From the NCBI GenBank assembly GCA_019428855.1, contig JAHYJV010000002.1, forward strand, positions 1,917-65,916: 64,000 nt of DNA. The letters run 5' to 3'. Under the pieces are notes generated by a model. That model was not told the origin of the DNA. It did not search any database and saw only the letters and a program-made list of their open reading frames with translations. Source of the DNA: Patescibacteria group bacterium (GTDB taxonomy: Bacteria; Patescibacteriota; Minisyncoccia; JAHIHE01; JAGLIN01). Numbering within the stretch: position 1 is the first letter of the stretch; every line of letters starts with the position of its first letter. Below, piece by piece: positions 1 through 64,000 of the stretch. Both the position numbers and the translations under genes were made by a program.

Positions 1-858
1 GCTGACGTACACATTATTGGCAAAGATATTTTGAGATTTCATGCTGCCATTTGGCCAGCTATACTCCTTTCTGCTGGACTTTCTTTGCCTAAAAAATTAT
101 TCGTTCATGGATTTATCACTTCGGATGGTCAGAAAATAAGTAAATCTTTGGGAAATGTTATTGATCCAATTGCAGTTGCTAAAAAATATGGGGTTGATGC
201 CCTGCGATATTATTTGCTTAAAGAAATTCCTTCTGGTGGAGACGGCAACTTTTCTTTCGAAAGGTTTGAGGAAATTTATAAATCAGATTTGCAAAATGGA
301 CTTGGAAATTTAATAGCCAGAACACTAACCATGCCAGAAAAATACTTTTATAATCAAGTTCCAAATATTAATTTGGAAAAAACGGGGCAGGCGGAAACAT
401 ATTCAAAGAATGATGAAAATAGAACTTTTGGCTCAAGTAGAAGTGATATTGAAAAAGTGTGGGAATTGATTGATGGCAGTATAAATGATTTTAAACTGGA
501 TCGAGCTTTGGGGCTTATTATTTCTTTTGGTGATATCAAAAAAGAAGATATAAATGGTGTAGTTCCAAAATTAAATAATTATATTGATTATTCAGAGCCC
601 TGGAAGTTAATCAAAGAAGATAAAGAACAAACAGCCATCGTAGTATATAATTTACTTGAATCTCTTCGCCAAATCGCCTGGATGATTCGCCCATTTTTGC
701 CAGAAACATCAGACAAAATTTTTGCTCAATTATTTGCAGATGAAAAAGAAAGAGAACATGAGCTTCATAGAACCTTAAAAGAAGCACAAAAATGGGGCGG
801 ATTAAAACCTGGCACGAAAATAAAAAAAGGCGAGATTATGTTCCCACGCTTAGTTTGA
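1..858 (+). CDS. metG: methionyl-tRNA synthetase, C-terminal part (5' end outside window)
   Basis: Frame is open from nt 1 and in frame with track ORF 31..858. 'GKDILRFHAAIWPA' and the KMSKS-type loop 'KISKSLGN' are typical of the end of the MetRS catalytic core, followed by a helical anticodon-binding region. TGA stop at 856-858. Confidence 0.9.
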   Translation, partial: ADVHIIGKDILRFHAAIWPAILLSAGLSLPKKLFVHGFITSDGQKISKSLGNVIDPIAVAKKYGVDALRYYLLKEIPSGGDGNFSFERFEEIYKSDLQNGLGNLIARTLTMPEKYFYNQVPNINLEKTGQAETYSKNDENRTFGSSRSDIEKVWELIDGSINDFKLDRALGLIISFGDIKKEDINGVVPKLNNYIDYSEPWKLIKEDKEQTAIVVYNLLESLRQIAWMIRPFLPETSDKIFAQLFADEKEREHELHRTLKEAQKWGGLKPGTKIKKGEIMFPRLV

Positions 859-972
859 TGCGATAGCCAGAGCAACTAGTATTAATAATATCAACATTAA
901 TATTTCTAGTCTCACTATTATTTCACATAATGCAAATCCAATATTTTTTGTGTTGATTATCTCATTGTTCAT
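850..972 (-). CDS. candidate 40-aa hydrophobic small protein (MNNEIINTKNIGFALCEIIVRLEILMLILLILVALAIASN)
   Basis: ATG at 972-970 lies 6 nt downstream of a strong SD AAGGAGAG (reverse complement of 979-986). The C-terminal half is a hydrophobic, TM-like stretch. It lies in the 168-bp metG/tatD gap and overlaps the metG stop by 9 nt. Track ORF 850..1218 is a longer extension that would run antisense through the tatD start. No homology evidence. Confidence 0.3.
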   Translation of the reverse strand: MNNEIINTKNIGFALCEIIVRLEILMLILLILVALAIASN

Positions 973-1026
973 AATTAACTCTCCTTTTTTGATTATAGCA
1001 TAAAAATAATTAAATATTAAATTTAT

Positions 1027-1809
1027 ATGATAGATACACATGCACATCTTGATTTCAATGAATTTGATGATGACCGAGAGGAAATTATCAAACGGTTTTT
1101 TGACAGTGGTGGTGAAAAGTTTGTAAATGTCGGTTGCACTATGCAGTCCAGTAAGCGTAGTTTTGAACTTGCTAAGAATCACGAAAATATTTTCGCTTCC
1201 GCTGGTATTCATCCGCATGATGCCGACACTGTCAATGAGACTTCGTTAAAAAAAATAGAAGAACTTGCTCAACATTACAAAGTTATTGCCATTGGTGAAA
1301 TTGGTCTTGATTTTTTCAAAAGCACATCTTCTCGTGAAGTTCAAATTACAGCACTTAAAGCTCAACTTGAACTGGCTGAAAATCACAAAATGCCAGTTAT
1401 TATTCATTGCCGAGATGCCTATAATGAATTACTTGATATTCTGAGAGAATATAAAACCTCCAATTGGAAAGGCGTAATTCATTGTTATACTGCCAGTTGG
1501 TCTATTGCCAGTGAATTTATTAACCTCGGATTTACCCTCGGATTTACAGGAATTGTCACATATTACAAGGATAAAAATGAATTTGACGGCGAGCCAGAAA
1601 TCTACAAGACTATTAAAAAGATGCCACTTGAACGAATTCTCGTTGAAACTGATTGCCCTTATCTATCCCCTGTTCCTGAACGAGGAAAAAGAAACGAACC
1701 ACTCTTCGTCAAATATGTCATTGAAAAAATTGCCGAAATCAGAAATTTAAGTTTTGACGAAATTGAAAAATTGACGAGTGAGAATGCGGAAAAGTTGTTT
1801 AATATTTGA
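1027..1809 (+). CDS. tatD: TatD-family metal-dependent hydrolase/DNase
   Basis: 260 aa. N-terminal 'IDTHAHLDF' metal-binding motif, 'GEIGLDF', 'PVIIHCRDA' and 'ETDCPYL' are the canonical TatD motifs. Confidence 0.9.
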   Translation: MIDTHAHLDFNEFDDDREEIIKRFFDSGGEKFVNVGCTMQSSKRSFELAKNHENIFASAGIHPHDADTVNETSLKKIEELAQHYKVIAIGEIGLDFFKSTSSREVQITALKAQLELAENHKMPVIIHCRDAYNELLDILREYKTSNWKGVIHCYTASWSIASEFINLGFTLGFTGIVTYYKDKNEFDGEPEIYKTIKKMPLERILVETDCPYLSPVPERGKRNEPLFVKYVIEKIAEIRNLSFDEIEKLTSENAEKLFNI

Positions 1810-1864
1810 AACTGAATTGCACATAAAATATCATTAGACTTATTTTGAATTATTTTTATAAAAA

Positions 1865-2701
1865 ATGAAGAAAAAATATAAGATTTTTACATTTATAATA
1901 AGTATAGGATGTCTTTTGATCACTTATGCTTATTTTGTTGAACCTAATATTCTGAAAGTTGAAAACCAAACAATAACACTAACCTGTCTTAAATCTGATA
2001 TTTCAGACATTAATTTTCTTCAAATTTCTGATTTGCATTTTTCAGAAGATACGCCAAAAGAAAAAATTGACCGACTTATAAACGAAATTACAAAACAGAA
2101 AGCTGTGGCGATTTTCATCACAGGAGATTTAATTACTAATAAAAATGGAATTGATAATATTTCATACTTTTTAGGAAATATTTCAAAATCTTTTCCAACA
2201 TTTATCGTTCTCGGAAATTGGGACTATTCAGCGTTAAATTATAAGGTAAAAGATTTTAAAAATATTCTAGAGAAAGCTGGTGCAAAAGTTCTTTTGAATG
2301 ATTCTTTTAATCTTAGTGTTGACAAGGAAAATATTGAATTAGTTGGTATTATTGATCCTGATTCAAGCGAAGATAGCAAAAAAGATTTAACTGAAGCTTT
2401 CGGCACAATTAATGACAGTAGATGTAAAATTCTATTATCCCATTCTCCAGGAATTATAAAAATTGCAACAGAAAAAGACATAGACTTAGTATTAGCAGGA
2501 CACACTCATGGCGGACAAGTCTATATTCCTTTTTTAAGTGAAACATTAATACCTTCTAACGAAGACGGAAAAGGTTTTGTAAAAGGGTCATACCAATATG
2601 AAAATACTCAGATGTATATTAATCGCGGAATTGGCATATCAGGATTACCATTTAGGTTTCTAAATTCGCCAGAAATAACATTGATTAATCTGACAAATTA
2701 A
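1865..2701 (+). CDS. membrane-anchored metallophosphoesterase (calcineurin-like)
   Basis: 278 aa. N-terminal TM helix, then 'ISDLHF', 'TGDL', 'GNWD' and 'GHTHGGQ', the conserved phosphoesterase motifs. Confidence 0.85.
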   Translation: MKKKYKIFTFIISIGCLLITYAYFVEPNILKVENQTITLTCLKSDISDINFLQISDLHFSEDTPKEKIDRLINEITKQKAVAIFITGDLITNKNGIDNISYFLGNISKSFPTFIVLGNWDYSALNYKVKDFKNILEKAGAKVLLNDSFNLSVDKENIELVGIIDPDSSEDSKKDLTEAFGTINDSRCKILLSHSPGIIKIATEKDIDLVLAGHTHGGQVYIPFLSETLIPSNEDGKGFVKGSYQYENTQMYINRGIGISGLPFRFLNSPEITLINLTN

Positions 2702-2731
2702 TTATTTCTTTCTTGTCAATTCACAAATTTT

Positions 2732-2767
2732 AAGATAAACTAAAAGCATAAGTTTATCTTTTTTGTT
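2732..2767 (+). terminator. intrinsic terminator after the phosphoesterase gene
   Basis: Stem aagataaac (2732-2740) pairs with gtttatctt (2752-2760), followed by TTTTGTT. Confidence 0.6.
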
Positions 2768-2917
2768 AACTAATTTGCAAAAAAATAAGAAATGAAAGTA
2801 TGTTTAATTTCTATGGAGATAAAGTTGAGAACGAAGAAAAAAATACAGAAAAAACCACTCAAGGAAATGAACTCAACTAAGCTGAATAGAAAATTATACT
2901 CCACAAACAACCACGAA

Positions 2918-2969
2918 TTTACATATATCCTTTTTTCTCACGGCCGTGAGAAAAAAGGATATATGTAAA
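2918..2969. repeat. 52-nt perfect palindrome P1 (core TCTCACGGCCGTGAGA)
   Basis: tttacatatatccttttttctcacgg|ccgtgagaaaaaaggatatatgtaaa: 26-nt arms that are exact reverse complements. It shares the core with palindrome P2 at 3543-3582. Confidence 0.95.
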
Positions 2970-3016
2970 AAATAAATTAATAATCGATATAATTATAATA
3001 TTTAATAAAAAATATT

Positions 3017-3547
3017 ATGAAGTTACTAATTACTGACAAATTTTTACTAAATTTATATAGCTATACTGAAAAGCTAGATAAAACTTTTGATATTTTTGCA
3101 TATAAAACAATTCAAGAAGCCTACTGTCCGTCTCTTTATGACTTAAAAAAACAATACGAAAGAGAAAAGAACAAACAAATATTTAGTCAATTAATTTATC
3201 GTCTGAAAAAAAATGGGTATATCAAAATTACAAATTTAAAAAACAATAAAGGAGTCGTCTTGACCCAAAAAGGAGCTGAAAAAGTTTTAAGAGCTAAACT
3301 CAAGACGGAAAAGAAAAGGAAAAGAGCCGACAAAAAATGGCAAATGATAATTTTTGACATTCCTGAAGAAAAAAGATACCTAAGAGATTTACTTCGAGAG
3401 AAGCTTCGAGCACTAGAGTATCAAATGCTTCAGCAAAGTATCTGGGTTTGTCCATACGATGTTCAAAAAGAAACTGAGATTTTATTAAGAGAGCACTCTA
3501 TCGATCCATATGTGAAAATATTTTTAATAGAGGAAATAGAGTTATAA
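3017..3547 (+). CDS. winged-helix plus Cas2-like/PaaX-C-like domain protein (orphan; no CRISPR array nearby)
   Basis: 176 aa. The middle region 'FSQLIYRLKKNGYIKITN...VLTQKGAEKVL' looks like a wHTH. The C-terminal 'WQMIIFDIPEEKRYLRDLLREKLRALEYQMLQQSIWVCPYD' resembles the N-terminal ferredoxin-fold strand-helix of Cas2 and the PaaX C-terminal domain. The functional call rests on motif recall only. Confidence 0.55.
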   Translation: MKLLITDKFLLNLYSYTEKLDKTFDIFAYKTIQEAYCPSLYDLKKQYEREKNKQIFSQLIYRLKKNGYIKITNLKNNKGVVLTQKGAEKVLRAKLKTEKKRKRADKKWQMIIFDIPEEKRYLRDLLREKLRALEYQMLQQSIWVCPYDVQKETEILLREHSIDPYVKIFLIEEIEL

Positions 3548-3582
3548 CCTTTTTACTCACGGCCGTGAGTAAAAAGGTTATA
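3543..3582. repeat. 40-nt perfect palindrome P2 (core ACTCACGGCCGTGAGT)
   Basis: tataacctttttactcacgg|ccgtgagtaaaaaggttata: exact 20-nt arms. The left arm contains the TAA stop (3545-3547) of the preceding gene. P1 and P2 share CC-TTTTT(T/A)CTCACGGCCGTGAG(A/T)AAAAA-GG. Confidence 0.95.
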
Positions 3583-3611
3583 GTAAAAATCAATTAAAAT
3601 AACGAATAATT

Positions 3612-6600
3612 ATGGAAAAATATAATCACAAAAAAATTGAAAAAAAATGGCAAAATGTTTGGGATGAAAGTGAAATATATCAAGCCAAAGATTCATCAAA
3701 AAAACCGAAATATTATTGTCTGATTGAATTCCCTTATCCATCTGGCGCAGGACTTCATGTGGGACATCTTCGTTCTCATATCGCCATTGATATTGTCGCT
3801 CGCAAAAAAAGAATGGATGGGTTTAATGTGATGTATCCGATTGGATGGGATGCTTTTGGCTTACCAACCGAAAATTTTGCCATCAAAACAAAAACACATC
3901 CAAAAGTTGTAACAAAAAATAATATCAAAAACTATAATCGTCAAATCAAAAGCTATGGCCCAAGTTTTGATTGGTCAAGAGAAATCAATACTACTGACCC
4001 AGAATATTATAAATGGACCCAGTGGATTTTTTTGAAGTTATTTAATAGTTTTTATGATGAAAAGCTAGACAAAGCAAGATTAATTGAAGAACTGAAAGTG
4101 CCAAAGAATTTCAATGAATTTGAAAAAAAAAGATATATTGATAATCACAGACTTGCTTATGAAAAAGAGATGGCGATTAATTGGTGTCCCAGTTGTAAAA
4201 TTGGACTTGCCAACGAAGAAGTTGTCAATGGAAATTGCGAAAGATGTGGTGCCTTGGCCGAGAGAAAAGTGATGAGACAATGGATGCTTCGCATTACAAA
4301 ATATGCCGACCGCTTAATCAAGGATTTGAAGACAGTTGATTATTTGGAAAAAATTAAATCTCAACAAATTAATTGGATTGGAAAATCAGAAGGAGTAACT
4401 ATTAAGTTCAAAGTGAAAAGTGGAAAAATAAAAGATACGAATGACTGCATTGCCACATCGAAAAAAACTCCTCACGATAATAACGAGATTATTGAAGTTT
4501 TCACTACGCGTCCAGACACTTTATTCGGATGCACATATATAGTTCTTTCACCTGAACATCCTTTAATTGAAAAATATAAAAATCAAATAGAAAATTTTAA
4601 GGAGGTTGAAAAATATCAAGATAAAGCTAGCAATAAATCAGATTTGGAAAGAACGGATTTGGCCAAAGAAAAAACAGGAGTGGAACTGAAGGGAATCGAG
4701 GCTATCAATCCAGCAAACAATGAAGAAATTCCCATTTGGATTGCTGATTATGTTCTGGCTTCCTATGGTACTGGTGCGATTATGGCAGTTCCAGCACACG
4801 ATGAAAGAGATTTTGAGTTTGCAGAAAAGTTTGGTATTGCAATTAGGGATGTAGTCGCTCCATTTTTTCAGGCAGATATTGGAAATGAGAACGCCTTACG
4901 ACCTGACAAGAAAACAGTTCGCCGAAGACTAGTTACTGCTTTTGTAAAACATTGGAAAGAAGACAAATATCTTTGTCTTGATTGGAAGAAATTTAAGTGG
5001 CATACCCCAATTATTGGAGGGATTGAAGGGGGAGAAACTCCCGAAGAAGCAGGCTTGCGAGAGATCAGAGAAGAAACTGGTTTTCAAAATATGAAATTTG
5101 TGCATTATCTAGGAGGTGAGCTGCATAATTCTTTTTTTGCTAGACATAAAGATGAAAATCGATATTCAATTGAATATGGAGTATTATTTGAATTGATTGA
5201 TGATAAATGGGAAAAACCAAGTGAAGAAGAAATAAAAAATCATAAAGCTGTTTGGATTAATGCGAAGGAAATGGAAACTTTTTTGAATTTGGAAAGTAAA
5301 AAAATATTATGGCACCGATTGAATGGTAATTTTGAATGTTTTAAAGGAGACGGTGTTAATATAAACTCTGGTTTTTTGGACGGAATGGAAACTATTAAAG
5401 CGAAAAAAGAAATTTCCAATTGGCTCGTAAAAAATAAGCTTGGTCAAAAAGCAGTGAATTTCAAACTTCGCGATTGGATTTTTTCGCGCCAACACTATTG
5501 GGGTGAGCCAATCCCGATTATCAAATGCCGAGAGTGTGGCTTGAAAAAATTAAACATTAAAATGGAATTAAATTTTCGAGTAAATAAAGCTTGGAATCAA
5601 ATAATTGATAATAAAAAAACAATTGAAACTCGAGCACTAAATCCACAAGAAAAAGATAAATTCTTCGGCGATATCAAAGTTGGAGATTTAGTGCGGTTTA
5701 ATAACAAGAATACCCAGGAATTTGAAATTGTCAGAATCAACAAGGTCTATAATTTCAAAAACTTAAGCGAATTATTTGAAACGCAAAAAATAGTTAAAAA
5801 AATATTTACTGATGTAAAAATTAAAAATATATCAGAACTAAAAAAATGCTTTAGCTTTACGGAAGATTATCTAGACCGAATTGAAAAAAATGGTCTAGTT
5901 GGATGGGAATTTGAAAAGATAGACATTACTGAAAATATTTCTCTCTCAGAAAAAGAACTTCCACTGGAACTTCCTAATGTCAAAAATTACGAGCCAACGG
6001 AAACTGGAGAATCGCCACTAGCTAATATAAAAAAATGGGTTGAGATTAAATGTCCAATTTGTGGTGGCAATGCCAAAAGAGAAACAGACACCATGCCAAA
6101 TTGGGCTGGTTCAAGCTGGTATTTTTTGAGATACACAGATCCTGATAATTCAAAAGAATTTGCTTCACAAAAAAATTTACAGCAATGGATGCCAGTTGAT
6201 TTATATAACGGCGGAATGGAACATACCACTCTTCATCTTCTCTATTCTCGATTTTGGCATAAATTTTTATTTGACCTTGAATTTGTCCAGACTTCAGAGC
6301 CATATAAAATGCGTCGCTCGCACGGAATGGTTTTGGCAGAAGATGGTCAGAAGATGAGCAAATCGCGAGGAAACGTCGTCAATCCTGATGAAGTTATTGG
6401 CGAATATGGAGCAGACACTGTTAGATTATATGAAATGTTTATGGGTCCTTATAGCGATGCTATTCCCTGGAACACAACCAGTTTAATTGGTATGAATCGA
6501 TTTTTGCAAAGGATTTGGAATCTACAATCGAAAATTTCAAATACCAAATTACCAAAAAAAGAAACAATTCTGATTGCGACAAATAATCCCGGAAAATTAA

Positions 6601-7610
6601 AAGAACTAAAAAGACATTTTAAAAATTTCCAGATTATTTCTTTAAATGATATTGATAAATCTATTGAAGAACCAGAAGAAAATGAAAAAACATTTGCAGA
6701 TAATTCACTTCTCAAAGCAAGATATTATGCCCAGAAAACAGGCTATCTGACAGTTGCAGATGATAGTGGACTTTGCGTTAATGCACTTGATGGAAGACCA
6801 GGAGTCTTTTCAAGTCGCTATGCTGAGGGTAATGACAAGAAAGGTTGCGTAAAGCTTTTGAAAGAGTTGGAAGGTCTTTCCGACCGATCAGCACACTTTG
6901 AAGCTGTAGTGACGATATATGACTCCAAAAAGGATGAATATCATCAATTTGAGGGTCAGTGTGACGGTGAAATTTTAAGAAAATTCGAGGGAGATAGTGG
7001 GTTTGGATATGATCCAATTTTTATGCCAAATGGTTTTGCAAAATCCTTCGGGCAGTGTTCCATTGAGGAGAAATATTTATTTGATCACAGACAAAAAGCT
7101 ACAAAAAAACTAATCGCTTATCTTGAGAATAATTCGAATAATGATGAAAATAAAATCGAATCATTAATCCACAAAACCATCAAAAAAGTTTCAGAAGATA
7201 TTGATAACTTGAAGTTCAACACTGCCATTTCTCAACTAATGATTTTGGCTAATGAAATAGAAAAAGAAGATAAAATATCATCGGCCAACTTTAAAATATT
7301 TTTGAATTTGCTGTCCCCTTTTGTTCCGCACATCACGGAAGAAATCTGGAAAAATCTAGATGAGAGGCAAAGCATTCACTTGCAGACTTGGCCACAATTC
7401 AATCCACAATTTATCAAAGATACAGAAATAAATTTCGTCATTCAAATCAACGGAAAACTTCGCGATCAAATCATAGTCCCCACTGATATCTCAAAAGAAG
7501 AAGCAAAAAAACTCGCTCTGGAAAGCGAGAAAGTTCAAAAATGGGTTGCAGGAAAGGAAATTAGAAAAGTGTTTTTTGTGAAAGGGAGACTGGTTAATAT
7601 AGTTATCTAA
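3612..7610 (+). CDS. leuS: leucyl-tRNA synthetase with three nested extra domains (1332 aa)
   Basis: All LeuRS landmarks are present and in order: HIGH-type 'HVGH', Zn knuckle 'CPSCK...CERCG', CP1 editing motif 'TTRPDTLFG', 'AVPAHDERDFEFA', 'RDWIFSRQHYWGEPIP', 'KMSKSRGN', and anticodon-binding 'FNTAISQLM'. One uninterrupted frame. Confidence 0.95.
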   Translation: MEKYNHKKIEKKWQNVWDESEIYQAKDSSKKPKYYCLIEFPYPSGAGLHVGHLRSHIAIDIVARKKRMDGFNVMYPIGWDAFGLPTENFAIKTKTHPKVVTKNNIKNYNRQIKSYGPSFDWSREINTTDPEYYKWTQWIFLKLFNSFYDEKLDKARLIEELKVPKNFNEFEKKRYIDNHRLAYEKEMAINWCPSCKIGLANEEVVNGNCERCGALAERKVMRQWMLRITKYADRLIKDLKTVDYLEKIKSQQINWIGKSEGVTIKFKVKSGKIKDTNDCIATSKKTPHDNNEIIEVFTTRPDTLFGCTYIVLSPEHPLIEKYKNQIENFKEVEKYQDKASNKSDLERTDLAKEKTGVELKGIEAINPANNEEIPIWIADYVLASYGTGAIMAVPAHDERDFEFAEKFGIAIRDVVAPFFQADIGNENALRPDKKTVRRRLVTAFVKHWKEDKYLCLDWKKFKWHTPIIGGIEGGETPEEAGLREIREETGFQNMKFVHYLGGELHNSFFARHKDENRYSIEYGVLFELIDDKWEKPSEEEIKNHKAVWINAKEMETFLNLESKKILWHRLNGNFECFKGDGVNINSGFLDGMETIKAKKEISNWLVKNKLGQKAVNFKLRDWIFSRQHYWGEPIPIIKCRECGLKKLNIKMELNFRVNKAWNQIIDNKKTIETRALNPQEKDKFFGDIKVGDLVRFNNKNTQEFEIVRINKVYNFKNLSELFETQKIVKKIFTDVKIKNISELKKCFSFTEDYLDRIEKNGLVGWEFEKIDITENISLSEKELPLELPNVKNYEPTETGESPLANIKKWVEIKCPICGGNAKRETDTMPNWAGSSWYFLRYTDPDNSKEFASQKNLQQWMPVDLYNGGMEHTTLHLLYSRFWHKFLFDLEFVQTSEPYKMRRSHGMVLAEDGQKMSKSRGNVVNPDEVIGEYGADTVRLYEMFMGPYSDAIPWNTTSLIGMNRFLQRIWNLQSKISNTKLPKKETILIATNNPGKLKELKRHFKNFQIISLNDIDKSIEEPEENEKTFADNSLLKARYYAQKTGYLTVADDSGLCVNALDGRPGVFSSRYAEGNDKKGCVKLLKELEGLSDRSAHFEAVVTIYDSKKDEYHQFEGQCDGEILRKFEGDSGFGYDPIFMPNGFAKSFGQCSIEEKYLFDHRQKATKKLIAYLENNSNNDENKIESLIHKTIKKVSEDIDNLKFNTAISQLMILANEIEKEDKISSANFKIFLNLLSPFVPHITEEIWKNLDERQSIHLQTWPQFNPQFIKDTEINFVIQINGKLRDQIIVPTDISKEEAKKLALESEKVQKWVAGKEIRKVFFVKGRLVNIVI
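4854..5342 (+). other. Nudix hydrolase domain inserted in LeuRS (about aa 415-577)
   Basis: Perfect Nudix box GX5EX7REUXEEXGU: 'GGIEGGETPEEAGLREIREETGF' (aa 469-491, nt 5016-5084). It lies between 'ERDFEFAEKFGIAIRDV' and 'GVNINSGFLDG', which are contiguous in ordinary bacterial LeuRS. Confidence 0.8.
5541..5927 (+). other. ASCH/PUA-like domain inserted in LeuRS (about aa 644-772)
   Basis: 'WNQIIDNKKTIETRALNPQEKDKFFGDIKVGDLVRFNN...EFEIVRINKV' matches the ASCH pattern (G-K-K-T-hEhR ... hKhGD). It lies between 'GEPIPIIKCRECG' and 'ELPLELPNV'. Assigned by motif recall; weaker than the other two. Confidence 0.5.
6561..7127 (+). other. RdgB/Ham1 (ITPase) domain inserted in LeuRS (about aa 984-1172)
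   Basis: 'ILIATNNPGKLKEL', 'EENEKTFADNSLLKARYYA', 'VADDSGLCVNALDGRPGVFSSRYA', 'GFGYDPIF' and 'FDHRQKA' align along the whole length with E. coli RdgB motifs (ATGNxGKxxE, ExGxTFxENAxxKA, ADDSGLxVxxLxGxPGxYSARY, GFGYDPxF, SHRxxA). Confidence 0.85.
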
Positions 7611-7636
7611 ATATTAAAATATAATTTACACAAAAT

Positions 7637-7669
7637 AAAATCGAGGATTAAATAATCTTCGATTTTATT
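7637..7669 (+). terminator. intrinsic terminator after leuS
   Basis: aaaatcgagga (7637-7647) pairs with tcttcgatttt (7656-7666), with one G.U, followed by ATT. Confidence 0.55.
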
Positions 7670-7824
7670 GATATCTATAAGTTACGAATATCACCCTAAA
7701 GCAAAAAAATCAAATCCTATAATTAAAATAGATGAGTTAAATTATGAAATTCAATCACCTACTAGCTCTAGAATGAAAGTTATTTTTCGCGTTTTGTAAT
7801 TCAAACATACCTCACTACATATTA

Positions 7825-7852
7825 ATAAAAAACAAGGCAGTTAATTTCCTTG
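7825..7852 (-). terminator. intrinsic terminator of the 348-aa/62-aa cassette
   Basis: Minus strand reads CAAGG-AAATTAACTG-CCTTG followed by TTTTTTATT. The stem overlaps the stop codon of the 62-aa gene. Confidence 0.6.
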
Positions 7853-8029
7853 CTTTAATGTATCTTTAATTTTACTAGATGCACTATTATAAGTTGTTCG
7901 ACAGTCCACGCAAACCTGCAAATGAACTTGAAATGCTTCAACCGAAAAAGGATATAGAACTTCATCTTTTTGCATTTTTTTTATTAGTTCTCTTACCTTT
8001 TTGCAGCTTATCTTTTTATTTATTTCCAT
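7841..8029 (-). CDS. stand-alone zf-HC2 (anti-sigma-type zinc finger) small protein, 62 aa
   Basis: 'SCKKVRELI...(21 aa)...HLQVCVDCR' follows the C-x2-V-x-E-L ... H-L-x2-C-x2-C pattern of the anti-sigma-factor N-terminal zinc finger. No TM segment. Lies 53 nt downstream of the 348-aa gene on the same strand. Confidence 0.5.
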   Translation of the reverse strand: MEINKKISCKKVRELIKKMQKDEVLYPFSVEAFQVHLQVCVDCRTTYNSASSKIKDTLKQGN

Positions 8030-8082
8030 TTTTTTCTCCTACTTTTACTTGTAAATACATTTTACCATTTTTACTGTTTTTG

Positions 8083-9129
8083 TCAATACTTACGAAATTT
8101 TACTGAAAATTGCTTAAAGAATTGATCTTTTATAATCTCATGAGCTTCTCCACTTTTATCTAAAAGGTTGATTTTTGTCCTTCTCCTTTTTTGCTTTCCT
8201 GTTCTATAAGAAGCCTCTCCGTCTGGAATTATTACAAACAAACCTTCATCATATTTATCTAAAGCCTTAATTTTAAATTCTTCTAATTCAGAAACAACTT
8301 TTTCCTCAAAAAATGAAGGAATCTTATTTCCATCTGACTCCAAGAACTTCTGATTTTCACTTTTTTTTACATAAGTAATTAAGTTTTTACATACAAAATC
8401 AGCTGTACTAGAATCATATCTTCTGGTTTTAACCTGGCATGGTATTTTAGATATATTATTTCCTACGGTTACAATTATAAAAAAGTCAATTTTTTCATCA
8501 ACATCTTCCTCTGCTGTAGATGATTCAATCCTAAAACTGTCAACTTTTGATAATTGAGTAATATTATTTAACCCTTCTATAAGACTTTCTGCTGCCAATT
8601 GACCACAAATACCTCGTTTGTTTGCCTTATATGATAAATCATATTTATCCCCTTTCTCTTTCAATAATTCAAAATATTCCTGATTATTACTATATTGTTT
8701 TTCTAAATCGTTCCAAATATTATTTATTGCTATAATTTTATCTTTCTCAGGTAAATTATTATCGTTTTTTATAGATTTAATTATATTTGTAATTTTATCC
8801 ATCCAAATTGCATCTTCTATCGCAAGCTCTCTTAAAATCTTAAAATCCTTTCCTTCCTTTCCTTTCTCTATTTTAAGCCTTGTGAAATTTCTTTGCATAT
8901 TAGCCCGTACTCCTAACATGGCATCTAAAATAATAATATCTTTTTCTTCTTTTATTCCCAACTTTTCAATTATTTTTTCAGTTATTTGTTCCAAATTATC
9001 AGACTTTATCTCTGGACATAATTCTAATTCAGCTTTAATTCCTTCATAAATAGCATCATCAACGATTTCATGATTTCCTTCTGTTTCCAATGAAATATCG
9101 ATTGTAGGCGGTATATCAAATTTTTGCAT
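8083..9129 (-). CDS. hypothetical protein with C-terminal PD-(D/E)xK-like motif set
   Basis: 348 aa, clean ORF. The N-terminal ~170 aa are helical with no recognisable motif. The C-terminal half has 'QLAAESL...', 'DEKIDFFIIV' and, about 10 aa later, 'PCQVKT', an E...D...(Q/E)xK arrangement like restriction-endonuclease-fold nucleases. Inference only. Confidence 0.4.
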   Translation of the reverse strand: MQKFDIPPTIDISLETEGNHEIVDDAIYEGIKAELELCPEIKSDNLEQITEKIIEKLGIKEEKDIIILDAMLGVRANMQRNFTRLKIEKGKEGKDFKILRELAIEDAIWMDKITNIIKSIKNDNNLPEKDKIIAINNIWNDLEKQYSNNQEYFELLKEKGDKYDLSYKANKRGICGQLAAESLIEGLNNITQLSKVDSFRIESSTAEEDVDEKIDFFIIVTVGNNISKIPCQVKTRRYDSSTADFVCKNLITYVKKSENQKFLESDGNKIPSFFEEKVVSELEEFKIKALDKYDEGLFVIIPDGEASYRTGKQKRRRTKINLLDKSGEAHEIIKDQFFKQFSVKFRKY

Positions 9130-9230
9130 AAAATATATTTCTTAGTTTCTAGAATTTAACGCAATAGTGTTATTATTAATTAAAATTCGAAATATTAAAT
9201 TAAAACTATTTCATCTAACAAATTTACTTA

Positions 9231-10502
9231 TTATATTTTCAACATTTTTACAAACTCTCTCTCTTCTTTCCTTTTAAAAGGTCCGACAAGCACCAAATTC
9301 AATTTTTTATTCATGAATATATCCTTTGCCACGCGTTGGATGTCTTCAATTTTCACTTTGTCTAGTAAAGCGAATTTTTCTTCTGGTGTTTGTATATTTT
9401 CTGTTAAAAGCTCTTGGTCGGCAAAATAATTTGCCATCGCTGAAGAAGATTCAAGACGCATAATTGTCCTACTCTTTATTTGATCTTTAACCTTTTTCAA
9501 TTCTTCTTTAGAAACTCCTTTAACGGCAATCTTCTTGTATTCTGTTAATATTACATTAATTGCCTTTTGAACATTTTTTATATCAACCCCAGCCTGAGTG
9601 GTCAAATATCCAGTATCAGTATAAAATTCTGGACTAGAAAAAATATAATAAGCCAAACCTAGTTTTTCTCTGACAGAAATGAAAAGGCGTGAACTCATTC
9701 CTCCGCCGAGAATTACTGAAAGTAAAGTTAGTGCATGCTTATCTGGATGTTTTGTATCATATCCCCTAACTCCGATACTCAAGTGAACTTGATTAGTTTG
9801 CTTGGGATAGATAAGTATTTTTGATTTGCTTTGATTTTCACAAATCTCTATCGCCTTTTCTCTTTTACCTTCTTTAAAATTCTGAAAATATTTTCTTGCC
9901 ATTTTAACAGCTGAATTGCTTTCAATCGCGCCCGCAATAACTAAAGTTGCATTACTTGCTACATAATGATTTCTGAAATAGCTGATTAATTCTTTTCGAT
10001 TTATTGAGTTTACAGTTTCAGGTGTGCCGATAATTTCTCGTCCCATTGGGGTTTTTCCATACAAGAGCGTTTCAAATAAATCAGCCACATATCTCGGTGG
10101 ATCATCTTTAACCATTTTAATCTCTTCCTGAATAGTACCTCTTTCTCTTTCAATCTCTTTTGACAAAAAAAGGGAATTAAAAAGCATATCAGAAATAACA
10201 TCCAAGGCGACATCAAGATGAAAAACTGGAACCTTAACATAAAAACCAGTATATTCTTTTGAAGTAAAAGCATTAAAATCCGCTCCAATCCTTTCTAGTT
10301 CTTCAGAAATCATTAGGGCATTAGGTCTTTTCTTCGTCCCTTTAAAGAATAAATGCTCTAAATAATGTGAAATTCCACTAATTTTTTCCGTTTCAAACCG
10401 AGAACCTGTTCCGACAAGAACAAGAACTGTCACAGTTTTTGTTCCTTCCATTGGCACAGTAATAATTCTTAGGCCATTTGAGAGTTTGTTTTTCTTGAAC
10501 AT
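9231..10502 (-). CDS. M16-family (insulinase/pitrilysin-like) zinc peptidase
   Basis: 423 aa. Inverted zinc motif 'HYLEHLFFKGT' (HxxEH) and a downstream 'E...E' region. Confidence 0.9.
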   Translation of the reverse strand: MFKKNKLSNGLRIITVPMEGTKTVTVLVLVGTGSRFETEKISGISHYLEHLFFKGTKKRPNALMISEELERIGADFNAFTSKEYTGFYVKVPVFHLDVALDVISDMLFNSLFLSKEIERERGTIQEEIKMVKDDPPRYVADLFETLLYGKTPMGREIIGTPETVNSINRKELISYFRNHYVASNATLVIAGAIESNSAVKMARKYFQNFKEGKREKAIEICENQSKSKILIYPKQTNQVHLSIGVRGYDTKHPDKHALTLLSVILGGGMSSRLFISVREKLGLAYYIFSSPEFYTDTGYLTTQAGVDIKNVQKAINVILTEYKKIAVKGVSKEELKKVKDQIKSRTIMRLESSSAMANYFADQELLTENIQTPEEKFALLDKVKIEDIQRVAKDIFMNKKLNLVLVGPFKRKEEREFVKMLKI

Positions 10503-10547
10503 TTATTTAATATTAATTTAAAAATTTTTATCCATAATAACAAACAA

Positions 10548-11654
10548 CTAAAAATATTTATGAGCAGATTTAATACATTCAGCGATTAAGTTAGCACATT
10601 GTTTGAGATCTTTCAAATCAAGAACTTCGACTGGAGAATGTATATATCTAGTAGCAACGCAAAGTCCGCCAGAAGGTATCCCTTCTTTGGTCATGTTTAT
10701 AATCGCCGCGTCGGTCATTCCTCCTTCAGTAACACTTAGCTGATATGGAATTTTGGCATTTTCAGACGTTTCTTTCATCCATTCTAGAACTGATTGTGAA
10801 ACCACAATACCCACCCCTTGAGCATCGCTTACTGTAATCGACGGACCTTCTCCAATCGAAAGCGAAGATTGTTTCTTTTCCACGCCAGGATGATCTCCGG
10901 GTATATTCACATCAGTTGCAATAGCGACATCTGGATTCAAGCTATATGCTGAAGTTCTCGCTCCTTTGAGGCCTACTTCTTCTTGAACTGTACCGACAAA
11001 ATGAACTTTTGCTTTTACTTTACTTTTACTTATAAGTCTTGCAGCTTCAATCATCATTACAATTCCAGCGCGATTATCAAACGCTTTTCCAGTAACCATA
11101 TCCCCTGCTAATGATTCAAATTTTCGATCCAAAGTTATCGTATCACCAACTCGAACTCCAATTTTTTCAGCATCTTTTTTGTCATTTGCTCCAATATCGA
11201 GATACATATCTCCAATTGAAATGACTTTTTTTGATTCCTCTGCTTTCATAATATGAGGAGGTTTTGAACCCACAACGCCTATAATTGATTTATTTTTGGT
11301 ATGAATAAGAACCCTTTGATTCAAGAGCGTTTGATCGAACCATCCACCAGATTTTGAAAAATATATAAAACCATTGTCGTCAATATATTTTACCATAAAT
11401 CCAATTTCATCCATATGAGCTGCAATCATAACCACCGGACCATCTCCATTTTTGGTAGCGATTAAATTACCAAGCTTGTCCGTGTAAACTTCATCAACAT
11501 AAGGACTTATCTCTTTTTCTAAAATAGCCCTTACTTTTTTCTCATGTCCTGAAATTCCATGAGCATTAGAAAGTTTTTCCAATAAATTTTTGATTTCCAC
11601 TAAATTTTCCTTTTTTGGTACTGATTTTGCTGTGTTCTTCTTTTTTGATTCCAT
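10548..11654 (-). CDS. M42-family aminopeptidase (FrvX/glutamyl aminopeptidase-like)
   Basis: 368 aa. 'ISGHEKKVR', 'AAHMDEIGF', 'KAFDNRAG', 'VQEEVGLKGA' and 'IHSPVE' are typical of M42 peptidases. Confidence 0.85.
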   Translation of the reverse strand: MESKKKNTAKSVPKKENLVEIKNLLEKLSNAHGISGHEKKVRAILEKEISPYVDEVYTDKLGNLIATKNGDGPVVMIAAHMDEIGFMVKYIDDNGFIYFSKSGGWFDQTLLNQRVLIHTKNKSIIGVVGSKPPHIMKAEESKKVISIGDMYLDIGANDKKDAEKIGVRVGDTITLDRKFESLAGDMVTGKAFDNRAGIVMMIEAARLISKSKVKAKVHFVGTVQEEVGLKGARTSAYSLNPDVAIATDVNIPGDHPGVEKKQSSLSIGEGPSITVSDAQGVGIVVSQSVLEWMKETSENAKIPYQLSVTEGGMTDAAIINMTKEGIPSGGLCVATRYIHSPVEVLDLKDLKQCANLIAECIKSAHKYF

Positions 11655-11685
11655 ACTTTATTATTTTAAATTAATTATAGATCTA

Positions 11686-12792
11686 TTAAATCTCCAATAC
11701 CTTTGGAAATTTTGTCAGATTCTGACATCCTGTTTTTGTCACCACCACTAAATCTTCAATTCGAACGCCGCCAATTTCAGGATAATATATTCCTGGTTCG
11801 ACAGTTACAACATTGCCAACTTTTAATGGTTTTTTATTCCCATTCCCAATATTGGGCAGTTCGTGGATATTAAGTCCCACACCATGCCCCGTTCCATGAA
11901 AAAATCCATTCATTTTTCCATTTTTTTCACCTGTTTGAAATCCTGCTTTTACAAAATATTTCTCAACTTTCTGATGAATTAAATTTGGTTTGGCACCTTT
12001 TTTAATTTTTCTAAGAGCAATTTTCTGTGCCTTCAAAACCGCCTCGTACATTTTTTTCATTTCATCAGTCGCCTTCCCTTTCACAACTGTCCGAGTCATA
12101 TCCGCAAAATATCTCTGAGTTTTTGATTTCGGAAATATATCAATTATAATTAATTGATTCGCTAATAACGGTCCACTACCGAGGTTATGAGGCTGAGCAC
12201 TATCTTTCCCACAAGAAACTATATTAGACTCAGAATAACAATCATTTTTCAAGAATTCAATATTGATGATATTTTTCAGATACTCAGAAGTGAGAATATT
12301 TTTTTGATAAAGTAATTTTCCGTCCTTTCTAATTTTTGATTTTTTAATAATATTCAATGCTTTTTTCATAGCTTTCTCGTTCACTCTTTGAACTGCAGTA
12401 ATTTTTTTAATTTCATTATCTTTTTTTATCTCTCGTTCATAAAAAAATGGCTCCTTTACATCAATTTCAATTCCGTTTTCAATTAATATTTTGGCATATT
12501 TTATTTTCAAATTTCCAGGAACTTGCACAATTTTAATCTTACTATCTTTCAAAATATTTATCAAGATATTGCCAAATGTATTTCGATTAATTCCTGAAGT
12601 ATATTCTGAATAATTCCGAACTTCACAGTCTTTCGCCTCTAATTTTGCTCTGTCAAATTCAAAATCATCAATATAAATTATCTTCTTTTTTGCATTCTCT
12701 GAATAAATAAAATCATCTGATGCCAAAAATCCAGTTGCATAAAACATGTTTGAATCGTTTTGGCTATTTGAGATTATTAATTTTGCTGGCAT
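11686..12792 (-). CDS. M24-family Xaa-Pro aminopeptidase
   Basis: 'DIFPKSK..YFADMTRT', 'HGTGHGVGLNIHE', 'VTVEPGIY' and 'GGVRIEDLV' form the pita-bread metal-ligand set. Start placed at ATG 12792 (MPAKL); the track ORF starts 13 codons upstream at 12831. Confidence 0.85.
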   Translation of the reverse strand: MPAKLIISNSQNDSNMFYATGFLASDDFIYSENAKKKIIYIDDFEFDRAKLEAKDCEVRNYSEYTSGINRNTFGNILINILKDSKIKIVQVPGNLKIKYAKILIENGIEIDVKEPFFYEREIKKDNEIKKITAVQRVNEKAMKKALNIIKKSKIRKDGKLLYQKNILTSEYLKNIINIEFLKNDCYSESNIVSCGKDSAQPHNLGSGPLLANQLIIIDIFPKSKTQRYFADMTRTVVKGKATDEMKKMYEAVLKAQKIALRKIKKGAKPNLIHQKVEKYFVKAGFQTGEKNGKMNGFFHGTGHGVGLNIHELPNIGNGNKKPLKVGNVVTVEPGIYYPEIGGVRIEDLVVVTKTGCQNLTKFPKVLEI

Positions 12793-12983
12793 GGATTTGT
12801 AATGTTTAATTTTTATAATTATCAAACTCACTAATTAATAGAGATTTATAGATCATATTCCTGGAGTAGCTCCAATAAATTTAAAAACTATACTTTTAAA
12901 ATTTATTATTTGCATTAAATCATAAATTCCCTGCAGAATACTATACTTTAGCACAAATAATATCAAATGGAAACAAAAAGTGA

Positions 12984-14099
12984 CTATTGTTCTTCTTTGA
13001 TTAATTCATAATTACGACCCTTCAGATACACGCTTTGGACAATTCCAATTCCCATTAAAAAGGCAAAAAGAGAGCTTCCTCCGTAGCTGATAAACGGTAA
13101 TGGAATTCCAGTGACAGGCATAATTCCTAAATTCATGCCAATATTAATAAGCACATGAAAACCAAGTAACACTGCTATTCCAATAATAAGCAATTTGCCA
13201 AAGTTATCCTGCACTTCGTCAATTATTTTAAATATTCTATAAAATAAAATGGCAAATAAAATTAAAACTATCACCACACCAATAAATCCCAGTTCCTCAG
13301 CAATAACTGCAAATATGAAATCTGTATGCTTTTCAGGCAAGAAATTTAATTGACTTTGAGAACCATGTCCAAGTCCTTTGCCCCAAAATTGTCCAGATCC
13401 GATAGCAATAATCGATTGATTGACATTATATCCTGCTCCTTGCAAATCTATTTGAGGATTAATAAATGTTGTGATTCTGTTTTTTTGATAGTCTGCTAAA
13501 AAAAATGACCAACCTAAAACAAAAATGATAATTGCCGAACACAGAATTATGTATAAACTAGATTTATTTAGTCCAGAAATTAGGAGCATTGAAAACCAAA
13601 TTACCAAGACCACAATTGCACTTCCAAAATCTGGTTGTAATAAAATTAACAAAACAGGTAATGAAACATATATAGCTGATACCAGCATTTTTTTTATATC
13701 AACCATTATGTTTTTTAGAGCAGCTAAATATTTAGCCATCACAATAATTATGATTATTTTTACAAATTCAGCAGGTTGAACATTAAACATTCCAAAGCTA
13801 AACCAACTAGATGTCCCGCGCACAAATGAACCATAAAAAAGAACGATAATTAAAATAAAACAGGCAAATAAATAAAATATGCCTGTATAATTCTTTAGAG
13901 ATCTATAATCGATATTACTGACAAAAATCATTACAATTATCCCGAGGAGCGCGAAATACAATTGTTTATTAAAATTTATAAAATCAACCCCGCCTGAACT
14001 ATACGAAGTACTGAGTATGACAATCAATCCAATCAAAATTAGAGCAATCGTAGAAAATAATAATGCTTTATCGAGTTTATTAACAAAGTTTAAATTCAT
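12984..14099 (-). CDS. FtsW/RodA/SpoVE-family SEDS glycosyltransferase
   Basis: 371 aa, about 10 TM segments. 'QPAEFVK', 'PDFGSA', 'LPEKHTDFIFA' and 'GIPLPFISYGGSS' are SEDS signatures. Confidence 0.9.
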   Translation of the reverse strand: MNLNFVNKLDKALLFSTIALILIGLIVILSTSYSSGGVDFINFNKQLYFALLGIIVMIFVSNIDYRSLKNYTGIFYLFACFILIIVLFYGSFVRGTSSWFSFGMFNVQPAEFVKIIIIIVMAKYLAALKNIMVDIKKMLVSAIYVSLPVLLILLQPDFGSAIVVLVIWFSMLLISGLNKSSLYIILCSAIIIFVLGWSFFLADYQKNRITTFINPQIDLQGAGYNVNQSIIAIGSGQFWGKGLGHGSQSQLNFLPEKHTDFIFAVIAEELGFIGVVIVLILFAILFYRIFKIIDEVQDNFGKLLIIGIAVLLGFHVLINIGMNLGIMPVTGIPLPFISYGGSSLFAFLMGIGIVQSVYLKGRNYELIKEEQ

Positions 14100-14123
14100 T
14101 GCTCAAAGAATACTGATTAGGAA

Positions 14124-14993
14124 CTACCTAGGAATTGAATATGACTCCCCTGTACCATATTCCTTCATAAAATTAAATCCGTTAAAAATATTGGTTTGTG
14201 CTTCATAATCAATATGATCAATTTCATTTTTAAATTCATTAAGCCAGAATATTCTGAATTCCCAACCATCTCCAGAAGCCATTGTTGCTTGTTCCGTAAT
14301 ACCAGCACCTATAACATCATCATTCTCATCAAAAACAACAACTGCTATATCTACATTATAAAAACTATATCTTGAATTATTTTTTGTTTCTCCATAGACA
14401 TAATATTGTTCTGGTCCTTCTTCAACAAATTCACCGTAAGTATTTTTAATTTGAATAATCTCAACATTATAATCTAGAAGTTCTCGGGAGTCCTTGATTT
14501 CATTCCAAACATAATCAAATAGTTGAATTTTAATATCGCTGATTTCCCCTTCATATTTAAAATTATCATATATCACATATTTCCCAGTCTCGTCTTTAAT
14601 AAAACCACTTGGCATAATATATGTTTCTCTGTCTTCAGAATTCGTCAAATTACCATTTTCATCAAATATTTGAAATCTGTATCCTAAAGAAGATAAACCC
14701 CAAGATACATTACTGTTTGAAATTCTAGCAACTAGATCATAGCTTCCTTCACCGTCTTGGACATAATCAATAAATTTCAGACTAATATCACTGGCATCAG
14801 GAGGCATTAGTGGAGGTGGACATTTCTTCGCGCAAATTCCACCACAATCAATTTTTTCTTCGCCTAAATCAAGCAAAGAATTGAAACAAATTTCAATAAC
14901 TGGAGGAAATAATATCTTATATAGCATAATTAAGCTGGTGATGAAAATCGCCAATATCATTGACTGTTTTATTAATCTTTGACCTTTTGACAT
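14124..14993 (-). CDS. hypothetical membrane-anchored protein
   Basis: 289 aa. N-terminal TM helix, Cys-rich 'CFNSLLDLGEEKIDCGGICAKKCPPP', then a beta-rich region. No recognisable catalytic motif. Confidence 0.7.
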   Translation of the reverse strand: MSKGQRLIKQSMILAIFITSLIMLYKILFPPVIEICFNSLLDLGEEKIDCGGICAKKCPPPLMPPDASDISLKFIDYVQDGEGSYDLVARISNSNVSWGLSSLGYRFQIFDENGNLTNSEDRETYIMPSGFIKDETGKYVIYDNFKYEGEISDIKIQLFDYVWNEIKDSRELLDYNVEIIQIKNTYGEFVEEGPEQYYVYGETKNNSRYSFYNVDIAVVVFDENDDVIGAGITEQATMASGDGWEFRIFWLNEFKNEIDHIDYEAQTNIFNGFNFMKEYGTGESYSIPR

Positions 14994-15020
14994 TTTTTAT
15001 TTTTTATATATTATAAATCT

Positions 15021-15049
15021 ATTATACTATTTTAAAAAAATATGGTCAA
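15021..15049 (-). promoter_or_regulatory. sigma70-type promoter for the 14993 operon (TTGACC-17-TATAAT)
   Basis: Reverse complement of ggtcaa (15044-15049) and attata (15021-15026), with an exact 17-nt spacer. It lies 28 nt upstream of the ATG at 14993. Confidence 0.65.
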
Positions 15050-15057
15050 TAAATCGA

Positions 15058-15108
15058 GGCTCTGCACTAATAACTGTGGTGGATAACTTAAGAAGTGGTA
15101 GAATAATA
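15058..15108 (-). repeat. promoter-proximal conserved module, copy A
   Basis: ggctctgcactaataactgtggtggataacttaagaagtggtagaataata. Starts exactly 8 nt from the -35 hexamer. Homology to copy C continues to about 15232. Confidence 0.9.
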
Positions 15109-15340
15109 TTTATAAATTAACAATTCACACTACTTCTCTGAAAAATGAGGTCAAAAAACTGTTTAATGATGTTCTTCCGAGTGAAGAAAGGAGCCGAGGA
15201 ATTCCTTTCAATCGGATATAAGTATCAAATCATTTAACTATGAAACCAAAATCCTCTTTTTGAGGCATGTGGTGAAATGACGCCATAGAAGGAATTAGTT
15301 TGTTGGTTAGATTAATATTTTCTTGACCTTTTTTATTTTT

Positions 15341-15660
15341 TTAAATTCTATAAAGATTATCTAATTTTTTATCACTTATTCTTTTTAGCTCCGCTAGGTT
15401 GAGTGATTGATGATTATTCTTAGTTTTTCTTTTTTTGATATTATATCTAAATCCATCAAGCGGCGGTAAAAAGTTTTTTCGATCGTATTTTCTCTTGATG
15501 CGTCCCCCGATTCTTTCTTTGGAAATTAATTTAATCACGGGTTGAAAAAAGTTCTTGTACAACCTTAATTCATTTTTGTTAAGATGTTTAAACAATCTAA
15601 TTCTTCTTGTGTGTTATATCGCAGATACCCAATCACTTGCCTAATATGCGTATAGTAATT
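15341..15660 (-). pseudogene. C-terminal remnant of an integrase-core (rve-type) IS transposase
   Basis: Track ORF 15341..15595 ('LYKNFFQPVIKLISKERIGGRIKRKYD') resembles the conserved C-terminal tail of rve-family transposases. Upstream sequence shows related fragments only in other frames with stops. No catalytic domain is present. Family assigned from memory. Confidence 0.4.
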
Positions 15661-15763
15661 TTTAACATTTCAGTTGATAAGAACGATTAAATTTCTGGAA
15701 GTGTCAAATGTAGAAAGTGCGGAATTTGACTGAAATATTACTTTATTCCCGCTTTCAAGTAGA

Positions 15764-15792
15764 ATTTCATTTCATTTCATTTCATTTCATTC
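15764..15792. repeat. (ATTTC)5 microsatellite
   Basis: Five perfect tandem ATTTC units at 15764-15788 plus a partial unit. Confidence 0.95.
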
Positions 15793-15994
15793 TATACTTC
15801 AAAACTATAAACCCTTGTCGTTGATTTCATATATTTTATTACACTTCTATGATTAACCATCTCACATTTTGATTCCTTTCAGGTATAATTCACCGCCCCC
15901 TGGGGCGTAATCTCTTTTTGTGATTTTCGACTTAAGTTATTATTTCGAAGATACCCCGTCTGCTTGCGGCGCAGTATAATTCATTTAAAACGCT

Positions 15995-16024
15995 AAAAAA
16001 AGACATATAAAATGTCTTTTTTTT
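15995..16024 (-). terminator. terminator of the 23S-5S transcription unit (bidirectional hairpin)
   Basis: aaagacat (15999-16006) pairs with atgtcttt (16012-16019), flanked by A and T runs. It lies about 20 nt downstream of the 5S 3' end on the minus strand. Confidence 0.7.
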
Positions 16025-16041
16025 AAATTTAGTATACAAAA

Positions 16042-16161
16042 TCTCCGGCGATGACCTACTCTCCCAACCCCGTACGGGGCAAGTACCATCAGCGCTAATG
16101 AGCTTAACTTCTGAGTTCGGAATGGTATCAGGTGTAACATCACCGCTAAAATCACCAGAGA
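16042..16161 (-). rRNA. rrf: 5S rRNA
   Basis: Reverse complement contains 'CCTGATACCATTCCGAACTCAGAAGTTAAGC' and 'GGGAGAGTAGGTCATCGCCGGAGA'. The terminal helix pairs UCUCUGGUGAU with AUCGCCGGAGA. Confidence 0.9.
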
Positions 16162-16317
16162 ATTTGTATACTAAATTATAATAGTGTATATAAAATTTTC
16201 AATATGTCAAATATAAAATTTTTTACATTCAATTGAATTATATAAATAGTTTTACAAACATTAAATGCCAGTTAATCCTTTTATTGCATTTTAATTTAAA
16301 AATGCAATTACATTAAA

Positions 16318-19375
<3,058 letters not shown>

Positions 19376-19683
19376 TAATGTAAGATTAACTAGCAATTAA
19401 AATTTGCAATTTAATATTTTATAATATTTTTTACCTATTTATATATATTCAATTGTCAATGATCATTCAAATCTTATATCTTCCGTTCATCTTCTAAATA
19501 TTAGAAAATGAATTAAAACTATAATTTTAAAAAATAAAACCGCCTTGTTCAGAGGCGATTTTAATCTTGTGATAATCACAAAATTAACCGCCATTTAATC
19601 ACTTAAATTCAATTCCATTTTTTTCATAACTTTATATTATGAATTAATGATTTTGCAAAATTAAAACTAAACATTACTTACAT

Positions 19684-19711
19684 AGAATAGCACAACTAAT
19701 AATACTGTCAA
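19684..19711 (-). promoter_or_regulatory. candidate promoter of the 23S-5S unit (TTGACA-16-TATTCT)
   Basis: Reverse complement of tgtcaa (19706-19711) and agaata (19684-19689). Same architecture and the same GTGCTATT -10 context as the 16S P2 promoter. Confidence 0.5.
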
Positions 19712-19782
19712 GTCTTAATTAATAATGCTTAAAACATAGAAAAAAAATTATTTTTTCAAGGAAGATTATACCTATTTATTGC

Positions 19783-19821
19783 TAAAATAAAAGAAGATAG
19801 ATAAGATTGATCTATCTTCTT
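19783..19821 (-). terminator. intrinsic terminator after the 227-aa membrane-protein gene
   Basis: Perfect 12-bp stem aagaagatagat (19791-19802) / atctatcttctt (19810-19821), followed on the minus strand by TTATTTTA. Confidence 0.7.
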
Positions 19822-19857
19822 TTTAGTGCTGTTAGACAAGTATTGAACAACAAGTTT

Positions 19858-20541
19858 CTATTTTAACTTATCTTTCAATTCATCCAGTAGTTCTTTCGCA
19901 TGGTATTGTCCACCCAATCCAAATGCAAGTCCTCCTGCAATGGCAAGCATTAAAGATAAACCACCTGCAAAAATCTTAATAATTTCCATACCAATTTGAA
20001 TTTGCTCCAGTACAACTAAGAATGTAAATATAATAATCGTCCACTTAAATAAAAATGCAACCAAATGATACATTCGAATTCCACTAGCTTTTGCCAGACC
20101 GTCTGTTGATTCGTACACAAGTTGAGAAATAATAACACCAATTGTCAAGCTAATAATCGCTAGAAATAAACTAGGTAGATAACTTAATATTTGTGCTAGA
20201 AATTCCGATACTTGTGGGATATCCATTATATCTACTACAAACTTTAAAGTAAATATCAGAATAAACCATTTAACCAACCAGCCTACGAGTTTCGAAATCG
20301 AAAAATTTATATTAATTCTTTTAAAACATTTTTTTATCCCAGCTTTTTCCAGCGATTTATCAATACTCATTTTTTCAAAAAGAATTTTTGTTAATTTTTC
20401 AAGTTCAACTGCAAACATCAAACCAATGAAGAAAACAAAGACTGCCGAAAAGATAGAACCCTCTATAAGAAATGCTTGATAAAAATTATAGATCGAACTT
20501 GGAATCTCGTAATAAACATCTGTAAATAAATTATATTGCAT
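19858..20541 (-). CDS. multi-pass membrane protein with repeated TM-helix motifs (MscS-associated 'conserved TM helix'-like)
   Basis: 227 aa, at least 4 TM segments with a repeated pattern, and a C-terminal 'GLGGQYHAKELLDELK'. The functional call is tentative. Confidence 0.6.
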   Translation of the reverse strand: MQYNLFTDVYYEIPSSIYNFYQAFLIEGSIFSAVFVFFIGLMFAVELEKLTKILFEKMSIDKSLEKAGIKKCFKRININFSISKLVGWLVKWFILIFTLKFVVDIMDIPQVSEFLAQILSYLPSLFLAIISLTIGVIISQLVYESTDGLAKASGIRMYHLVAFLFKWTIIIFTFLVVLEQIQIGMEIIKIFAGGLSLMLAIAGGLAFGLGGQYHAKELLDELKDKLK

Positions 20542-20785
20542 TTATAACACCCCCTTTCTTTTTATTTTTTTAATTAAATGTTATTAATTTTTTAAGAAAT
20601 TTATGAAAAAATATTATCTAAAATTGTTTTTATGTCTATGATAATATTATAACACATATTAATTATACTGCAATTTTATTTCGCAAGTTCTATATTGATT
20701 TTAAAATTATATTTTTTAGAAATAAAATCTTAGAAAGTTATCTCTGAGATTTTATTTGTGAACATTAAATTTTGGTGGTGTTTGT

Positions 20786-21191
20786 TTGAAAAAGTCAGAA
20801 CTCATTTTGAACAAAATACAGATTATGCTTGTTCAGAATAGAAAACCCCGCAAAAAGCGAGGGGCAAAAAATTTTCAATATTTAGGTTTTGCTACTTGTG
20901 GGATTTGTGGCTATGCCATAACCGCCGAAAGACATATTAAAAAAAGTGGTTTGAAATTTGTTTATTATTATTGCAACCACAAAAGCAAAACTGTTGCTCG
21001 CACTGAAAATTGTTTTTTTGCGGGAAGAAGCTTTAACCGAACAAGTAAAAAACCTTTGTCAAAAAGTTTCTTTGCCTGATGAGTGGTGGAAAAGAAAACA
21101 ATTGAGGAAAAATTATCGGATTTTGAACGAAAAGGTAATCATTGGCTCGAACTCATGCGAAACTGAATTATTGAAGCCAACCAAGCCGTAA
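20786..21191 (+). pseudogene. frameshifted fragment of a large serine recombinase (zinc-ribbon region only)
   Basis: Frame A: 'FATCGICGYAITAERHIKKSGLKFVYYYCNHKSK', the recombinase Zn-ribbon pattern CGxCG...YYxC. It continues only in another frame as 'FLREEALTEQVKNLCQKVSLPDEW'. The N-terminal resolvase catalytic domain is absent. Confidence 0.6.
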
Positions 21192-21199
21192 ATCTCTAT

Positions 21200-21239
21200 A
21201 AACAAGAAAATCCCTCAAGGATGAGAGATTTTCTTGTTT
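21200..21239 (-). terminator. hairpin downstream of tRNA-Ala (candidate terminator)
   Basis: aaacaagaaaatc (21200-21212) pairs with gattttcttgttt (21227-21239). The T-rich segment is inside the stem, so strength is uncertain. Confidence 0.35.
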
Positions 21240-21367
21240 CCATCGGCTCGAACCGTAGAATTTTGGCGGGAATTATTTCGGCGGAATTCAAAACCCCCTG
21301 GAATTTCTTGGAGAAAACCAATGCCGAGGGGCGAAGCCCCGAGGCAACTTCTTTAACAAATTCGGAC

Positions 21368-21444
21368 TGGTGGACCCAACAGGATTCGAACCTGCGACCC
21401 CCTGCTTGCAAAGCAGGTGCTCTAGCCAACTGAGCTATGGGCCC
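21368..21444 (-). tRNA. tRNA-Ala (UGC), CCA encoded
   Basis: Reverse complement GGGCCCATAGCTCAGTTGGCTAGAGCACCTGCTTTGCAAGCAGGGGGTCGCAGGTTCGAATCCTGTTGGGTCCACCA. Cloverleaf fits, with anticodon loop TTTGCAA. Confidence 0.95.
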
Positions 21445-21555
21445 ATAATTTTTTTCGTTTTATATAATAATATTTGAACATCTTATACTGCTTGATTATT
21501 ATATCAAAATCAACTGTATTCGACTATATCTTAAATATATAAAAGCTAAAACGAG

Positions 21556-21629
21556 TGGGCGTACCTGGACTCGAACCAGGGACCTTTACATTATCAGTGT
21601 AACGCTCTAACCAGCTGAGCTATACGCCC
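21556..21629 (-). tRNA. tRNA-Ile (GAU)
   Basis: Reverse complement GGGCGTATAGCTCAGCTGGTTAGAGCGTTACACTGATAATGTAAAGGTCCCTGGTTCGAGTCCAGGTACGCCCA. Anticodon loop CTGATAA. No encoded CCA. Confidence 0.95.
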
Positions 21630-21954
21630 GGATGCTAATTTCTAATTTTAAATCAATTTCTAATAACTGAATTTTTTATATTAAAAATTAAGACATTAGT
21701 TAAAAATAATGAAATTCACTTCTCTATTATAACAAAAATCGCATCTTATGCAATACTATTGTATAGATGCGATTTTTGTTTTCACTTTTATTACAAACTT
21801 TGTGCAATTGTCCTGAAGGCAATTTTGTTCCTATCTACTCGAAAATAGATAAGCCTGTATTACCAACAGCCAAACATGTAGATGATATTAAAATCATTCT
21901 ACAGACGATCTCGGTGAGTGTATTTCTTTAGACTAAAGAAATAACTTTCTCCCT

Positions 21955-23421
<1,467 letters not shown>

Positions 23422-23636
23422 AATGATAATCTATTCATTGAAGAATAATTTATCTCAAAATATAATAAAGCATAATCAATGGACATAAAAATGTCAATGT
23501 AATTATGCATAAAAGTTTTATCTTGGAATTGTCTATAACCGGATAAGTTTATAGACTCGCAGGACAACTGCACAAAGTTTATATAATTGTGTGTGATTTA
23601 TATTTAATTGTTAATGAACAATTTAATTACTAAGTC

Positions 23637-23664
23637 ATAATAGCACAAACAAAACACGTGTCAA
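23637..23664 (-). promoter_or_regulatory. candidate 16S promoter P2 (TTGACA-16-TATTAT)
   Basis: Reverse complement of tgtcaa (23659-23664) and ataata (23637-23642). The -10 context GTGCTATTAT parallels the 23S promoter GTGCTATTCT. Confidence 0.5.
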
Positions 23665-23740
23665 GCCTTTTGAAAACTTAACAAAATACTTCTGATTTCT
23701 GTATTTAATTTTTGTGATTTTTATTAATAACCTTATTTAT

Positions 23741-23769
23741 ATACTATAGCAATAAATGATTTGTGTCAA
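23741..23769 (-). promoter_or_regulatory. candidate 16S promoter P1 (TTGACA-17-TAGTAT) with upstream conserved module
   Basis: Reverse complement of tgtcaa (23764-23769) and atacta (23741-23746), with an exact 17-nt spacer. Confidence 0.5.
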
Positions 23770-23777
23770 ATTAGGTG

Positions 23778-23829
23778 GGCTCTACACTAATAACTGCGGT
23801 GAAGAACTAAAAAAAATTATTGGATTATA
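23778..23829 (-). repeat. promoter-proximal conserved module, copy B (most diverged)
   Basis: ggctctacactaataactgcggtgaagaactaaaaaaaattattggattata. The first 24 nt are nearly identical to the other copies. Starts 8 nt from the -35 hexamer. Confidence 0.8.
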
Positions 23830-24008
23830 CTGATAAATAATTTAATTAGATATTATGAATTCTAACATTTGCTTATTTAAACAATTCTTCCGCTCCATTT
23901 CAAAGCGGGCGGAATAATAATTCAAAAATTGTAATTTATAGATTTCATTCAAAACAACAGCTAAAAGATTCTGAAACAAATTTGTAGTGACATCTTTAAT
24001 TTTCAATT

Positions 24009-24584
24009 TTACTTCACAATCTTATCGACGATTCCATATTTCTTAGCTTCTTCAGCATTCATATAATAATCACGGTCAGAATCTTTTTCGATTTTATCGA
24101 GAGATTGACCAGTATTTTTTACTAATATTCTATTTAGCTTTTCCTTGATTTTCAAAATATGACGAGCTGAAATTTCAATGTCACTTGCTTGTCCTTCGGT
24201 GCCACCCATTACTTGATGAATCATGATTTCTGAATTTGGCAGAGTTAATCTCTTTCCTTTTGTTCCAGAAGAAAGAAGAAGCGACGCAGCCGAGGCGGCC
24301 ATACCAATACAAACTGTGGAAACATCACACTTTACATAATTCATCGTGTCATAAATCGCGAGTGCTGATGTTACAACTCCACCCGGGGAATTAATATAAA
24401 TCATCACATCCGCTTTTTCATCTTGTTTTTCCAAAAACAAAAGCTGTGCAATCACCGTATTGGCTACGGCATCATTAATTGGACCACCAAGAAAGATAAT
24501 CCGATCTTTTAAAAGTCTTGAATAAATATCATAGGCTCTTTCGCCATCTGATGATTTTTCAATTACGGTTGGTATCAGGTTCAT
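24009..24584 (-). CDS. clpP: ATP-dependent Clp protease proteolytic subunit
   Basis: 191 aa. 'RIIFLGGPI', 'INSPGG', catalytic '[11 protein letters not shown]', 'IMIHQ' and 'DRDYYM'. Confidence 0.95.
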
Positions 24585-24719
24585 ATGTTTTAAATTATGA
24601 AATTATAAATATGACATATAAGTTAGCTTCATTTAATATTATACTCCTATTTTAACATAGTTTCTGATGGTTTAGAGCCTATTTCGTTCTAACTTTATAT
24701 TTTTTAAAGCATTAAACAG

Positions 24720-26015
24720 TTATAATAATTTTTCGTTCTTTTCTGCAATTTTAACCAAAACATCGAAAACTTTTTCGTTTATAATAATACTGGTAACATG
24801 GTTCTTGAATTTTTCAATATCAATTGTTTTACGAACTTCATCTTCGTTCGGATAATGCTTCAAAGTGTCATTAACTCTTTGCTCAATTTCCTCATCGCTG
24901 ATTTTAATTTCCTCCTTTAATGAAATTTCTCTCATACAAAGTCCAGTCTTCACTCTTTTTTCAGCAAGCTCTTTCCACTCATTACGCAATTTTTCTTCGT
25001 TCGTATTTACACTTTGCAGATAATCTTCAAACTTAACTCCTGTCTGAGAAACATTGTTTCGAAATTCATTCAACATATTTTCTATTTCTGAGCTCACAAG
25101 AATTTCAGGAATTTCCACTTCTGACTTTTCGCAAACTTGTTCAATCAATTTTGCTTTCAATTTTTCACTGGCCTTATTCTCTTCTTCAGCAGTTAATCCC
25201 TCTCGGACACTCTTTTTTACCTGATCGATATTTTCAAACTTACCAAGACTTTTGGCGAAATCATCATCCAATTTAGGCAGTTCCACTTTTTGAACAATTT
25301 TTATCTCAACCTTAAAATCAGCACTTTTCCCGGCTAATTCTTTTTTACTATATTCTTCTGGAAATTTCAAACTAAATTCTTTAATTTCATCTTTTTTCAT
25401 TCCAATGAGCTTATCTTCAAACCCTGGAATAAATTGTCCCTGACCTATGACTAGTGGATGATTTTTACTTTCTCCACCCTCAATCTTCACACCCGCAACT
25501 CTAGTTTCAAAATCAATTTCAACTCGATCACCTTTTTTCGCTTCCTCTTCTTTTGTTAAAAAAATTGCTCTCTTTTTTTGAATGGTTTCTAATTCCAAAT
25601 CAATCCTTTTTTCATCAATAGACACTTTTTCAGCTTTTCCTTTTATTTTTGAATAATCTCCCAATTTAACCTGGGGCATTATATTTAGCAAAATCTTAAA
25701 TTCTAGTGGATTTCCAACTGCCGATTTTGTAAAATCTACCTGCGGTTGCCCGATTGGACCAAGCTTGTTCTCCTTGATTATATCAAAATATGATTTTTCG
25801 ACTGCACTATGGATTGCCTCTTCAAAAATTGCTTCTTGACCAATTTGTTTTTCTGCAACATCTGCTGGCACTTTGCCAGCACGAAATCCGTCCACTTTTA
25901 CATTTTTGGACATTTTATCCAAAGCTTTCTTCATATAAACTTTCATCTCTTCAACCGAGATAATAACATTAATTTCTTTTTGTGATTTAGGTAAATCCTT
26001 AATTTCAATCTGCAT
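24720..26015 (-). CDS. tig: trigger factor
   Basis: 431 aa. N-terminal ribosome-binding 'GFRAGKVP', a central FKBP-like 'GQGQFIPGFEDKLIGMK', and a helical C-terminal arm. Lies directly upstream of clpP. Confidence 0.9.
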   Translation of the reverse strand: MQIEIKDLPKSQKEINVIISVEEMKVYMKKALDKMSKNVKVDGFRAGKVPADVAEKQIGQEAIFEEAIHSAVEKSYFDIIKENKLGPIGQPQVDFTKSAVGNPLEFKILLNIMPQVKLGDYSKIKGKAEKVSIDEKRIDLELETIQKKRAIFLTKEEEAKKGDRVEIDFETRVAGVKIEGGESKNHPLVIGQGQFIPGFEDKLIGMKKDEIKEFSLKFPEEYSKKELAGKSADFKVEIKIVQKVELPKLDDDFAKSLGKFENIDQVKKSVREGLTAEEENKASEKLKAKLIEQVCEKSEVEIPEILVSSEIENMLNEFRNNVSQTGVKFEDYLQSVNTNEEKLRNEWKELAEKRVKTGLCMREISLKEEIKISDEEIEQRVNDTLKHYPNEDEVRKTIDIEKFKNHVTSIIINEKVFDVLVKIAEKNEKLL

Positions 26016-26071
26016 TATTTTTATTGTTAATTTTAAATTTATAAATTTCCCCTTTTACTTTTTAAGTTCCT

Positions 26072-27007
26072 TTATTCTCTACTTAACTTGTCCATCAATG
26101 GTGGGACTAATTGTTTTTTTCTCGAAACTACTCCTCTGAGGAATATTAAACCTTCTTTTTTATTTCCTGAAAAAACACTTTTTGCCAATTCTGCTTCTTC
26201 TTGTCCAACAATATATAAATCAGAATTATTTTTGATAATATCTACGACAGCAAAAAAAAGATAATCCATTTTTTCCTCACTTTTTTTCTCCAGCAAAGCT
26301 TGAATAATTTTATCCTTTTGAACATTAACCGTCTCAGGAGATGTTGTTTCCCAAACCCCAATTCCAACTTTAATCCTCCCCATATCAAATTGCTTATAGT
26401 CCTTACTGATTATATCATCAACTGAAATTCCTTTCAAATTTGATTTCGCAGTAAAGATTTCATTGACAAAATTTTTCACATCCAATTTTACAATTTTGTT
26501 CAACTCACGAAATATCTTTTTGTCATCTGCAGTTGTTGTCGGAGAATTAAAATTCAAAGTATCCGAAATAATACAGGTAATTATTAATGTGGCGGAAATC
26601 TTATCAACCTTGATGTTCCTTTCCTGCAAAATCTTATATATTACAGAGCCAGTGCATCCAAGGGCTTCCACGCGCGCAAAAATTGGCTTTGATGATTTAA
26701 GTCCACCAAAATTATGATGATCAATTATTGCCAACAAATTATTCTCCATCAGTCCATCAATAATTTGCTTGGGCTCCGTCGTATCAACAAGAATAACGGC
26801 TTCTTTTTTGATGATTTTCAAAATTCTTGGTTTTTTCAACTTCAACTTTTCGAGAATATAATTTGTTTCATTATTTATCTTACCCGCCACAACAGCATCA
26901 ATTTCAAAACCAAATATTTTTTTTGCAAATCGCGAGATTAGAATAGCGGATAATACAGAATCAGTGTCAGGATTTTTATGTCCAATCGCAATAATTTTAT
27001 AGTTCAT
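26072..27007 (-). CDS. ppaC: family II (DHH) manganese-dependent inorganic pyrophosphatase
   Basis: 311 aa. 'GHKNPDTDSV', 'VDTTE', 'IIDHHN', 'SDTLNFNSPTTT' and C-terminal 'GVVSRKKQLVPPL' match PpaC end to end. Confidence 0.85.
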   Translation of the reverse strand: MNYKIIAIGHKNPDTDSVLSAILISRFAKKIFGFEIDAVVAGKINNETNYILEKLKLKKPRILKIIKKEAVILVDTTEPKQIIDGLMENNLLAIIDHHNFGGLKSSKPIFARVEALGCTGSVIYKILQERNIKVDKISATLIITCIISDTLNFNSPTTTADDKKIFRELNKIVKLDVKNFVNEIFTAKSNLKGISVDDIISKDYKQFDMGRIKVGIGVWETTSPETVNVQKDKIIQALLEKKSEEKMDYLFFAVVDIIKNNSDLYIVGQEEAELAKSVFSGNKKEGLIFLRGVVSRKKQLVPPLMDKLSRE

Positions 27008-27088
27008 TTTTTAATAAGGTTAAGTGTTATTTTTTTTATTTTAGCAATAATAATATTTACTAATGTTTATTTTTTCTCAGATTTTTTA

Positions 27089-28342
27089 CTATTTTTTTAT
27101 AGCTTTCTTTCCTTTGGTATCATCTTGAGATTTATCATCAGCACTTTCCTTTGACAATGTTTCTTTATTCTTTTTTTCCTGAATAATGTCAGCTTTTAAT
27201 TCTTCGTCTTGAGATTTATCGTCTGCCGCGTCATCGGCAATTTTCTTTTTTGCTTCTTCTTTGATATCAATCTTCCAATTAGTTAATTTTGCTGCCAATC
27301 GAACATTTTGACCTTGCTTCCCAATTGCAAGTGAAAGTTGGTCTTCTTCAACATGAGCAACTGCAGAGCTGTTCTTCTTATCTATCGTCAGGTGTGAAAT
27401 TTTTGCTGGAGACAAGGCATGCTGGATATATTTGTCAATGTCTTTATTCCATTCAACAATATCTATCTTTTCCCCACCAAGCTCATTAATTATTGTTTGA
27501 ATTCTTGAACCACGCTGTCCAACACATGATCCAACAGGATCAATTCCCTCTTCATTTGAATACACGGCAACTTTTGTTCTTGAACCAGCCTCTCTGGCAA
27601 TTGCTTTAATTTCCACAGTATTTGAAAATATTTCTGGTACTTCAAGTTCAAATAACTTTTTTATAATTTCTGAATTTGTTCGAGACAGAATCAAACTAGC
27701 TTCCTTAGTTTCTTTATCTAATTTAAGAATATATACTTTTATTCTTTGACCAACTTGATATCTTTCGCTAGTAATTTGCTCAGCTGGATATAATATACCG
27801 ACAGCCTTTCCAATATCAATAAAGATATTACGACCTTCTATTCTTTGCACCGTACCGCTCACAACTTCCCCAACTTTATCCTTAAATTCGTCAAATATTG
27901 CTTCTTTTTCAGCCTCTCTTATTTTCTGAATCATGACTTGTTTTGCAGTTTGAGCAGCAATCCGTCCAAAATCAGTTTTTGAGGGAAGTTCAATTTCAAT
28001 TTCATCATCAATTTCAGGCTCTTTTTTAAATTCTTTCGCTTCGGAAATTGTAATATTTTTGTCTAGATTAAACTTCTTTTTAATTTCGCCATCTTCTTCT
28101 GTTATATTGTTTTCCTCATCATTAACAAGATCATTTTCTTCCGCCACAACCTTAATTTGATATACTTTAATATCGCCGGTCACTTCATCCAATTTTACTT
28201 TGATGATTTGCCCCTTTTTACCATATTCTTTTTTATAAGCTGCAGCTAAAGATGCTTCTACAATCTCAATTGCTGCCTCCTTAGAGATTCCCTTTTCTTC
28301 ACAAATTTGATTCATTGCTGATATAAATTGTTTTTGTTCCAT
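27089..28342 (-). CDS. nusA: transcription termination/antitermination factor NusA
   Basis: N-terminal 'FISAMNQICEEKGISKE', S1 domain 'GEVVSGTVQRIEGRNIFIDIG', KH domains 'REAGSRTKVAV...DPVGSCVGQRGSRIQ' and 'LAIGKQGQNVRLA', and an acidic/lysine-rich tail. Start placed at ATG 28342 (MEQKQF); the track ORF is 27 codons longer. Confidence 0.92.
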   Translation of the reverse strand: MEQKQFISAMNQICEEKGISKEAAIEIVEASLAAAYKKEYGKKGQIIKVKLDEVTGDIKVYQIKVVAEENDLVNDEENNITEEDGEIKKKFNLDKNITISEAKEFKKEPEIDDEIEIELPSKTDFGRIAAQTAKQVMIQKIREAEKEAIFDEFKDKVGEVVSGTVQRIEGRNIFIDIGKAVGILYPAEQITSERYQVGQRIKVYILKLDKETKEASLILSRTNSEIIKKLFELEVPEIFSNTVEIKAIAREAGSRTKVAVYSNEEGIDPVGSCVGQRGSRIQTIINELGGEKIDIVEWNKDIDKYIQHALSPAKISHLTIDKKNSSAVAHVEEDQLSLAIGKQGQNVRLAAKLTNWKIDIKEEAKKKIADDAADDKSQDEELKADIIQEKKNKETLSKESADDKSQDDTKGKKAIKK

Positions 28343-28427
28343 TTTTTTTATTAATTTAATTAAAGTAATGTTCAAAAAAACCTGTCCATTTCTGTGGCAG
28401 GCAATCGTAACTTCCAAATACAATTTA

Positions 28428-28455
28428 ATTGTAGCATATTATAAATTTATGTCAA
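28428..28455 (-). promoter_or_regulatory. candidate nusA promoter (TTGACA-16-TACAAT)
   Basis: Reverse complement of tgtcaa (28450-28455) and attgta (28428-28433). It lacks the conserved upstream module. Confidence 0.45.
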
Positions 28456-28839
28456 TAATAGAAATTATCACACCCCTCTGTGCTAGAACCTCAATACTAG
28501 AATTCAGAATTCAAGTTGCCAAACAACACTTTGGGTGTATAATTTGGTAAAAATTAACCTAAAGAATATCTCAAATAAAAATATCAATCCAAGGAGCGAT
28601 TTAAGCTATTACGAGCGACAAATAATTGAAACCCGATTAAGAAGAAACAGGAGCAGAAAAAAGTGATAATCAGCCGAGAAAAAAAATATGTTATTCCAAT
28701 CCGAATGAAAAATTTAATTCTTTTTTGCAAAATCAACAAAGCGTTGCACTAAATTCTTGAATTTATCGTTGCTTTAGAATAAAACAAAGGAAACATTTCA
28801 GCAGTGCTTCTTTTATTAAATTAAATATTTTAATCAATT

Positions 28840-30294
28840 TTATAACCCACCTAAATCTAAAACTTCATCAATACGGATTTGTTCAATAAATTCCTCCATG
28901 TGACTGACAATAATCATTGTTCCTTCATATTTACTGAGAGCTTTGGCAATCACAGGAATATGACGAAAATTAATGTGATTGGTCGGCTCATCAAGAATCA
29001 AAAGCCCAGGTTTCATCAATACTAAGCGAGCAAAACTCAATAATCCTTTTTGTCCTTCTGATAAATCAGAAACCTTGTGTCCCATTAATTCACCGGTAAT
29101 CAAAAAACCAGCCGCAATCGATCTCATTTGCTGAATATCATTTTCGCCAATCATCGCCTCAGACAAAGAATCTATCACAGTTTGATCATAATCTAAGGAT
29201 GAAAAATCCTGACTATAGTACCCCACACGAACTCCTTCTAAAATTTTGTGCTCCGGTGAATTGCCAGAAATCAAACTCTTCAAAAAAGTACTTTTTCCGA
29301 CACCGTTTGGACCACTAACCAAAACATGCGTATCTTTTCTGAGTGTCAATTCTCTTTCCTTTGTCACTTTTTCACCATTTATCAAAGCTTTCACAGAGCT
29401 AATCTCCACAATTTTTCCCACAATATCTTGAGTCGGAATCGTGAAATCTCTAATTGTCTTATCTTCTTTCCTAACATCAATTTTATTTTCTTCATCTTCT
29501 TCTAGTTCTTCTTTCATTTTCTTGGCCAGTTTTCTCATCTTTCCACCTTTGTGTGCAAAGAAATTCACTTTCTCTTTTCGATCTTGAATGTTTCGTTCCA
29601 ATTGTGCATTTTTTTTCTTCTCTCTTTCAATTCGATTTTCAATTTCAGACATTACCGAATAATAATCTCCTACATATTGCTCCGTCTTGTGTGTGAAAAC
29701 ATCAAGATAGATAACTCCATCCGTAAAACAATTCAAAAAATCAGCATCATGTGAAATAACAATTACCGTTTTTTCATACATCATGATAAAATTTATCAAA
29801 TGGGTAATCCCATCTTCGTCAAGATTATTTGTCGGCTCATCTAGCAAAAGAATACTAGGTTTTTGAATCAATGCAAAAGCAAGAAGCAATCGTGCTTGCT
29901 GGCCACCCGAAAGGTCTTCTACAATTTTTTCAATTGGCACATTCAAATTTACTGCATCGAGAACTTTTTTCATTTCACCGGGAGCATTATGAGGTACTTC
30001 ATCATAAGATCTTTCAAAATATTTTTGAACTGAAAGTTTCAAATCATCCTTTTCAATTACCTGTTTAGCAATTCCAATTGTAACATCCCCTGTGATAGAA
30101 ATTTGCCCTTTTTGTGGCTTCAGCTTTCCAGTAAGCAATTCAAACATCGTACTTTTCCCCGCACCATTTTGCCCCATTAAAGTTATTTTTGACCCATCGC
30201 GCACTGCAAAACTAGCCTCATTGTAGATAGGTTTTTTGTGTAAATATTCAAATGAGACTTCATCAAATCTTAAAATAACATCACCTTTAGACAT
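28840..30294 (-). CDS. ABC-F family ATPase (two ABC domains, no TM domain)
   Basis: 484 aa. Two Walker A motifs ('GQNGAGKST', 'GPNGVGKST'), two signature motifs ('LSGGQQ', 'LSEGQK') and two Walker B motifs ('LLLDEPTN', 'LILDEPTN'), with a charged inter-domain linker. Confidence 0.9.
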   Translation of the reverse strand: MSKGDVILRFDEVSFEYLHKKPIYNEASFAVRDGSKITLMGQNGAGKSTMFELLTGKLKPQKGQISITGDVTIGIAKQVIEKDDLKLSVQKYFERSYDEVPHNAPGEMKKVLDAVNLNVPIEKIVEDLSGGQQARLLLAFALIQKPSILLLDEPTNNLDEDGITHLINFIMMYEKTVIVISHDADFLNCFTDGVIYLDVFTHKTEQYVGDYYSVMSEIENRIEREKKKNAQLERNIQDRKEKVNFFAHKGGKMRKLAKKMKEELEEDEENKIDVRKEDKTIRDFTIPTQDIVGKIVEISSVKALINGEKVTKERELTLRKDTHVLVSGPNGVGKSTFLKSLISGNSPEHKILEGVRVGYYSQDFSSLDYDQTVIDSLSEAMIGENDIQQMRSIAAGFLITGELMGHKVSDLSEGQKGLLSFARLVLMKPGLLILDEPTNHINFRHIPVIAKALSKYEGTMIIVSHMEEFIEQIRIDEVLDLGGL

Positions 30295-30411
30295 AATTAT
30301 TATATTTATCGATTACCAAAACATAGTATCAGAAATTAAGCAAAATGTAAAGAATTGGAACGATTATACTTCTTGCCATAAAAAAATCTTATCGCTTTGA
30401 TAAAATTTTTT

Positions 30412-30939
30412 CTATTGAATACTTAGTAACTCAATCTCAAAGATTAAAGTAGCATTTGGTGGGATAACTCCCCCTGCTCCGTTTGCACCATAACCTAATT
30501 CTGCTGGAATTGTCAGTTTTCTTTTTTCTCCCACTTTCATATCAAGCGTTCCTAGTTCCCAGCCCTGGATAACATGACCTGTGCCAATCGTGAAAGAAAA
30601 TGGCTCATTTCGATCAACGCTTGAATCAAACTTTGTTCCATCTACTAATGTTCCTGTGTAATGAACATTAATTGTATCACCCTTTTTGGTCACAACTTTA
30701 CCAGTTCCCTCTTGTAAAACTTCGATTGTTAATTCCATAGTTTCTTCATTTAATTGATTGTCTTCCAAAGTTACTTCAATTTCATTCATCTTATCTATCT
30801 GACCCTCTTGTATTATATTATCATATTCGACAAAAGCAGGTTCAAAAGATTCGCCTTTTTTGTTTCCTCTACCCAAAAGCAAAGCTCCAACTACCAATGT
30901 CATAATAACCACTACAAAAGTAAGTTTTTTGTATTCCAT
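30412..30939 (-). CDS. FKBP-type peptidyl-prolyl cis-trans isomerase, membrane-anchored
   Basis: TM helix followed by the FKBP core '[21 protein letters not shown]', 'VIQGW' and '[14 protein letters not shown]'. Start placed at ATG 30939 (MEYKKL). Confidence 0.88.
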
Positions 30940-31163
30940 ATTATCTCTTATTAATTGATTATTTTTAATTTTTATTTTAGCAAATATTTTTATGTTTATC
31001 AAGGTACCTTTATTGTTTCCATTTTACAGTGAAGCTTTTTGCGATTTTGACATTTTTTAGAAGAACTATTCTTTTGAAAATAAACGTCTTTTTCTATTGA
31101 CATATATATAAATGAGTTATTTTATATACGATTTCCACTAAAAAGAGTAGGAGGTAAAAGAAG

Positions 31164-31333
31164 GTGATAAAATTAAAACAACAAAAGACAAAAAAAGAAG
31201 ATGGACATCAATATTGTTAGTGGTGATAGGAGCCTTGCTCTTAACTATTCAAACATCAATCGGTAATACAATGAGTTATTCATATTGTCAGGCCTATATG
31301 GTCTGTGAAACTCATCAGGAACATGGAGCATAA
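31164..31333 (+). other. small SD-led ORF interrupted at an A7 run (frameshifted or slippery small secreted-peptide gene)
   Basis: AGGAGG (31149-31154) lies 9 nt upstream of GTG 31164. Frame 0 stops after 18 codons (TAG 31218-31220). The -1 frame entered at A AAA AAA (31190-31196) stays open to TAA 31331-31333 and would give MIKLKQQKTKKKRRWTSILLVVIGALLLTIQTSIGNTMSYSYCQAYMVCETHQEHGA. Confidence 0.3.
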
Positions 31334-31395
31334 AATCGAGGTTATGCGATCAAAGAATCGCAAAAAAAATCCAATCGATGGATAAAGGATAAAGC

Positions 31396-32700
31396 CTAGC
31401 CCTTATCCCCTTTTTTTATCTTCTTTCTCATCACACTCGAAATTTCCGGTATCTTAGTAATTTCAAGATAAACCATTCGATTTTGTCCGCCATGAGCGGA
31501 TTTTAATTTTTCTAGGTTTTTATCATCAAAAATATTTTTGATTTTACAAAAAATATTATCACCAATTGGCTGAATAAATTCAACTTTGTCACCACATAAA
31601 AGAGAGTTGTGAACTCTTATTTTTATTAATTTTTTCTCTTTGAAATATTCCATAACTTCTCCCACAAACATATATTCCTCTTCTGTGTGTGAAAACTTTG
31701 TCTCTTGTCCTTTTTCTCGACATTTACCAAAAAGAAAACCCGTTGTATATGTCCTGTTTACCAGCTTATTTAAATCTCCTTTCAATTTTTTCAGCACACT
31801 CTTCTTCTTTTTATCCATAGTGTCTTTTGATGCTGTCGCATGCCAAGACACTATTGCTTTATTATCTGGTTTGATGTTAAGGGCGATGCGATAGGATTTT
31901 ACAACCTGAGAAAGATAATAAATGCTTTTTGCTCTACCTTCAATCTTAAACGATGTAATGCCGGCTTCTTTCAACTCATCAAGATGTTCAATTAAACATA
32001 AATCCTTTGAATTCAAAAGATATGAACCATGAGAATCTTGATCAACGGGTATATACTCATTATTCCTTTTTTTCTCCACTAGCTTATACTCCCACCGACA
32101 ATTTTGGGCACAATCTCCAAGATTTGAACTCCTTCCAATAACCCAAGAACTAAGCAAACATCTACCAGAATAGGCCATACACATCGCCCCATGTACAAAA
32201 TATTCCAATTCCAATTTTGGGACTTTCCGATGAATTTCTTGAATTTCCTCCAAAGTCAGTTCTCGTGCCAGTACGATTCTCTTCACTCCCTGCTCAAACC
32301 AAAATTTCGCCGTTTGCCAGTTAGTAGTATTAGCTTGTGTAGAAAGATGAATCGCAACATTTGGTAAAATCTTTTTTATCATCTGTATAACTCCCACATC
32401 AGAAGCAATAAACGCATCTGGTGGATTTTTTTTGAAAAACATTAAATGTTTTTGCAAAATATCAAAGTGATAGTTATGTGCAAAAATATTGGTCGTGATA
32501 TAAATTTTCTTATTTTTCTGATGTACATAATCAATCGCCTCAAGCATTTGAGTTTGATCAAATTTATTAATTCTCGCACGCAAAGACAAATCTGGAATAC
32601 CAGCATAAACAGCATCCGCTCCATATTTAATTGCACAGTCTAATTTTTCGAAACTTCCAGCAGGGGCGATTAGTTCATTTTGATTATTTTTTTTTGTCAT
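31396..32700 (-). CDS. U32-family peptidase / RlhA-TrhP-like protein
   Basis: 434 aa. 'ELIAPAGS', 'GADAVY', 'ELEYFVHGAMCMAYSGRCLLS' and 'SFKIEGR' are U32 signatures. Confidence 0.85.
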   Translation of the reverse strand: MTKKNNQNELIAPAGSFEKLDCAIKYGADAVYAGIPDLSLRARINKFDQTQMLEAIDYVHQKNKKIYITTNIFAHNYHFDILQKHLMFFKKNPPDAFIASDVGVIQMIKKILPNVAIHLSTQANTTNWQTAKFWFEQGVKRIVLARELTLEEIQEIHRKVPKLELEYFVHGAMCMAYSGRCLLSSWVIGRSSNLGDCAQNCRWEYKLVEKKRNNEYIPVDQDSHGSYLLNSKDLCLIEHLDELKEAGITSFKIEGRAKSIYYLSQVVKSYRIALNIKPDNKAIVSWHATASKDTMDKKKKSVLKKLKGDLNKLVNRTYTTGFLFGKCREKGQETKFSHTEEEYMFVGEVMEYFKEKKLIKIRVHNSLLCGDKVEFIQPIGDNIFCKIKNIFDDKNLEKLKSAHGGQNRMVYLEITKIPEISSVMRKKIKKGDKG

Positions 32701-32734
32701 AAAATATCTAAATAGAAATTTAAAATCTTATTAT

Positions 32735-34240
32735 TTAAAATAAGCATATCTTTGACGCAAGATAGTTTACCGGAGCATAATCATCGGTAAAAATATTAAG
32801 TTTTTCTGTCTCAATTGGATTATTCCATAAGTGATTTAACATCTCTTTTTCTTGCTTGCTCTCGCCCTTTTTAAGAACTTCCCGAATATCAATATCACCT
32901 TTCACCGCTATTACGATAATATTTTGCACATTCTCAGATTCACTTTCGCTAACGGAACTCACCGGAAATACATACACATTTTCAAAAATTTCCTGGATTG
33001 TTTTATATTCTGATCGAAAAAATATCGACTTTTCACCACTCAATGAAGATATAACATTAACCATATAAATGCCTCCTGGTTTAAGCGTACTAGATATATT
33101 TTCTAAAGCTTCTCTAGTTGTCAATTGAAATGGGGCTGAGCAAGTCGAGCTAAATGCATCGTTATAGATCACATCGTATTTATTTTTATTATCCTTACTA
33201 TTTCTATTGATGAATATTCGCGCATCTTCATGAAAAACATTAATTCTGCCACTTTCAAGACTTAAGCGAAAATATTTTTTAGCAAGCTCAGTTGTTTTCG
33301 AATCAATTTCGACGACATCAATTATTCCGTTTTCATTTCTCCTGATGAAGTCTTTCGGCACCGAATAAGCCGCTCCACCAAACATGGCAACCCGATTTAT
33401 ATCTTTTTTAAAAAATTTATCTAACTGAAAATATTTCGTGTACTCAAAGACCAGGTCATCAGATTCAAGATACATCGCAGAATCAAAAAAACTCTCAACT
33501 GACATTATTCTCATTGTCTTTCCATTTTGGTCCGCTCTGTCATATACAGTAATATTGCTATATTCACTATCCTCATCAGCAATATAAATGTTTGTCTCTG
33601 TTGCATTTGAGATAAATGCTACACAGAAAAAAAGAAAAAAGAAGACAAACATTCTTATAAATATTGCTTTTTCATAAAAACTATAAGCTGAAACTAAAAA
33701 CAAAATCAAAGACAAGCCATATAATATATTAATACTTCCAAAAGTTGGAATCAAATAAAAACCTGCCAAAAAAGTACCGAAGATACTTCCAAAGGTTGAA
33801 ATTGCATACAAATTACCAATCGTACTTCCTGAACTTTCAATTTTTATCATTGCCATTCTAGCAGCATACGGAGAAACCATTCCCAACATTATTGAAGGTA
33901 GTGCAAATAATAAAGTTGCTGCCACAATAGCTCCATATTTAATACCAAAAAATAAGCTAAATTCAAGAACGGGATTTTTAATTATAATAATTACAAACAT
34001 CAATAATCCCGAGATAAATATAATTAAAGAAAAATTTTGAATACTAGGATTTTTATCAGCAGCTTTGCCACCGAGATAATAACCCAAACTCATTGAACCA
34101 AGAACAATGCCTATAAGACTTGTCCAAATGAATATTGACGTACCAAGAATTGGAGCCAATATTCGAGATCCAATTAACTCCATTACCATAATTACCGCTC
34201 CAGTTGTGAAAACTATTAAATATAATTTTTTTTTAAACAT
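32735..34240 (-). CDS. fused membrane domain / spermidine-synthase-like methyltransferase-fold protein
   Basis: 501 aa. About 7 N-terminal TM helices, then 'VAMFGGAAYSVPKDF' and 'YDVIYNDAFSS', matching the aminopropyltransferase-fold GGG and D-x-D-like motifs. Confidence 0.75.
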   Translation of the reverse strand: MFKKKLYLIVFTTGAVIMVMELIGSRILAPILGTSIFIWTSLIGIVLGSMSLGYYLGGKAADKNPSIQNFSLIIFISGLLMFVIIIIKNPVLEFSLFFGIKYGAIVAATLLFALPSIMLGMVSPYAARMAMIKIESSGSTIGNLYAISTFGSIFGTFLAGFYLIPTFGSINILYGLSLILFLVSAYSFYEKAIFIRMFVFFFLFFCVAFISNATETNIYIADEDSEYSNITVYDRADQNGKTMRIMSVESFFDSAMYLESDDLVFEYTKYFQLDKFFKKDINRVAMFGGAAYSVPKDFIRRNENGIIDVVEIDSKTTELAKKYFRLSLESGRINVFHEDARIFINRNSKDNKNKYDVIYNDAFSSTCSAPFQLTTREALENISSTLKPGGIYMVNVISSLSGEKSIFFRSEYKTIQEIFENVYVFPVSSVSESESENVQNIIVIAVKGDIDIREVLKKGESKQEKEMLNHLWNNPIETEKLNIFTDDYAPVNYLASKICLF

Positions 34241-34340
34241 AAATTAATTATTATAAAAAATTAATCATCAAAATCATAAATTTGATTTTAAATCGATTTT
34301 ATCATATTATATATGTATAATTGATAAAAGTAAATTAGCT

Positions 34341-35687
34341 ATGGTAAATAAGAAATTTGATGCAATAGTTGTCGGTGCAGGAATTAGTGGAATTCTCAGC
34401 ACACTAGCACTTGCAAGAGAAGGAAAAACGGTGCTTGTGATTGAGAAAAATTCAGTTCTTGGTGGCAATTGCCGAACGTACGAGATTGAAGGATATCAAG
34501 TTGACACAGGACCCCATGCCATCACAGATTTAATAAATGGACCTTTAAAAAAACTAATAAATGATTACTTCCGTGTCGTTCCCAGGTTTTTCCCGATAGG
34601 ATCATATTATGTTCGTGATAATGGGAAATTACAGGAATTTCCACTTACCCTGCTACAACTTGCAAAATTTGATATACTTCCTAAAAAAGAAAGACTAATT
34701 ATGTCAAGTGCGATGATAGATGCTGTGGCCAATTTTTCTCTTAACAGAGAATTATTAGACAAAAGTATTTATGAATTTATGAAAAAATACAAACCATCGT
34801 CCCAAACATGGAAATTAATAAATACAGTTTCATATTTTTTGAGTGGCAAATCAATGAAAGAAACTCCAACTTGGAGAATACTAGGCGGGTCAGGATATGT
34901 TGATGAAAATTCAAGTCACAAAAAAAACCAATTAAAATCACTAATCAAATTTAAGAAAAATAATTATTCATCCCATGGCTACCCGCTTGGAGGAATTCAG
35001 AGTATAACCGATTGTGCTCTAAACTCAATTCCAAAGAATAGTACAATCTTCAAGCTCAACGAAAAGGTCGTTAAGATAATTACCGAAAAGAATATAACTA
35101 AAGGTGTTCAAACAGACAAAAATATTTATAATTCAGATATCGTAATTTATTCCGGATTTATGACAAATTTACCCAATCTAATCGATAATCTGAGTAAGGT
35201 TTATACTTGTGAGCTGGAAAAATTAAAACAAACCAAAAGCCTGACAATTTGGTTTGGTTTGAAAAAAAAATTACTTGAACTATCGTACATTGGCTCAGAA
35301 ATATATTTTAATACTGAAACACCTTACTGGGCAATCCCAGTTTCAAATCTAGATTCTCATCTTGCACCAAAGAATAAGCAATTAGTTGGATTTTCAACTA
35401 TAATTGAAAATGAAAAATCAGAAGAAAAAATTAATAATTTCAAAAAAACTATTTTTACTGCGATACCAAATCTATTTGAAAACATTGACTTTGAGCATGT
35501 CCAAATCACAGTTCCAGAAAAAGCTGCCGTAACAACGGGGGTCAAGTTTCCTTCTCCGAGATCAACAATAAAAAATTTATACCTCGTCGGAACTGATACA
35601 GACATGAGAAGTATGGGAATTACAAGAGCGTCTCATTCGGTCATTGAAGCGTTAAAATTCATGAGGGAAGATAATATTTTAGATTAA
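34341..35687 (+). CDS. FAD/NAD(P)-dependent oxidoreductase (phytoene-desaturase-like)
   Basis: 448 aa. N-terminal Rossmann motif 'DAIVVGAGISGILSTLALAREGKTVLVIEKNSVLGG' and C-terminal 'LYLVGTDT'. Confidence 0.8.
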   Translation: MVNKKFDAIVVGAGISGILSTLALAREGKTVLVIEKNSVLGGNCRTYEIEGYQVDTGPHAITDLINGPLKKLINDYFRVVPRFFPIGSYYVRDNGKLQEFPLTLLQLAKFDILPKKERLIMSSAMIDAVANFSLNRELLDKSIYEFMKKYKPSSQTWKLINTVSYFLSGKSMKETPTWRILGGSGYVDENSSHKKNQLKSLIKFKKNNYSSHGYPLGGIQSITDCALNSIPKNSTIFKLNEKVVKIITEKNITKGVQTDKNIYNSDIVIYSGFMTNLPNLIDNLSKVYTCELEKLKQTKSLTIWFGLKKKLLELSYIGSEIYFNTETPYWAIPVSNLDSHLAPKNKQLVGFSTIIENEKSEEKINNFKKTIFTAIPNLFENIDFEHVQITVPEKAAVTTGVKFPSPRSTIKNLYLVGTDTDMRSMGITRASHSVIEALKFMREDNILD

Positions 35688-36241
35688 CACAAACTATTGC
35701 AAAAACTGGCTTGGTCCAGTTTTCTTTGTTTTTAAGATTAATAAATATTATTTATGGATATTGAAATGTTTATGTCTTATATTAATCATAAAAGGATCCA
35801 TTCAGAAGACACATAGCTAATGGAAAAATTACGGTTTGAGAGCGTAAAGCGAAACGAAGTGAAGTTTTACGAAAAAGAAGTGTGTTTTGAAATTGCAGTA
35901 AAATCCCGCTCTCGCTGAACTTGACACTCTATGAAATTTAATCGCTCTTGATTGAGTTTTGATGCTTGATTAGTTTTAGCGGGTTTGACAGAGACCCTTT
36001 AAATCCTACCTCCACCTGGAATAATATCTTAAAAAAGTTTTTTATATTTTTTTACAGATGTTGTATGAATTACTTGTTTTTCAATATAATTCTATTTATT
36101 TAGTTTTTTACCACACCAATCAATATAAAACTAGAATACATTTACCAAGAAATCGTTTTTATCTCATTTAAAGATAATAAAACTACAATTCCTTTAAAAT
36201 GTAGTTGTGTTGCATATAAACAAAGTATATTAGATTTATTT

Positions 36242-36772
36242 TTACTTAAATAATATTTTTAATTCTAAAAATCTTTGGAAAGATTCTTTTCCAAAACCTT
36301 TCATCTCTTTTTCAATGCTAGCTAGGGTGTCAATTTTTCCGCTTTTGCTATGAAATTTATCAGCATAACAAATTAATTTTTGCTCCAAAGTAATAGGTAG
36401 AAAATCTCTTTTGGGGAGAGGGAGGTTTTTTTTGATAATATATTCTTTTGACAAGCCAGAACCAATATGTCTTTCAGCTATCAATGCCTCTTTGTTTAAA
36501 CCTTCGCTTCTTAATATTTCTCCACCTATAATTCCATGCCGAAGATAATCAATTTGAAGCTTGTGAATACTTTTCATAAATTCAAAGGTACCTATATCAT
36601 GCAGCAAGCAACCAGAAACGATTAAATCTGCATTAATATTACTAGACAGATTTTTTCGTGCGATGATTTCAAAGGACTTTGCTAAAACTACCAAGCTATG
36701 ATTTAAAACTACATTAAAATTATTTTTTGAATCAGAATATTTTTTTAAAATATTTATATATTTTTTCATCAT
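36242..36772 (-). CDS. HD-domain phosphohydrolase
   Basis: 176 aa. 'HSLVV', 'LLHDIG' and 'ERHIGSG' form the H...HD...H set. Confidence 0.75.
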   Translation of the reverse strand: MMKKYINILKKYSDSKNNFNVVLNHSLVVLAKSFEIIARKNLSSNINADLIVSGCLLHDIGTFEFMKSIHKLQIDYLRHGIIGGEILRSEGLNKEALIAERHIGSGLSKEYIIKKNLPLPKRDFLPITLEQKLICYADKFHSKSGKIDTLASIEKEMKGFGKESFQRFLELKILFK

Positions 36773-36868
36773 AAAGACTCAATTTAGTGTGAATAAAAGT
36801 GAAATGCTTATTGGCTCTCTTAACAATAAATGATATAATAAAACAAGTCAATTAATTAAATATCTAAA

Positions 36869-38440
36869 ATGAAAAAGAAAGCAATTTTAATAATTCTCGA
36901 TGGATGGGGAGTTAGTGCAGAAACAAGTGGCAATGCAATTGCAAATGCTTCAACGCCAGTTATGGATGAGTTTGCAAAATTCTATCCTAGCACGCTACTT
37001 CAAGCATCAGGAATAGCGGCGGGGCTTCCTTGGGGCGAAATGGGTAATTCTGAAGTCGGTCATATGATTATGGGTGCAGGAAAAATCTTATACCAAAATC
37101 TTCCCAAAGTTTCTTTATCAATTCAAGATAAAAGTTTCTATGAGAATATTGTGCTGCTTAATTCAGTGAAGCATGCCAAACAAAACAATTCAAACATCCA
37201 TATTATGGGTCTTGTCAGCGATGGTGGTGTTCATTCTCACATAGACCACCTATACGCTATCTTAGAATTTCTTAAAATTGAGGGGGTTGAAAAAAATCGC
37301 GTCTTCATTCACATTTTTACGGACGGAAGAGACGCTGAGCCAAAATCAGCAGTTAAATATGTAGCTGACCTTATAAAAAATATAAAGGAAGAAAATTGGC
37401 CAGGAAAAATTGCTAGTATTATGGGAAGATATTATGCAATGGATCGCAATCAAAACTGGGATAGAATTGCATTATCCTACTATTGTCTGGTAAATGCAGT
37501 AGGCGAGAAAGAAAGCGATGCTAAGCTTGCACTTGAAAAATACTACAACAACGACATGACTGACGAATTCATTAAGCCTACACTAATTTTGGACGAAAAT
37601 AATAATTATAATCTTATTAAGGCGAATGATTCAATAATATTTTTTAATATTAGAGAGGATAGAGCAAGACAAATAACGAAAGCATTCGTTCAAGAAGATT
37701 TTCATGATTTTGACAGAGGCAATAAATTGCAAAACATAAATTTTTCTACGATGATTGAATACGAAAAAGATCTTGATGCTAATGTTATATTTTTCTCAGA
37801 GAATGTTGCCTATCCGCTTGGCAAAGTTATTTCTGATTCAGGGCTCACGCAACTGAGAATTGCTGAAACTGAAAAATATGCTCATGTGACATATTTTTTT
37901 AATGGTGGAAAAGAAGAACCGTTTGAAGGTGAATCCAGAACGCTCGTCCCTTCTCCATCGGTTGCAAAATATGATGAAGTTCCAGAAATGAGTGCTGATT
38001 TAATTACAGACCAAGTCATAAAAGCAATCGAACTTAATAAATATGATTTTATTCTAGTTAATTTTGCGAATGCAGACCTAATTGGTCACACTGGAAACTA
38101 TATGGCAACTATTGAGGCAATAGAATTCATCGACAAATGCCTTGCTAGAATATATAATTCGGCTATGAATTACAATGTCACTCTTATGATTACGGCAGAT
38201 CACGGCAACGCTGAAGAAATGTATAATGTTAGAACAGGCGAAAAGGTAACTGAACACTCAACAAATCCAGTCCCCTTTCTTTTGATAACAAATTCTAATA
38301 AACTTGAAAAAGAAAATATTCAATCCTTCTTTAAAAAAAGTGGAGGAATGTTAAGTGATATCTCGCCGACTGTTATTGATGTTTTAGATTTACAAAAGCC
38401 TGACGAGATGGCAGGCGAAAGTCTATTAGATACACTATAA
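36869..38440 (+). CDS. gpmI: 2,3-bisphosphoglycerate-independent phosphoglycerate mutase
   Basis: 523 aa. 'LIILDGWG', 'GNSEVGH', 'SDGGVHSH', 'FTDGRD', 'ETEKYAHVT.FFNGG', 'NFANADLIGHTG' and 'ITADHGNAE'. Confidence 0.95.
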   Translation: MKKKAILIILDGWGVSAETSGNAIANASTPVMDEFAKFYPSTLLQASGIAAGLPWGEMGNSEVGHMIMGAGKILYQNLPKVSLSIQDKSFYENIVLLNSVKHAKQNNSNIHIMGLVSDGGVHSHIDHLYAILEFLKIEGVEKNRVFIHIFTDGRDAEPKSAVKYVADLIKNIKEENWPGKIASIMGRYYAMDRNQNWDRIALSYYCLVNAVGEKESDAKLALEKYYNNDMTDEFIKPTLILDENNNYNLIKANDSIIFFNIREDRARQITKAFVQEDFHDFDRGNKLQNINFSTMIEYEKDLDANVIFFSENVAYPLGKVISDSGLTQLRIAETEKYAHVTYFFNGGKEEPFEGESRTLVPSPSVAKYDEVPEMSADLITDQVIKAIELNKYDFILVNFANADLIGHTGNYMATIEAIEFIDKCLARIYNSAMNYNVTLMITADHGNAEEMYNVRTGEKVTEHSTNPVPFLLITNSNKLEKENIQSFFKKSGGMLSDISPTVIDVLDLQKPDEMAGESLLDTL

Positions 38441-38456
38441 AAAAAGCATAAGAAAA

Positions 38457-39149
38457 TTAATCTTCTATTATCTTGCTGTGTTTTTTTCTCCATTCTTCAA
38501 TTTTACGATGATTGCCGCTCAACAAAACATCGGGCACTTTCCAGCTAAGACCCTTTTTCACCAAGAATGATTCTGGTTTTGTATAATGTGGGTGCTCAAC
38601 TAGGCCGTTTGAGTATGATTCACTCTCTAAGGATTTTTCATTTCCCAAAACCCCCTCGACTAATCTTGACACAGAATCAACAATAATCATTGAAGCAAGT
38701 TCGCCCCCCATTAAAATATATTTACCTATTGATATTTCACCATCAATTAGATTTTCTTTAACTCTTTCATCAACCCCTTCATATCGTCCACAGATTAACA
38801 CAATCCTGTCCAGATCAGCTAAACAACTAGCTGTTTTTTGATTATAAATAGCTCCTTTTGCAGACATTAGAAATATTCTTGTTTTTGAATGAGTCTTCTT
38901 ACGCTTACCGTCTACATTAATTACACTAATATCTCTTAAAGCATTATATATGGGCTCTAATTTCAAAACCATTCCCGCACCGCCTCCATAAGGTGTGTCA
39001 TCTGTAGTCTTGTGTTTATCGTTGGTATATTTTCGTAAATTGTAAATTTTTATTTTTACTAAATTTTTCTTTTGAGCTCGTCCTAAAATACTTTCATTAA
39101 AATATGAGCTAAACATCTCTGGAAAAATTGTAATTATATCAAACTGCAT
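38457..39149 (-). CDS. trmD: tRNA (guanine37-N1)-methyltransferase
   Basis: 230 aa. 'FDIITIFPEMF', 'DDTPYGGGAGMV', 'CGRYEGVDERV', 'EISIGKYILMGGE' and 'LLSGNH..IE.WR'. Confidence 0.95.
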   Translation of the reverse strand: MQFDIITIFPEMFSSYFNESILGRAQKKNLVKIKIYNLRKYTNDKHKTTDDTPYGGGAGMVLKLEPIYNALRDISVINVDGKRKKTHSKTRIFLMSAKGAIYNQKTASCLADLDRIVLICGRYEGVDERVKENLIDGEISIGKYILMGGELASMIIVDSVSRLVEGVLGNEKSLESESYSNGLVEHPHYTKPESFLVKKGLSWKVPDVLLSGNHRKIEEWRKKHSKIIED

Positions 39150-39241
39150 ATATTGCTAGGTAATGTATAAATAATTTATTCAAAAAAACCATACTATCTA
39201 AAAATAGCACGGTTTTTTTATATTGTAAATCTAAAAGATGA

Positions 39242-39595
39242 TTACAAATTTAAATCGTTTACAGCATCTTCAACATTTTCAGTAGTAGTAGCTGATATAT
39301 TTGACACTGGTCTATCAGTAACTGGTCTTTGGGGTCTTACTGATCCTTCTGGCTCCACGATTTTGAAATTGACTCGTGCATTATTTTTAGCACCAATTAC
39401 TCTTAAAAGGGTTCTGATTGATTTTGCAGTTGAACCTTGACGACCAATCACTTGTCCCATATCTTCTGGATTAATATTAAGTGAGATCAAAACTCCCATT
39501 TCATCAACCGTTCTTTCGATTTTTACATCTTCTGGATTGTCAACGATTGACTTGACAATGTATTCTACGAAATCTTTATCTTTTGTATTATTCAT
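39242..39595 (-). CDS. KH-domain RNA-binding protein (KhpA/YlqC-like) with C-terminal extension
   Basis: 'VEYIVKSIVDNPEDVKI' and 'GQVIGRQGSTAKSIRTLL' (GxxG KH motif). Classical rpsP-KH-trmD neighbourhood. Start at ATG 39595 or 39622. Confidence 0.85.
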   Translation of the reverse strand: MNNTKDKDFVEYIVKSIVDNPEDVKIERTVDEMGVLISLNINPEDMGQVIGRQGSTAKSIRTLLRVIGAKNNARVNFKIVEPEGSVRPQRPVTDRPVSNISATTTENVEDAVNDLNL

Positions 39596-39790
39596 TACTG
39601 TTTTCCTTTTATCTTCAAGCAAATATATTTGTTTGAATAAGTTAACTTATTATTGAATTCTTTCTTTTTTAATCATTCTCACCAGGTCGACCATAATTAT
39701 TTGATTTCACTTTAGTAAAATAAACAAAACTATATCTATATTATATAACAGCACATTATTTTGTCAACACAATTATTCTACTTATTGTGT

Positions 39791-40141
39791 TTATTTTGTT
39801 TCCCCTGTGTTAGACTCTTTTACTTCATCGGTCTTTTTCTCAGACGAAGCTTCAGTTTTAACATCGCCTTCTTTTTTCTTTGAACTCCACGCTTTTATTT
39901 TATCTCCCTTGATTATGCCAGCATCCACCAAAAGATTATTCACCGTCGTGGAAGGTTGAGCTCCTTTGGAAATCCAATATTCAACCCTATCTTTTTTAAA
40001 TACTTTTTCCTTCGTGTGAGGATTATAATGACCCAAAATTTCAATAAACTTTCCAGTTGGAGATCTTCTAACATCAGCTAATGTTATTCTGAATTGAGCT
40101 GTGTTTTTCTTTCCTACTCTACTTAATCTAATTCTTAACAT
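39791..40141 (-). CDS. rpsP: 30S ribosomal protein S16 with Lys/Glu-rich C-terminal tail
   Basis: 'MLRIRLSRVGKKNTAQFRI...GHYNP'. Start placed at ATG 40141, the canonical S16 N-terminus. Confidence 0.93.
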   Translation of the reverse strand: MLRIRLSRVGKKNTAQFRITLADVRRSPTGKFIEILGHYNPHTKEKVFKKDRVEYWISKGAQPSTTVNNLLVDAGIIKGDKIKAWSSKKKEGDVKTEASSEKKTDEVKESNTGETK

Positions 40142-40178
40142 ATTGATCAATTTGATTAATTATTAAATCTACTTATTC

Positions 40179-40207
40179 ATATTAATCCATATAACAATAA
40201 ATGTCAA
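40179..40207 (-). promoter_or_regulatory. rpsP operon promoter (TTGACA-17-TAATAT)
   Basis: Reverse complement of tgtcaa (40202-40207) and atatta (40179-40184), with an exact 17-nt spacer. It lies 38 nt upstream of the rpsP ATG. Confidence 0.65.
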
Positions 40208-40215
40208 TAAATTGT

Positions 40216-40266
40216 GGCTCTACACTAATAACTGTGGTGGATAACCAAAGAAGTGATAGAATTATA
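40216..40266 (-). repeat. promoter-proximal conserved module, copy C
   Basis: ggctctacactaataactgtggtggataaccaaagaagtgatagaattata. 100% identical to copy D. Starts 8 nt from the -35 hexamer. The extended element, shared with copy A, runs to about 40395. Confidence 0.95.
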
Positions 40267-40338
40267 TGGAAGAATTAACAATTCACACCACTCCTATTAA
40301 AATGATATTAAAAAAAAACTGTTTTAAGCTATCATCCA

Positions 40339-40395
40339 AGCGACGAGAGGAGTCGAGAGATCCCTCTTAGTCGCGCTAAATATTATCAAATATTA
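40339..40395 (-). repeat. GC-rich hairpin module (second module of the intergenic element), copy C
   Basis: agcgacgagaggagtcgagag is identical to 44001-44021. Imperfect hairpin GCGAC..AGAGG/CCTCT..GTCGC. A degenerate relative lies at 15178-15210. Confidence 0.8.
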
Positions 40396-40469
40396 ATTCC
40401 AAATAAGAGTGATTTAACGAGGATGCCCCTCATCTTGGGAGACATCTGCTTGATTTCTTGCTTTTGCGT

Positions 40470-40500
40470 AACAAAGATGCCCTGCAAGATGCAGGGCATC
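40470..40500 (-). terminator. candidate smc terminator
   Basis: Perfect 10-bp stem gatgccctgc (40476-40485) / gcagggcatc (40491-40500), followed on the minus strand by TTTGTT. It lies about 145 nt downstream of the smc stop. Confidence 0.55.
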
Positions 40501-40643
40501 TTCAAATACAAAATGTAAGACACTCTCAAACATTTAGGCCAGTCGAGAACGATTCATCCACTTCACTATTATGCGGTCAGAATAAAAGATATACATTACT
40601 ACACTCAACCACCACACATTTTGACAAAGGGCCAAAATTCGTA

Positions 40644-42902
40644 TTACTTATTAATTTCATCTAGTTGCAAGGAAATAATTTTTGATACACCATCATTTTG
40701 CATTGTGACCCCATAGAGAACTCCTGCCTGCTTCATCATTTCACGATTATGGGTAATGATAATAAATTGAGTTTTTTGAGAAATTTCACCAATAATTTTA
40801 GACAGTTTAGATGAGTTTGCCTCGTCTAGAGCTGCATCAATTTCATCTAAGACTGAAAAAGGAGGTGGATTGTTAGATATTATGGCAAATAGTATAGCAA
40901 TAGATGTCAAAGCTCTCTCACCACCAGAAAGCATATTTAAGCTGCTAATCTTTTTTCCAGGTGGCTCGGCATTAATTTCAATTCCTGCAATCTTTTTCGC
41001 GAATTCTTTTGTGATACTATCTTCACTAGCTTCCTGATTTTCCTGCCTATCTTCATCTGCCTTGTCAGTATATTTGATAGACAATCCTGCCTTACCACCA
41101 GCAAAAATCATTTTGAAATATTTATTTAATTCCGTATTAATTCTTCTAAAAGATTCTTTAAAAATCTTTTCAATCTTCTTGTCAAGCTCAGTAATAACAT
41201 CTCTTAGCGAGCTTGATGCCTTGATCAAATCCTCATACTGCACATTTAAAAAATCGAATCTTTTTTGAGTTTCATCAAACTCTTCCACAATTAAAGGATC
41301 TATTCCTCCGATTTGCTCAAGCTGAAATTTTAATTTTCGGACTCTTGATCTCGACTCCTCCTGATTAAAATAATTATTTTCAGTTATAGTTTCAGTTTTA
41401 GCTTCCTGTAAACTATCCAAGAACTCACTTGAATTAAACTCTTCCCTTATCTCACTTATCAAATCCTCTTTTCGAACTTCAAACTTAGCAAGTTCAATAT
41501 TAATAGTATTCAAATTGTCTTTTAATCGGTTCAATTCTTCCTGTTTTGCTTGAAGCTTTCTTTCAAATTCAAAAAACAATCTTCTTCGATCTTGTTCTTC
41601 TTGATTTAGAAGAACAATTTTTCCATTAATTTCTTGGTATTTTTTCGATTTTTGTGAAAGTTGAATATTCAATTTCTCTTTTTCAGAAATATATTTCTTT
41701 AACTCTTCATCATTAAATACTTGTTTTTTTTCATTCAAATTAATTTTTCCTTCACTAACTTCTGAAAACAAATGCTCAACATCAATTTTAATTAATTTCC
41801 CACTTTCTTTTAGGCGCTCAATATTGTTCAAATCATTTAAACTATTGATATTAGCCAATAATTTTTTATATCTATTCAAAATGTTAGTCAGCTTTCCTTT
41901 GACATAACCAAGGTTAATTGGAACAAATTCGGGGTTTTCTGTCGTGTCTTTTTTTTCATTTTCAATCTGAATTCGACCTTCAAGAACAGAAAGATTTTTT
42001 TGTAATTCATTAATAACAACTTGAATATCGGAAGTTTCCTTTTGATACCCGCTTAAAGTAGGTTGATATTCTTCATTTTTATTATCATTTTTTGAAAGGT
42101 TGTCTTTGATAATTAAAATATCATTTGCAGCATTATCCACTAATTTATCAATATTTATTTTATCAACGGTATTTTTAATATTTTTTTTTAATAAATTCCG
42201 CCACATATTAGAGTACAATAGTTCTTGCTCTGTCTTCAAGCTAGCTTCAATCAACCCTCTTTTTTGAGCTCTGCTTGCTAAACGCTTCAGAGAACTCAAA
42301 CGAGGTTCGATTTCATTTAAGAGGTCTGTTATTCTTTGGAGATTTCTTTTTGTAGCCTCAAGTTTTTTTATTGTTTGTTGTTTTTTAATCTGAAACATTC
42401 GAACTCCAGTCGCTTCTTCAAAAATTACCATTCTCTCAGCTGGAGTGGCTGACAAGATTGAATCGGCCATACCTTGAGTTATAACACAATAACCCCTCTG
42501 ACTCACTCCTGCACTTGTTAATAAATCAACTACATCAGATAATCTCACTTTCGATTTATTAATCAAATATTCACTCTCTCCACTTCTAAAAAACTTCCTC
42601 GTCACGATAACCTCTTCGTAATCTATGGGGATTTTTTTATCTTTATTATCAAGATAAAGAGAAACAACTGCAGCACTCATCTTTGCTTTCTTGTCTGTTC
42701 CCGTGAAAATTATATCTTCACTTTTCTTTCCTCGCAAACTTTTCATGCTTTGCTCACCAAGAACCCATCTGACAGCATCAGCTACATTTGATTTTCCAGA
42801 ACCATTTGGTCCGACAATTGCCGTCACACCTTGAGGAAAATCCAAAATAGTCTTATTCGCAAATGACTTGAACCCAGTTGTCTCAATTTTTCTTAGATAC
42901 AT
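40644..42902 (-). CDS. smc: SMC-family chromosome segregation ATPase, unusually short (752 aa)
   Basis: N-terminal head 'FKSFANKT...GPNGSGKSNVADAVRWVLGEQS'. C-terminal head 'LSGGERALTSIA', 'LDEIDAALD' and 'IIITHN'. Long heptad-like middle region; no hinge-type glycine-rich motif seen by eye. Confidence 0.85.
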   Translation of the reverse strand: MYLRKIETTGFKSFANKTILDFPQGVTAIVGPNGSGKSNVADAVRWVLGEQSMKSLRGKKSEDIIFTGTDKKAKMSAAVVSLYLDNKDKKIPIDYEEVIVTRKFFRSGESEYLINKSKVRLSDVVDLLTSAGVSQRGYCVITQGMADSILSATPAERMVIFEEATGVRMFQIKKQQTIKKLEATKRNLQRITDLLNEIEPRLSSLKRLASRAQKRGLIEASLKTEQELLYSNMWRNLLKKNIKNTVDKINIDKLVDNAANDILIIKDNLSKNDNKNEEYQPTLSGYQKETSDIQVVINELQKNLSVLEGRIQIENEKKDTTENPEFVPINLGYVKGKLTNILNRYKKLLANINSLNDLNNIERLKESGKLIKIDVEHLFSEVSEGKINLNEKKQVFNDEELKKYISEKEKLNIQLSQKSKKYQEINGKIVLLNQEEQDRRRLFFEFERKLQAKQEELNRLKDNLNTINIELAKFEVRKEDLISEIREEFNSSEFLDSLQEAKTETITENNYFNQEESRSRVRKLKFQLEQIGGIDPLIVEEFDETQKRFDFLNVQYEDLIKASSSLRDVITELDKKIEKIFKESFRRINTELNKYFKMIFAGGKAGLSIKYTDKADEDRQENQEASEDSITKEFAKKIAGIEINAEPPGKKISSLNMLSGGERALTSIAILFAIISNNPPPFSVLDEIDAALDEANSSKLSKIIGEISQKTQFIIITHNREMMKQAGVLYGVTMQNDGVSKIISLQLDEINK

Positions 42903-43117
42903 TTATTTAGATTATCAGTTACACAAAATATCACTTTGAATTGTAATATTTTACAAGCAATTCTCAATGAACTACATATGCGTAGAAGATCCTTATTGAC
43001 ACATAAAAACTTAGCCATTTCAAATTAATTCTCACAGCCAAAGACGCAACGCTTTTGTGTCTCACACGGCAAGAAAAAAGACTTCACAATAATTCAAAAT
43101 ATTTCTTTCCTTTGAAA

Positions 43118-43726
43118 TTACTCCGTAATTCCATCTAAATTGACATCATACAAAATTTCTTCAGCGATTAAGCGATAATCAAAAATTTCTTCTGCCGAAA
43201 ACCAATGAGCAATTTCCGCTTTCGCATCATCAAGAGAACCAGAAGAGTGAATCAAATTTCGAATTGGTCGTTGATCAACATCTGCTATTTGATATGAATC
43301 TAATGTATAATCTCCTCGAATTGTACCTACATCCGATGAAAGTGGCTCTGTTCCACCCGTAATTTTTCGCACCAAACCAACAGCTTGATTTCCCTCCCAA
43401 ACCATGGCGATTACAGGACCAGAAGTCATATATTTTTTCAAGCCATCCAATACTTTTTGTCCCACTGCTTTTTTGTCTCTTGAAGGCGGTTCAACTCCTC
43501 TTCTTTCATAAGAAGAAATTGACTTTTTTCCCACCTTCTCAACCCACTCTGGATCAATCAAATAGTGCTGTTCAACTTTTTCCTCAGTTGCTTGAATCAT
43601 TTTCAAGGCTTTCAACTTCAAACCCGTTCTTTCATATTTCTTGATTATCTCGCCAATCAATGTCCTTTGAATTCCGTCTGGTTTTATGATTACCAATGTT
43701 TTCTCTTTCTTTGGGTGATTTTCCAT
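43118..43726 (-). CDS. ndk: nucleoside diphosphate kinase (long form, 202 aa)
   Basis: 'KTLVIIKPDG', 'TSGPVIAMVWEG', 'GTIRGDY' and 'NLIHSSGS' (active-site His). Compared with ~140-aa enzymes it has an internal insertion of about 30 aa and a C-terminal extension. Confidence 0.85.
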   Translation of the reverse strand: MENHPKKEKTLVIIKPDGIQRTLIGEIIKKYERTGLKLKALKMIQATEEKVEQHYLIDPEWVEKVGKKSISSYERRGVEPPSRDKKAVGQKVLDGLKKYMTSGPVIAMVWEGNQAVGLVRKITGGTEPLSSDVGTIRGDYTLDSYQIADVDQRPIRNLIHSSGSLDDAKAEIAHWFSAEEIFDYRLIAEEILYDVNLDGITE

Positions 43727-43874
43727 TTTTTTTTACTTATTATTTAATTATTATACTACTTACCTATAAGCTATATTATATCATCTAAATTGTTTTTCTC
43801 ATAATCAAAAACTCCATTCGCCTCTTTATTCAATTTATTACTCTAATTATTACTTTCGATTATTTCATAATCTC

Positions 43875-43903
43875 TTTATATCACAATTTTTCTTATTTTA
43901 CAA
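43875..43903 (-). promoter_or_regulatory. ndk promoter (TTGTAA-17-TATAAA)
   Basis: Reverse complement of ttacaa (43898-43903) and tttata (43875-43880), with an exact 17-nt spacer. Confidence 0.5.
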
Positions 43904-43911
43904 TAAATTGT

Positions 43912-43962
43912 GGCTCTACACTAATAACTGTGGTGGATAACCAAAGAAGTGATAGAATTATA
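43912..43962 (-). repeat. promoter-proximal conserved module, copy D
   Basis: Identical to copy C over 62 nt (43900-43962 region, caataaattgtggctc...gaattata). Starts 8 nt from the -35 hexamer. Confidence 0.95.
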
Positions 43963-44000
43963 CTTAAAATAATATCAAAATGTTTATATTTGTCATTTCG

Positions 44001-44057
44001 AGCGACGAGAGGAGTCGAGAGCCACCCTCTTAATCACTCTAAATCTTATCCAATATC
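44001..44057 (-). repeat. GC-rich hairpin module, copy D
   Basis: agcgacgagaggagtcgagag..cctctta..ctaaat.ttatc.aatat, collinear with 40339-40395. Confidence 0.8.
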
Positions 44058-44117
44058 ATTTCCCATAAAGCGATTTGTCGACGACTCTACTACCCTGATT
44101 GGAATAAAAGCTTAAAA

Positions 44118-44984
44118 TCACTCAAACACTAAATCACCAGCCTCATCCGTGCGAAAAAATTCAATATTCAAATTCTTAAGACGATTCAATAATTCTTCTG
44201 TGGGATGACCATAGCTATTTTTCCCCACGGGTATAATAGCTGTCTGAGGATTAACCTTTCTTAAAAATTCATTTGAAGTGGCATTTTTGCTGCCGTGATG
44301 GGCAATTTTGAGAATAGTTGCTTCGATATTAATATTTTTTTCTAATAATTTCTCCTCAAGCACAAACCCCGCATCGCCCGTTAATAAATATGAATTATCT
44401 TCCATATCAATCCGAAGAATAATTGAAGCATCATTATCATCTTTCATTTTCACATCTTTAAGATTATCGAATGGATAAAGGATTTTAATGTCTATACCAT
44501 TTACATTAATTCTCTGTCCGAACTCGGCGTATTTGATGGGAATATTTTTTTCCTCCACGAGCTTATCCCACTGCTGACAAATCGCCGTTTCGCACGCAAT
44601 TCCTGTTTCTAAAATCTGCCGAACTTCATAATATTTCAAAACCTCAACTAAACCACCCATATGATCCTTGTCTGGATGCGTCAAAATTAACAATTCTATC
44701 TTCCGATCCAGCAGGGGCATATACTGGCCAAGCTTTTCTAAAATTTTTTCCCCGTCTCCCCCGTCAATTAAAATCTGCACACTACCTCCTGCATCAACAA
44801 TTGTGGCATCGCCTTGCCCTACATCTAAAAATATAATTTTTACATCATCAATTTTACTCTGATTATCATCTAAAAACAACAAAAAAACATTCGATGTAAT
44901 CAACATTAAAAAGATTATAAATATATATTTTTTTGAAATGATTGACATTTTTATCAGAATAAGTATGTTGAACTTTTTAATCAC
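44118..44984 (-). CDS. MBL-fold metallo-hydrolase (stand-alone ComEC C-terminal-type domain)
   Basis: 288 aa. Signal/TM helix, then 'LDVGQGDA', 'THPDKDHMGG', 'LLTGD' and 'AHHGS', the motif set of the ComEC beta-lactamase-like domain. Confidence 0.85.
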   Translation of the reverse strand: MIKKFNILILIKMSIISKKYIFIIFLMLITSNVFLLFLDDNQSKIDDVKIIFLDVGQGDATIVDAGGSVQILIDGGDGEKILEKLGQYMPLLDRKIELLILTHPDKDHMGGLVEVLKYYEVRQILETGIACETAICQQWDKLVEEKNIPIKYAEFGQRINVNGIDIKILYPFDNLKDVKMKDDNDASIILRIDMEDNSYLLTGDAGFVLEEKLLEKNINIEATILKIAHHGSKNATSNEFLRKVNPQTAIIPVGKNSYGHPTEELLNRLKNLNIEFFRTDEAGDLVFE

Positions 44985-45040
44985 AAGAACAGTTGTAATA
45001 AAAAATAATTACACCCATAAACTAATGAAGAAATACTTTC

Positions 45041-46648
45041 TTACTTTTTTATATTTAGCAATAATATCAGAATTCCATAATAAACTATCCCGAACCAAAT
45101 ACTAATTTTTTCAAAACTAAAAAAGCCAAACTCAACTCCTGCAAAAAAATTAATGATAGCAAGCTGGAGAGATAGAATTAGCCAAACGGGAACTACCAAA
45201 ATTTGTCCAATTACAAGATTTACAAATCCCGCCATAATAGAAATTATACCTCCAATCATCACCACTGGCACAAAAGGTAAAACCAAAATATTGGCAAAAA
45301 CAGAAAGAACAAAAAACTGTCCAAAGCTTTTCATTATAATGGGCAAAGTGGCAATTTGTGCTGAAATAGTAATTAAAAACATACTTTTTATTTTCAAAAA
45401 ATCAGGATATTTTTTGAAAAGCGAATCTAGTTTTGGGAATATATATATTATACCAAGCACTGCTAAAAAAGAAAGTTGGAAACCTGTATCATACCGCAAT
45501 AAATTTGGATTAAATAGAAGCATTAAAGAACCTGCAAAAATTACCGCAATTCCAGCACTTGAGATCCGACCGACCTTAACTGCCAATAAAATCATCACAC
45601 TCATTACAGATGCCCGCACAGCTGAGGGAGGAAAACCAACTAATGTCACATAGAAAAAAATACCCAGAACTGCAAGATAAAAGGCAAAATTTCGATTCAA
45701 CCCAAAGGCAAGCAAGAGAAACATAATCAACACCCCTATAATCGTCATATGTAGCCCCGAGATAGCGATTATATGCCTCGTGCCAGTTCGATTAAAGCCC
45801 TCTAGAGTTTCGTCGCTTAAATCAGATTTTTCACCCAAGACCATTGCGTTAATAATTCCCGCTTGAGGTTGTGAATATATTTTTCGGGCAACCTCACTCG
45901 CCCTTTTCCTATAAATAGCAATTTGTAATTGTATATCTTTGTCCGCATTTTCTATAAGCTCGACTTTTGGATAATATACAACAAAATATATTCCCTGAGC
46001 AAATAAATAATCTTGATATTCAAAACCATCAAAATCTTCGGGAACATTTAATTTTCCTTTAAGGCTAATTTCATCTCCCCTGTTATATTCCGGATATCTC
46101 TCAAGATAAACTATTACATTTCCCAACCTAGACAAACTATTTTCAATCTGCTCGTTTTTAATATTGCTTAACACAATCTTCTGTTTACCATTCCTGATGG
46201 ATGGTGCTTCCGATATTTTTCCCTGCAATAAAATTTCCTCTCCGTTGAGATTTTCGATAAATGAAATATCATTATTCGTCAGCTTATTTATTTCAATTCT
46301 GATCAAACCTAAGGAAAAGAAAATAATAAATACAAACAAGGCAAGAGGAAATAGATTACGAAATGAAGCTAAATTAATGATTTTGGTCCCCTGACCCATC
46401 TCATCAGAAAAAATATTTTTTATATCTTTCAGGTTATTTTTATCGCAGGCGGTATTTTTTAAGCCCCTCTCATAATTCGTATTGGAGGATATTTTCTTGT
46501 TTTTAAGCAAAAAAATAAGTGCAATACAAAATCCCACTATCAAAAACAAAATCCAAACCTCAACCGCATAAAAAGACCCGACCGCAATTCCCATAATAAA
46601 AGAAAGGCAACTTAACAAAAAATATTTTGATTTAGTCATAAATCTCAA
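45041..46648 (-). CDS. comEC: ComEC/Rec2 DNA-uptake channel protein (OB-fold plus competence domain, no MBL domain)
   Basis: 535 aa polytopic membrane protein. 'FNRTGTRHIIAISGLHM', 'GFPPSAVRA' and 'GFQLSFLAV' are ComEC competence-domain signatures. Possible start at 46639. Confidence 0.85.
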   Translation of the reverse strand: MRFMTKSKYFLLSCLSFIMGIAVGSFYAVEVWILFLIVGFCIALIFLLKNKKISSNTNYERGLKNTACDKNNLKDIKNIFSDEMGQGTKIINLASFRNLFPLALFVFIIFFSLGLIRIEINKLTNNDISFIENLNGEEILLQGKISEAPSIRNGKQKIVLSNIKNEQIENSLSRLGNVIVYLERYPEYNRGDEISLKGKLNVPEDFDGFEYQDYLFAQGIYFVVYYPKVELIENADKDIQLQIAIYRKRASEVARKIYSQPQAGIINAMVLGEKSDLSDETLEGFNRTGTRHIIAISGLHMTIIGVLIMFLLLAFGLNRNFAFYLAVLGIFFYVTLVGFPPSAVRASVMSVMILLAVKVGRISSAGIAVIFAGSLMLLFNPNLLRYDTGFQLSFLAVLGIIYIFPKLDSLFKKYPDFLKIKSMFLITISAQIATLPIIMKSFGQFFVLSVFANILVLPFVPVVMIGGIISIMAGFVNLVIGQILVVPVWLILSLQLAIINFFAGVEFGFFSFEKISIWFGIVYYGILILLLNIKK

Positions 46649-46904
46649 TTATTTTTTCACTCTTTTTTTCTCCTTTTATTATCGTAATTTTACTCTTTGC
46701 AATTTTTAGTTCTTTTGCCAATAATTTTACCAATTCTTTATTCGCTTTTCCATCTACTGGAACTGCAGTTAGATATATTTTTAAAAATGGTAAATCATCT
46801 TCACCCTTATTTTTTTTAAAATTTAAATCCAGCTTAAATAAACTATCTAAACCAACTACTTCATTTCTAGAAGACCTTGTTATGACTTTGCAATTAACTT
46901 TCAT
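46632..46904 (-). CDS. DUF167/YggU-family protein
   Basis: 90 aa. 'LKIYLTAVPVDGKANKELVKLLAKELKIAKSKITIIKGEKKSEK' matches the YggU pattern (PxxGxAN..L...LA..L.V.KS.V.I..G..SR.K). Confidence 0.8.
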   Translation of the reverse strand: MKVNCKVITRSSRNEVVGLDSLFKLDLNFKKNKGEDDLPFLKIYLTAVPVDGKANKELVKLLAKELKIAKSKITIIKGEKKSEKIIEIYD

Positions 46905-46938
46905 AAAATTCTATAAATCCATTTATTGTTCCAAATAA

Positions 46939-47658
46939 CTACGAGATAACAACATTTTTACAGCTAGTGCGTATTTTTTTTGCTATCTCCTCTAAATATT
47001 CGTTTTGATGAGGTATAACTTTTTCAAAGTCCCGATGAAGAGTTTTTTCCGGTTTAAAATTCTGAACTGAATACCGATATAATTTTGAAAATGTTTTTTT
47101 ATTAATTCCGTTTATCCATTCCATAATTTCGTCAAAATCATTGAGATTAACATATCCAGGAACAACTGTAGTTCGAAGCTCTAATTCACTTCTACTTTTG
47201 GTAATTAAGTCTATACAGTTTTCGATTTCTTCTATAACATCATTTCCTTTAGTCATAATCTTATATTTTTGCGGAGTTGTCTTTATGTCAATGGCCCAAT
47301 AGTCAACCAAGTCTTTATTTAATAAATTTCCAACAACATTTGAGTGTGATGCGTTGGTATCGAGTTTTATTAAAAATCCCATTTCTTTTACATTTGTCAG
47401 AAATTTAATCAAGCCAGATTGCAATGTTGGTTCTCCACCAGTTACACAAATTCCGTCTAAATCCCCTTTTCTCGAAACCAAAAAATCAAGCACATCCTCT
47501 TCACTGATTTGATTATCATAATTTATTAATTTTGGATTTACAATTTCCGAATTATGACAAAAGGGACAACGAAAATTACAACCCGAGGTAAAAACAGTTG
47601 CCGCAATTTTTTCTGGATAATCAAGCATTGTAAATTTTTGAAATCCTCCAATTAACAT
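46939..47658 (-). CDS. nrdG: anaerobic ribonucleotide reductase activating protein (radical SAM)
   Basis: 239 aa. 'GCNFRCPFCHN' CxxxCxxC cluster motif and 'GICVTGGEP'. Immediately downstream of nrdD. Confidence 0.88.
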   Translation of the reverse strand: MLIGGFQKFTMLDYPEKIAATVFTSGCNFRCPFCHNSEIVNPKLINYDNQISEEDVLDFLVSRKGDLDGICVTGGEPTLQSGLIKFLTNVKEMGFLIKLDTNASHSNVVGNLLNKDLVDYWAIDIKTTPQKYKIMTKGNDVIEEIENCIDLITKSRSELELRTTVVPGYVNLNDFDEIMEWINGINKKTFSKLYRYSVQNFKPEKTLHRDFEKVIPHQNEYLEEIAKKIRTSCKNVVIS

Positions 47659-47834
47659 AAAAGTAAATCAATTAATTAATTTGATTACAAATAATACAGA
47701 TTATTTCCTCTTTCTGGCAAAAATTAGTTTTTCAAAAAAATTAAGCAACAAAAAAATCACAAACATAAAAAACATTTGAGATTTTATTTATAACAATTTT
47801 ATTTTTCAATAACATAATCGTATTGATAATAACT

Positions 47835-49577
47835 TTATACTTCCGTGGTTGCAGTGATAATATCGGGATATTTTTTAGTATCTTTTCGAGCCAAACTATA
47901 GGATGTTCCCTCTCCTGGAGTTGCTTCTAGATTGAATAATCCGCCTGTTTCTTCTTGATATTTAATCATTCTCTCACGCATAAACTCCAGAATATCTTGA
48001 GCAAATTTATTTCCTTTTTTTGTGGCGACATTCGTTCTTGTTCCTTTAAAATTTAGCAAAGCCTCATTCATACCAATAATTCCAATTGTGGAAAAATGAT
48101 TTCCCCAATATTCCCCTCTTTGAAGTTTTATATTTGAAAGAAAATATTTTGAATACGGATACAATCCCTTTTCCGTAAAAACTTCCAGATTCTTACGTTT
48201 AATTTCAAGACTTTCTTTTGCTAAATCCATATTCTTCCCTAATCGTGCATAAAATTCCTTCTTATCTTTTGAGAGATAACCGATTCGAGGAAGATTAATC
48301 GTTACTACTCCAATCGAACCTGTCAGTGGATGTGCCCCAAAAAGTCCACCTCCTCGTTTGTAAAGCTCACGATTATCAAGACGCAATCTACAACACATTG
48401 ATCTGGCATCTTCTGGTTTCATATCAGAACCGATATAATTTGCAAAATAAGGAATTCCATATTTTGCCGTCATTTCCCAAATTGGATCTAGATTTGGATC
48501 ATCCCAATTGAAGTCCTTTGTAATATTATAAGTGGGAATTGGAAAAGTAAATACACGACCACTAGCATCACCTTCAAGCATTACTTCTGCGAAAGCTCTA
48601 TTCAAAAGACTCATTTCATCTGTAAAATCTTTGTACTGTTCTTTTTGTGCAACACCTCCAATAATTACGAATTCGTTCGCAAGTGTAGAAGGAACTACCA
48701 AATCCATCGTGATATTTGTAAATGGAGTTTGAAATCCAACTCTCGTAGGAACATTCATATTAAAAACAAATTCCTGTATTGCTTGTTTTACATCTCGATA
48801 GGTCAATTGATCATATTTAATAAAGGGAGCCAAAAGAGTGTCAAAACTAGAAAAAGCTTCCGCTCCAGCTGCCTCTCCTTGAAGTGTATAGAAAAAATTT
48901 ACAACTTGACCTAAGGCAGAACGGAAATGCTTTGGAGCTTTACTTTCAATTTTTCCACTAACACCACCAAAACCGTGGGTTATCAACTCTTTTAAATCCC
49001 ATCCACAGCAATAAACTGCCAGTAGTCCCAAGTCATGTATATGAAAATCACCGCTTTCATGAGCTTCTCTAATTTTTGGCGGATAAATTTTTTCAACCCA
49101 ATACTTTGCAGTAATAATTGTCGAGATATGATTATTCAAGCCTTGTAAAGAAAAAGCCATATTGCTATTCTCTTTCACTCTCCAGTCAATTTCCTTTAAA
49201 TAATCATCAACCAAATCGATTGATTTTTTCATTACATCCTGACTTTCTCTTATTAACCTATGTTGCTCGCGATAAATTATATAAGACTTTGCTGTTTCGA
49301 TATAATTTTCCCTAATGAGGAATGTTTCCACGATGTCCTGCACTTCCTCCACAGTCGGAATTTCAACTTTCAGCTTTCCTCCACCATTTCTAACGGTAAA
49401 CCTTTTGTTAATTTCACATTCAACTTTTTTCGCAAGATTAACTGCATTCCTTTTGGAACCTTCTTCTGTGGCAATAAAAGCTTTAGAAATCGCATTAATG
49501 AGTTTCTTTTTTTCAAATTTAACAACTCTGCCGTCACGCTTTCTAATTTCCTTAACTTTTATTTTTTTTGAATCCAT
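47835..49577 (-). CDS. nrdD: anaerobic (class III) ribonucleoside-triphosphate reductase, lacking the C-terminal glycyl-radical domain
   Basis: 580 aa. N-terminal ATP-cone ('KRDGRVVKFEKKKLINAI'), 'GDFHIHDL', finger-loop 'SMCCRLRLD' at about aa 394, and 'NLEATPGE'. It ends '...ITATTEV' at a TAA stop, with no Cys4 Zn site or RxCGY motif. Confidence 0.85.
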   Translation of the reverse strand: MDSKKIKVKEIRKRDGRVVKFEKKKLINAISKAFIATEEGSKRNAVNLAKKVECEINKRFTVRNGGGKLKVEIPTVEEVQDIVETFLIRENYIETAKSYIIYREQHRLIRESQDVMKKSIDLVDDYLKEIDWRVKENSNMAFSLQGLNNHISTIITAKYWVEKIYPPKIREAHESGDFHIHDLGLLAVYCCGWDLKELITHGFGGVSGKIESKAPKHFRSALGQVVNFFYTLQGEAAGAEAFSSFDTLLAPFIKYDQLTYRDVKQAIQEFVFNMNVPTRVGFQTPFTNITMDLVVPSTLANEFVIIGGVAQKEQYKDFTDEMSLLNRAFAEVMLEGDASGRVFTFPIPTYNITKDFNWDDPNLDPIWEMTAKYGIPYFANYIGSDMKPEDARSMCCRLRLDNRELYKRGGGLFGAHPLTGSIGVVTINLPRIGYLSKDKKEFYARLGKNMDLAKESLEIKRKNLEVFTEKGLYPYSKYFLSNIKLQRGEYWGNHFSTIGIIGMNEALLNFKGTRTNVATKKGNKFAQDILEFMRERMIKYQEETGGLFNLEATPGEGTSYSLARKDTKKYPDIITATTEV

Positions 49578-49738
49578 AATTTTTGATTAATTTATTTATA
49601 ATATACTTTAATTTAAAAAAGCTCCAATAAAAAAACGCCCTTAACAACAATTAACTACCGTGTTGATCTATACTTTCCGATAAAGACTGGTTTTGTTTTT
49701 AAAACATCTCTTAACGAATAAAATATTTTTATTTTTAT

Positions 49739-51004
49739 TTATTCATCTTTGCTCATTTTTTTTCTTATAAATGCCGGCACATCATATTCATCATCAGATT
49801 TGACTGGATTAATATTTGATGTGAATATTCTCTCTTCTTTTTTCTCCTCAAAATCATCTCTAGAAATATTTAAATTATCAGCTTCGTCTGTGTTGTTGTT
49901 ATTATCTTCATTTTTATTTTCTTCTTCATAATTAAAATCATCTTTTTTCTTAAATATTTCATTATTAATTACCGAACTTAAATTTGCAACTTTTGATGAT
50001 GTTTTGAATGAATTAGCATTAACACCGATTCTTTTGCTTGTATTATTTTTTTCTGAAAATCCCGTTGCAATGACAGTTATCTTTATTTCCCCCTGTTTTA
50101 AATTTTCATCTGTAATTGCTCCAAAAATAACTTTAGCATCATCATCAATAAATTCAGTAATGACATTTGCCGCCTCATTTACTTCCATCATGGTTAAATC
50201 AGGTCCACCACTAACATTGAACAAAACTCCTCTTGCTCCATCAATTGACATCTCCAATAGCGGACTATTAATTGCTTGTTTAGCGGCTTCAATCGCTCGA
50301 TTCTCACCAGATGCAATTCCGATACCCATTAATGAAGATCCAGCACCCTGCATAATAGCTTTTACATCTGCAAAATCTACATTAACAATACCTGGAATAG
50401 TAATTAAATCAGATATTCCTTGAACGCCCTGTCGCAAAATATCATCTGCAATCTTGAATGATTCAAGTAGAAGTGTTTTCTTATCAATCACTTGCAAAAT
50501 TTTATCGTTTGGTATAGTAATAATTGTGTCAACTTGATTCATTAAATTTTCTAATCCTTCATCTGCGATTCTCCTTCTTTGTATTCCCTCGAAAATAAAT
50601 GGTTTTGTTACAACTGCAACCGTAAGTGCTCCTGCTTCTCGTGCGGCCTCTGCGATAATTGGTGCAGCACCTGTTCCAGTTCCGCCACCAAGCCCGCAAG
50701 TTATAAAAACCATGTCTGTATTTTTTAACACATCTTGGATTTCATCTTTATTCTCTTCAGCAGCTTGTCGTCCAACATCTGGATTCATACCCGCACCCAA
50801 GCCTCTAGTCAGATTTTTACCAATATGAATTTTTTCACCTGCTTTGCAATGATGAAGATCTTGAGAGTCAGTATTAATCGCAATAAATTCTACTCCACTC
50901 AAACCCGCTTCAACCATTCTACTTATTGCATGGTTACCGCTTCCACCAACACCAACAACTTTTATTCTGGCGAATGTTTCAAATTCTGGTTTAATTTCTT
51001 TCAT
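49739..51004 (-). CDS. ftsZ: cell division protein FtsZ
   Basis: 421 aa. 'GVGGSGNHA', '[12 protein letters not shown]', 'NVDFADV' and a C-terminal 'DVPAFIRKK' peptide. Confidence 0.97.
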
Positions 51005-51477
51005 ATAATTAATAACTTAAATTATTTTACTTTGACTGTTTATATTTTACCTTTTTTAGAAAATTTAGGCAAGACATGTTTACAAGCTTTATTAAGATGT
51101 CTATCTCTAATAATTATATGTAGGGATTTGTAATAGCATAAACAATTAACAAAACAATCAATACTACTAAGTCATATGAAATCATTTTTCCATATTTTAT
51201 TTCTTCCTTTTTATCTCTTCTTTCTAAAAAATATTTAATACCGCCATATATGAATTCAAAAAAAATCCATGTCAACCCCAAAAACCAATTAATTACACTG
51301 AAAATTAAATTATCCGCAACAACTCCTCTTAGTTTTAGAAATTTATCTTTAATATGATTTAAAACATTTTCCGTGCTTCTCTTTGTGTCCTTCGTATTCT
51401 TTTGTTTAATTTTGTTTAATTTTTGAATTTTTTAAACGTTATACAAAATTATTTTTTAAATTTTATCTATCAAGATT

Positions 51478-52722
51478 TTATGGTAGAAAAGTTTTGAATA
51501 CACTTCTTATTTTCTGTAAAATATCCTTGATTTGTGGTAATTTTATACCGCCACTATCTTGAGAAAAAAATCCATTTTCATCAGTTTCCCACAACAAAAG
51601 TCCAATCACGGTCGCAAACGATGGATCATCCACTTTGTCAATTATACCATTTAGTTCAGATGGAATTCCAATTTGTGCTGGTAGACGCAATTTTTCTTTA
51701 GCCATGGAAACCATACCCTGCATTTTTGCACCACCGCCAGTTAGAACTACACCAGCTGGAAGCATTCCACTTTTGTCGATTTTCTTAAGCTCTTTATTAA
51801 CCAGAAAAAATATTTCCTCAACCCTAGCTTCAATAATTTCTGCTAAATATTTTCTAGTAAAAATTCCTTCTTCACTTGAATCAATCTTTGAAATGTCAAT
51901 CTTATCTTTTTTGGCAATTTCCTTGGAACTTACAGTTCCATATTCGAGTTTAATTTTTTCAGCCACATCAATTGATGTTCGCAGTCCAATAGCAATATCA
52001 TTGGTAATATGACCAGATCCAATAGGTATAACTGTTGAGTGTAATATATTCCCATCTTCGTATACAGATATTCCCGTAGTTCCTTTACCAATATCAATTA
52101 TCACAACACCAAGTTCTTTTTGTCTTTTTGTCAGAACTGCCTTTGCTGCTGCAAGTGGTGCAAAAATTAAATCATCGATATCAATCCCCGCTCTTTGTAC
52201 ACACTTTGAAAGATTCTTAATGAAAGGAGCCATGCCTTCAATTACAAGAGAACTAACCTCAAGCCTTACCCCATTCATACCGATAGGATCCTTAATTTGA
52301 TCCTGACCATCTATTGTATAATTACAGGGTATTACTGCGATAATCTCTTTATTATTAGGCATTGAAATCGCTTGTGATGCGTTTATAACCCTAGTAACAT
52401 CCTCTTCGCTAATTTCGCCATCAGCCCTTGAAACAGCAACAACGCCTTTTGATGGCTGGGTGCATAAGTGACTTCCATTAATACTTATAAAAGCATGCTC
52501 AACTGGAACACCGGAGGTTTGTTCCGCGAGCTCCTTTGATTTATTTATGGCCGAAATTGTTTCATCAATATCAACTATAACTCCATTGTTAAGTCCAAAA
52601 GATGGAGCAATCCCAACACCTAAAATTAACGGTTTTGATTCATTCCCTTGTTTTTGAGAAATTACAGTTCTCACAAAACTGCTTCCAATGTCAATACCAA
52701 CTAATATATTATTTCGTGACAT
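51478..52722 (-). CDS. ftsA: cell division protein FtsA
   Basis: 414 aa actin-fold protein. 'GIDIGSS', 'DIGKGTT' and 'VLTGGGA'. Upstream of ftsZ. Confidence 0.93.
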   Translation of the reverse strand: MSRNNILVGIDIGSSFVRTVISQKQGNESKPLILGVGIAPSFGLNNGVIVDIDETISAINKSKELAEQTSGVPVEHAFISINGSHLCTQPSKGVVAVSRADGEISEEDVTRVINASQAISMPNNKEIIAVIPCNYTIDGQDQIKDPIGMNGVRLEVSSLVIEGMAPFIKNLSKCVQRAGIDIDDLIFAPLAAAKAVLTKRQKELGVVIIDIGKGTTGISVYEDGNILHSTVIPIGSGHITNDIAIGLRTSIDVAEKIKLEYGTVSSKEIAKKDKIDISKIDSSEEGIFTRKYLAEIIEARVEEIFFLVNKELKKIDKSGMLPAGVVLTGGGAKMQGMVSMAKEKLRLPAQIGIPSELNGIIDKVDDPSFATVIGLLLWETDENGFFSQDSGGIKLPQIKDILQKIRSVFKTFLP

Positions 52723-52834
52723 AAGTTTTTATTAAATCAAAATTATTATTTGTTTTTTATTTTCAATTATAGAAGAAAATCAATATACATTATTATAACA
52801 CTATTTTTAAAATATAAGAAATGTATTAAATTTC

Positions 52835-53206
52835 CTACATGAAATATATTAATATATGTGGCCATAGAATTAGGAAACCAACTAAAAAAGCCCCAAATGA
52901 AGCTATTAATACAGCTGCAGCCATCATATCCTTGATTGTTTTGGCATACGGATGAACTCTTGGTTTGAGTATATCCACAATACGCTCAAAAATTGAATTT
53001 ATAATCTCTAGAACAAGCACCAAGGTAACCATCATTAACAAGGCGACCGTTTCCCAAACTTTAAGTCTGAATATTAATATAAGTATAATTATACAGAAAG
53101 TTGAAAATATTTGAATTCGAAAATTTTGCTCTCTGGAAACAAATTTTAATCCTCTAATTGCATGAGAAATACTTTTTGTCAATTTTTTAAAACTAAATGA
53201 CATCAT
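52835..53206 (-). CDS. dgkA: diacylglycerol/undecaprenol kinase family protein
   Basis: 123 aa, 3 TM helices. 'ISHAIRGL', 'EQNFRIQ', 'LEIINSIFE' and 'KDMMAAAVL'. Confidence 0.85.
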   Translation of the reverse strand: MMSFSFKKLTKSISHAIRGLKFVSREQNFRIQIFSTFCIIILILIFRLKVWETVALLMMVTLVLVLEIINSIFERIVDILKPRVHPYAKTIKDMMAAAVLIASFGAFLVGFLILWPHILIYFM

Positions 53207-53216
53207 TATATATGAT

Positions 53217-53663
53217 TTATAATTTCTTTAAAACATCAATTTCGATTTCTTTCATCACTGAATTCTCATAGCTCTCCAAATGATCAAATCCAGCTAGATG
53301 TAATATACCATGAATCAACAAAATTGAAAACTCTTTTTTAGTTGAATGCTTTTTTTCTCTAGCTTGTTTTTGGATTTTTGGATAGCAAATAAAAATTTCT
53401 CCAAAAGAAATGACATTATTAGAAGGAAACACGAATTTCACACTGTTATCAGTGTCTTCATTCCCGAATGACAAGACATCTGTTACTTTGTCTATCTTGC
53501 GGTATTTTTTATTTAAAGTTCGTATCCTTTTTTCTCCCGAAATTACTAAACTAATTTCAACAGTTTTTTTTAGTTTAAGTGTTTTTAAAGTTTCTTGAGC
53601 AACTTTATCTAAAAATTTTTTTTCAATTCTATTTTTTGTAAAGTTTTTAATTTGTAATGACAT
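53217..53663 (-). CDS. ybeY: rRNA maturation endoribonuclease YbeY
   Basis: 148 aa. 'TDVLSF' and 'HGILHLAGFDH' zinc motif. Confidence 0.92.
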   Translation of the reverse strand: MSLQIKNFTKNRIEKKFLDKVAQETLKTLKLKKTVEISLVISGEKRIRTLNKKYRKIDKVTDVLSFGNEDTDNSVKFVFPSNNVISFGEIFICYPKIQKQAREKKHSTKKEFSILLIHGILHLAGFDHLESYENSVMKEIEIDVLKKL

Positions 53664-54186
53664 ATTAAATATTTTAAATAAAACAAATTCAACCGCACGA
53701 CAAAACCATTTAACCTGTCACGAACAATAATATTTCAATAAGTTTTTCAATATTTAAAGACTCTCGTAAAAAATTACTCTTAGAAAAATAGCAACCACAA
53801 TAGTACCACCTTCGACCATTGTTATTCCTCTAGAGATTGGAACATTCTTTAAACACATTAATAAATATAATCTATACTTCTCATCAACAATTCCGCAAAA
53901 ATGAAAGAGAAATTTTATTTCTTAATGTTATGATATTTTGACCAATTAATTAAAAAAAAGTAGAAATCATAGCTACTAAAAAAGGCTGTTCCAGAAATAA
54001 ATATCAGAGCAATAGTCAAACTTAATCTCTCATTAGAAATCTAAATAAAATAACTACAAAAAACAAAACTGAATAGAGCTAAAAAAGAAATACAATATGG
54101 ACGCTTATAAATTAAATAAATTTAGCATAAGAATGTATTGCACAATACACGCTAATTAATATAATAATAAAGAGAACAAAATAAAT

Positions 54187-54633
54187 CTATTTATTCAACA
54201 ATTCTTTCACAAGTTTACTAACTAAATTACCATCAGCCATTCCTTTCGTTTCTCTCATCGCTAACCCAATAATTTTTCCAAAATCTGAAGCGTTAGCATC
54301 TCCAAAATTTTCTATTATTTCTTTGATTATATTTCTAGTCTCGTCTTCAGTCATCTGTTTCGGCATATATTTCTGCAAAATAGCAAGTTCGTTATTCTCC
54401 TTATCAGCTAAATCTTTTCTACCACCCTTTAAATATTGATCGATTGAATCTTTTCTTCTTTTGACATTTTTTTTAATAATCAAAATGATTTCTTCATCGG
54501 TAGATTTCTTCCTCTGCTCAATTTCAGCATTTTTTATATCAGAAACAAGCATTCTCAAAACATCGCGGACATCCTTGTTTCCTTTTTTAATCGCAATTTT
54601 TAAATCGTTTTTTATAGTTATTTCTGTATTCAT
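54187..54633 (-). CDS. GatB/YqeY-domain protein
   Basis: 148 aa. 'LKIAIKKGNKDVRDVLRML...KNAEIE', 'AILQKYMP' and 'GKIIGLAMRETKGMADG'. Confidence 0.85.
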   Translation of the reverse strand: MNTEITIKNDLKIAIKKGNKDVRDVLRMLVSDIKNAEIEQRKKSTDEEIILIIKKNVKRRKDSIDQYLKGGRKDLADKENNELAILQKYMPKQMTEDETRNIIKEIIENFGDANASDFGKIIGLAMRETKGMADGNLVSKLVKELLNK

Positions 54634-54803
54634 ATTTTAATTAAATAATCAGGCAATTTTATCTATAAAAGAAAGCTCTGATAGACTTATAAAATTACGC
54701 TTTTTATAATGTATTCTAAGAGTTAAATGCCAGATTTCTTGCATAATTTATACACAATATAGCAAAGCAAGAAAATTAAGAAAACTCTGTTTAGAAGAGA
54801 CTC

Positions 54804-55034
54804 TTATGATCGATAATCATCTTCAAGCAGTCCGAGTTTTCGAAGTTTTTCTCTTTCTTTGACCATCTCTTTTCTTCGCAAAGCACTTTTTCTTCTCTCA
54901 GTTTTGCTCTGATTTTTTTCTTGAAACCTTGAATTTCTCGCTTGAAAAAGCACGCCACTTTGTTGTACTTTTTTTGAAAAACGTCTTAAAAAACTGCCTA
55001 TACTTTCATTGTCTTTTTTTTTAATTTCAATCAT
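54804..55034 (-). CDS. rpsU: 30S ribosomal protein S21
   Basis: 76 aa, basic. 'ESIGSFLRRFSKKVQQSGVL' and 'RRKSALRRK'. Confidence 0.9.
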   Translation of the reverse strand: MIEIKKKDNESIGSFLRRFSKKVQQSGVLFQARNSRFQEKNQSKTERRKSALRRKEMVKEREKLRKLGLLEDDYRS

Positions 55035-55146
55035 TATTTTTCACTCTCGCTTTCTATTTAATATATTAATTATAAAACTAACTGGACCCAGTATAACATA
55101 TAACTACATTTTTGCAAGACCCTGTACCAAAGATTGCTTTTATTTT

Positions 55147-55476
55147 TTATTTAGGTGCTTTACCACCCAATAAATGTAAATGGATATGTTGTACTTCCTG
55201 TCCACCTTCTTTTCCAACTCGAAAAAGAAGCTTATATCCTTTTTTTGCTATGTCATTTCTTTCTGCTATTATCTTGGCAGTAAAAATCAATTTACCCATC
55301 AGCAGAGTATCATCTTCAGAAATATCTGTAACTGATTTAATATGAGTTTTAGGAATAATCAATATGTGAATTAGTGCAATTGGTCTAATATCAGAAAATG
55401 CAATTATTTTATCATCCTCGTAAAAAATTTCAGCAGGAATATTTTTTTTTACAATTTGACAAAATATACATTCCAT
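55147..55476 (-). CDS. HIT-family (histidine triad) nucleotide hydrolase
   Basis: 109 aa. 'CIFCQIV' and the triad 'QHIHLHLLGG'. Confidence 0.92.
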   Translation of the reverse strand: MECIFCQIVKKNIPAEIFYEDDKIIAFSDIRPIALIHILIIPKTHIKSVTDISEDDTLLMGKLIFTAKIIAERNDIAKKGYKLLFRVGKEGGQEVQHIHLHLLGGKAPK

Positions 55477-55486
55477 AATACTGAAA

Positions 55487-56812
55487 TTAATTTCTTAATC
55501 TTTTTTGTACCTCTTCAACAATATCTTGTAGCGTAACCACTTCCTGCATTCCACTCTCCATATCTCGGATAATCACAGTATCATCAAGTGCCTCTTTTTG
55601 CCCGACAATTAAGGCCAGCTTAGAATTAGTTTTATTTGCTAATCGAAGTTGAGATTTTATACTTCCTCTGCCAAGTGACTCACCAACTGCAATATCACAG
55701 TCAATCAACTTATCAAATATTCTAAGAATTTTTTTCCGAGCCAGATTTCCAAGTTGCACTAAAAATACATCTTTTTTAATTCTTTTATTGATCTTAATTC
55801 CTTTTCTTTGAATACTTTCCACAACTCTTTCTATGCCAAAGGAAAATCCGATTGCTGGTGCATCTTCGCCACCCATTAATTTAATCATATTATCGTATCT
55901 TCCTCCACCTCCAAGAGAATTTTGGTTTCCTTCACTATCACATTCCCAAATTTCAAAAACAGTCTGCGTATAATAATCAAGACCACGAACAAGGTTTGAA
56001 TTCAATACATATGGTATTTCTAATTCATCTAAAAATTCAAGAACATTCTTAAAGTGATCGTGGCAAGGCTCACAGAGATGATCAATAATCTGTGGTGCTG
56101 AAAATGAAACCTGCGTACATTTTTCCTCTTTGCAATCCAAAAGTCGAAGTGGATTTTCGTCTAGTCTTCTTTTGCAATCATGACATAATTTATTGATTTT
56201 CATTTCATAATAATCTACTAGCATTTTTTTATATGCTAATCGACATTCACTACATCCAATACTGTTCAGTTGGATTATCGTATCATTGATTTCAGATTTT
56301 TGTAATATTTTCCATGCTAAATATATTACTTGTGCATCAATTGCTGGACAATTGTCTCCTATAATTTCAAAACCAAACTGATAGAATTGTCTATATCGTC
56401 CTGCCTGAGGCTTCTCATATCTAAACATTGGTCCTTCGTAAAACAGTTTTACGGGCTGAGGCCACTTACTCATTCCGTTTTCAACATAAGCTCTAACAAC
56501 ACCTGCCGTTCCCTCTGGTCTCATTGAAACATCGTCACCTCCCTTAGTCTCAAAAGAAAACATTTCTTTTTCAACTATATCTGTAATATTTCCGACTCCC
56601 CGTTGAAATAATTCTGTTTTCTCTAAAATTGGCGTAGAAATTCGACCAAATCCCAATTCAGTACATAATTTTCGAGCATGATCTAGCACATAATCCCAGA
56701 CTAATTGGTCTGTCGGCAAAATGTCATTCATGCCTTTAATTGCTTGAATCTGCTTTAATCTTTTTTTAGGCTTTCTTACTTCGTTCTTAGTTTCTTTTTT
56801 AACCCTTGTCAT
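55487..56812 (-). CDS. hisS: histidyl-tRNA synthetase
   Basis: 441 aa. 'GMNDILP', 'LRPEGTAGVVR', 'GPMFRYEKPQAGRYRQFYQ', 'GGGRYDN' and 'GFSFGIER'. Basic N-terminal extension of about 25 aa. Confidence 0.95.
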   Translation of the reverse strand: MTRVKKETKNEVRKPKKRLKQIQAIKGMNDILPTDQLVWDYVLDHARKLCTELGFGRISTPILEKTELFQRGVGNITDIVEKEMFSFETKGGDDVSMRPEGTAGVVRAYVENGMSKWPQPVKLFYEGPMFRYEKPQAGRYRQFYQFGFEIIGDNCPAIDAQVIYLAWKILQKSEINDTIIQLNSIGCSECRLAYKKMLVDYYEMKINKLCHDCKRRLDENPLRLLDCKEEKCTQVSFSAPQIIDHLCEPCHDHFKNVLEFLDELEIPYVLNSNLVRGLDYYTQTVFEIWECDSEGNQNSLGGGGRYDNMIKLMGGEDAPAIGFSFGIERVVESIQRKGIKINKRIKKDVFLVQLGNLARKKILRIFDKLIDCDIAVGESLGRGSIKSQLRLANKTNSKLALIVGQKEALDDTVIIRDMESGMQEVVTLQDIVEEVQKRLRN

Positions 56813-56843
56813 ATGTACAAAAAATTACTATTTAATATCCTCT

Positions 56844-57377
56844 TTAGATAAATATATTTTGTGTAAATTGATCTATTTGTGCTATTTTTTCATTATCATT
56901 CTCAATATCTCGAGACCCCTTTGCGATTAAGCTCATATCTCCAGAAAGATTTAGACCAAATTCACCCCCAATATGTTCTAGATATCCTGTCACACTATAG
57001 TTTACCGATTTTAATTCCTCTCCAATGGCTACTGTATACAATTTTTTACCGCTTAATTTCTTATCACTAAAAAGCGGGAGAAGTCTGTCAATAAAATTTT
57101 TCATCAACCCTGTCACATTATCAAAATAAGTCGGACTTCCGAAAATTATCGTATCGCAATCATCTAATTTTGAATATATCATTTGCATATCATCTCTAAC
57201 ATTACAACTTTTGGTTAACTCACAAGTTAAACAACCATTACAATATTCGATTCTTTTGTCTTTCAAAAGTATCAAATCCGTAGCTAAACCGTGTTTTTCA
57301 GCCTCAGTTAAGATTCTTTTTAGCACGAATTCTGTATTCCCAGTTCTTGCACTTCCACAAATTGCAATTATTTTCAT
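56844..57377 (-). CDS. NADPH-dependent FMN reductase / iron-sulfur flavoprotein-like
   Basis: 177 aa. 'KIIAICGSARTGNT', Cys cluster 'CNGCLTCELTKSC' and 'IIFGSPTYF'. Confidence 0.8.
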   Translation of the reverse strand: MKIIAICGSARTGNTEFVLKRILTEAEKHGLATDLILLKDKRIEYCNGCLTCELTKSCNVRDDMQMIYSKLDDCDTIIFGSPTYFDNVTGLMKNFIDRLLPLFSDKKLSGKKLYTVAIGEELKSVNYSVTGYLEHIGGEFGLNLSGDMSLIAKGSRDIENDNEKIAQIDQFTQNIFI

Positions 57378-57391
57378 ATTAACCTTCTTAA

Positions 57392-57988
57392 TTAATAATC
57401 TATACCTGCAAAAACTGAAAAATTATCAAAAGGCCAAGCCCGTATCCAAGCACGGCCAACTATATAATGTTTCTCTAGCACCCCCCAAATTCTTGAATCA
57501 GCACTGGCTGTTCGATTGTCTCCTAGAACATAATATTCATCATTTTTAAGCTCTCTGGTATATGTACCTGTTGTAATCGTTGTTTCAGGGATATATAGTT
57601 GTTCAGATATTTCAAATCCCTCTGGATTATTAACATTATAAATCTTGATTTTGTTTTCAAAAATTTCAACTTTTTCACCCGGTAAACCAATTATTCTTTT
57701 TATATAATATTCTTTAAAATTATTTGGATAGTGAAAAACAATTACATCCCCGCGAGAAGGCTCACCAAGACGATAGCTAATTTCATCCACTATTAAATAA
57801 TCTCCATCACGAAAATTTGGTTCCATGCTTTTCCCACTTACAAAAAAAGGCTGCATTATATATGTTCTAATTCCAATAATAACTATCAAACTTAAAATGA
57901 CAATTTTAATACTTTCAATTGAAAAATCTTTTAGCTCAAAAAAGAATGACCTCTGCTTATTAATCTTTTGAGTATTATTACTGTTCAT
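57392..57988 (-). CDS. lepB: signal peptidase I
   Basis: 198 aa. TM helix, 'SGKSMEPNF' (catalytic Ser), 'GDVIVF', 'IKRIIGLPGE' (catalytic Lys) and 'VLGDNRTASADSR'. Confidence 0.93.
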   Translation of the reverse strand: MNSNNTQKINKQRSFFFELKDFSIESIKIVILSLIVIIGIRTYIMQPFFVSGKSMEPNFRDGDYLIVDEISYRLGEPSRGDVIVFHYPNNFKEYYIKRIIGLPGEKVEIFENKIKIYNVNNPEGFEISEQLYIPETTITTGTYTRELKNDEYYVLGDNRTASADSRIWGVLEKHYIVGRAWIRAWPFDNFSVFAGIDY

Positions 57989-58030
57989 TTTTTATTATAT
58001 TTACAAATAAATTTAACTAAGCATATTTTC

Positions 58031-58059
58031 AGAATACAACTTTTTTAACAACTAGTCAA
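58031..58059 (-). promoter_or_regulatory. lepB operon promoter (TTGACT-17-TATTCT)
   Basis: Reverse complement of agtcaa (58054-58059) and agaata (58031-58036), with an exact 17-nt spacer. It lies 43 nt upstream of the lepB ATG. Confidence 0.55.
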
Positions 58060-58067
58060 ACAAGACA

Positions 58068-58118
58068 GGCTCTACACTAATTAGTGTGGTGGATAACTAA
58101 TAAAGTGGTAAAATTATA
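58068..58118 (-). repeat. promoter-proximal conserved module, copy E
   Basis: ggctctacactaattagtgtggtggataactaataaagtggtaaaattata. Contains the perfect 14-bp palindrome ACACTAATTAGTGT. Starts 8 nt from the -35 hexamer. Confidence 0.9.
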
Positions 58119-58160
58119 TTGATAAATTATTTTTGAATTACGAAATTCAAAATACTTATC

Positions 58161-58259
58161 ACCCTGAGCCTCCCAACTTGTTACCCTGAGCTTATCGAAG
58201 GGTTGAAGTCTCACCATAATATAATCAATCATATGACAATGGTTCGATAAGCTCACCAT
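58161..58259. repeat. REP-like GC-rich repeat cluster
   Basis: 12-bp perfect inverted repeat gagcttatcgaa (58188-58199) / ttcgataagctc (58243-58254). Direct 8-mers accctgag (58161, 58183) and ctcaccat (58210, 58252). Confidence 0.8.
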
Positions 58260-58769
58260 GACAAATTTATTAAAGTGAAATTCACAACAACCCCTGCCCC
58301 TTCTTACTTAAAAATGGAATTATTTGGAACTGACACTAATTTGTTATAAAAAAAGAAACACAATGCTTACTCCATACTCCTGTGTAAAGTATTTTGTAAT
58401 TTTTAACAAACTTTATCGTTTCACACAAGGCTCTACAGGGCTACCGCTACAATGGAGCCAGCTTCGAATACAAAATGCCAGGCATCAAATCATTTTGGCA
58501 AAGATCCTAAAATAGGAATTATCGCTATAAGCAACAATTTAATATAATCCGAATATATAGTCAAAATAACTGTACAAAAATTACTTTTTTTATATATTTG
58601 AATTAAGAAATTGCTAATATTACATATTTAACTTTTCCCTTCGGTGTTTCAACATCAACATTTTCATTTCACGTTTCCTTCTTCAATAAATCAATTTTGT
58701 TTCCGTATATAATTGTTTATATATCATTTAGTGTTCTTGCTACGCCAAGTCAAAGTTGTCAACTCCGAT

Positions 58770-58800
58770 AATAAAAAGACACGAATAAATCCGTGTCTTA
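58770..58800 (-). terminator. terminator after tRNA-Lys
   Basis: Minus strand reads AAGACACG-GATTTATT-CGTGTCTT followed by TTTAT. It starts 8 nt after the tRNA 3' end. Confidence 0.7.
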
Positions 58801-58807
58801 CTTTTTG

Positions 58808-58880
58808 TGGGGCGTACAGGATTCGAACCTGTGACCATCAGCTTAAAAGGCTGTTGCTCTACCAACTGAGCTAACGCCCC
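58808..58880 (-). tRNA. tRNA-Lys (UUU)
   Basis: Reverse complement GGGGCGTTAGCTCAGTTGGTAGAGCAACAGCCTTTTAAGCTGATGGTCACAGGTTCGAATCCTGTACGCCCCA. 73 nt, with positions 34-36 = TTT. No encoded CCA. Confidence 0.95.
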
Positions 58881-58973
58881 CTGACTAGAATTTTTATTTA
58901 CATAATACCTTTCCTTTATATCACACTTTTTATTTCAAGGCAAGCCCTAAATTATATTATAAATTAGAAAATC

Positions 58974-59018
58974 TAAAAAAACAAACAACCAGAGTTTTTC
59001 ACAAAACTCTGCTTGTTT
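58974..59018 (-). terminator. terminator after the SPFH gene
   Basis: Long stem 58983-58998 / 59003-59018 with one mismatch, followed on the minus strand by a T7 run (A-run at 58975-58981 on plus). Confidence 0.7.
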
Positions 59019-59039
59019 TTTGTCTAAAACTTTCAAAAA

Positions 59040-59789
59040 TTATTTTGCTCTATTTTCAAAAGCCCTAAGAATTTCAAGAGGTACAGCGAAAATAACTGTG
59101 TTTGATTGATCAGAACTAAGGTCATTTAAAGATTGCAAAGTTCGAAGATGAAGTGCTCCTGGAGCAGAGGCTAGTATAGTCGCTGCTTTTGACATATTAT
59201 CAGCAGAAACTACTTCTCCTTCAGCCTTGATAATGACGGCTCTTTTTTCTCGTTCTGCCTCGGCTTGCTTGGCAATCGTTCTTTTCATATTTTCTGGAAG
59301 TTCGATGTGTTTCAAATCAACGGAAACAATCTTAATCCCCCATGGATCAGTAGCCTTGTCCACAATCTCTTGAATTCGAAGTGAAATTTCATCTCGATTA
59401 GAGAGCAATTCATCAAGACTTACTTCTCCAACAACATCTCTCATGGTTGTTTGTGCAAGTTGTGAAACTGCATAATCAAAATATTCAACCTTCAAAATTG
59501 CAAACTCTGCGTTGGCAACTTTATAATAAAGAACCGCATTAACATTCAAAGAAACATTGTCTTTTGTGATTGCATCTTGATCAGGAACATCTACTGCCTT
59601 AACCCTAATGTCAACTTTTTGATAAGACTGCAAAACAGGAATCACAATTCTCCATCCCGGCTCCATTATCCCAATATATTTTCCAATTTGAAATTTGATT
59701 CCTCTTTCATATTCATTAATTTGTTTAATGCTAATTAAGAAAATAAAAATTACCGTAATAATTAAAAAAAATAAGATAATTCCAAACAT
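59040..59789 (-). CDS. SPFH/band-7 (stomatin/prohibitin-like) membrane protein
   Basis: 249 aa. N-terminal TM helix, 'EYERGIKFQIGKY', 'TKDNVSLNVNAVLYY' and 'AEAEREKRAVIIKAEGE'. Confidence 0.9.
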   Translation of the reverse strand: MFGIILFFLIITVIFIFLISIKQINEYERGIKFQIGKYIGIMEPGWRIVIPVLQSYQKVDIRVKAVDVPDQDAITKDNVSLNVNAVLYYKVANAEFAILKVEYFDYAVSQLAQTTMRDVVGEVSLDELLSNRDEISLRIQEIVDKATDPWGIKIVSVDLKHIELPENMKRTIAKQAEAEREKRAVIIKAEGEVVSADNMSKAATILASAPGALHLRTLQSLNDLSSDQSNTVIFAVPLEILRAFENRAK

Positions 59790-59876
59790 AGTTTTAAATT
59801 AAAATGAGTAAAAAAATTTCGACCTTTATTTATTATTATATTATATACAATAACGCTATTCTACACCCTAAAAAAA

Positions 59877-61496
59877 TCATTGAAATTTTAGCCTTGCTTC
59901 TCCAGGAATCAAAGGATCATAACCATTATTAACCTCATCCCCATCACTAAACCCATCTCCGTCAGAATCAGGATTATTTACATCAGTTCCATAAATTGAT
60001 TCCATATCATCGGTTAAACCATCATTATCAGAATCAACTGAAATCAAAAGGTTGTTCCTAAAACTTTCCATTAAAAATATTAGCAAATTTTCATAATTTT
60101 TCGGCTTTTCTATAATAACCTGCTGATTAAATTCAGATAGATTCAATTCCACATTCACATTAAAAAAGATTATTTTTTTTCTAAAATCTAAAGAAATGTC
60201 ATCAAAATCATCTTTAATTTCTTCTGTCCTTTTCTCTATATCCTTTATAAAATCCTCATCCATTTCCAAGTGAATATGTATTTTATAAACGAAATTATCA
60301 CTCTTTCCTATCCACAGCTCGGTTTCTATTTGTTTTGCAAAGTCTTCTATTATCTCTCTGTACTCAGGATTTTCTTCAAATCTAGCAATCTCCCCGTCAA
60401 AACTTTTTATTAAACCTCCTAAAAAACCTTCTTCTTGCATTAACAAATTCTCTTTCATAAGTTCAATATAAAAATCAATTAATGCATTGCTATCAACCTC
60501 AACGAGATAATGATAAGTGTTAATATCCCCTATTTTTTCATCTCCTAAATCACTTTTAAATTTAATGTAGCTATATTTTTCATTAATACTTTTGATATCA
60601 AATTTATTTTTTTCCGTACTATTTATAAAATCCAACAACTCTGGACTAATAATACTCATATCTTTGAAATCATTCATTCTTAATCCATACCACTTATTTT
60701 TTAGAGAGTCTAATTGAATTCCTGGGATTAATTCTAAGAGTTCAGAATTTATATCTTTCAAATTAATATATATCTCTGCCTCTTCGCTTTTACCAAAACT
60801 CATTATACCTAAATCGAGAAAAAAAGAGGTTTTTTCTAGTTTAATCTCAGATTCACTATCTATTTCAAAATTATAAGCAGCTTTTGGATAATTTTTATTC
60901 GCATTATCCACCTTTCCAGAAGCTGCTAATTTCATTAACATTACTGAATTAATTGCTTCTTTAGACTCAATACTACTCAATTTAGATTCAATTTTTACAG
61001 TGAAGCTATATGTTTCCAAATTTTTCATTGCTTCAAATGCGGACACTATATTTTGCTGATGAAAGACAATTTCAGCTGATTCAGATAAATTTTTATCTGC
61101 ATTTAAAACATAATAACACACACCACTAATAAGCACAACCAAAAAAATAAATAGAATAAGTATTATTCTATTTATCGATTTCTTGTTGTTAGTTTTTTTT
61201 GAACTATTTTTTTGAGAAAAAGGCATATTCAGTTCTTCATTGTTTTTTGCTTCGACATCTATATTATTTGAAATATGCCAAACCACATCATCACGACTAT
61301 CTAAAATTTTCCTCTTTATATCCTCTTTATCACTCTTCAGACTAGAAAAAAATTTTTTATTTTCAGTTAAATCATCGACACTTCTATCGATATGTTTAGA
61401 AATCGGAATATCATTTTTAATTTCATCTAATGGATTAATCTCCGGAACAAGAAAATCATCATTTGATTTTTTAATTGAATTTTCATCCTGCTTCAT
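59877..61496 (-). CDS. hypothetical membrane-anchored extracellular protein with C-terminal Asp-rich calcium-binding (TSP3-type) repeats
   Basis: 539 aa. TM helix at about aa 108-130 ('INRIILILFIFLVVLISGVCYYVL') and C-terminal 'DSDNDGLTDDMESIYGTDVNNPDSDGDGFSDGDEVNNGYDP'. Confidence 0.75.
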   Translation of the reverse strand: MKQDENSIKKSNDDFLVPEINPLDEIKNDIPISKHIDRSVDDLTENKKFFSSLKSDKEDIKRKILDSRDDVVWHISNNIDVEAKNNEELNMPFSQKNSSKKTNNKKSINRIILILFIFLVVLISGVCYYVLNADKNLSESAEIVFHQQNIVSAFEAMKNLETYSFTVKIESKLSSIESKEAINSVMLMKLAASGKVDNANKNYPKAAYNFEIDSESEIKLEKTSFFLDLGIMSFGKSEEAEIYINLKDINSELLELIPGIQLDSLKNKWYGLRMNDFKDMSIISPELLDFINSTEKNKFDIKSINEKYSYIKFKSDLGDEKIGDINTYHYLVEVDSNALIDFYIELMKENLLMQEEGFLGGLIKSFDGEIARFEENPEYREIIEDFAKQIETELWIGKSDNFVYKIHIHLEMDEDFIKDIEKRTEEIKDDFDDISLDFRKKIIFFNVNVELNLSEFNQQVIIEKPKNYENLLIFLMESFRNNLLISVDSDNDGLTDDMESIYGTDVNNPDSDGDGFSDGDEVNNGYDPLIPGEARLKFQ

Positions 61497-61634
61497 ATCT
61501 TTGAATATAAAAATTTTAATAAATAACTTAATTTATTTTAAATTACAATCATATTATATCACGAATAAAATAAAAAAAAATAATATTTTTTTAATAATCA
61601 CTTTTTAGTGACTAGCACTAAAAAATAATTATTT

Positions 61635-62750
61635 TTATAAGCCCTCTTTTTTCAGTTCTTCTAATATTTTTCTTTGTTTTCTTGAAATATTTCTAGGAGT
61701 TCTAACTAAAACTACTACGAACATATCGCCCTTCCCCCTGCTTTGTAAGTGTGGCAAGCCTCTGTCTTTCAAACTTATAATTTTTCCAGATTGAATTCCA
61801 GCTGGAATCTTAAGACTTATATCACCAGATATTGTTGGAATTTTAATCTTATCTCCCAAAACTGCCTGGGAGTAATTTATTTCGAGATCATAAATAAGGT
61901 CATCTTCCTTTCTTCTGAAAAGACTATGCGTTCTAACATGCACAGTAATATACAAATCACCTGCAACAGATTTTCCCGAAGCTGGACGGAAACCCGATTC
62001 TCCCTGTCCAGATAAGCGAATTGTTTGTCCATCAGCAATACCAGCTGGAATTTTAATTTTAATTGTCTTATTTTCCTTTACCTTTCCGTCTCCTCCACAT
62101 TTATCACAACTTTTTTCAGGTTTTTCACCATATCCCTGGCAATCTTGGCAAACTTCCATCTGTGCAAAAAACCCCAGCATCGTTCGTCTTTCTTTTTTAA
62201 TTTGACCTAAACCATGACAAGTTTTACATTTAACCCAATTACTACCACTTCTTGCTCCTGCTCCCTTACATTGAGAACAAGCTGATGCTAAATATACATT
62301 TAAATCCTTTTCAGTGTCAACCACCGCCTCTTCTAGAGTAATTTCAATATCAAGAGATATATCATTCCCTTTTTTTTGAGTTTGCCTTTGACCTCTTCCG
62401 CCTCCTCCAAAGATATCTCCAAAAATATCTCCAAATCCGCCACCATCACCGCCAAATTCAAAATTAAATCCATTTTGACCTCCCGCAAATCCAGAGAAAT
62501 CAAATCCTCCAAAACCTTGGCCTCCTCCTGCTCCTGCCTGCTCAAATCCAGAACCGAACTGGTCATATTGAGATCTTTTTTGTTTATCTGAAAGAACTTG
62601 ATACGCTTCATTTATTTCCTTAAATTTCGCTTCATCTCCACCTTCTTTGTCTGGATGATGTTTATGCGCCGCCTTCCGAAAAGCCTTTTTAATTTCATCA
62701 TCAGTTGCATTCTTTGAAACTCCTAAAATATCATAATAATCTTTTGCCAT
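61635..62750 (-). CDS. dnaJ: molecular chaperone DnaJ
   Basis: 371 aa. J domain 'DYYDILGV...HPD', a G/F-rich region, and four CxxCxGxG repeats ([32 protein letters not shown]). Confidence 0.96.
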
Positions 62751-62839
62751 ATATATTGAAATATTTAATAATTTAAACCAATTTACTGATTTATTTTAGC
62801 ATCAAATCAGTAATTTATCAAGATATAAAATTTCTAGAA

Positions 62840-64000
62840 TCAAAACCTCTTCTCTAATTTCCGCAATTCCAAAATCTCATCGCGCAACATCGCCGCTTGT
62901 TCAAATTTCAAATCTTGAGAATATTTTCTCATTTCTTTTTCTTTCATCTTAATTATTTTCGGAATATTTTCAAAACTTTCAATCTTCAAATATTCTTCCA
63001 AAACTTTCGGCTCAATTTCTTGATCAACAATGCTTTTAATTTTTTTCTGAATTGTGGCCGGTGTAATTTTGTGTTTCACATTATAAACGACCTGCTTTTT
63101 TCTTCTTCGGTTCGTTTCCTCAATCGCCCTTTTCATTGACCCAGTTATATTATCAGCATACATAATGACCTTGCCAGACACATTTCGTGCCGCCCTACCA
63201 ATTGTCTGAATGAGTGATGTTTCACTTCTTAAAAATCCTTCCTTGTCCGCATCCAAAATTCCAACCAAGGTAACTTCGGGTAAATCCAATCCTTCTCTAA
63301 GTAAATTTACTCCTACCAGACAATCAAATTTCCCTCTTCGCAAATCTTCCAAAATTCTTATGCGGTCAAGTGTATCAACTTCACTATGCAAGTAATTTGA
63401 TTTTATACCCATATCTCGCAAATATTCATCCAAGTCTTCCGCCATTTTTTTGGTCAAAGTCGTCACCAATACCCTTTCTTTCTTTTTGGCGCAAATCTCA
63501 ATTTCTTGCGCCAAATCGTCCACTTGATTTTCAATTGGCCTAACTTCAATTTCTGGATCAATTAAACCAGTCGGTCGAATGATTTGCTCCACGATTTGCG
63601 AGGATATTTCTTTTTCATAATCAGATGGTGTGGCTGAGATATAAATCACCTTTTTAACTCTCTTGCAAAACTCATCAAATCTCAAAGGACGATTATCAAA
63701 AGCCGATGGCAATCGAAAACCATGATCAACTAAATTTTTTTTCCGCGCGCGATCGCCCGCATACATCGCTCTGATTTGAGGAATAGCGACATGAGATTCA
63801 TCAATAACCACCAGATAATCCTTGGGAAAATAATCCATTAAAGTATAGGGTGGTTCCCCTTTTTTTCGGCCTGTCAAATATCGGGAATAATTTTCAATTC
63901 CGTTACAATACCCTACTTCTCGAATCATCTCCAAATCATACTTCGTTCTTCTTTTCAGTCGGTCAGCTTCCAATAATTTTCCTTCTTCTTGAAAAACTTT
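62840..64000 (-). CDS. uvrB: excinuclease ABC subunit B, C-terminal part (5' end outside window)
   Basis: The frame is open to the window edge. '[36 protein letters not shown]', helicase motifs 'VIDESH', 'TATP..YE' and 'QTIGRAARN', and the C-terminal UVR domain '[17 protein letters not shown]'. Confidence 0.95.

Follow-up and report, generated by a model that had tools for sequence, protein, structure and literature searches.

Within a 64,000-nt stretch of DNA from an uncultured bacterium (Patescibacteria group bacterium, GenBank assembly GCA_019428855.1, contig JAHYJV010000002.1, positions 1,917–65,916, forward strand; hereafter the window), a gene for a 176-residue protein lies between two related palindromes, P1 and P2. 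What does this protein do, and what do the two palindromes have to do with it? The question reaches beyond a single locus: Patescibacteria have tiny genomes with few recognizable regulators, and the protein belongs to a large, uncharacterized family that is often present in several copies per genome. We analysed the palindromes, the protein and the related loci, all of the compared sequences being metagenome-assembled genomes.

A gene enclosed by two perfect palindromes

P1 is formed by the arms TTTACATATATCCTTTTTTCTCACGG and CCGTGAGAAAAAAGGATATATGTAAA (26 + 26 nt, 100% complementary, zero spacer) and stops 47 nt short of the ATG (position 3017), and P2 is formed by the arms TATAACCTTTTTACTCACGG and CCGTGAGTAAAAAGGTTATA (20 + 20 nt, perfect) and ends 29 nt before the start of leuS (Table 1). 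The two share the core CCTTTTT(T/A)CTCACGGCCGTGAG(A/T)AAAAAGG and, compared as direct repeats, are 85% identical over 47 nt at a spacing of 619 nt. They are the sole perfect long palindromes among the 78 inverted repeats of the window, and CTCACGGCCGTGAG is restricted to them within the 64 kb, even with up to three mismatches allowed (chance expectation, 0.25). The original prediction of two long perfect palindromes, one upstream of the gene and one over its stop codon, with a core unique in the 64 kb, was thus borne out. As single strands, P1 and P2 fold with energies of −22.9 kcal/mol (z −12.3) and −16.2 kcal/mol (z −8.9), respectively.

Table 1. Positions of the gene, the palindromes and associated features in the window
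Feature	Position	Strand	Description and basis
P1 palindrome	2918–2969		52 nt, perfect, CGGCCG centre; putative upstream operator; right end overlaps the predicted −35
Predicted −10 hexamer TATAAT	2988–2993	+	Predicted from the sequence and the family offset
Second TATAAT	2994–2999	+	Read from the sequence
Gene for the 176-aa winged-helix and Cas2-like protein	3017–3547	+	ORF, Pfam, NCBIfam and structure model
Arg62 codon	3200–3202	+	C-terminal end of the recognition helix; covaries with the palindrome arms
Gln140 codon	3434–3436	+	β-hairpin tip of the Cas2-like domain; covaries with the palindrome centre
P2 palindrome	3543–3582		40 nt, perfect, core as in P1; putative second binding site and 3′ boundary of the unit
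Stop codon TAA	3545–3547	+	Inside P2

The protein comprises N-terminal helices, a winged helix (residues ~38 to 100) and a Cas2-like β-α-β-β-α-β domain (residues ~105 to 176) with the family-invariant acidic residues D114 and E117. Residues 102 to 172 match PF20803 (PaaX_M/Cas2-like) with E = 2.3e-21 and a score of 76 bits, well above the cut-off of 24. The Cas2 profiles remained under threshold (PF09827, E = 7e-4, 20.2 bits against 23.8; TIGR01573, 22.9 bits against 24.5), and TIGR02277 aligned to residues 53 to 170 at 37.6 bits, far short of its 264.55-bit cut-off. The Pfam search returned no match to PaaX_C, and the protein stops at residue 176. Judged by its sequence, it is a truncated PaaX type that lacks PaaX_C. 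In the structure model (pLDDT 72.6), residue 140 lies between the strands 136–139 and 142–145. A fold search with this model ranked Cas2 and Escherichia coli PaaX (Protein Data Bank (PDB) 8a39) at the top and also matched Rv0674 (PDB 3kfw), the Cas2 matches having rmsd values of 2.3–2.7 Å over 68–75 aligned columns. The expected combination of a winged helix with a Cas2/PaaX-like fold is therefore confirmed by profile and fold searches, with PaaX_M as the matching family, Cas2 under threshold and PaaX_C missing. A database record naming the relative P0100 'Cas2' looks like an over-annotation. A look-up with the exact sequence of the window protein matched no contig. Our literature searches found nothing on PaaX with Patescibacteria, PaaX with Cas2-like, or PaaX crystal structure with Cas2; papers on PaaX operators and palindromes were uninformative, and none relevant was found on palindromes of the Candidate Phyla Radiation.

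The neighbours of the gene in the window encode TatD, a metallophosphoesterase and LeuS. No phenylacetate genes occur near it, and elsewhere the neighbours of the family are ligA, FemAB and malic enzyme genes. As had been noted from the sequence, the window contains neither a tandem or CRISPR-like array nor a further cas gene: array scans were negative, and no Cas family appeared among the 25 listed of the 49 PADLOC families matched by 46 of its ORFs. Identity as a defence system was rejected, the PADLOC matches of the protein being weak Cas2 matches at most.

The predicted −10 hexamer begins 18 nt past P1, and a 17-nt spacer would put the −35 at ~2965–2970, within the outer right arm of P1. 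This geometry recurs in the family: for 36 upstream palindromes, −10-like hexamers are concentrated between +35 and +44 relative to the palindrome centre (26, against 1 on the mirror side), often as TGTATAAT, and some sit within the right arm of P1. A site at the gene's own promoter, as expected of an autoregulated repressor, is accordingly present in both the window and the family, the promoter being a predicted one. Around P2, we found the −10-like hexamers TATAGT (3579–3584, at its right edge) and TAAAAT (3595–3600, just after it), and such boxes past P2 are weakly enriched in the family.

Neither palindrome has the form of an intrinsic terminator, in which a GC-rich hairpin precedes a U-run. 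The + strand shows no T-run after either of them, in agreement with the original prediction, and the single flag of a terminator scan was P2 on the − strand, with a weak tail. The upstream gene has a canonical hairpin and T-run of its own (2732–2766), and a further canonical terminator lies nearby (7634–7669). We also considered an anti-Shine–Dalgarno function, in which the left-arm CCTCTTT would mimic the 3′ tail of 16S rRNA and the right arm a ribosome-binding site; this idea was dropped because the motif is missing in many loci and Shine–Dalgarno sequences are absent from these genes.

Family-wide layout and residue–base covariation

The gene had been described as an orphan, which proved wrong: its product belongs to a highly conserved family of ~2,000 clusters at 50% identity, and a single genome commonly carries several paralogs. 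Of 80 related loci, about two thirds to three quarters share the palindrome–gene–palindrome layout, with a CGGCCG- or CGATCG-centred palindrome at the promoter and a second one at or just past the stop codon. When a strict CG[GA][CT]CG centre was required, 38 of 61 full-length homologous loci had at least one flanking palindrome and 24 of 61 had both; with off-centre variants included, ~45 of 57 loci have a flanking palindrome by our own reading. Such palindromes occur in 7 of 2,090 control windows, corresponding to a ~100-fold enrichment beside the gene. The upstream palindrome of homologous loci lies 55–110 nt before the ATG, and the centre of the downstream palindrome of close relatives lies 12–30 nt past the stop codon. 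The gene is co-oriented with the downstream housekeeping gene in 60 of 73 loci. An invertible segment was rejected because of this co-orientation with neighbours (60/73 and 64/70 loci).

The arms are locus-specific, varying among loci and among the paralogs of one genome, whereas P1 and P2 of the same locus resemble each other. Where P1 and P2 of one locus differ, 30 differences are compensated, that is, mirrored in both arms, against 44 single ones; by our own arithmetic, the observed rates would yield ~2–3 compensated differences. One protein reading both sites does not explain these mirrored changes, which suggest that the palindromes form hairpins or cruciforms, or that template switching corrects them.

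The decisive result is the covariation between the protein and the palindromes. A glutamine at residue 140 accompanies a CGGCCG centre (20/20), and a lysine or arginine accompanies a CGATCG centre (27/27); the protein tree implies eight or more independent switches, and none of the 46 taxa deviates. Off-type centres follow the same rule, basic residues going with A/T centres. At a second position, R62 accompanies CCT[CT] ~12–15 nt from the palindrome centre, in 8 of 12 loci with R62 and 0 of 31 loci without it (Fisher P = 3e-6, uncorrected for phylogeny). In a scan of residue–base mutual information, the 140/centre and 62/arm pairs stand out and the remaining pairs are at background. As the codons for residues 62 and 140 are separated from the palindromes by hundreds of bases, overlap cannot account for the covariation. 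Through this covariation, specific recognition is supported, and the protein most likely reads the palindromes flanking its gene. The resulting rule (Q140 with GGCC, K/R140 with GATC and R62 with CCT[CT]) makes testable predictions and may furnish orthogonal protein–site pairs.

Proposed autoregulation and the competing explanations

On the basis of this anatomy, layout and covariation, we propose, with slightly better than even confidence, that a homodimer of the protein binds P1 and P2 and represses its own promoter, and that P1, promoter, gene and P2 make up a self-contained cassette. The gene product would be a small, sequence-specific DNA-binding protein whose targets are the two palindromes around its own gene. 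The Cas2-like domain would dimerize and set the β-hairpin tip carrying residue 140 on the palindrome centre, and two winged helices would read the arms ~12–15 bp to each side of the centre through residue 62. As P1 abuts or overlaps the predicted promoter, binding there would repress the protein's own synthesis. P2 would serve as a second site for the same protein, most likely looping with P1 or blocking transcription between the unit and leuS. The cassette would duplicate, relocate and be lost as a block, with its specificity diverging between paralogs.

Autoregulation through operators was among the functions first suggested for the palindromes and is the best supported of them, given the conserved geometry by which P1 abuts the −10 and the two residues that covary with palindrome bases. 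The protein has the winged-helix and Cas2-like fold of the repressor PaaX, and symmetric sites suit a symmetric dimer. Several observations run against an operator function: the perfect palindromes span 34–56 bp, far longer than a winged-helix dimer requires; between about one quarter and one third of the family lacks recognizable palindromes; and palindromes standing alone (solos) occur between housekeeping genes, some of them convergent, where no promoter is expected. An operator placed on a stop codon is also unusual.

In a rival explanation, the gene product is a conventional transcription factor that acts locally or on a regulon. Its key targets would be the neighbouring housekeeping gene, in the window leuS by way of P2, and the solos, and it would be incidental that sites also surround the regulator gene. 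The position of P2 just before leuS and the −10-like hexamers at and after it fit this idea, as do the pairing of each synteny group with a particular downstream housekeeping gene (leuS, ligA, FemAB or malic enzyme), a third cognate site past the downstream gene in two loci (L004:8806 and L046:4211) and solos with cassette-matching arms that adjoin tig, pyrH, rplJ and truB. However, the downstream genes are functionally unrelated, the −10-like boxes past P2 are enriched only weakly, some solos lie between convergent genes (for example, in L121), and the same housekeeping genes function in related genomes that have no cassette. Moreover, the 64 kb hold no further site, so that the protein would control little besides itself and perhaps leuS. 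We consider this explanation unlikely, though conceivable.

The unit could instead be a selfish or domesticated mobile element, resembling an insertion sequence (IS) or REP/RAYT, in which the palindromes are termini that the protein binds and also cuts or recombines, and the solos are non-autonomous copies or remnants. Block gain, loss and relocation, together with solo palindromes elsewhere, lend partial support to an IS-like or REP/RAYT-like reading. In insertion sequences, recognition sites flank the gene, the promoter lies towards the left end, and the right end takes in the stop codon; here, too, the gene lies between two cognate sites, with its promoter by the left site and its stop codon within the right one. 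Between cassettes at different genomic sites, nucleotide homology sets in where P1 begins on its outer side and breaks off where P2 ends. Synteny and the protein tree disagree: the JAGLOZ cassette between PilD and LigA is 86% identical to the JAGLXN cassette between TatD and leuS, and 67–71% identical to other PilD–LigA cassettes. Position shifts of the cassette occur within a conserved gene string, and sites without it exist. In L090, pilD and ligA are separated by 80 nt, and comparison of related genomes upstream of leuS, as originally suggested, revealed that the cassette is absent between TatD and leuS in L123 and L128. In a palindrome-first metagenome scan, only 3 of 28 loci have the gene beside the palindrome. 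The arms of solos match those of a cassette found in their own metagenome, and one solo is accompanied by a relic of the 3′ end of the gene (L015:2258–2338). In addition, the self-complementarity of each palindrome would suit hairpin substrates, and the invariant D114 and E117 make chemistry conceivable.

Against mobility, Pfam, NCBIfam and PADLOC searches of the protein revealed no transposase, recombinase or HUH/Y1 domain, their only matches being PaaX_M and Cas2-like, which extends the initial observation that no HUH motif is visible; PaaX, with the same domain, is a repressor. Neither a target-site duplication nor a clean excision boundary was found. Between L010 and L090, the indel starts ~40 nt to the left of P1 and reaches ~150 nt beyond P2 on the right, with no palindrome at the empty sites; between the window and L123, it exceeds the palindromes and shows no duplication, so that the boundaries differ from those of insertion sequences in general. 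Paralogs within a genome are only 60–82% identical, with no recent copies apparent; positional orthologs persist across genera; and the density of solos is low in related loci (~14 per 1.1 Mb, or ~1 per 80 kb). In a search for a direct move of one cassette between two sister genomes, by way of the TatD–leuS site of the JAGLOZ organism, an empty site emerged (L123–L127) that could not be assigned to that organism. The suggestion of a small mobile cassette thus stands as far as block behaviour, synteny conflict and solos are concerned, and fails for an HUH or other transposase, target-site duplications and clean boundaries. Overall, we regard a mobile element as rather unlikely.

Decidedly unlikely, in our assessment, is the more specific proposal that the protein is the nuclease or recombinase of a new mobile unit and acts on the terminal palindromes, perhaps on extruded hairpins cut at the CGGCCG/CGATCG centre. 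If true, the family would be a Cas2-fold counterpart of IS transposases or REP/RAYT, seeding solo palindromes through streamlined patescibacterial genomes. Two other origins were rejected. If circular cassettes integrated site-specifically by recombining with the centre of a solo palindrome, the left arm of P1 should pair with the right arm of P2 where the sites differ; this prediction fails where testable, because each palindrome is internally perfect. A phage origin was dismissed, since searches of viral contigs found no copy or relative. Block gain, loss and relocation, the solos and the strict self-complementarity are not explained by simple repression, and they could be signs of an element of a new type, mobile or self-maintaining.

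The palindromes might also act as RNA hairpins, stabilizing or terminating the transcripts of the gene and its upstream neighbours at their 3′ ends, with the protein binding hairpin RNA through the RNA-binding-type fold of its Cas2-like domain. The palindromes stay self-complementary even where P1 and P2 differ, P2 begins at the stop codon, the usual place for a 3′ hairpin, and solos sit tight against gene ends; in L004, a palindrome of this type fills the slot after leuS that ordinary terminator hairpins occupy in the window and in L015. Nevertheless, a U-run is absent after both palindromes, P1 lies upstream of the predicted promoter and transcription start, and all Rfam families scored below threshold. 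Mismatches between the arms that are compatible with G·U pairing are not in excess on the coding strand (27 versus 25, plus 39 of the transversion type), and this lack of strand bias argues for a DNA-level feature. Furthermore, in a single stem each arm position is present just once, and the covariation is more in keeping with a two-fold symmetric dimer on duplex DNA. The earlier idea of RNA stability or processing sites found no support, and we consider a function in RNA very improbable, though less firmly so for P2.

Finally, P1 and P2 might be extragenic repeats or terminators of a generic sort that have nothing to do with the protein, the gene merely tending to be near them. This is hardly credible. 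These genomes do hold other palindrome families, and most palindromes from the palindrome-first scan lack an adjoining family gene (16 interior and 9 near contig ends, against 4 beside the gene), but the covariation of residues 140 and 62 contradicts this reading. The enrichment beside the gene also speaks against it, as do arms that agree between P1 and P2 of a locus but vary from paralog to paralog. Copies independent of the gene, which the original prediction had named as grounds for abandoning a link between gene and palindromes, therefore exist, but they are of locus-specific, cassette-matching types and not a generic terminator.

Relation to known systems

The autoregulatory cassette that we favour shares features with several known systems. 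In REP/REPIN–RAYT systems, a gene is flanked by cognate palindromes whose types differ by paralog and which recur in intergenic spaces, and inheritance is mostly vertical (PMC3116915, PMC3337134, PMC3733652). The window family likewise has flanking cognate palindromes, paralog-specific types and predominantly vertical inheritance, and its solos near gene ends may be the counterpart of the dispersed copies. However, its protein lacks an HUH/Y1 domain and is no IS200-like transposase, its palindromes are perfect and spacerless with a CGGCCG/CGATCG centre instead of a GTAG or CGTC tag, and the copy number is low, with none beyond P1 and P2 in the 64 kb. IS200/IS605 elements have TnpA and differing, imperfect subterminal hairpins, whereas the window unit has near-identical perfect palindromes at its ends and no TnpA. 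With insertion sequences that carry terminal inverted repeats, the unit shares a gene between sites that its product would read, as well as solos and empty sites; it differs in having no known transposase chemistry, target-site duplications or identical copies, and in positions that are stable across genera.

RTP of Bacillus subtilis is a small winged-helix protein that binds as a dimer to inverted-repeat Ter sites, one of which adjoins its own gene and mediates autoregulation, with a handful elsewhere. The window protein resembles it as a winged-helix protein with an inverted-repeat site by its own gene, whereas RTP lacks a Cas2-like domain and has one gene per genome, and its Ter sites are asymmetric and clustered at the terminus.

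PaaX-family repressors (E. coli PaaX, a DNA-binding repressor, PDB 8a39; Rv0674, PDB 3kfw) have the same order of an N-terminal winged helix followed by a central Cas2-like domain. They differ in their length of ~280–305 residues, which includes PaaX_C. PaaX controls phenylacetate catabolism genes, none of which is near the window gene, and responds to phenylacetyl-CoA; the window family, in turn, has many paralogs with private sites, in the form of perfect 34–56-bp palindromes on both sides of their own genes. Cas2 shares the ferredoxin-like fold, and the FDI...R...Q.S.W pattern of the window protein resembles the YDI...Q.SVF of Cas2. Unlike Cas2, the window domain is fused to a winged helix and stands apart from cas1, other cas genes and any array, and it scores under the thresholds of the Cas2 families. 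By the comparative sequence evidence, this Cas2-like domain would sit right at the symmetry axis of its DNA target, an arrangement that bears on the role of the Cas2 fold before or outside CRISPR.

A PaaX-type gene between two palindromes

Of the 78 inverted repeats found in the 64-kb window, only P1 and P2, which bracket a PaaX-type gene, are long perfect palindromes. They share the core CCTTTTT(T/A)CTCACGGCCGTGAG(A/T)AAAAAGG, and CTCACGGCCGTGAG has no other match in the 64 kb with 3 mismatches allowed; a core search revealed no solo palindrome (one of the same class without a family gene beside it) in the window. Single-strand folding of P1 and P2 against shuffles gave z-scores of -12.3 and -8.9, respectively. 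Both palindromes lack a following T-run, the gene upstream ends in a canonical terminator of its own, and no Rfam family was found on the palindromes above threshold. The original prediction, which had located both palindromes, noted their unrepeated core and the absence of a U-tract, and called the enclosed protein winged-helix and Cas2/PaaX-like, was correct on these points. The protein matches PF20803, the central Cas2-like domain of PaaX (E 2e-21), and scores slightly under the thresholds of Cas2 models. Its AlphaFold model (pLDDT 72.6) comprises N-terminal helices, a winged helix and a beta-alpha-beta-beta-alpha-beta domain, and resembles most closely Cas2 proteins and E. coli PaaX. The noted absence of a CRISPR array and other cas genes was borne out: the window contains no repeat array, and although 46 window ORFs matched 49 PADLOC families, the 25 of these that were listed include no Cas family.

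The description of the gene as an orphan was wrong. A database search returned 261 relatives, and a profile search of 1.84 billion representatives returned 2,029 clusters at E <= 1e-10, mostly of 170-190 aa. Among the database matches listed, nearly all are exactly 176 aa, all come from Patescibacteria metagenome-assembled genomes, and identities range from 56 to 82%. Species-representative genomes often carry three paralogs (JAGLOZ, DAOWDU, CAYPQL and DASWIZ).

Features of the window and of comparison loci (L-numbers)
Feature	Locus	Positions	Strand	Description
P1	window	2918-2969		perfect palindrome, 52 nt
Predicted -10 (TATAAT)	window	2988-2993	+	18 nt after P1
PaaX-type gene	window	3017-3547	+	176 aa
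P2	window	3543-3582		perfect palindrome, 40 nt; covers TAA stop (3545-3547)
Terminator-like hairpin, T-run	window	2732-2766		after metallophosphoesterase gene
Terminator-like hairpin, T-run	window	7634-7669		after leuS
58-aa ORF	window	2792-2968		reads through P1; probably spurious
Small acidic ORF (MFNFYGDKVENEEKNTEKTTQGNELN)	window	2800-2880	+	upstream conserved region 2709-2871
Small acidic ORF	L004	4623-4733		
Small acidic ORF	L123	5954-6058		
LeuRS	window	3612-7610	+	1,332 aa; extra whole domains NUDIX (462-561), Ham1/ITPase (986-1169)
LeuRS	L001	11370-14987		NUDIX, Ham1
LeuRS	L004	5602-8718		NUDIX only
LeuRS	L123	6232-10287		NUDIX, Ham1
LeuRS	L128	6609-10472		PDDEXK_3, Ser_hydrolase
Repeat GTCAATAAATTGTGGCTCTACACTAATAACTGTGGTGGATAAC..., 50-100 nt	window	15045-15144; 23765-23814; 40203-40302; 43899-43998; 58055-58154		five intergenic copies
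rRNA operon	window	16043-23423	-	16S 21957-23423; two tRNAs 21371-21629; 23S 16313-19376; 5S 16043-16159
ORF	window	19858-20538		in ~2 kb between tRNAs and 23S gene
Solo palindrome	L004	8806		after leuS
Solo palindrome	L046	4211		past next gene
Solo palindrome	L015	2258-2338		bears relic of the gene's 3' end
Unrelated palindrome	L015	13882-13923		42 nt, perfect, after leuS; centre TTCGCGAA, flanking A and T runs
GAAGCTTAGCTTC / GGAGGCTTAGCCTCC palindrome	L017	10600-10635		
GAAGCTTAGCTTC / GGAGGCTTAGCCTCC palindrome	L026	1226-1259		
GAAGCTTAGCTTC / GGAGGCTTAGCCTCC palindrome	L039	2435-2464		
G+C-rich segment	L010	10580-10735		~150 nt, between P2 and ligA
Toxin-antitoxin pair	L092	2108-2724		nucleotidyltransferase / HEPN-like
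Toxin-antitoxin pair	L094	739-1410		nucleotidyltransferase / HEPN-like

Elsewhere in the window, the differing domain sets of leucyl-tRNA synthetase (LeuRS) in relatives indicate that its domain insertions vary within the clade. Three genomes retain the acidic ORF and the region preceding it in the interval from TatD to leuS, with or without the cassette. One GTCAATAAATTGTGGCTCTACACTAATAACTGTGGTGGATAAC copy lies upstream of the 16S gene, and by position the five copies resemble promoter-proximal elements common to minus-strand operons. At 3,064 nt, the 23S match exceeds its 2,925-nt model, which suggests a gene with insertions.

Covariation between protein and palindromes

Of the three roles originally proposed for the palindromes, that of operators for autoregulation is best supported, as P1 lies at a predicted promoter and protein residues covary with palindrome bases. 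The first three homologous loci, one of them between PilD and LigA rather than TatD and leuS, all have a long upstream palindrome and another on the stop codon, similar in sequence within a locus and different between loci. A survey of 80 loci from species-representative genomes showed palindromes with a CGGCCG or CGATCG centre and arms of 17-27 nt; the upstream centre usually lies 55-110 nt before the ATG, and the downstream centre 12-30 nt past the stop in close relatives. A strict scan found at least one palindrome in 32 of 58 testable loci and both in 18, compared with 7 of 2,090 control windows; a looser criterion gave 38 of 61 loci, and counting off-centre variants such as CGGTCG gave, by our own reading, about 45 of 57.

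When protein columns were screened against arm positions for mutual information, a single outlier emerged, residue 140 against the base beside the dyad. Gln140 accompanies CGGCCG (20/20) and Lys or Arg140 accompanies CGATCG (27/27). The centre type switches at least 8 times on a simple neighbour-joining protein tree, and residue 140 changes along each time. Off-type centres obey the same rule (Lys/Arg with CGGTCG/CGACCG, CAATTG and GCGATAGC), and more distant relatives with His or Ala have CGGCCG. In the AlphaFold model, strands 136-139 and 142-145 of the Cas2-like domain form a hairpin with residue 140 at its tip. Arg62, at the end of the recognition helix, tracks CCT[CT] at a distance of about 12-15 nt from the palindrome centre (8/12 with Arg62 versus 0/31 without; Fisher p = 3e-6, uncorrected for phylogeny), and within one clade of 80% identity Arg, His and Tyr at this position correspond to GCCTC, GCATC and GTGTA, respectively. 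Codons 140 and 62 are both far away from the palindromes. This covariation argues that the protein reads the palindromes, putatively as a dimer with two-fold symmetry bound to duplex DNA, in which the Cas2-like domain would sit at the dyad and the winged helices at the arms.

The -10-like hexamers, often TGTATAAT, cluster +35 to +44 from the upstream-palindrome centre (26 for 36 sites, compared with 1 on the mirror side); another subset of loci has the -10 inside the right arm. In the window, the spacing from P1 to the predicted -10 has the geometry of an operator that would cover the -35 region. All sequence data are metagenome assemblies, from which we infer promoters, dimerisation and binding.

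Cassettes and solo palindromes

The proposal of a mobile cassette (P1, promoter, gene and P2) is partly supported. The window, L001, L004, L015, L023 and L031 hold it at TatD|leuS, and L010, L013, L018 and L026 at PilD|LigA. The protein tree is at odds with genomic position: the JAGLOZ PilD|LigA cassette is 86% identical to the JAGLXN TatD|leuS cassette and only 67-71% to other PilD|LigA cassettes. JAGLXN itself has an empty PilD-LigA gap of 80 nt, without cassette or palindrome, and in other relatives (L123-L128) TatD and leuS have no cassette between them. Cassettes at unrelated sites share nucleotide homology that begins at the outer edge of P1 and ceases at the outer edge of P2. Against mobility, no target duplications were found in comparisons of occupied and empty sites, and the insertion boundaries are not clean, with indels running beyond the palindromes. 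By these sequence comparisons, the gene and its flanking palindromes appear to be a discrete evolving cassette.

The G+C-rich segment of L010 is missing from the L090 empty site, includes short hairpins (for example, CCCTTTCGGG and CCGCTTGCGG), and could be an independent small element or an RNA. The toxin-antitoxin pair of L092 and L094 adjoins the gene for prepilin peptidase, within the variable region that also takes up cassettes.

The flanks of the 80 loci hold about 14 further same-class palindromes, all intergenic. When metagenome contigs were scanned pattern-first with TTTNCTCACGGCCGTGAGNAAA, 27 of 28 loci were palindromes with arms of 17-25 nt, L118 falling under the 13-nt arm threshold; a family gene lay beside the palindrome in only 3, solos close to contig ends being unclassifiable, and the remainder sit between housekeeping genes (for example, rplJ, tig, pyrH and truB). 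Solo arms match cassette arms of the same metagenome: in Ga0265316, cassette L107 matches solos L096, L099, L112 and L116, and in Ga0180732, L097 matches L101, L110 and L122.

The post-leuS hairpins of the window, L015 and L004 (a CGGCCG-type solo) are unlike, and so the same slot is filled by different hairpins across genomes. The GAAGCTTAGCTTC / GGAGGCTTAGCCTCC palindromes form a second family; they lie left of a CGGCCG-type palindrome in L098, L108 and L113, sometimes 25-30 nt from a CGGCCG-type solo.

Beyond simple repression

A winged-helix dimer would not need palindromes of this length and perfection. Because differences between P1 and P2 within a locus are often mirrored in both arms (30 compensated versus 44 single in 29 loci, with about 2-3 compensated expected by chance from observed rates), each palindrome preserves its own self-complementarity; candidate explanations are hairpin or cruciform formation, or template-switch correction of quasi-palindromes. 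A role in RNA stability or processing is unsupported, as arm mismatches (27 and 25 G.U-compatible for the two strands, 39 transversion-type) show no G.U-compatible excess on either strand, which speaks against selection for an RNA hairpin on the coding strand.

Judged from sequence, the protein encoded at the window locus is of a minimal PaaX type with a winged helix and a Cas2 fold; its putative cognate palindromes flank the gene on either side, and the unit is probably autoregulatory. Literature searches on PaaX in Patescibacteria, the Cas2-like PaaX domain and Candidate Phyla Radiation palindromic repeats yielded no account of this gene-plus-two-palindromes architecture. The locus departs in a defining feature from each of the PaaX equivalog, Cas2, REP/RAYT and IS200/IS605 groups, and membership in all four was rejected.

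Follow-up and report, generated by a model that had tools for sequence, protein, structure and literature searches.

The leuS reading frame and its synthetase core

This locus raises the question of whether a leucyl-tRNA synthetase (LeuRS) gene that holds three foreign domains is a genuine, functional gene, and of why such domains would be nested in an aminoacyl-tRNA synthetase (aaRS). Translation of the leuS open reading frame (3612..7610, + strand) in the window, the whole 64-kb stretch of patescibacterial DNA analyzed here, yields 1332 codons plus stop with zero internal stops, as an earlier note on this DNA had claimed. The product, a bacterial-type LeuRS with three nested domains, is identical to database protein P0001. 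The full protein scores 930 bits against NCBIfam leuS_bact (TIGR00396, cutoff 548) and matches 1h3n at E 3e-183. Ahead of the leuS start, and after the gene upstream of it, lies a perfect palindrome of 20+20 nt (3543..3582), probably a terminator or a boundary of the leuS transcription unit, and a hairpin with 17-nt arms directly past the leuS stop (7634..7669) is a probable terminator.

Inspection of the host segments reveals that the HIGH, KMSKS and editing motifs are intact. The N-terminal core (aa 1-415; 3612..4856, +) comprises the first Rossmann half and the CP1 editing domain up to about three-quarters of its length, and carries HVGH (the HIGH motif, aa 49), the ZN-1 knuckle CERCG (aa 209), TTRPDT (aa 298) and GTGAIMAVPAHDERD (aa 386); the T-rich editing motif and the conserved Asp are both kept. 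Host sequence resumes at aa 574-643 (5331..5540, +), which align with T. thermophilus LeuRS 377-444; here the chain completes CP1, re-enters the catalytic domain and reaches the first zinc knuckle, CRECG (aa 639-643). The core continues at aa 775-977 (5934..6542, +) with the second zinc knuckle CPICGG (aa 814), the second Rossmann half and KMSKS (aa 914), and finishes with the anticodon-binding helical domain and the C-terminal domain (aa 1175-1332; 7134..7607, +), which align with T. thermophilus LeuRS 720-876. Pfam places the LeuRS editing domain at aa 254-418 and Anticodon_1 at aa 1181-1295. Subtracting ~486 inserted residues leaves a core of ~846 aa, close to the ~481 and ~851 aa first estimated, and insert-free relatives measure 837-893 aa. 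The order of modules (Rossmann HIGH/KMSKS, ZN knuckles, CP1, anticodon-binding, C-terminal) is that of canonical bacterial LeuRS (T. thermophilus 1H3N/2BYT; E. coli 4AQ7). In contrast to these enzymes, the protein has ~486 extra residues and three foreign domains, lacks the leucine-specific domain and contains a 35-aa segment (aa 146-180), which is clade-wide and shared with insert-free relatives.

The sequence comes from a metagenome contig, a setting in which a chimera made in assembly, neighboring genes fused by a frameshift or a decaying LeuRS paralogue could be mistaken for a functional gene. We regard any such artefact as extremely improbable. The frame is continuous and host sequence picks up precisely after each insert, the catalytic motifs are all intact, and the core evolves at a dN/dS of 0.075-0.09 (0.075 in the closest pair). 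The architecture recurs at 65-79% identity in independent ENA, NCBI and JGI assemblies, being found in assemblies L006 and L007 and in P0002-4 and P0006, and the metG-tatD-leuS-M42 synteny is common to this locus and to insert-free leuS orthologues. A chimera or paralogue is effectively refuted by these independent assemblies, by the shared metG-tatD-leuS synteny and by purifying selection on all three inserts (dN/dS about 0.05-0.27).

Identity of the nested domains

Boundaries of the inserts were refined by alignment against insert-free relatives. Insert 1 (aa ~416-573; 4857..5330, +) is a Nudix hydrolase domain in complete form. Its Nudix box, GGIEGGETPEEAGLREIREETG at aa 469-490, is strict, and Pfam NUDIX matches aa 462-561 (E 3e-11). 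The Nudix domain with a perfect box described before, at about aa 415-577, is thereby confirmed, but it was wrongly placed after CP1 and instead sits inside the CP1 editing domain. Because CP1 is itself an insertion, the arrangement of Nudix in CP1 in Rossmann amounts to three nesting levels. The Nudix fold aligns over 144/146 residues of a whole Nudix protein, and the CP1 host with the Nudix inserted superposes at 1.1 A over 179/183 residues. Modeling presents the CP1 and Nudix pair as a fairly rigid, compact unit (pTM 0.79); this rigidity could mean a functional interface, which would count against pure independence of the insert.

Such an interface would fit functional coupling of the inserts to tRNA or aminoacylation, with the synthetase body providing them with a tRNA- or adenylate-binding platform, a reading that we consider unlikely although it draws on several observations. 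A Nudix domain in the editing domain would, on this reading, clear Ap4A/ApnA, aminoacyl-adenylate-type by-products or a nucleotide cap. ApnA and diadenosine polyphosphatases are among the nearest characterized Nudix folds, and about 8 related loci have a distant Nudix gene directly following leuS, a weak neighborhood association. The likeness to ApnA hydrolases is, however, weak and non-specific (E about 1e-3), and most of it comes from the Nudix box. Furthermore, the insert has more than 100 free-standing homologues in Patescibacteria (~160 aa, about E 1e-50), and leuS was not found beside them in their genome neighborhoods.

Insert 2 (aa 644-774, 131 aa; 5541..5933, +) is a divergent ASCH/PUA-like domain with an exact boundary and a clean point of entry between the zinc knuckles CxxCG (639-643) and CPICGG (814), equivalent by alignment to T. 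thermophilus LeuRS 445/446. It does not lie in the leucine-specific region, where the earlier note had put it. That note's weakest claim, the ASCH-like identity, nonetheless proved correct on the strength of family profile, motif and fold, even though the Pfam ASCH match that it predicted is missing for this copy, whether the full protein or the insert alone is searched. PF04266 matches 14/23 members of the insert's family (best E 1.9e-4). The ASCH octapeptide is of the 'GKER' type (NKKTIETR, aa 667-674, with Asn replacing the first Gly), and its Lys, E(D) and Arg are kept in the alignment of the inserts. An AlphaFold model of the insert (pLDDT 91.3) matches ASCH/PUA-like structures in Foldseek, namely 2z0t (E 4e-8), 1s04, 1xne, 1t62, 3s9x and 3iuw.

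The coupling reading also draws on what ASCH proteins do to tRNA: octapeptide residues are essential for N4-acetylcytidine (ac4C) deacetylation by GKER-type ASCH proteins, 19/19 ASCH proteins tested stripped ac4C from tRNA, and some archaeal ones bind tRNA strongly via an accessory HTH domain (2026 preprint, 10.64898/2026.02.27.708502). The subfamily of insert 2 is nested independently in LeuRS (class I) and in AspRS (class II), and in the closest pair its dN/dS of 0.045 versus 0.075 for the core makes it as constrained as the core. The occurrence in AspRS, taken with the role of ASCH proteins as tRNA ac4C erasers, hints at a tRNA-directed role rather than pure independence, in which the domain would deacetylate ac4C on bound tRNA or bind tRNA as a PUA-like module. 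Against this, we know of no report of ac4C in bacterial tRNA-Leu; free-standing 130-aa ASCH homologues also exist. Insert 2 has the PUA-like beta-barrel and octapeptide Lys/Glu/Arg in common with GKER-type ASCH proteins (TthASCH 2DP9, EOLA1, TRIP4-ASCH) and YqfB ac4C amidohydrolases, whereas its subfamily is very divergent and is nested in aaRSs; this copy falls below Pfam detection, and its activity is a predicted one.

Insert 3 (aa ~978-1174; 6543..7133, +) occupies the linker preceding the anticodon-binding domain and is a full-length RdgB/Ham1 non-canonical purine NTP pyrophosphatase domain, in agreement with the original assignment of about aa 984-1172. Pfam Ham1p_like matches aa 986-1169 over profile positions 1-185/186 (E 1e-55), TIGR00042 RdgB/HAM1 scores 166 (cutoff 145), and the quoted motifs are found (ATNNPGK aa 989, DDSG 1050, FGYDP 1131, DHRQKA 1158). 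The domain aligns with PDB chain 4bnq (195 residues) from residue 3 to residue 194. It shares all conserved motifs with free-standing RdgB/Ham1 (4BNQ, 1K7K, 1VP2) and, along its entire ~190 aa, is 40-49% identical to free-standing RdgB proteins of ~200 aa, which number in the hundreds; its dN/dS is 0.15-0.20. RdgB is normally a homodimer, whereas here the domain is embedded in a 1332-aa enzyme of the monomeric LeuRS type. Were insert 3 coupled to its host, it would keep ITP/XTP off the ATP site.

Distribution among patescibacterial LeuRS

Patescibacterial LeuRS present four insertion hotspots with combinatorial domain sets. Among relatives at 70-86% core identity, the combinations of Nudix (N), ASCH (A) and Ham1 (H) are none, N, A, H, NH, AH, NA and NAH. 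Presence and absence are patchy even inside the query's own small clade, and each insert is missing in some close orthologues at 77-85% core identity. The same hotspots hold unrelated domains in relatives, including Ser_hydrolase, abhydrolase, HAD, PD-(D/E)XK, nucleotidyltransferase and DUF559. Dispensable inserts, hotspots open to unrelated domains and common free-standing homologues unlinked to leuS all argue against coupling to aminoacylation. The triple form is rare, yet the uniqueness implied by the earlier note does not hold, as a Nudix is a common insert of patescibacterial LeuRS and all three inserts occur together in several assemblies. Within the window, no free-standing Nudix, ASCH or Ham1 copy was found.

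This patchy, combinatorial distribution over a short evolutionary distance would also fit passenger cassettes that are selfish or near-neutral, bring the cell little benefit and move from one LeuRS allele to another when permissive loops recombine; they would persist because any loss that was not precise would destroy an essential gene. The clean bounds of the 131-aa ASCH indel point the same way, as do the nuclease-type domains (PD-(D/E)XK, DUF559) at the same hotspots and a Nudix similarity discordant with the core (0.47 in near relatives versus 0.58-0.61 in distant ones). We nevertheless judge passengers to be improbable, more so than coupling. Purifying selection is clear for all three inserts and catalytic motifs are mostly retained, with a strict Nudix box in 75/94 copies and the Ham1 motifs in 25-33 of 34. 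Junctions show neither flanking repeats nor a compositional break, no intein or HINT features were found with Pfam or Foldseek, and the inserts are ordinary housekeeping enzymes rather than mobility proteins.

A possible carrier of sanitation enzymes

The reading that we prefer, with modest confidence, is that the organism's single, functional leuS, whose synthetic and editing sites are intact, encodes a multi-enzyme polypeptide that carries autonomous enzymes for nucleotide sanitation and salvage. This polypeptide would have four activities, combining LeuRS with three autonomous small enzymes in surface loops that are predicted to be catalytically competent. Insert 1 is a putative MutT/ApnA-like Nudix pyrophosphohydrolase, insert 2 a GKER-type ASCH and predicted N4-acetylcytidine amidohydrolase, and insert 3 a predicted RdgB/Ham1 ITP/XTP pyrophosphatase. 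Each would form a separate folded lobe with both ends back at the host loop, and each may have been captured from a family that is also free-standing in Patescibacteria or other bacteria. The theme that the inserts would share is sanitation and salvage of the nucleotide/nucleoside pool, covering oxidized or dinucleoside polyphosphates, acetylated cytidine and deaminated purine NTPs; it suits this bacterium of tiny genome, since Patescibacteria must scavenge nucleotides.

In the preferred reading, the inserted domains are probably independent of aminoacylation, and nesting would be favored by LeuRS acting as a permissive, constitutively expressed and essential carrier. On this view, hydrolase domains would turn over like cassettes at four fixed LeuRS hotspots throughout the lineage, and this gene would be a single case of that turnover. 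Of the two functional readings offered earlier, the domain-insertion route for keeping enzymes in a minimal genome is favored, because the inserts are ordinary members of families that are also free-standing, because unrelated hydrolases fill the same sites in close relatives, and because presence and absence are patchy at 70-86% core identity. The wider significance would then lie in a lineage habit by which small hydrolase domains come and go at fixed sites of an essential gene, with this locus as one extreme example.

Comparison with known systems

Literature searches found no published description of an aaRS with this triple architecture, in line with what was first supposed, and the insertion habit in this lineage's LeuRS is apparently undescribed. 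The aaRS editing inserts (CP1 of Leu/Ile/ValRS; INS of bacterial ProRS) likewise place a hydrolase lobe in a catalytic-domain loop. In contrast to the dispensable, generic nucleotide/nucleoside hydrolases found here, CP1 and INS act on the mis-acylated product of the enzyme that carries them and are universal in their families. The LeuRS editing domain is exclusively an insert and never a host in a 2026 survey (PMC13114784), whereas here it serves as host. Among curated families, NCBIfam NF040702 'ileS_w_GNAT' is a precedent in which an unrelated enzyme domain is carried by a class Ia synthetase of bacteria. Its host is IleRS with one GNAT (N-acetyltransferase) guest, as opposed to LeuRS with three; its profile matches this protein weakly through the shared core. 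The BEAN/HABAS domains of bacterial RNA polymerase beta/beta' (PMC11515920) are likewise polyphyletic, lineage-specific insertions, and they too recur at particular sites of an enzyme essential to information processing. Those are mostly non-catalytic structural modules, whereas the LeuRS inserts are complete enzyme domains with conserved active sites.

A complete leucyl-tRNA synthetase hosts three inserted domains

Inspection of window positions 3612-7610 (+) reveals one open reading frame of 1332 codons with zero internal stops, in which a motif check located every motif quoted in the earlier note where that note had placed it. The whole protein scores 930 bits against the NCBIfam model TIGR00396 (leuS_bact; cutoff 548.4). 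Across its 1332 aa, Pfam recovers the LeuRS editing domain (aa 254-418), pieces of the class I catalytic domain and Anticodon_1 (aa 1181-1295). Both class I signatures are present (HVGH at aa 49, KMSKS at aa 914), as are the T-rich motif and conserved Asp of the CP1 editing domain, which is correctly folded in the structure model. Alignment with T. thermophilus LeuRS indicates a host that is collinear and complete, with breaks at Tt 363-376, 445/446 and 696-719. From this conservation, a core dN/dS of 0.075 and orthologous synteny, we infer that the protein leucylates tRNA-Leu.

Insert boundaries were set by comparison with close relatives lacking the given insert, which places the Nudix insert at aa ~416-573 and the Ham1 insert at aa ~978-1174. 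The ASCH insert (aa 644-774) cleanly adds 131 aa between CxxCG and N[IV]xLSEK and costs the host no residue. The earlier note had put this insert in the leucine-specific region; that domain is absent from the window LeuRS, and the insert instead sits between the zinc knuckles CRECG (aa 639-643) and CPICGG (aa 814). Removal of all three inserts leaves ~846 aa, and insert-free relatives measure 837-893 aa. An extra 35-aa segment (aa 146-180) is missing in T. thermophilus LeuRS; it is unremarkable, since it is present in all clade relatives, including those that are insert-free.

At the DNA level, a perfect 20+20 nt palindrome (window 3543-3582) sits ~30 nt ahead of the leuS start, where it overlaps the end of the preceding PaaX_M/Cas2-like gene, and a hairpin with 17-nt arms (7634-7669) lies directly after the leuS stop. 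The gene looks like a hairpin-bounded monocistronic unit.

Nudix, ASCH and RdgB/Ham1 domains are each recognizable

The Ham1p_like profile PF01725 matches aa 986-1169 over profile positions 1-185 of 186 (E 1e-55; 188.6 bits versus a cutoff of 22.5), and the protein scores 166.1 against the TIGR00042 RdgB/HAM1 equivalog (cutoff 145.35). The RdgB/Ham1 substrate and metal motifs [ST]xNxxK, DDSG, GxPGxxSxR, FGYDP and HRxxA lie at aa 989, 1050, 1061, 1131 and 1158, respectively, and align with those of solved RdgB. Members of this family are ITP/XTP pyrophosphatases that are normally homodimers.

For the first insert, Pfam places NUDIX (PF00293) at aa 462-561, and aa 469-490 are a strict match to the Nudix box GX5EX7REUXEEXGU. 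The insert is modelled as a complete alpha/beta/alpha Nudix fold and is seated within the LeuRS editing domain itself. Its neighbours in sequence and in fold single out none of the substrate subfamilies (MutT, Ap4A hydrolase, ADP-ribose pyrophosphatase, RppH and others). A 2026 survey of domain insertions found the LeuRS editing domain exclusively as an insert and never as a host (PMC13114784). In contrast, the editing domain of the window LeuRS is a host, which contradicts the survey for Patescibacteria.

The middle insert required a family-wide view. PF04266 (ASCH) gave no Pfam match to the window copy up to E 10, whether the whole protein or the isolated insert was searched, and a profile of the insert family returned only noise from PDB sequences. 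Homologous inserts matched PF04266 in 14 of 23 cases (best E 1.9e-4), and three database proteins (P0046, P0276, P0283) are named 'ASC-1-like (ASCH)' by JGI. Alignment of 23 family members revealed invariant K25, R30, N33, P34, E36, F41, G42, Y109, G117 and W121. A structure model of the insert (pLDDT 91.3) retrieved 2z0t by Foldseek (E 4e-8; TM 0.67/0.80), along with 1s04, 1xne, 1t62 (DUF984), 3s9x ('ASCH domain') and 3iuw. The octapeptide GxKxxExR of the 'GKER' ASCH type reads NKKTIETR in the window copy (aa 667-674); across the 23 members its Lys and Arg are invariant, Glu/Asp is universal, and the first Gly is the consensus residue, replaced by Asn in the window copy. Taken together, family-wide Pfam matches, motif and modelled fold settle that the middle insert is an ASCH domain. 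The Lys/Glu pair of the GKER octapeptide is essential for removal of N4-acetylcytidine (ac4C) from tRNA (2026 preprint, 10.64898/2026.02.27.708502).

The leuS gene is orthologous across assemblies and under purifying selection

Database entry P0001 is the same sequence as the window protein, whose Nudix-ASCH-Ham1 architecture also occurs in P0002-4, P0006 and two genomic loci (L006, L007) at 65-79% identity, in independent ENA, NCBI and JGI assemblies. This recurrence excludes a chimeric assembly for practical purposes, and an artefact is effectively excluded. The gene order metG - tatD - metallophosphoesterase - PaaX_M-like - leuS - ... - M16/M42 peptidases is conserved across Paceibacteria MAGs regardless of what their leuS carries (window 31-3547 and 8083-11654; L006-L020, L023). 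Loci whose leuS bears three, two or one insert(s) have metG-tatD-...-leuS-...-M42 peptidase in common, and the insert-free leuS of L023 has tatD upstream too. This common order indicates that the leuS copies are orthologous at one locus and argues against a spare paralogue.

Each part of the gene was then assigned a dN/dS value by the Nei-Gojobori method against the two closest triple-insert orthologues, with values of 0.075-0.09 for the core, 0.19-0.27 for Nudix, 0.045 for ASCH and 0.15-0.20 for Ham1, all approximate because dS is near saturation. At the sequence level, these values point to clear purifying selection on every part of leuS.

Two other origins for the inserts were considered and ruled out. 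The junctions carry neither direct nor inverted repeats and no GC shift, which excludes a recent mobile-element insertion. Protein splicing is excluded by the lack of any HINT or intein Pfam match and of splice-junction residues; junction residues are G|LKK...ITE|NIS, KLP|KKE and similar, and BIL-domain fold matches are insignificant (probability 0.2-0.35). Promoter-like sites that might serve separate expression of the inserts occur within leuS at chance (25 versus 20.4 +/- 5.1).

Four insertion hotspots recur in patescibacterial LeuRS

The best 120 of 8000 LeuRS matches, all Patescibacteria (Paceibacteria/Parcubacteria) proteins of 837-1722 aa, were placed on an HMM of the LeuRS core. Four insertion hotspots emerge at core positions ~272, ~403, ~479 and ~687. 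Among these 120 matches the commonest state is a ~147-aa Nudix at site 403, giving proteins of ~946 aa; site 479 holds ASCH and site 687 holds Ham1. About ten guest families occupy the hotspots. Precomputed Pfam lists (P0042, P0047, P0069, P0079, P0020-P0033) add PDDEXK_3, DUF559/MTES_1575 nuclease-like, NTP_transf_5/aminoglycoside nucleotidyltransferase-like, HAD_2 and Ser_hydrolase/abhydrolase domains, the last at site ~403 in a clade of 1352-aa proteins. Two or three Nudix copies are found in P0054, P0062, P0066, P0070, P0072, P0079, P0085, P0091, P0106 and P0108. The extra Nudix at site ~272, within the editing domain, misses the strict Nudix box every time and may be degenerate or regulatory. 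Long match spans had suggested giant LeuRS genes of ~1900 aa; these proved instead to be matches of the class I core to metG, the adjacent gene.

Gain and loss of guests is rapid among close relatives. All of the combinations none, N, A, H, NH, AH, NA and NAH (N, Nudix; A, ASCH; H, Ham1) are seen at 70-86% core identity, and a core-only neighbor-joining tree shows that the distribution is patchy even inside the small clade of the window protein. In a census of 79 species-representative loci, NAH was present at 2, NA at 1, NH at 5, AH at 5 and Nudix only at about 20, with the remainder having none of the three inserts. The triple form is restricted to a narrow lineage: a library clustered at 50% identity retains one representative for the whole Ham1-in-LeuRS clade. 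Divergence of the inserts outpaces that of the core and broadly tracks it. Nudix identity is discordant (47% in near relatives versus 58-61% in distant ones), a pattern compatible with some lateral exchange or rate heterogeneity.

Patchiness of this kind would fit selfish or neutral cassettes that have lodged in LeuRS. Purifying selection and motif retention do not fit such cassettes, and we consider this explanation unlikely.

Elsewhere in the window, HisRS (55487-56812, -) is an ordinary 441-aa protein with no inserted domain, so that nesting is not general to the synthetases of this genome, at least within the window.

Free-standing relatives point to LeuRS as a probable carrier

Hundreds of ordinary ~200-aa RdgB proteins share 40-49% identity with the nested Ham1, and the Nudix insert family has >100 free-standing ~160-aa Patescibacteria homologues (about E 1e-50); the two free-standing Nudix contexts inspected are both unrelated to leuS. 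The ASCH subfamily likewise occurs as free-standing genes of ~130 aa, and P0294 is a Nudix-ASCH fragment. A six-frame search of the 64-kb window recovered no stand-alone Nudix, ASCH or Ham1, which says little about the genome.

We think it somewhat probable that the window leuS encodes a multi-enzyme polypeptide, in which an intact LeuRS is joined to three autonomous enzymes of nucleotide/nucleoside-pool sanitation or salvage. The nested Nudix is predicted to act on aberrant or dinucleoside polyphosphates, the nested ASCH on ac4C and the nested RdgB on ITP/XTP; we infer these activities and substrate specificities, and also that the guests work independently of aminoacylation. LeuRS would then be a permissive, essential and constitutively expressed carrier, a reading adopted because each insert is dispensable in close orthologues, unrelated guests occupy the same sites and free-standing homologues are abundant.

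Four free-standing ASCH homologues of 130-135 aa (P0273, P0275, P0278 and P0280; L001 4001-4393) have Trp at positions where Gly is invariant in the family (VWD for VGD, LVWW for LVGW), a sign that the gene caller read UGA as Trp in code-25 genomes. A free-standing Nudix of the insert family (L004 5400-6486) follows a HAD_2 hydrolase gene at a distance of 4 nt, and HAD_2 is also among the Pfam domains listed for the LeuRS P0079.

ASCH recurs in AspRS

An AspRS (L002 122-~2240; JGI Ga0394881_0034527) carries a complete ASCH domain of the same subfamily within its GAD region. Under code 11 this AspRS falls into five or more fragments; code 25 (UGA=Gly) restores a single protein of ~705 aa. That the same ASCH turns up in two unrelated synthetases argues for functional coupling, the main rival to independent guests, in which the synthetase would supply tRNA or adenylate binding to its guests. 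Consistent with coupling are the tRNA-ac4C eraser activity reported for ASCH proteins, a compact CP1-Nudix model and a weak leuS-Nudix neighbourhood signal. Set against the dispensable inserts and abundant free-standing homologues that favour a carrier, coupling strikes us as doubtful, if worth serious attention.

The neighbourhood signal comes from about 8 related loci (L037, L038, L039, L041, L068, L074, L075, L076), where leuS is followed after 0.7-1.8 kb, on the same strand, by a separate and more distant Nudix gene of 170-230 aa that matches the insert profile at E 1e-9 to 1e-12. It may reflect a weak association or phylogenetic non-independence.

A broader and more speculative proposal, which we hold to be unlikely, is that patescibacterial synthetases are exchangeable 'docking scaffolds'. 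Fixed hotspots in the loops of LeuRS, and one or more in AspRS, would be protein-level cassette sites where small hydrolase domains are gained, swapped or lost by recombination, and at least some guests would use the tRNA binding of the host, notably the synthetase-associated ASCH subfamily as a tRNA ac4C eraser. If true, docking scaffolds would be an unrecognised route to tRNA- and nucleotide-quality-control machines and to gene movement in ultra-small genomes.

Relation to known synthetase architectures

Bacterial aminoacyl-tRNA synthetases are textbook cases of conserved architecture; catalytic extras unrelated to editing are rare among them, and most discussion of such domains concerns eukaryotes. 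Synthetases with added domains are already known, for example those with editing inserts, the NCBIfam 'ileS_w_GNAT' and eukaryotic appended domains. No account of a LeuRS carrying Nudix, Ham1 or ASCH, or of insertions in CPR synthetases, was found in the literature. What stands out here is that three domains are nested in one protein, that hotspots are filled combinatorially and that synthetases are associated with ASCH. Three complete foreign enzymes are accommodated in an essential class I synthetase, the tip of a lineage-wide pattern with implications for the way ultra-small genomes keep and express housekeeping functions. For protein engineering, four LeuRS loops would naturally accept domains of 130-200 aa without loss of function, and a synthetase may lend its tRNA binding to ASCH-type ac4C deacetylases.

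Public sequences are mis-annotated in both directions. At NCBI, LeuRS proteins of ~1200-1350 aa (P0003, P0016, P0020, P0027) are named 'RdgB/HAM1 family non-canonical purine NTP pyrophosphatase', and free-standing 157-aa Nudix proteins (P0317, P0330) are named 'leuS'. The latter were suspected to be neighbours of leuS; the two genomic contexts inspected ruled this out, so the name is an annotation error. With such misnaming, counts of leuS, rdgB and Nudix genes in metabolic reconstructions of Patescibacteria will be wrong.

The rRNA locus of the window

The window also contains an rRNA locus (16043-23423, -) with 16S (21957-23423), tRNA-Ile, tRNA-Ala, a 227-aa open reading frame, 23S (16313-19376) and 5S. 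The open reading frame (19858-20541) is protein-coding, has a mechanosensitive-channel TM helix and lies between the tRNAs and 23S. The 23S measures 3064 nt, ~140 nt more than the 2925-position model.

Follow-up and report, generated by a model that had tools for sequence, protein, structure and literature searches.

Transposons of the ISL3 family, including ISL3/IS1476 of Enterococcus, IS1167 of S. pneumoniae, IS31831 and ISArsp7, are about 1.3 kb long and encode a transposase with a DDE_Tnp_ISL3 domain and an N-terminal Zn-ribbon. Their inverted repeats start with GGCTCT(T) and contain an inner GTGGTG motif, and insertion generates an 8-bp target duplication. Published elements have inverted repeats beginning GGCTCTTCG and 8-bp direct repeats (PMC11448079; PMC6305408). 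A short, non-autonomous MITE of Microcystis aeruginosa, which has inverted repeats of the GGCTCTTCG type and direct repeats of 8 nt, was attributed to ISL3 transposases acting in trans, with no promoter register reported (PMC11448079). Here we analysed a 64,000-nucleotide window from a Patescibacteria group bacterium, in which a repeated module stands at a fixed distance from several promoters. We assign a probability of about 0.85 to the reading that this module represents ~50 nt at the outer edge of the transposase-proximal inverted repeat (IRL; the other end is the IRR) of a divergent ISL3-family clade, whose 8-bp target-site duplication abuts the host -35 hexamer.

Re-examination of the window confirmed the five module copies (A to E) reported by the first-pass annotation, all on the minus strand, and in all five the GAGCC end is followed by exactly 8 nt, a -35-like hexamer, 17 nt and a -10-like hexamer. 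The core CAGTTATTAGTGYAGAGCC occurs five times in the window at up to three mismatches, against 0.02 expected, and at least five occurrences were obtained in 0 of 100 shuffles; a search with a profile of the module end detected no sixth copy in the window. The promoters of copies C and E were listed independently by a consensus promoter scan, which missed that of copy D because its -10 hexamer lacks the final T. The reported module length of ~51 nt did not stand, as the repeat is much longer, reaching ~173 nt in copies A and D and 418 nt in copy C.

The window holds only non-autonomous derivatives, namely the two-ended miniature C and the IRL-only remnants A, B, D and E, and all the copies, 8-mers and promoters listed below lie on the minus strand. 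Copy A (15058-15230) is an IRL-containing stub without IRR, with an interior homologous to that of copy C; it is followed at 15021-15057 by the 8-mer tcgattta and a promoter (TTGACC, 17 nt, TATAAT) upstream of a 289-aa ORF (14124-14993) and rodA. Copy B (23778-23829; profile match 23778-23814) is the most diverged IRL stub, followed at 23741-23777 by cacctaat and the 16S rRNA promoter P1 (TTGACA, 17 nt, TAGTAT). At 418 bp, copy C (40216-40633) is a complete MITE-like miniature derived from ISL3 and lacks a transposase. It comprises an IRL (40216-40266), which is the module as first annotated, an internal hairpin GATGCCCTGCATCTTGCAGGGCATC near 40470-40500, and an IRR tip GGCCCTTTGTCAAAATGTGTGGTGG (40609-40633), an inverted module copy absent from the earlier annotation. 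The 8-bp target-site duplication reads acaattta on the IRL side (40208-40215) and, in decayed form, cgaatttt on the IRR side (40634-40641), the two agreeing at 5/8 positions, and the rpsP host promoter (TTGACA, 17 nt, TAATAT) lies at 40179-40207. Copy C is ~80% identical to loci L002 and L007 of MAG C14-28 over ~295-330 nt. Copy D (43912-44084), an IRL-containing stub that lacks the IRR and has lost part of its interior, adjoins the stop codon of a metallo-beta-lactamase gene. It is followed at 43875-43911 by acaattta and a weak promoter (TTGTAA, 17 nt, TATAAA), whose orthologue in a relative belongs to a 207-aa gene preceding ndk. Copy E (58068-58129) is an IRL stub, its centre altered to the 14-bp palindrome ACACTAATTAGTGT noted previously, and is followed at 58031-58067 by tgtcttgt and the lepB promoter (TTGACT, 17 nt, TATTCT).

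The short copies (L001, L006, L007, L002 and window copy C) start with GGCTCTTTGTCAAAAYGTGTGGTGG and finish with ...CCACCACAGTTATTAGTGTAGAGCC, ends that form an imperfect inverted repeat of ~30 bp. Full-length relatives of 1277-1340 bp, found in metagenomes, have both ends as in the short copies and carry an ORF of ~395-409 aa, which starts 81-102 nt inside the IRL and matches Pfam DDE_Tnp_ISL3 (E 5e-57 and 3e-54) and Zn_ribbon_ISL3. Neither the window nor the nine loci of MAG C14-28 showed a transposase, so mobility in this genome is something we infer; element positions in the window and in MAG C14-28 are non-orthologous, as mobility would predict.

The invariant 8-nt spacer is an 8-bp target-site duplication left by integration. 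Perfect 8/8 duplications flank the element at six independent well-assembled sites (L140, L141, L142, L143/L148, L146 and L152-155), and in five older miniature copies the duplication positions agree in 27/40 cases (P = 3e-7). Insertion by this clade at a distance of precisely one 8-bp target duplication from the -35 hexamer, on its upstream side, would account for the fixed spacing between module and promoter. Many full-length copies in short-read metagenome contigs have no target duplication, which we attribute to chimeric assembly across a multi-copy repeat; identical left flanks are joined to different right flanks in L031/L077, L143/L144 and L146/L147.

A flank logo was built from 92 unique, independent IRL flanks. 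Past the 8-mer it revealed a sigma-70 promoter in fixed register and directed away from the element, with TTG in ~83-90% at exactly +9 to +11 and TAnnnT in ~76%. Positions 9-14 after the tip read T83 T82 G83 A63 C62 A51, followed by T45 and G44 at -15/-14 and, at a spacing of 17 nt, by a -10 of T70 A70 nnn T71, the -35 being more informative than the -10. The fixed phasing with a sigma-70-type promoter, first noticed in the window, extends to ~90 independent sites in other genomes. No such hexamer was found in the IRR flanks (0/29), and the orientation bias is ~68 to 1, the exception being the single reverse-orientation site L141, with TTGACA on the IRR side. The promoters face genes in 61/76 flanks, and maps of called genes show the gene on the IRL side running divergently to that of the transposase. 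From this register we infer that the clade integrates next to -35 hexamers in a set orientation.

The -35, 17-nt spacer and -10 beyond the 8-mer are the host's own promoter. The first-pass annotation had considered a mobile cassette carrying its own outward promoter ahead of operons; its mobile part stood and its promoter cargo did not. Besides mobility, that reading could draw on flank likeness past the tip, namely acaatttaTTG in copies C and D, ctttttgtTTGACA in L001, L004 and L005, and similar spacers in L001 and L003. The flanks shared by C and D and by L001, L004 and L005 are unpredicted by independent insertion; a preference for T-rich targets, or duplication of the locality, may lie behind them. 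Outward donation of a -35 is also known for ISL3 elements, but in E. faecium ISL3 the outward TTGACA sits in the 3' end, the IRR (PMC13216065), as in the present clade, in which a TTGACA lies 7 nt from the IRR tip (...TTTTGACAAAGAGCC) and is lacking from the IRL. Moreover, similarity ends exactly at GAGCC in most copy pairs, and the perfect duplications set the element boundary at the tip, leaving TTGACA outside the duplicated 8 bp. Among copies with identical 70-nt interiors, 8-mers and spacers are at chance identity (0.25-0.47). In four of six groups of these copies the -35 identity is 0.68-0.93; a fifth group scores 0.47, and the sixth, a subgroup with the variable segment ATAATAAATAG, is at chance (0.33) and counts against our preferred explanation. 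Finally, a relative has an empty site, with the same orthologous 16S P1 promoter and no IRL upstream, and promoter carriage is accordingly very improbable. The same empty site bears on the other role proposed earlier, an operator from which a transcription factor, either global and growth-related or DnaA-like, would act at ~-44 to -95. A fixed position ahead of five core operons, the 8/9 DnaA-box match TTATCCACC, confirmed in copies A, C, D and E, and strong conservation across genomes that share only 66-77% identity in their coding genes would all suit an operator. Yet the same sequence terminates transposase-bearing elements in many unrelated flanks, some GC-rich, its sites are non-orthologous between the window and MAG C14-28, and an inverted partner and 8-bp duplication exist. 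The repeats, 170-590 nt long and ~80-95% identical, also interrupt assemblies at contig ends, as operators would not. The supposed DnaA box lies within a GTGGTGG(A/T)TAA segment common to both inverted repeats, of which the GTGGTGG core occurs in IRL and IRR and the DnaA-like GGATAA extension in the IRL only; one published ISL3 inverted repeat contains a related GGTGGTGAAT (PMC6305408). The module thus proved to be part of a longer transposable element with termini and target duplications, and an operator origin is extremely unlikely. The stubs find no support as host operators; an effect on promoter strength may have been acquired.

Such an acquired role would have exapted stubs at -44 to -95 modulate the adjacent promoter, in an UP-element-like manner or via a transposase-derived protein, which would explain why IRL ends persist. 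The stub position is compatible with class I activation geometry, the IRL has outlasted the rest of the element in four of the five window copies, and the IRL is near consensus while the intergenic surroundings have diverged. However, one-sided decay is expected anyway if deletions are unable to cross the promoter, stub lengths range from ~50 to 173 nt, and in a relative the D site retains no more than a badly decayed tip and the B site has none of the element, so that we regard exaptation as unlikely. Random or merely AT-biased insertion, with purifying selection in a compact genome sparing only copies just upstream of promoters, is quite improbable. It would fit the high coding density, the intergenic bias of E. 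faecium ISL3, ascribed to AT tropism or selection (PMC13216065), and the preference of IS31831 for A/T-rich DNA (PMC1590026). Selection cannot set a single-nucleotide register, however, because insertions 7, 9 or 20-100 nt upstream of the -35 would be equally harmless; nor does this account sit with the orientation bias, or with identical-interior, presumably young copies that are already in register in most groups. A structured RNA (leader, small RNA or guide scaffold) has next to no probability. The sharp 3' boundary followed by variable sequence superficially resembles a scaffold and guide, but the variable sequence is the promoter logo. Rfam gave no window match at gathering score, an E-value search of 40100-40700 returned only chance-level matches (best E 0.08, 23 bits against a 50-bit cutoff), and module folding z-scores on either strand were -2.4 to +0.9.

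Under targeted ISL3 integration, as suggested by the register, insertion would leave the duplicated 8 bp against TTGAC(A), with the IRL toward the hexamer and the transposase gene pointing away; an element so oriented would land between one gene's 3' end and the promoter of the following gene. The insertion machinery probably reads TTGAC itself, because the -35 outweighs the -10 in information and the IRR has its own TTGACA while the IRL does not; the transposase and RNA polymerase are candidate readers of the hexamer. In this pathway, a TTGACA-reading surface occupied at the IRR could stay free at the IRL to capture the target hexamer. Selection in very compact genomes would then keep mainly insertions at real promoters, and later deletions would erode the element from the IRR side into one-sided stubs, sparing the IRL because a deletion through it would destroy the promoter.

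The ISL3 family is already known, and it is the promoter targeting that looks new; we found no report in the literature of -35-adjacent, oriented integration by such transposons. Published members are described as AT-preferring or without marked specificity (PMC1590026, PMC13216065), whereas the present clade keeps a single-base register and set orientation to the -35, and none of the ISL3 transposases in 72,556 plasmid records reaches 30% identity to its own. Compared with the Microcystis MITE, the window elements are mosaic (224-588 nt variants) and mostly cut down to one-ended stubs. UP elements, class I activator sites and DnaA boxes likewise lie at -44 and further upstream, but the module is a transposon end that is not A/T-tract-like, has a single imperfect box per copy and is missing from a relative's orthologous 16S promoter. 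In compact eukaryotes, retrotransposons such as Ty3 and Ty1 at Pol III genes, the Dictyostelium TRE elements and Tf1 at Pol II promoters insert a fixed short distance ahead of transcription units, a safe haven that spares coding DNA in a gene-dense genome, using integrase and reverse transcriptase enzymes tethered by transcription factors. The likeness is functional only, as the enzymes are unrelated and the present element is a bacterial DDE transposon. Tn7 at attTn7, and IS1397/ISKpn1 and IS110-type elements in REP sequences (PMC1525189, PMC11187229), also insert intergenically at a defined distance and orientation. Their targets are chosen by a dedicated selector protein, by a guide RNA or through a repeated palindrome, whereas the present clade would recognise a generic -35 hexamer, which would make hundreds of potential sites available in each genome.

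All five minus-strand copies of the ~51-nt module (A, 15058-15108; B, 23778-23829; C, 40216-40266; D, 43912-43962; E, 58068-58118) have the layout ascribed to them in the first-pass annotation, with ...GTTATCCACCACAGTTATTAGTG(T/C)AGAGCC followed by exactly 8 nt, a TTGACA-like hexamer, 17 nt and a -10-like hexamer. The downstream genes had also been named correctly, namely 16S rRNA (B), ribosomal protein S16, recognised from its translation (C), Ndk (D), signal peptidase (E), and a 289-aa ORF followed by RodA (A). The 19-nt core occurs five times in the window at ≤3 mismatches, against 0.02 expected, and a profile search of the window found no sixth copy. Repeat finding and pairwise BLAST in this Patescibacteria genome (window GC ~32%) lengthened A and D to ~173 nt each and C to ~418 nt. 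The long copies start with GGCTCTTTGTCAAAAYGTGTGGTGG, an imperfect inverted copy of the module (reverse complement GGCTCTACACTAATAACTGTGGTGGATAAC), and a second end is present in the window only in copy C, at 40609-40633. The window contents are one miniature element (copy C, 40216-40633) and four one-sided stubs; since no transposase is present in the window, these copies are non-autonomous.

The core was scanned over one genome per species (185,579 species), giving nine matches, all in the MAG Patescibacteria C14-28 and four of them at contig ends. Coding genes of C14-28 are only 66-77% identical to those of the window, whereas the repeats are 80-96% identical and precede different genes. 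Scanning of metagenomes with a motif common to both ends, GGCTCT-N11-TGTGGTGG-N-TAAC, returned at least 120 loci, with the module-type end in ~110 of the 130 matches listed. Among these listed matches, contigs continuing inward of the module end contain an ORF of 395-409 aa starting 81-102 nt inside, and full-length elements close 1277-1340 bp later with GGCTCTTTGTCAAAACGTGTGGTGG-type ends. Pfam analysis of two full-length relatives with the same ends, rather than of the window copies, detected DDE_Tnp_ISL3 and Zn_ribbon_ISL3 domains (E = 5.4e-57 and 6e-10 for L025; 2.7e-54 and 1.8e-10 for L034). The transposase-proximal inverted repeat (IRL, GGCTCTAYAMTAA..GTGTGGTGGATAAC) and the opposite end (IRR, GGCTCTTTGTCAAAACGTGTGGTGG) have 17-24 of 30 positions in common, and have the size and start of ISL3 terminal repeats (~15-39 bp, starting GGCTCT(T)). 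Published ISL3 inverted repeats start GGCTCTTCG, are accompanied by 8-bp direct repeats and have MITE offspring (PMC11448079; PMC6305408). The ISL3 domains and matching ends of the full-length relatives therefore identify the module as the IRL, demonstrating that the repeat is the end of an ISL3-family insertion sequence. An IS200/IS605 guide-RNA scaffold, another arrangement with a sharp end and a variable flank, was ruled out by the transposase, which is of the DDE ISL3 type, and by the inverted repeats.

This clade of transposases branches deeply and is abundant: no plasmid-borne ISL3 transposase reaches 30% identity to it, and 267 related protein clusters were retrieved at E ≤ 1e-60, nearly all on ~1.3-kb contigs, the pattern that collapse of a multi-copy repeat would give. 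[quoted passage not shown] The IRR carries an outward TTGACA and the IRL an inward TATACT/TATAAT, a hint that the two could form the junction promoter of the circle.

The flanks show that the 8-nt spacer is a target-site duplication (TSD), of the 8-bp length typical of ISL3. In five two-ended miniature copies the flanking 8-mers agree at 27 of 40 positions (P = 3e-7), and a perfect 8/8 duplication was found at six independent sites, two of them on one 1.2-Mb contig, among better-assembled loci retrieved via the transposase. No TSD was found in full-length copies of the first metagenome set; there, one left flank was paired with different right flanks, and the missing duplications are thus attributed to chimeric assembly. 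Copy C is a MITE, being short (418 bp), multi-copy and without transposase, with both inverted repeats and a 5/8 duplication. Other two-ended copies of this type measure 231 bp (L001, L006), 455 bp (L007) and ~588 bp (L002). Copies A, B, D and E, in which the second end is absent, are remnants that do not count as MITEs in the narrow sense; their one-sided form would fit erosion proceeding from the IRR side. The flanks of C and D are identical over the 8-mer and TTG (acaatttaTTG; 40202-40215 and 43898-43911), and ctttttgtTTGACA is common to three C14-28 copies (L001, L004, L005). Such sharing is unexpected for independent insertions and may stem from a preference for T-rich targets, or from duplication together with a few flank bases.

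Other small repeats accompany the elements. A ~90-nt module with two related hairpins, GATGCCCTGCATCTTGCAGGGCATC and GATGTCTCCCAAGATGAGGGGCATC (window 40440-40510; L001 ~1640-1750; L002; L007), is contained in the long miniature elements C, L002 and L007, and adjoins the short one in L001 from outside. The miniature elements are mosaic, which may be read as repeated insertion at one promoter; the first hairpin, GATGCCCTGCATCTTGCAGGGCATC, could serve as a terminator of the upstream gene. What appears to be a second small repeat family is the GC-rich motif TCGATAAGCTCA(GG/CC), with two inverted copies just upstream of stub E at 58185-58257 (contexts ...ACCCTTCGATAAGCTCAGGGTAAC... and ...CATGGTGAGCTTATCGAACCATTG...; two found, 0.04 expected) and a related sequence in opposite orientation inside the long miniature element of L002 (~7380-7490). 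Elsewhere in the window, two perfect hairpins, TATATCCTTTTTTCTCACGGCCGTGAGAAAAAAGGATATA, 85% identical and located at 2924-2970 and 3543-3589, flank a 176-aa ORF (3017-3547) and are probably bidirectional terminators.

Alignment of 92 unique IRL flanks among the matches listed revealed a variable stretch at positions 1-8 after the tip, followed at positions 9-14 by T83 T82 G83 A63 C62 A51. In these same flanks the following 17 nt are variable save for T45 and G44 at -15/-14, and then give T70 A70 nnn T71. The IRL flanks are thus a complete sigma-70 logo in a single register, directed away from the element, while 0 of 29 IRR flanks among the matches listed have such a hexamer. Copies grouped by an identical 70-nt interior resemble one another in the 8-mer and spacer no more than expected by chance (identity 0.25-0.47), so the promoter is flank and not cargo; for the -35, identity within the six groups is 0.68-0.93 (four groups), 0.47 (one group) and 0.33 (one group). 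These promoters point toward genes, with a longer forward frame in 61 of 76 flanks among the matches listed, and called-gene maps place the IRL-side gene divergent from the transposase gene. In C14-28 the neighbouring genes differ from those of the window. A Pacebacteria MAG (GCA_030638075.1), located by way of its 92%-identical Ndk, shares the 16S P1 promoter, TTGACAcaaatcatttatt..taTAGTAT, with the window and has no IRL at the position of copy B. This empty site clinches the promoter as separate from the element. The flank promoter of site D has its orthologue in the promoter of a 207-aa gene in the Pacebacteria relative, which has a decayed tip-like TTATTTATAGCC alone, in the same register. 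These comparisons demonstrate insertion at native promoters, in a single-base register and with an orientation bias.

The 16S promoters are in tandem, P1 being TTGACA-17-TAGTAT (23741-23769) and P2 TTGACA-16-TATTAT (23635-23663), and both are conserved in the Pacebacteria relative (L138 ~14230-14360) with nearly identical spacers. In the same rRNA operon, ~2 kb separate tRNA-Ala and 23S rRNA (19377-21367) and contain, at 19858-20541, a 227-aa ORF that has a mechanosensitive-channel TM-helix domain; the 23S match exceeds the model length by ~140 nt. One metagenomic full-length copy, L141 (ERZ21869533 contig_5, 968054-972241), with a perfect TSD, AATTGAGA, has a TTGACA past the duplication on the IRR side. 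Its orientation is the reverse of the usual one, and the direction of the neighbouring gene does not suit use of that TTGACA.

The first-pass annotation had proposed that the module may be the operator of a global, growth-related regulator, possibly DnaA-like. A transcription-factor site or regulon is at odds with repeat units that reach hundreds of nucleotides and with sites that are non-orthologous between genomes, and an operator conserved at orthologous promoters with the absence of the module from the orthologous 16S P1 promoter. DnaA boxes (consensus TTATCCACA) do not form a cluster, as there is a single 8/9 match per copy and none in B; in all family members the DnaA-like motif corresponds to the GTGGTGGATAA part of the inverted repeat, and the putative box belongs to the GTGGTGG(A/T)TAA segment of the repeats. 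Of the promoter-carrying mobile cassette also proposed, the longer transposable element was borne out and the promoter of its own was not, the promoter being flank and present at the empty 16S P1 site.

A structured RNA was sought with an Rfam gathering scan of the window and an E-value scan of the copy C region, and none was found; folding of the module on both strands gave nothing beyond shuffles. A conserved TATAAT within the module, considered as the promoter of a conserved 5' leader, was dropped once the module was recognised as an insertion sequence end. Read from the opposite strand, these bases give TG-n-TAGAAT, which could plausibly be a transposase promoter. This extended -10 is found on the plus strand of copies A, C, D and E (e.g. 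GTGATAGAATT at 40250-40262 in C) and is probably the former transposase promoter; in the stubs it would be predicted to fire antisense toward the upstream gene. A host regulatory role of the stubs is possible, though nothing points to one.

Compared with a genome of 73-81% nucleotide identity, synteny is broken or sequence deleted at three of the window's five sites. Both B and C are synteny breakpoints, the order in GCA_030638075.1 being SMC, a 298-aa gene, 16S. The window is without ~3 kb of this relative's sequence next to stub D (window 43762-43836 and 43912-44117 against L138 6388-9970, with breakpoints at the stub). The loss comprises a sigma-ECF gene, two hypothetical genes, a Y1-transposase-like gene and most of the 207-aa gene, which is cut to a 25-aa remnant. 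It is therefore probable that the elements rearrange these tiny genomes at the borders of operons. Because every copy occupies the 5' edge of a transcription unit, always in one relative orientation, recombination between copies could reshuffle whole operons unbroken.

We infer that the insertion machinery selects N8-TTGAC, since selection by itself cannot produce a single fixed register. The -35 carries 1.2-1.7 bits and the -10 0.5-0.8 bits, the reverse of ordinary promoter logos, in which the -35 carries less information than the -10, and this argues for the same target, as does the reversed copy L141 beside a TTGACA that is not obviously a promoter. The outward TTGACA lies 7 nt from the IRR tip, and the IRL has none; in E. 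faecium the outward -35 of an ISL3 IRR makes hybrid promoters (PMC13216065). We speculate that this asymmetry may free one TTGACA-reading surface for target capture, thus setting orientation. A permissive Pfam scan detected no sigma-70 region-4-like domain in the transposase, and targeting guided by RNA polymerase is possible. The boldest reading, to which we assign a probability of roughly 0.6, is that an ISL3 clade so far seen in Patescibacteria/candidate phyla radiation genomes and metagenomes homes to sigma-70 promoters in one orientation, with the TSD abutting the -35, and that TTGACA is read either directly, by a transposase surface that also binds the IRR TTGACA, or via promoter-bound RNA polymerase/sigma.

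The ISL3 family and its MITEs are already known, and described members insert unspecifically or with AT preference (PMC13216065, PMC1590026). No report of promoter-register, oriented ISL3 insertion was found in the full-text literature searched, whose incomplete coverage makes this absence of evidence only. A generic promoter element as docking site, with single-base register and fixed orientation, would be an unusual target selection for a DDE transposase. The module calls for no new global regulator, and for similar 'conserved upstream modules' of reduced genomes a transposon end should be the first possibility to test. The insertions could mark real promoters in bacteria that cannot be cultured, and the flank logo (TTGACA, 17 nt with TG, TAnnnT) gives a picture of promoter architecture in these lineages that needs no experiment. 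If the boldest reading is true, the clade would parallel, in bacteria, the 'safe-haven' retrotransposons that target promoters in compact eukaryotic genomes.

Follow-up and report, generated by a model that had tools for sequence, protein, structure and literature searches.

The 1,991 bp that separate tRNA-Ala from 23S in this Patescibacteria rRNA locus have, with a probability that we put at about 85%, a layered structure, in which ancestral transcription units received the insertion of a large serine recombinase (LSR) element that later decayed, and are not the remains of one decayed element. In the window (the whole stretch of 64,000 nucleotides that was analysed) only 595 bp of this gap (20773-21367) are foreign DNA. 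This reading is based on the observed gene order, the boundaries of the insertion, the homology to intact elements, the empty site of a relative, and a synteny and a promoter sequence that are both conserved. The original prediction had taken the entire ~2 kb for an interruption by a mobile element; this must be given up, as the gap is mostly ancestral and the relatives share its membrane-protein gene, which is what an old architecture, and not an insertion, would present.

The rRNA locus and its transcription signals

All the genes of the locus lie on the minus strand, in the order 16S, tRNA-Ile, tRNA-Ala, then 1,991 bp (19377-21367), then 23S and 5S (Rfam, ARAGORN), as had been read originally.

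21957-23423, minus strand: 16S rRNA gene (Rfam RF00177, 1467 bits)
21555-21629, minus strand: tRNA-Ile(GAU) (ARAGORN and Rfam)
21368-21444, minus strand: tRNA-Ala(UGC) (ARAGORN); its 3′ CCACCA is the attachment-site core by junction comparison
16313-19376, minus strand: 23S rRNA gene (Rfam)
16043-16159, minus strand: 5S rRNA gene, with a terminator hairpin 3′ of it (Rfam and sequence reading)

The 16S-23S spacer measures 2,580 bp and holds a protein gene and the relic of an element, and so departs from the canonical linked rrn arrangement, in which the spacer contains only tRNAs and does not exceed 1,500 bp, a threshold for linked rRNA genes that is taken from the available text of Brewer et al. 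(bioRxiv 10.1101/705046). The flanks of 23S, TTGCTAGTTAATCTTACATTAAA on the 5′ side and TTTAATGTAA...GGATTAACTGGCA on the 3′ side, would be able to pair as a processing stem (sequence reading). The rRNA regions of Patescibacteria are notoriously odd and break assemblies. A misassembly of this one was judged unlikely, given that the synteny on both flanks is that of L001 and L003, with genes for ClpP, trigger factor and NusA lying upstream of 16S in all three, and that the relic ends exactly on the attachment core of its family.

The signals that would divide the locus into units are the following:

23637-23665, minus strand: putative 16S promoter CTTGACA-N16-TATTAT, with TGTGC upstream of the -10 (sequence reading)
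23601-23619, minus strand: boxA-like motif GTTCATTAACAATTAAATA in the 16S leader, with 3 mismatches to the 23S-proximal copy (0.06 chance matches expected)
20704-20773, minus strand: terminator-like hairpin of the ancestral locus, next to tRNA-Ala until the element was inserted (z -4.1; homolog in L010)
19783-19821, minus strand: putative intrinsic terminator of the membrane gene, a 14-bp stem and U-run UUUUAUUUU (-15.1 kcal/mol, z -4.2)
19684-19712, minus strand: putative 23S promoter CTTGACA-N16-TATTCT, its -10 preceded by TGTGC (sequence reading, relatives)
19535-19563, minus strand: hairpin of the 23S leader with a U-run after it (z -4.9), which L010, L001 and L003 share
19446-19464, minus strand: boxA-like motif GATCATTGACAATTGAATA, ~70 nt before 23S (conserved in L010, L001 and L003)

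The terminator at 19783-19821 and the TTGACA-16-TATTCT site at 19684-19711 had both been foreseen, and both are there. The 23S promoter, CTTGACAGTATTATTAGTTGTGCTATTCT, resembles that of 16S, CTTGACACGTGTTTTGTTTGTGCTATTAT, in a near-identical layout; its motif appears in aligned register in L010 and L003 (MAFFT), and in L001, where MAFFT leaves it unaligned, a matching motif was seen by eye in other columns. A hairpin also occupies the position of the membrane-gene terminator in the relatives, and in the empty site of L010 a hairpin homologous to that of 20704-20773, CTCAGAGAATTATCTCTGAG followed by T7, comes right after tRNA-Ala. For the conserved 23S leader and the hairpins, an Rfam search of 19350-21400 at a permissive threshold yielded no family, the only matches being at chance level, for example to miRNA models.

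Sequence and conservation thus suggest promoter and terminator activity at these places, and 23S very probably has a promoter of its own. To this extent the two transcription units originally proposed are upheld; the split as a consequence of the insertion is not, because the 23S promoter and the terminators after the tRNA and after the gene occur in relatives free of the insertion, from which it appears that the division between 16S and 23S transcription predates it. The ancestral layer would have consisted, in this Patescibacteria lineage, of three consecutive units on the same strand: (i) promoter, boxA, 16S, tRNA-Ile, tRNA-Ala and terminator; (ii) a small gene resembling the transmembrane part of MscS, with its own ribosome-binding site and terminator; (iii) and finally, a second promoter of the rRNA type, leader, boxA, 23S, 5S and terminator. 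Against this model of three units counts the conserved terminator-like hairpin at 19535-19563, which a transcript begun at the proposed 23S promoter would have to cross before reaching 23S.

The recombinase relic and its attachment sites

The 595 bp of foreign DNA keep ~40 nt of one end of an element, LSR codons ~247-501, and the other end.

20795-21373, plus strand: LSR pseudogene (tblastn with the intact L099 LSR, six-frame reading, homologs P0121-P0136)
21368-21373, plus strand: core copy 1 TGGTGG, attR-like, at the junction of arm B and tRNA-Ala (family alignment, junction comparison)
20773-20778, plus strand: core copy 2 TGGTGG, attL-like, at the distal boundary of the inserted DNA (comparison with intact elements and empty site)
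21250-21367, plus strand: arm B (P arm of attP), overlapping the LSR C-terminal coding region (blastn to L006, L007, L008 and L099, 86-95%)
21324-21342: GC-rich hairpin in arm B, terminator-like on the minus strand, with a T-rich run after it
20779-20817, plus strand: what is left of arm A (P′ arm), TGTTTGTTTGAAAAAGTCAGAACTCATTTTG..., which a deletion has joined to LSR codon ~250 (blastn to arm A of L009, L006, L007 and L099)
21200-21239, strand not assigned: 18-bp hairpin within the 3′ part of the LSR coding sequence (-24.1 kcal/mol, z -6.3), conserved in the LSR family

The pseudogene comprises amino acids 247-320, a frameshift near 21016, amino acids 320-343, a deletion of 61 codons (amino acids 344-404), and amino acids 405-501, with TGA in place of Trp at 21164-21166; the ~246 N-terminal codons are missing, and with them the catalytic domain and the greater part of the recombinase domain. 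Two recombinase-like open reading frames are listed on the plus strand, 20786-21079 and 20958-21191; the original prediction saw correctly that the fragment is frameshifted and has lost the catalytic domain, and erred in ending it at 21191, as a third frame runs up to the CCA end of tRNA-Ala at 21373. The check by profile search, which had been proposed at the same time, gave for the fragment alone a PF13408 (Zn_ribbon_recom) match of E 4.8e-4 and 20.9 bits, below the Pfam cut-off of 25.3, and a weak match to the XisF model (E 2.3e-5); PF07508 was not detected in the fragment, where the coiled-coil region (amino acids 344-404) is deleted. Because the PF00239 domain, with the catalytic serine, is absent from the window, and homology begins only at ~residue 247 of 501, this copy is a pseudogene fragment and not a functional LSR. 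Its descent from an LSR is clear from sequence homology despite the weak profile scores, because it shares 81% and 88% amino acid identity (tblastn, E 3e-60) with the 501-aa recombinase of L099 (5311-6813 of that locus), which holds PF00239 (E 4.5e-20) together with the Recombinase and Zn_ribbon_recom domains; at the DNA level the relic and the intact L099 element are 88-95% identical.

The core, TGGTGG, corresponds to the tRNA-Ala 3′ CCACCA read on the opposite strand, and in all 56 aligned family members the LSR 3′ end closes with GTGG, the two preceding bases being almost as constant. The second copy in the window matches the core at the distal end of the intact elements L009, L124, L130, L097 and L128. 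In L006, L007, L098 and L103 the junction B-TGGTGG-A is contiguous. The window, by contrast, has arm B directly next to tRNA-Ala, and its arm A comes after the second TGGTGG. Around its core, attP would read ...CAAATCAAATT TGGTGG TGTTTGTTTGAAAAAG.... Once the relic is removed, the window reads GGGTCCACCA|AAATTTAATGTTCAC...hairpin and matches the L010 empty site, GGGTCCAC|ATAATAAAATTTCAGAAC...hairpin. The marks by which an LSR integrative element is recognized are thus present, in the form of contiguous attP junctions, an empty site, and a core at both ends of the intact copies. The comparison of spacers that had been suggested originally was in this way able to fix the boundaries at the TGGTGG repeats; as the stretch from tRNA-Ala to the gene was too diverged from that of L001 and L003 for MAFFT to place them, they were drawn from the attachment arms and from the closer relative L010. 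The earlier proposal that a serine-recombinase element had integrated at tRNA-Ala and then decayed is therefore borne out by the core-bounded relic, the empty site and the intact relatives.

In the second layer, the attP of the islet (arm B, TGGTGG, arm A) would have recombined with the 3′ CCACCA of tRNA-Ala, this being the activity predicted for the LSR of the family, and would have brought the LSR gene directly up against the tRNA, with the two facing each other. Since a terminator on one side and the following promoter on the other enclosed the site beforehand, the islet could have been inserted, and could have persisted, without disturbing rRNA expression. In the third layer, a deletion from arm A to LSR codon ~250, possibly by way of a ~13-nt microhomology, would have taken out the 5′ half of the LSR gene together with the cargo and the inverted attP copy inside the element, and the deletion of 61 codons, the frameshift and the stop codon would have completed the inactivation, presumably in this order.

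The 595-bp relic is today an inert, biologically ordinary pseudogene remnant. It could be argued that it was co-opted, the hairpin of arm B and the 18-bp hairpin serving under selection as a terminator or insulator of the 16S-tRNA unit, since the former is flagged as terminator-like, with its T-rich run on the minus strand, and the latter, which had been noticed originally, pairs fully on that strand if G-U pairs are allowed and covaries across the LSR family (in 56 sequences, 81% of cells paired vs 71% when shuffled and at most 60% when slid, with two-sided changes at 13 of the 18 pairs). We consider this very unlikely, as these hairpins belong to the intact mobile element and not to the host, the terminator hairpin of the ancestral locus survives immediately beyond the relic, and the decay by stop codon, frameshift and deletions is of the ordinary kind.

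The membrane-protein gene upstream of 23S

19858-20541, minus strand: intact 227-aa membrane-protein gene (ORF call, Pfam, NCBIfam, PDB profile, synteny)

The reading frame of this gene is intact, as predicted, and its protein matches PF05552 (E 2.8e-9), with two PF05552 helices. An exact-sequence look-up of the protein returned no record, and homologs, of which 567 were found, were used instead. The family profile aligns to residues 24-115 of MscS, from TM1 to TM3a (PDB profile match, E 7e-8); the protein has a Gly/Ala-rich helix, GGLAFGLGG, and the chain ends ~20 residues past it. With the NCBIfam msc model it scores 50 bits against a cut-off of 100, and the cytoplasmic beta and alpha-beta domain of MscS is absent (Pfam, NCBIfam, PDB profile), so that it does not classify as an MscS channel; a protein like the transmembrane part of MscS is what these matches point to, with a channel function that would follow from the likeness.

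Among the informative Patescibacteria genome loci, a homolog stands directly upstream of 23S and on the same strand in 29 of 70, in many lineages and with gaps mostly of 280-900 nt. In L001, L003 and L010, whose proteins are 64%, 61% and 61% identical to that of the window, the order is 16S, tRNA-Ile, tRNA-Ala, 230-310 bp, membrane gene, 0.6-0.9 kb and 23S, and recombinase DNA is absent from the locus; in the close relative L004 (81% identical) a NUDIX gene, and not tRNA-Ala, lies upstream. In the 41 other loci 23S is not downstream, and given this the linkage is either restricted to certain lineages or some of the loci hold paralogs.

The membrane gene was originally taken for surviving cargo, the whole ~2 kb being a single decayed integrative element. 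The gene is indeed a neighbour of the recombinase fragment, a terminator of its own follows it, and intact elements of the family carry variable cargo on that side; yet the TGGTGG at 20773-20778 closes the element before the gene is reached. In L009, L124, L130 and L143 the gene comes after the far end of the complete elements, and in the element-free L001, L003 and L010 it occupies the same site. We give this explanation almost no credit, and by the empty relatives, the boundary and the frequent position before 23S the gene is best read as an ancestral resident upstream of 23S. A different question is whether it belongs to the transcript of the rRNA operon, by read-through from 16S or together with 23S, in which case the linkage would mean that a channel-like protein is regulated together with ribosome synthesis. 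The adjacency on the same strand kept across distant Patescibacteria lineages and the boxA-like antitermination motifs speak for it, but terminator hairpins flank the gene on both sides, in the window and in its relatives an rRNA-type promoter stands between the gene and 23S, and many loci lack the linkage, so that we regard such co-transcription as improbable. The layered structure, with three ancestral units, an insertion and its decay, remains our preferred reading.

The islet family and related systems

At least 575 relatives were found in metagenomes. Of the 62 informative loci, 48 have the LSR 3′ end overlapping or abutting a convergent tRNA-Ala, and 3 have it at tRNA-Val; L094 has a tRNA-Ala gene on each side of the LSR module. 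In the rRNA operons of L009, L124, L130 and L143, copies of 5-7 kb separate tRNA-Ala(UGC) from the membrane gene, with an LSR that is frameshifted in the first and full length in the others. Across the family the elements measure 4-7 kb and would follow the order core, A, cargo, A′, core′, B′, LSR, B, core, where the LSR reading frame passes through the P arm into the core, and where the cargo is variable, often with restriction-modification genes in the annotated loci. Every intact element has an inverted copy of the attachment site upstream of the LSR gene, whose arms match the outer pair at up to 100% identity; this copy may be active in recombination, as the position of the LSR module in L094 would suggest. 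Because the perfect inverted repeats adjoining the LSR gene are 110-200 bp long, many contigs end at these loci. An invertible cargo found no support, the 9 pairs of loci with similar cargo, a small sample, being all co-oriented relative to the LSR. Terminal overlaps that would indicate circular forms were absent among 50 whole-contig loci; downstream of some LSR genes there are B-core-A junctions, for which tandem arrays and excised circles are both possible. A prophage origin was rejected, since the scan of viral contigs gave just two partial N-terminal matches.

All this could be joined into one reading, which we offer tentatively and hold as somewhat less than an even chance: a very abundant family of Patescibacteria LSR islets, undescribed as far as was searched, whose attB would be the CCACCA end of any tRNA-Ala, including that of the rRNA operon, and whose fixed architecture of two modules includes a full inverted attP; and, separately, a minimal MscS-like gene as a conserved fixture just upstream of 23S, which, if true, hints at a functional or regulatory tie. 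For the annotation of Patescibacteria rRNA, the membrane gene and the split promoters are to be taken as native and the LSR DNA as foreign. The linkage of this gene to 23S, with the duplicated rRNA promoter, offers a concrete case for the expression and coordination of unlinked rRNA genes. The family, in turn, would provide a large set of serine integrases with a simple, universal and predictable target, the tRNA-Ala 3′ end, possibly usable as genetic tools in organisms that have almost none, and for integrase engineering.

In Rickettsia, 16S lies apart from 23S-5S, and the fmt gene is conserved upstream of 23S. The locus described here, as predicted from its sequence, is similar in that a particular protein gene is conserved directly upstream of a separate 23S-5S unit, and different in its phylum, in having a membrane protein instead of fmt, and in that 16S is just 2.6 kb away. 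With respect to MscS, the 227-aa protein shares PF05552 and the region from TM1 to TM3a, and lacks the cytoplasmic beta and alpha-beta domains that define the channels. Unlinked rRNA genes, with 16S and 23S more than 1,500 bp apart, are reported to be common in Patescibacteria (Brewer et al., bioRxiv 10.1101/705046, available text), and the window agrees with them in its 2,580-bp spacer and its host; unlike them, its genes are adjacent and co-oriented, with tRNA-Ile and tRNA-Ala after 16S and one specific conserved gene between. A conserved membrane gene between 16S and 23S was not found in the available text of that work or in a wider literature search.

The Dehalococcoides genomic islands specific for ssrA, mobilised by the large serine recombinase DsiB (PMC3146451, available text), are, like the islets, small, non-conjugative and variable in cargo, take the 3′ end of a tRNA-like gene as target, and place the integrase gene beside the att junction; their far boundary is marked by a short repeat, in direct orientation, of that 3′ end, and tandem or relic copies occur. 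They differ in that the islets target tRNA-Ala (any isoacceptor, occasionally tRNA-Val) and not tmRNA, with a repeat of 5-6 bp vs 20 bp; a second small recombinase was not seen in the islet family, and the internal inverted attP copy is a feature of the islets that was not found in the available text of the DsiB paper (PMC3146451). Finally, the LSR has the architecture of Resolvase, Recombinase and zinc ribbon of the phiC31, Bxb1, TP901-1 and A118 integrases and of the XisF and SpoIVCA excisases, and shares with the phage-type serine integrases an attP of imperfect dyad symmetry around a short core and an integrase gene adjacent to it; unlike these, the islets, of 4-7 kb, carry no phage genes, are essentially absent from the viral contig collection, and have an LSR frame that crosses the P arm into the core.

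The interrupted rRNA genes and the recombinase relic

A complete rRNA gene set was located with Rfam and ARAGORN on the minus strand of the window (G+C ~31%), with a gap of 1,991 bp between tRNA-Ala and 23S, inside a 16S–23S spacer of 2,580 bp, and with two recombinase-like ORFs that overlap each other on the plus strand of that gap. The interrupted gene order and every feature listed in the original prediction were recovered by Rfam, ARAGORN, ORF calling and folding.

Features of the rRNA region (rRNA and tRNA genes from Rfam/ARAGORN)
16043-16159, minus strand, 5S
16313-19376, minus strand, 23S
19684-19711, TTGACA-16-TATTCT site
19684-19712, minus strand, promoter-like site of 23S, CTTGACAGTATTATTAGTTGTGCTATTCT, unique in the window
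19783-19821, 14-bp hairpin with U-run, z -4.2
19858-20541, minus strand, intact 227-aa ORF (membrane protein)
21200-21239, 18-bp hairpin, -24.1 kcal/mol, z -6.3
21368-21444, minus strand, tRNA-Ala(UGC)
21555-21629, minus strand, tRNA-Ile(GAU)
21957-23423, minus strand, 16S
23637-23665, minus strand, promoter-like site upstream of 16S, CTTGACACGTGTTTTGTTTGTGCTATTAT

The boundaries of the insertion were taken from junction comparisons. In two related loci (L006 and L007) the attachment site of the element, attP, is read without interruption as arm B-TGGTGG-arm A, the hexamer being the reverse complement of the tRNA-Ala 3′ CCACCA. In the window, arm B (21250-21367) runs into TGGTGG at 21368-21373, and a second TGGTGG at 20773-20778 is followed by ~40 nt of arm A, which is fused to codon ~250 of the large serine recombinase (LSR). 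Once 20779-21373 is removed, the window reads GGGTCCACCA/AAATTTAATGTTCAC...hairpin, the same as the uninterrupted site of another relative, L010 (GGGTCCAC/ATAATAAAATTTCAGAAC...hairpin), so that the insertion measures 595 bp.

The frame-corrected fragment, used as query, matched short proteins only, and two of these (P0133 and P0134) showed that the reading frame of the window goes on, in a third frame, as far as the end of tRNA-Ala. The content of the relic was mapped onto the protein of its closest relative, L099, whose DNA is 88-95% identical and whose LSR has 501 aa with Resolvase, Recombinase and Zn_ribbon_recom domains: aa 247-320 are kept, then, after a frameshift, aa 320-343 and, after a deletion of 61 codons, aa 405-501, while a Trp codon has become TGA at 21164-21166. 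The att-core boundaries, the homology to L099, the frameshift, the deletion and the stop codon thus bear out the idea that a serine-recombinase element integrated at tRNA-Ala and later decayed; what is left in the window is an ordinary inert relic.

The hairpin at 21200-21239 belongs to the LSR family and not to the host spacer. Over 56 sequences, 81% of its cells pair, versus 71% when shuffled and no more than 60% when slid, and 13 of the 18 pairs have two-sided changes (at columns 83-98, for example, 37 sequences have U-A and 18 have C-G), a covariation signal that comes largely from two clades and therefore represents only a few independent events.

The rRNA regions of relatives are interrupted in other ways too (L001, L009, L129-L131): in L001, 23S extends over 4,265 nt with ORFs inside (9310-13574), in L009, 16S and tRNA-Ile are separated by a group II intron domain and a LAGLIDADG ORF (9326-9913), and the 16S matches of L129, L130 and L131 span ~2.4 kb. 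Elsewhere in the window, an ORF of 1,332 aa (3612-7610, plus strand) encodes a leucyl-tRNA synthetase with two extra inserted domains, NUDIX (aa 462-561) and Ham1/ITPase-like (aa 986-1169), an unusual fusion of an aminoacyl-tRNA synthetase with nucleotide-sanitising domains. The cumulative GC skew peaks at ~7 kb, where (~7000-8100) the genes switch from the plus strand (up to 7610) to the minus strand (from 8083 on, rRNA genes included); the peak may correspond to a replication terminus or origin, or to mere gene-strand bias.

The membrane-protein gene and the transcription units

It had been proposed that the whole gap derives from the decayed element, with the membrane-protein gene (19858-20541, minus strand) as its cargo and the divided operon as its consequence. 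The recombinase element and its decay stand; the membrane gene is ancestral, and so, probably, is the divided operon. The membrane gene starts 232 bp past the distal boundary of the insertion, and it occupies the same site in L001, L003 and L010 (proteins 64, 61 and 61% identical), none of which has recombinase DNA. On their long contigs, L001 and L003 share with the window the order NusA, DHH, trigger factor, ClpP, 16S, tRNA-Ile, tRNA-Ala, membrane gene, 23S, 5S, and in these two relatives there are 230-250 bp between tRNA-Ala and the membrane gene and 0.6-0.9 kb from there to 23S; L010 has the same order of rRNA genes, and 307 bp in the first interval. The gene is, then, native and ancestral, not cargo. 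Among the homologs on other contigs, the closest one seen (L004, 854-1537; 81% identical) follows a NUDIX gene (8-430) and not tRNA-Ala, so that even between close relatives the arrangement differs on its 16S side.

The 227-aa protein is 100% identical to one assigned by NCBI to a 'Patescibacteria group bacterium'. It matches PF05552 (E 2.8e-9), and its family profile aligns with TM1-TM3a of solved MscS structures (E 7e-8); in contrast to MscS, it lacks the cytoplasmic domains and ends soon after the TM3a-like helix. Its 567 homologs nearly all have 222-230 aa, and those whose source is named belong to Patescibacteria. With each species represented by a single genome, a scan gave 80 loci, in which rRNA and tRNA genes were placed by blastn and ARAGORN; 70 of them are informative. 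In 29 of these, 23S lies directly downstream of the homolog in the same orientation, mostly at a distance of 280-900 nt; by record title, they include Kaiser-, Yonath-, Adler-, Azam-, Giovannoni-, Taylor- and Moranbacteria, Spechtbacterales and other groups. The remaining 41, among them Uhr-, Peregrini-, Doudna- and Woesebacteria, lack a 23S gene within 2.5 kb; the linkage is therefore old and widespread, although not universal. Unlinked rRNA genes are reported for Patescibacteria in 10.1101/705046. A literature search found no published description of the 23S-linked membrane gene, and its conserved linkage is, as far as could be found, undescribed.

The 23S and 16S promoter-like sites are alike in their -35 element, spacing and TGTGCTATT -10 region, and a boxA-like motif, for which 0.06 matches are expected by chance, precedes both genes (19446-19464 and 23601-23619). 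Terminator-like hairpins are found after tRNA-Ala, both in L010 and, past the relic, in the window, and also after the membrane gene, in the window as in relatives; the flanks of 23S are able to pair as a local processing stem. Because of these signals, we think that there would be three separate units, namely 16S with the tRNAs, the membrane gene, and 23S with 5S. Of the predicted transcription in two units, the separate 23S unit is retained, as a prediction; its origin in the insertion is not, as the promoter-like site stands in aligned register (MAFFT) in L010 and L003 as well. In L001, MAFFT did not align the site, and a matching motif was read by eye in other columns. The split, we think, predates the insertion, which would explain the tolerance of 6-kb insertions at this site.

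Between the predicted 23S promoter and the boxA there is also a conserved hairpin with a U-run (19535-19563), and a segment of ~150 nt (19535-19680, minus strand), lying between that promoter and the U-run hairpin, is conserved in L010, L001 and L003. The segment includes a TCATAAT...ATTATGA inverted repeat, neither it nor its hairpin has an Rfam match, and it could be a leader, an attenuator or a small RNA.

The recombinase family and its internal attachment site

More interesting than the relic itself is its wider context, the family of LSR islets and the conserved linkage of the membrane gene to 23S. Metagenome contigs, scanned with a 500-aa LSR consensus built from related loci, contain at least 575 relatives, the best 80 of them nearly all full-length and uninterrupted (72-95% identity). 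Among 62 loci with at least 80 nt of sequence beyond the LSR gene, the LSR frame overlaps the 3′ end of a convergent tRNA-Ala by 3-5 nt in 44 (16 CGC, 15 UGC, 13 GGC) and tRNA-Val(CAC) in three; four others have tRNA-Ala after a short gap, and those inspected of the rest contain tRNA 3′ fragments in some cases and arm A in others. In 56 aligned sequences, the hexamer ends in an invariant GTGG, and the two preceding bases are nearly invariant. The tRNA-Ala site of rRNA operons has been hit repeatedly: four other genomes have copies of 5-7 kb within their rRNA operons, placed between tRNA-Ala(UGC) and the membrane gene, with the LSR full-length in L124, L130 and L143 and frameshifted in L009. 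In L124 (3600-3660) and L143 (5500-5570), another GC-rich segment resembling arm B lies left of the intact element's distal core, which points to accretion in tandem or to older relics at this rRNA-operon site.

Intact copies have a common layout: host, core, arm A, cargo, inverted arm A′, core′, inverted arm B′, LSR gene, arm B, core, tRNA-Ala. Every intact element (L097, L116, L124, L128, L130, L143, L009 and most of L090-L169) thus has a complete second attP, inverted, just upstream of the LSR promoter, so that one pair of inverted repeats encloses the LSR gene and another the cargo, as in L130 (2719-2925/7563-7769 and 7875-7944/9316-9385); from the window relic this part has been entirely lost. 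The A/A′ repeats have 95-207 nt and are 87-100% complementary. The B/B′ repeats are often identical at 110 of 110 positions despite differences of 5-25% between elements, which implies homogenisation within each element. The inverted repeats explain why the L099 contig is palindromic and why many contigs break off 180-450 nt before the LSR gene, on its upstream side. No inversion of the cargo was seen in nine comparable pairs of related elements. In L094 (~150-1970), the LSR module has tRNA-Ala(CGC) upstream, in its own orientation, and a convergent tRNA-Ala(UGC) downstream. Recombination between the internal attP copy and a second tRNA-Ala gene would produce such an arrangement, which hints at an element-mediated chromosomal rearrangement.

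Cargo regions are small (2-4.6 kb) and differ between elements.

Cargo and adjoining genes of individual elements
L124, HinP1I-type restriction-modification system with Vsr
L097, N6/N4 methylase and partner ORF
L009, LexA-methylase fusion and Endonuclease-VII-like protein
L007, Eco57I-like protein
L006, L007 and L009, HTH regulator gene adjoining the recombinase gene on the opposite strand

No phage genes were seen in the elements, and the family is essentially absent from a viral contig collection. These tRNA-Ala-targeting islets with an internal inverted att site would constitute a very abundant family, undescribed as far as could be found, whose nearest described analogue found is the ssrA-specific islands of Dehalococcoides, driven by the serine integrase DsiB (PMC3146451).
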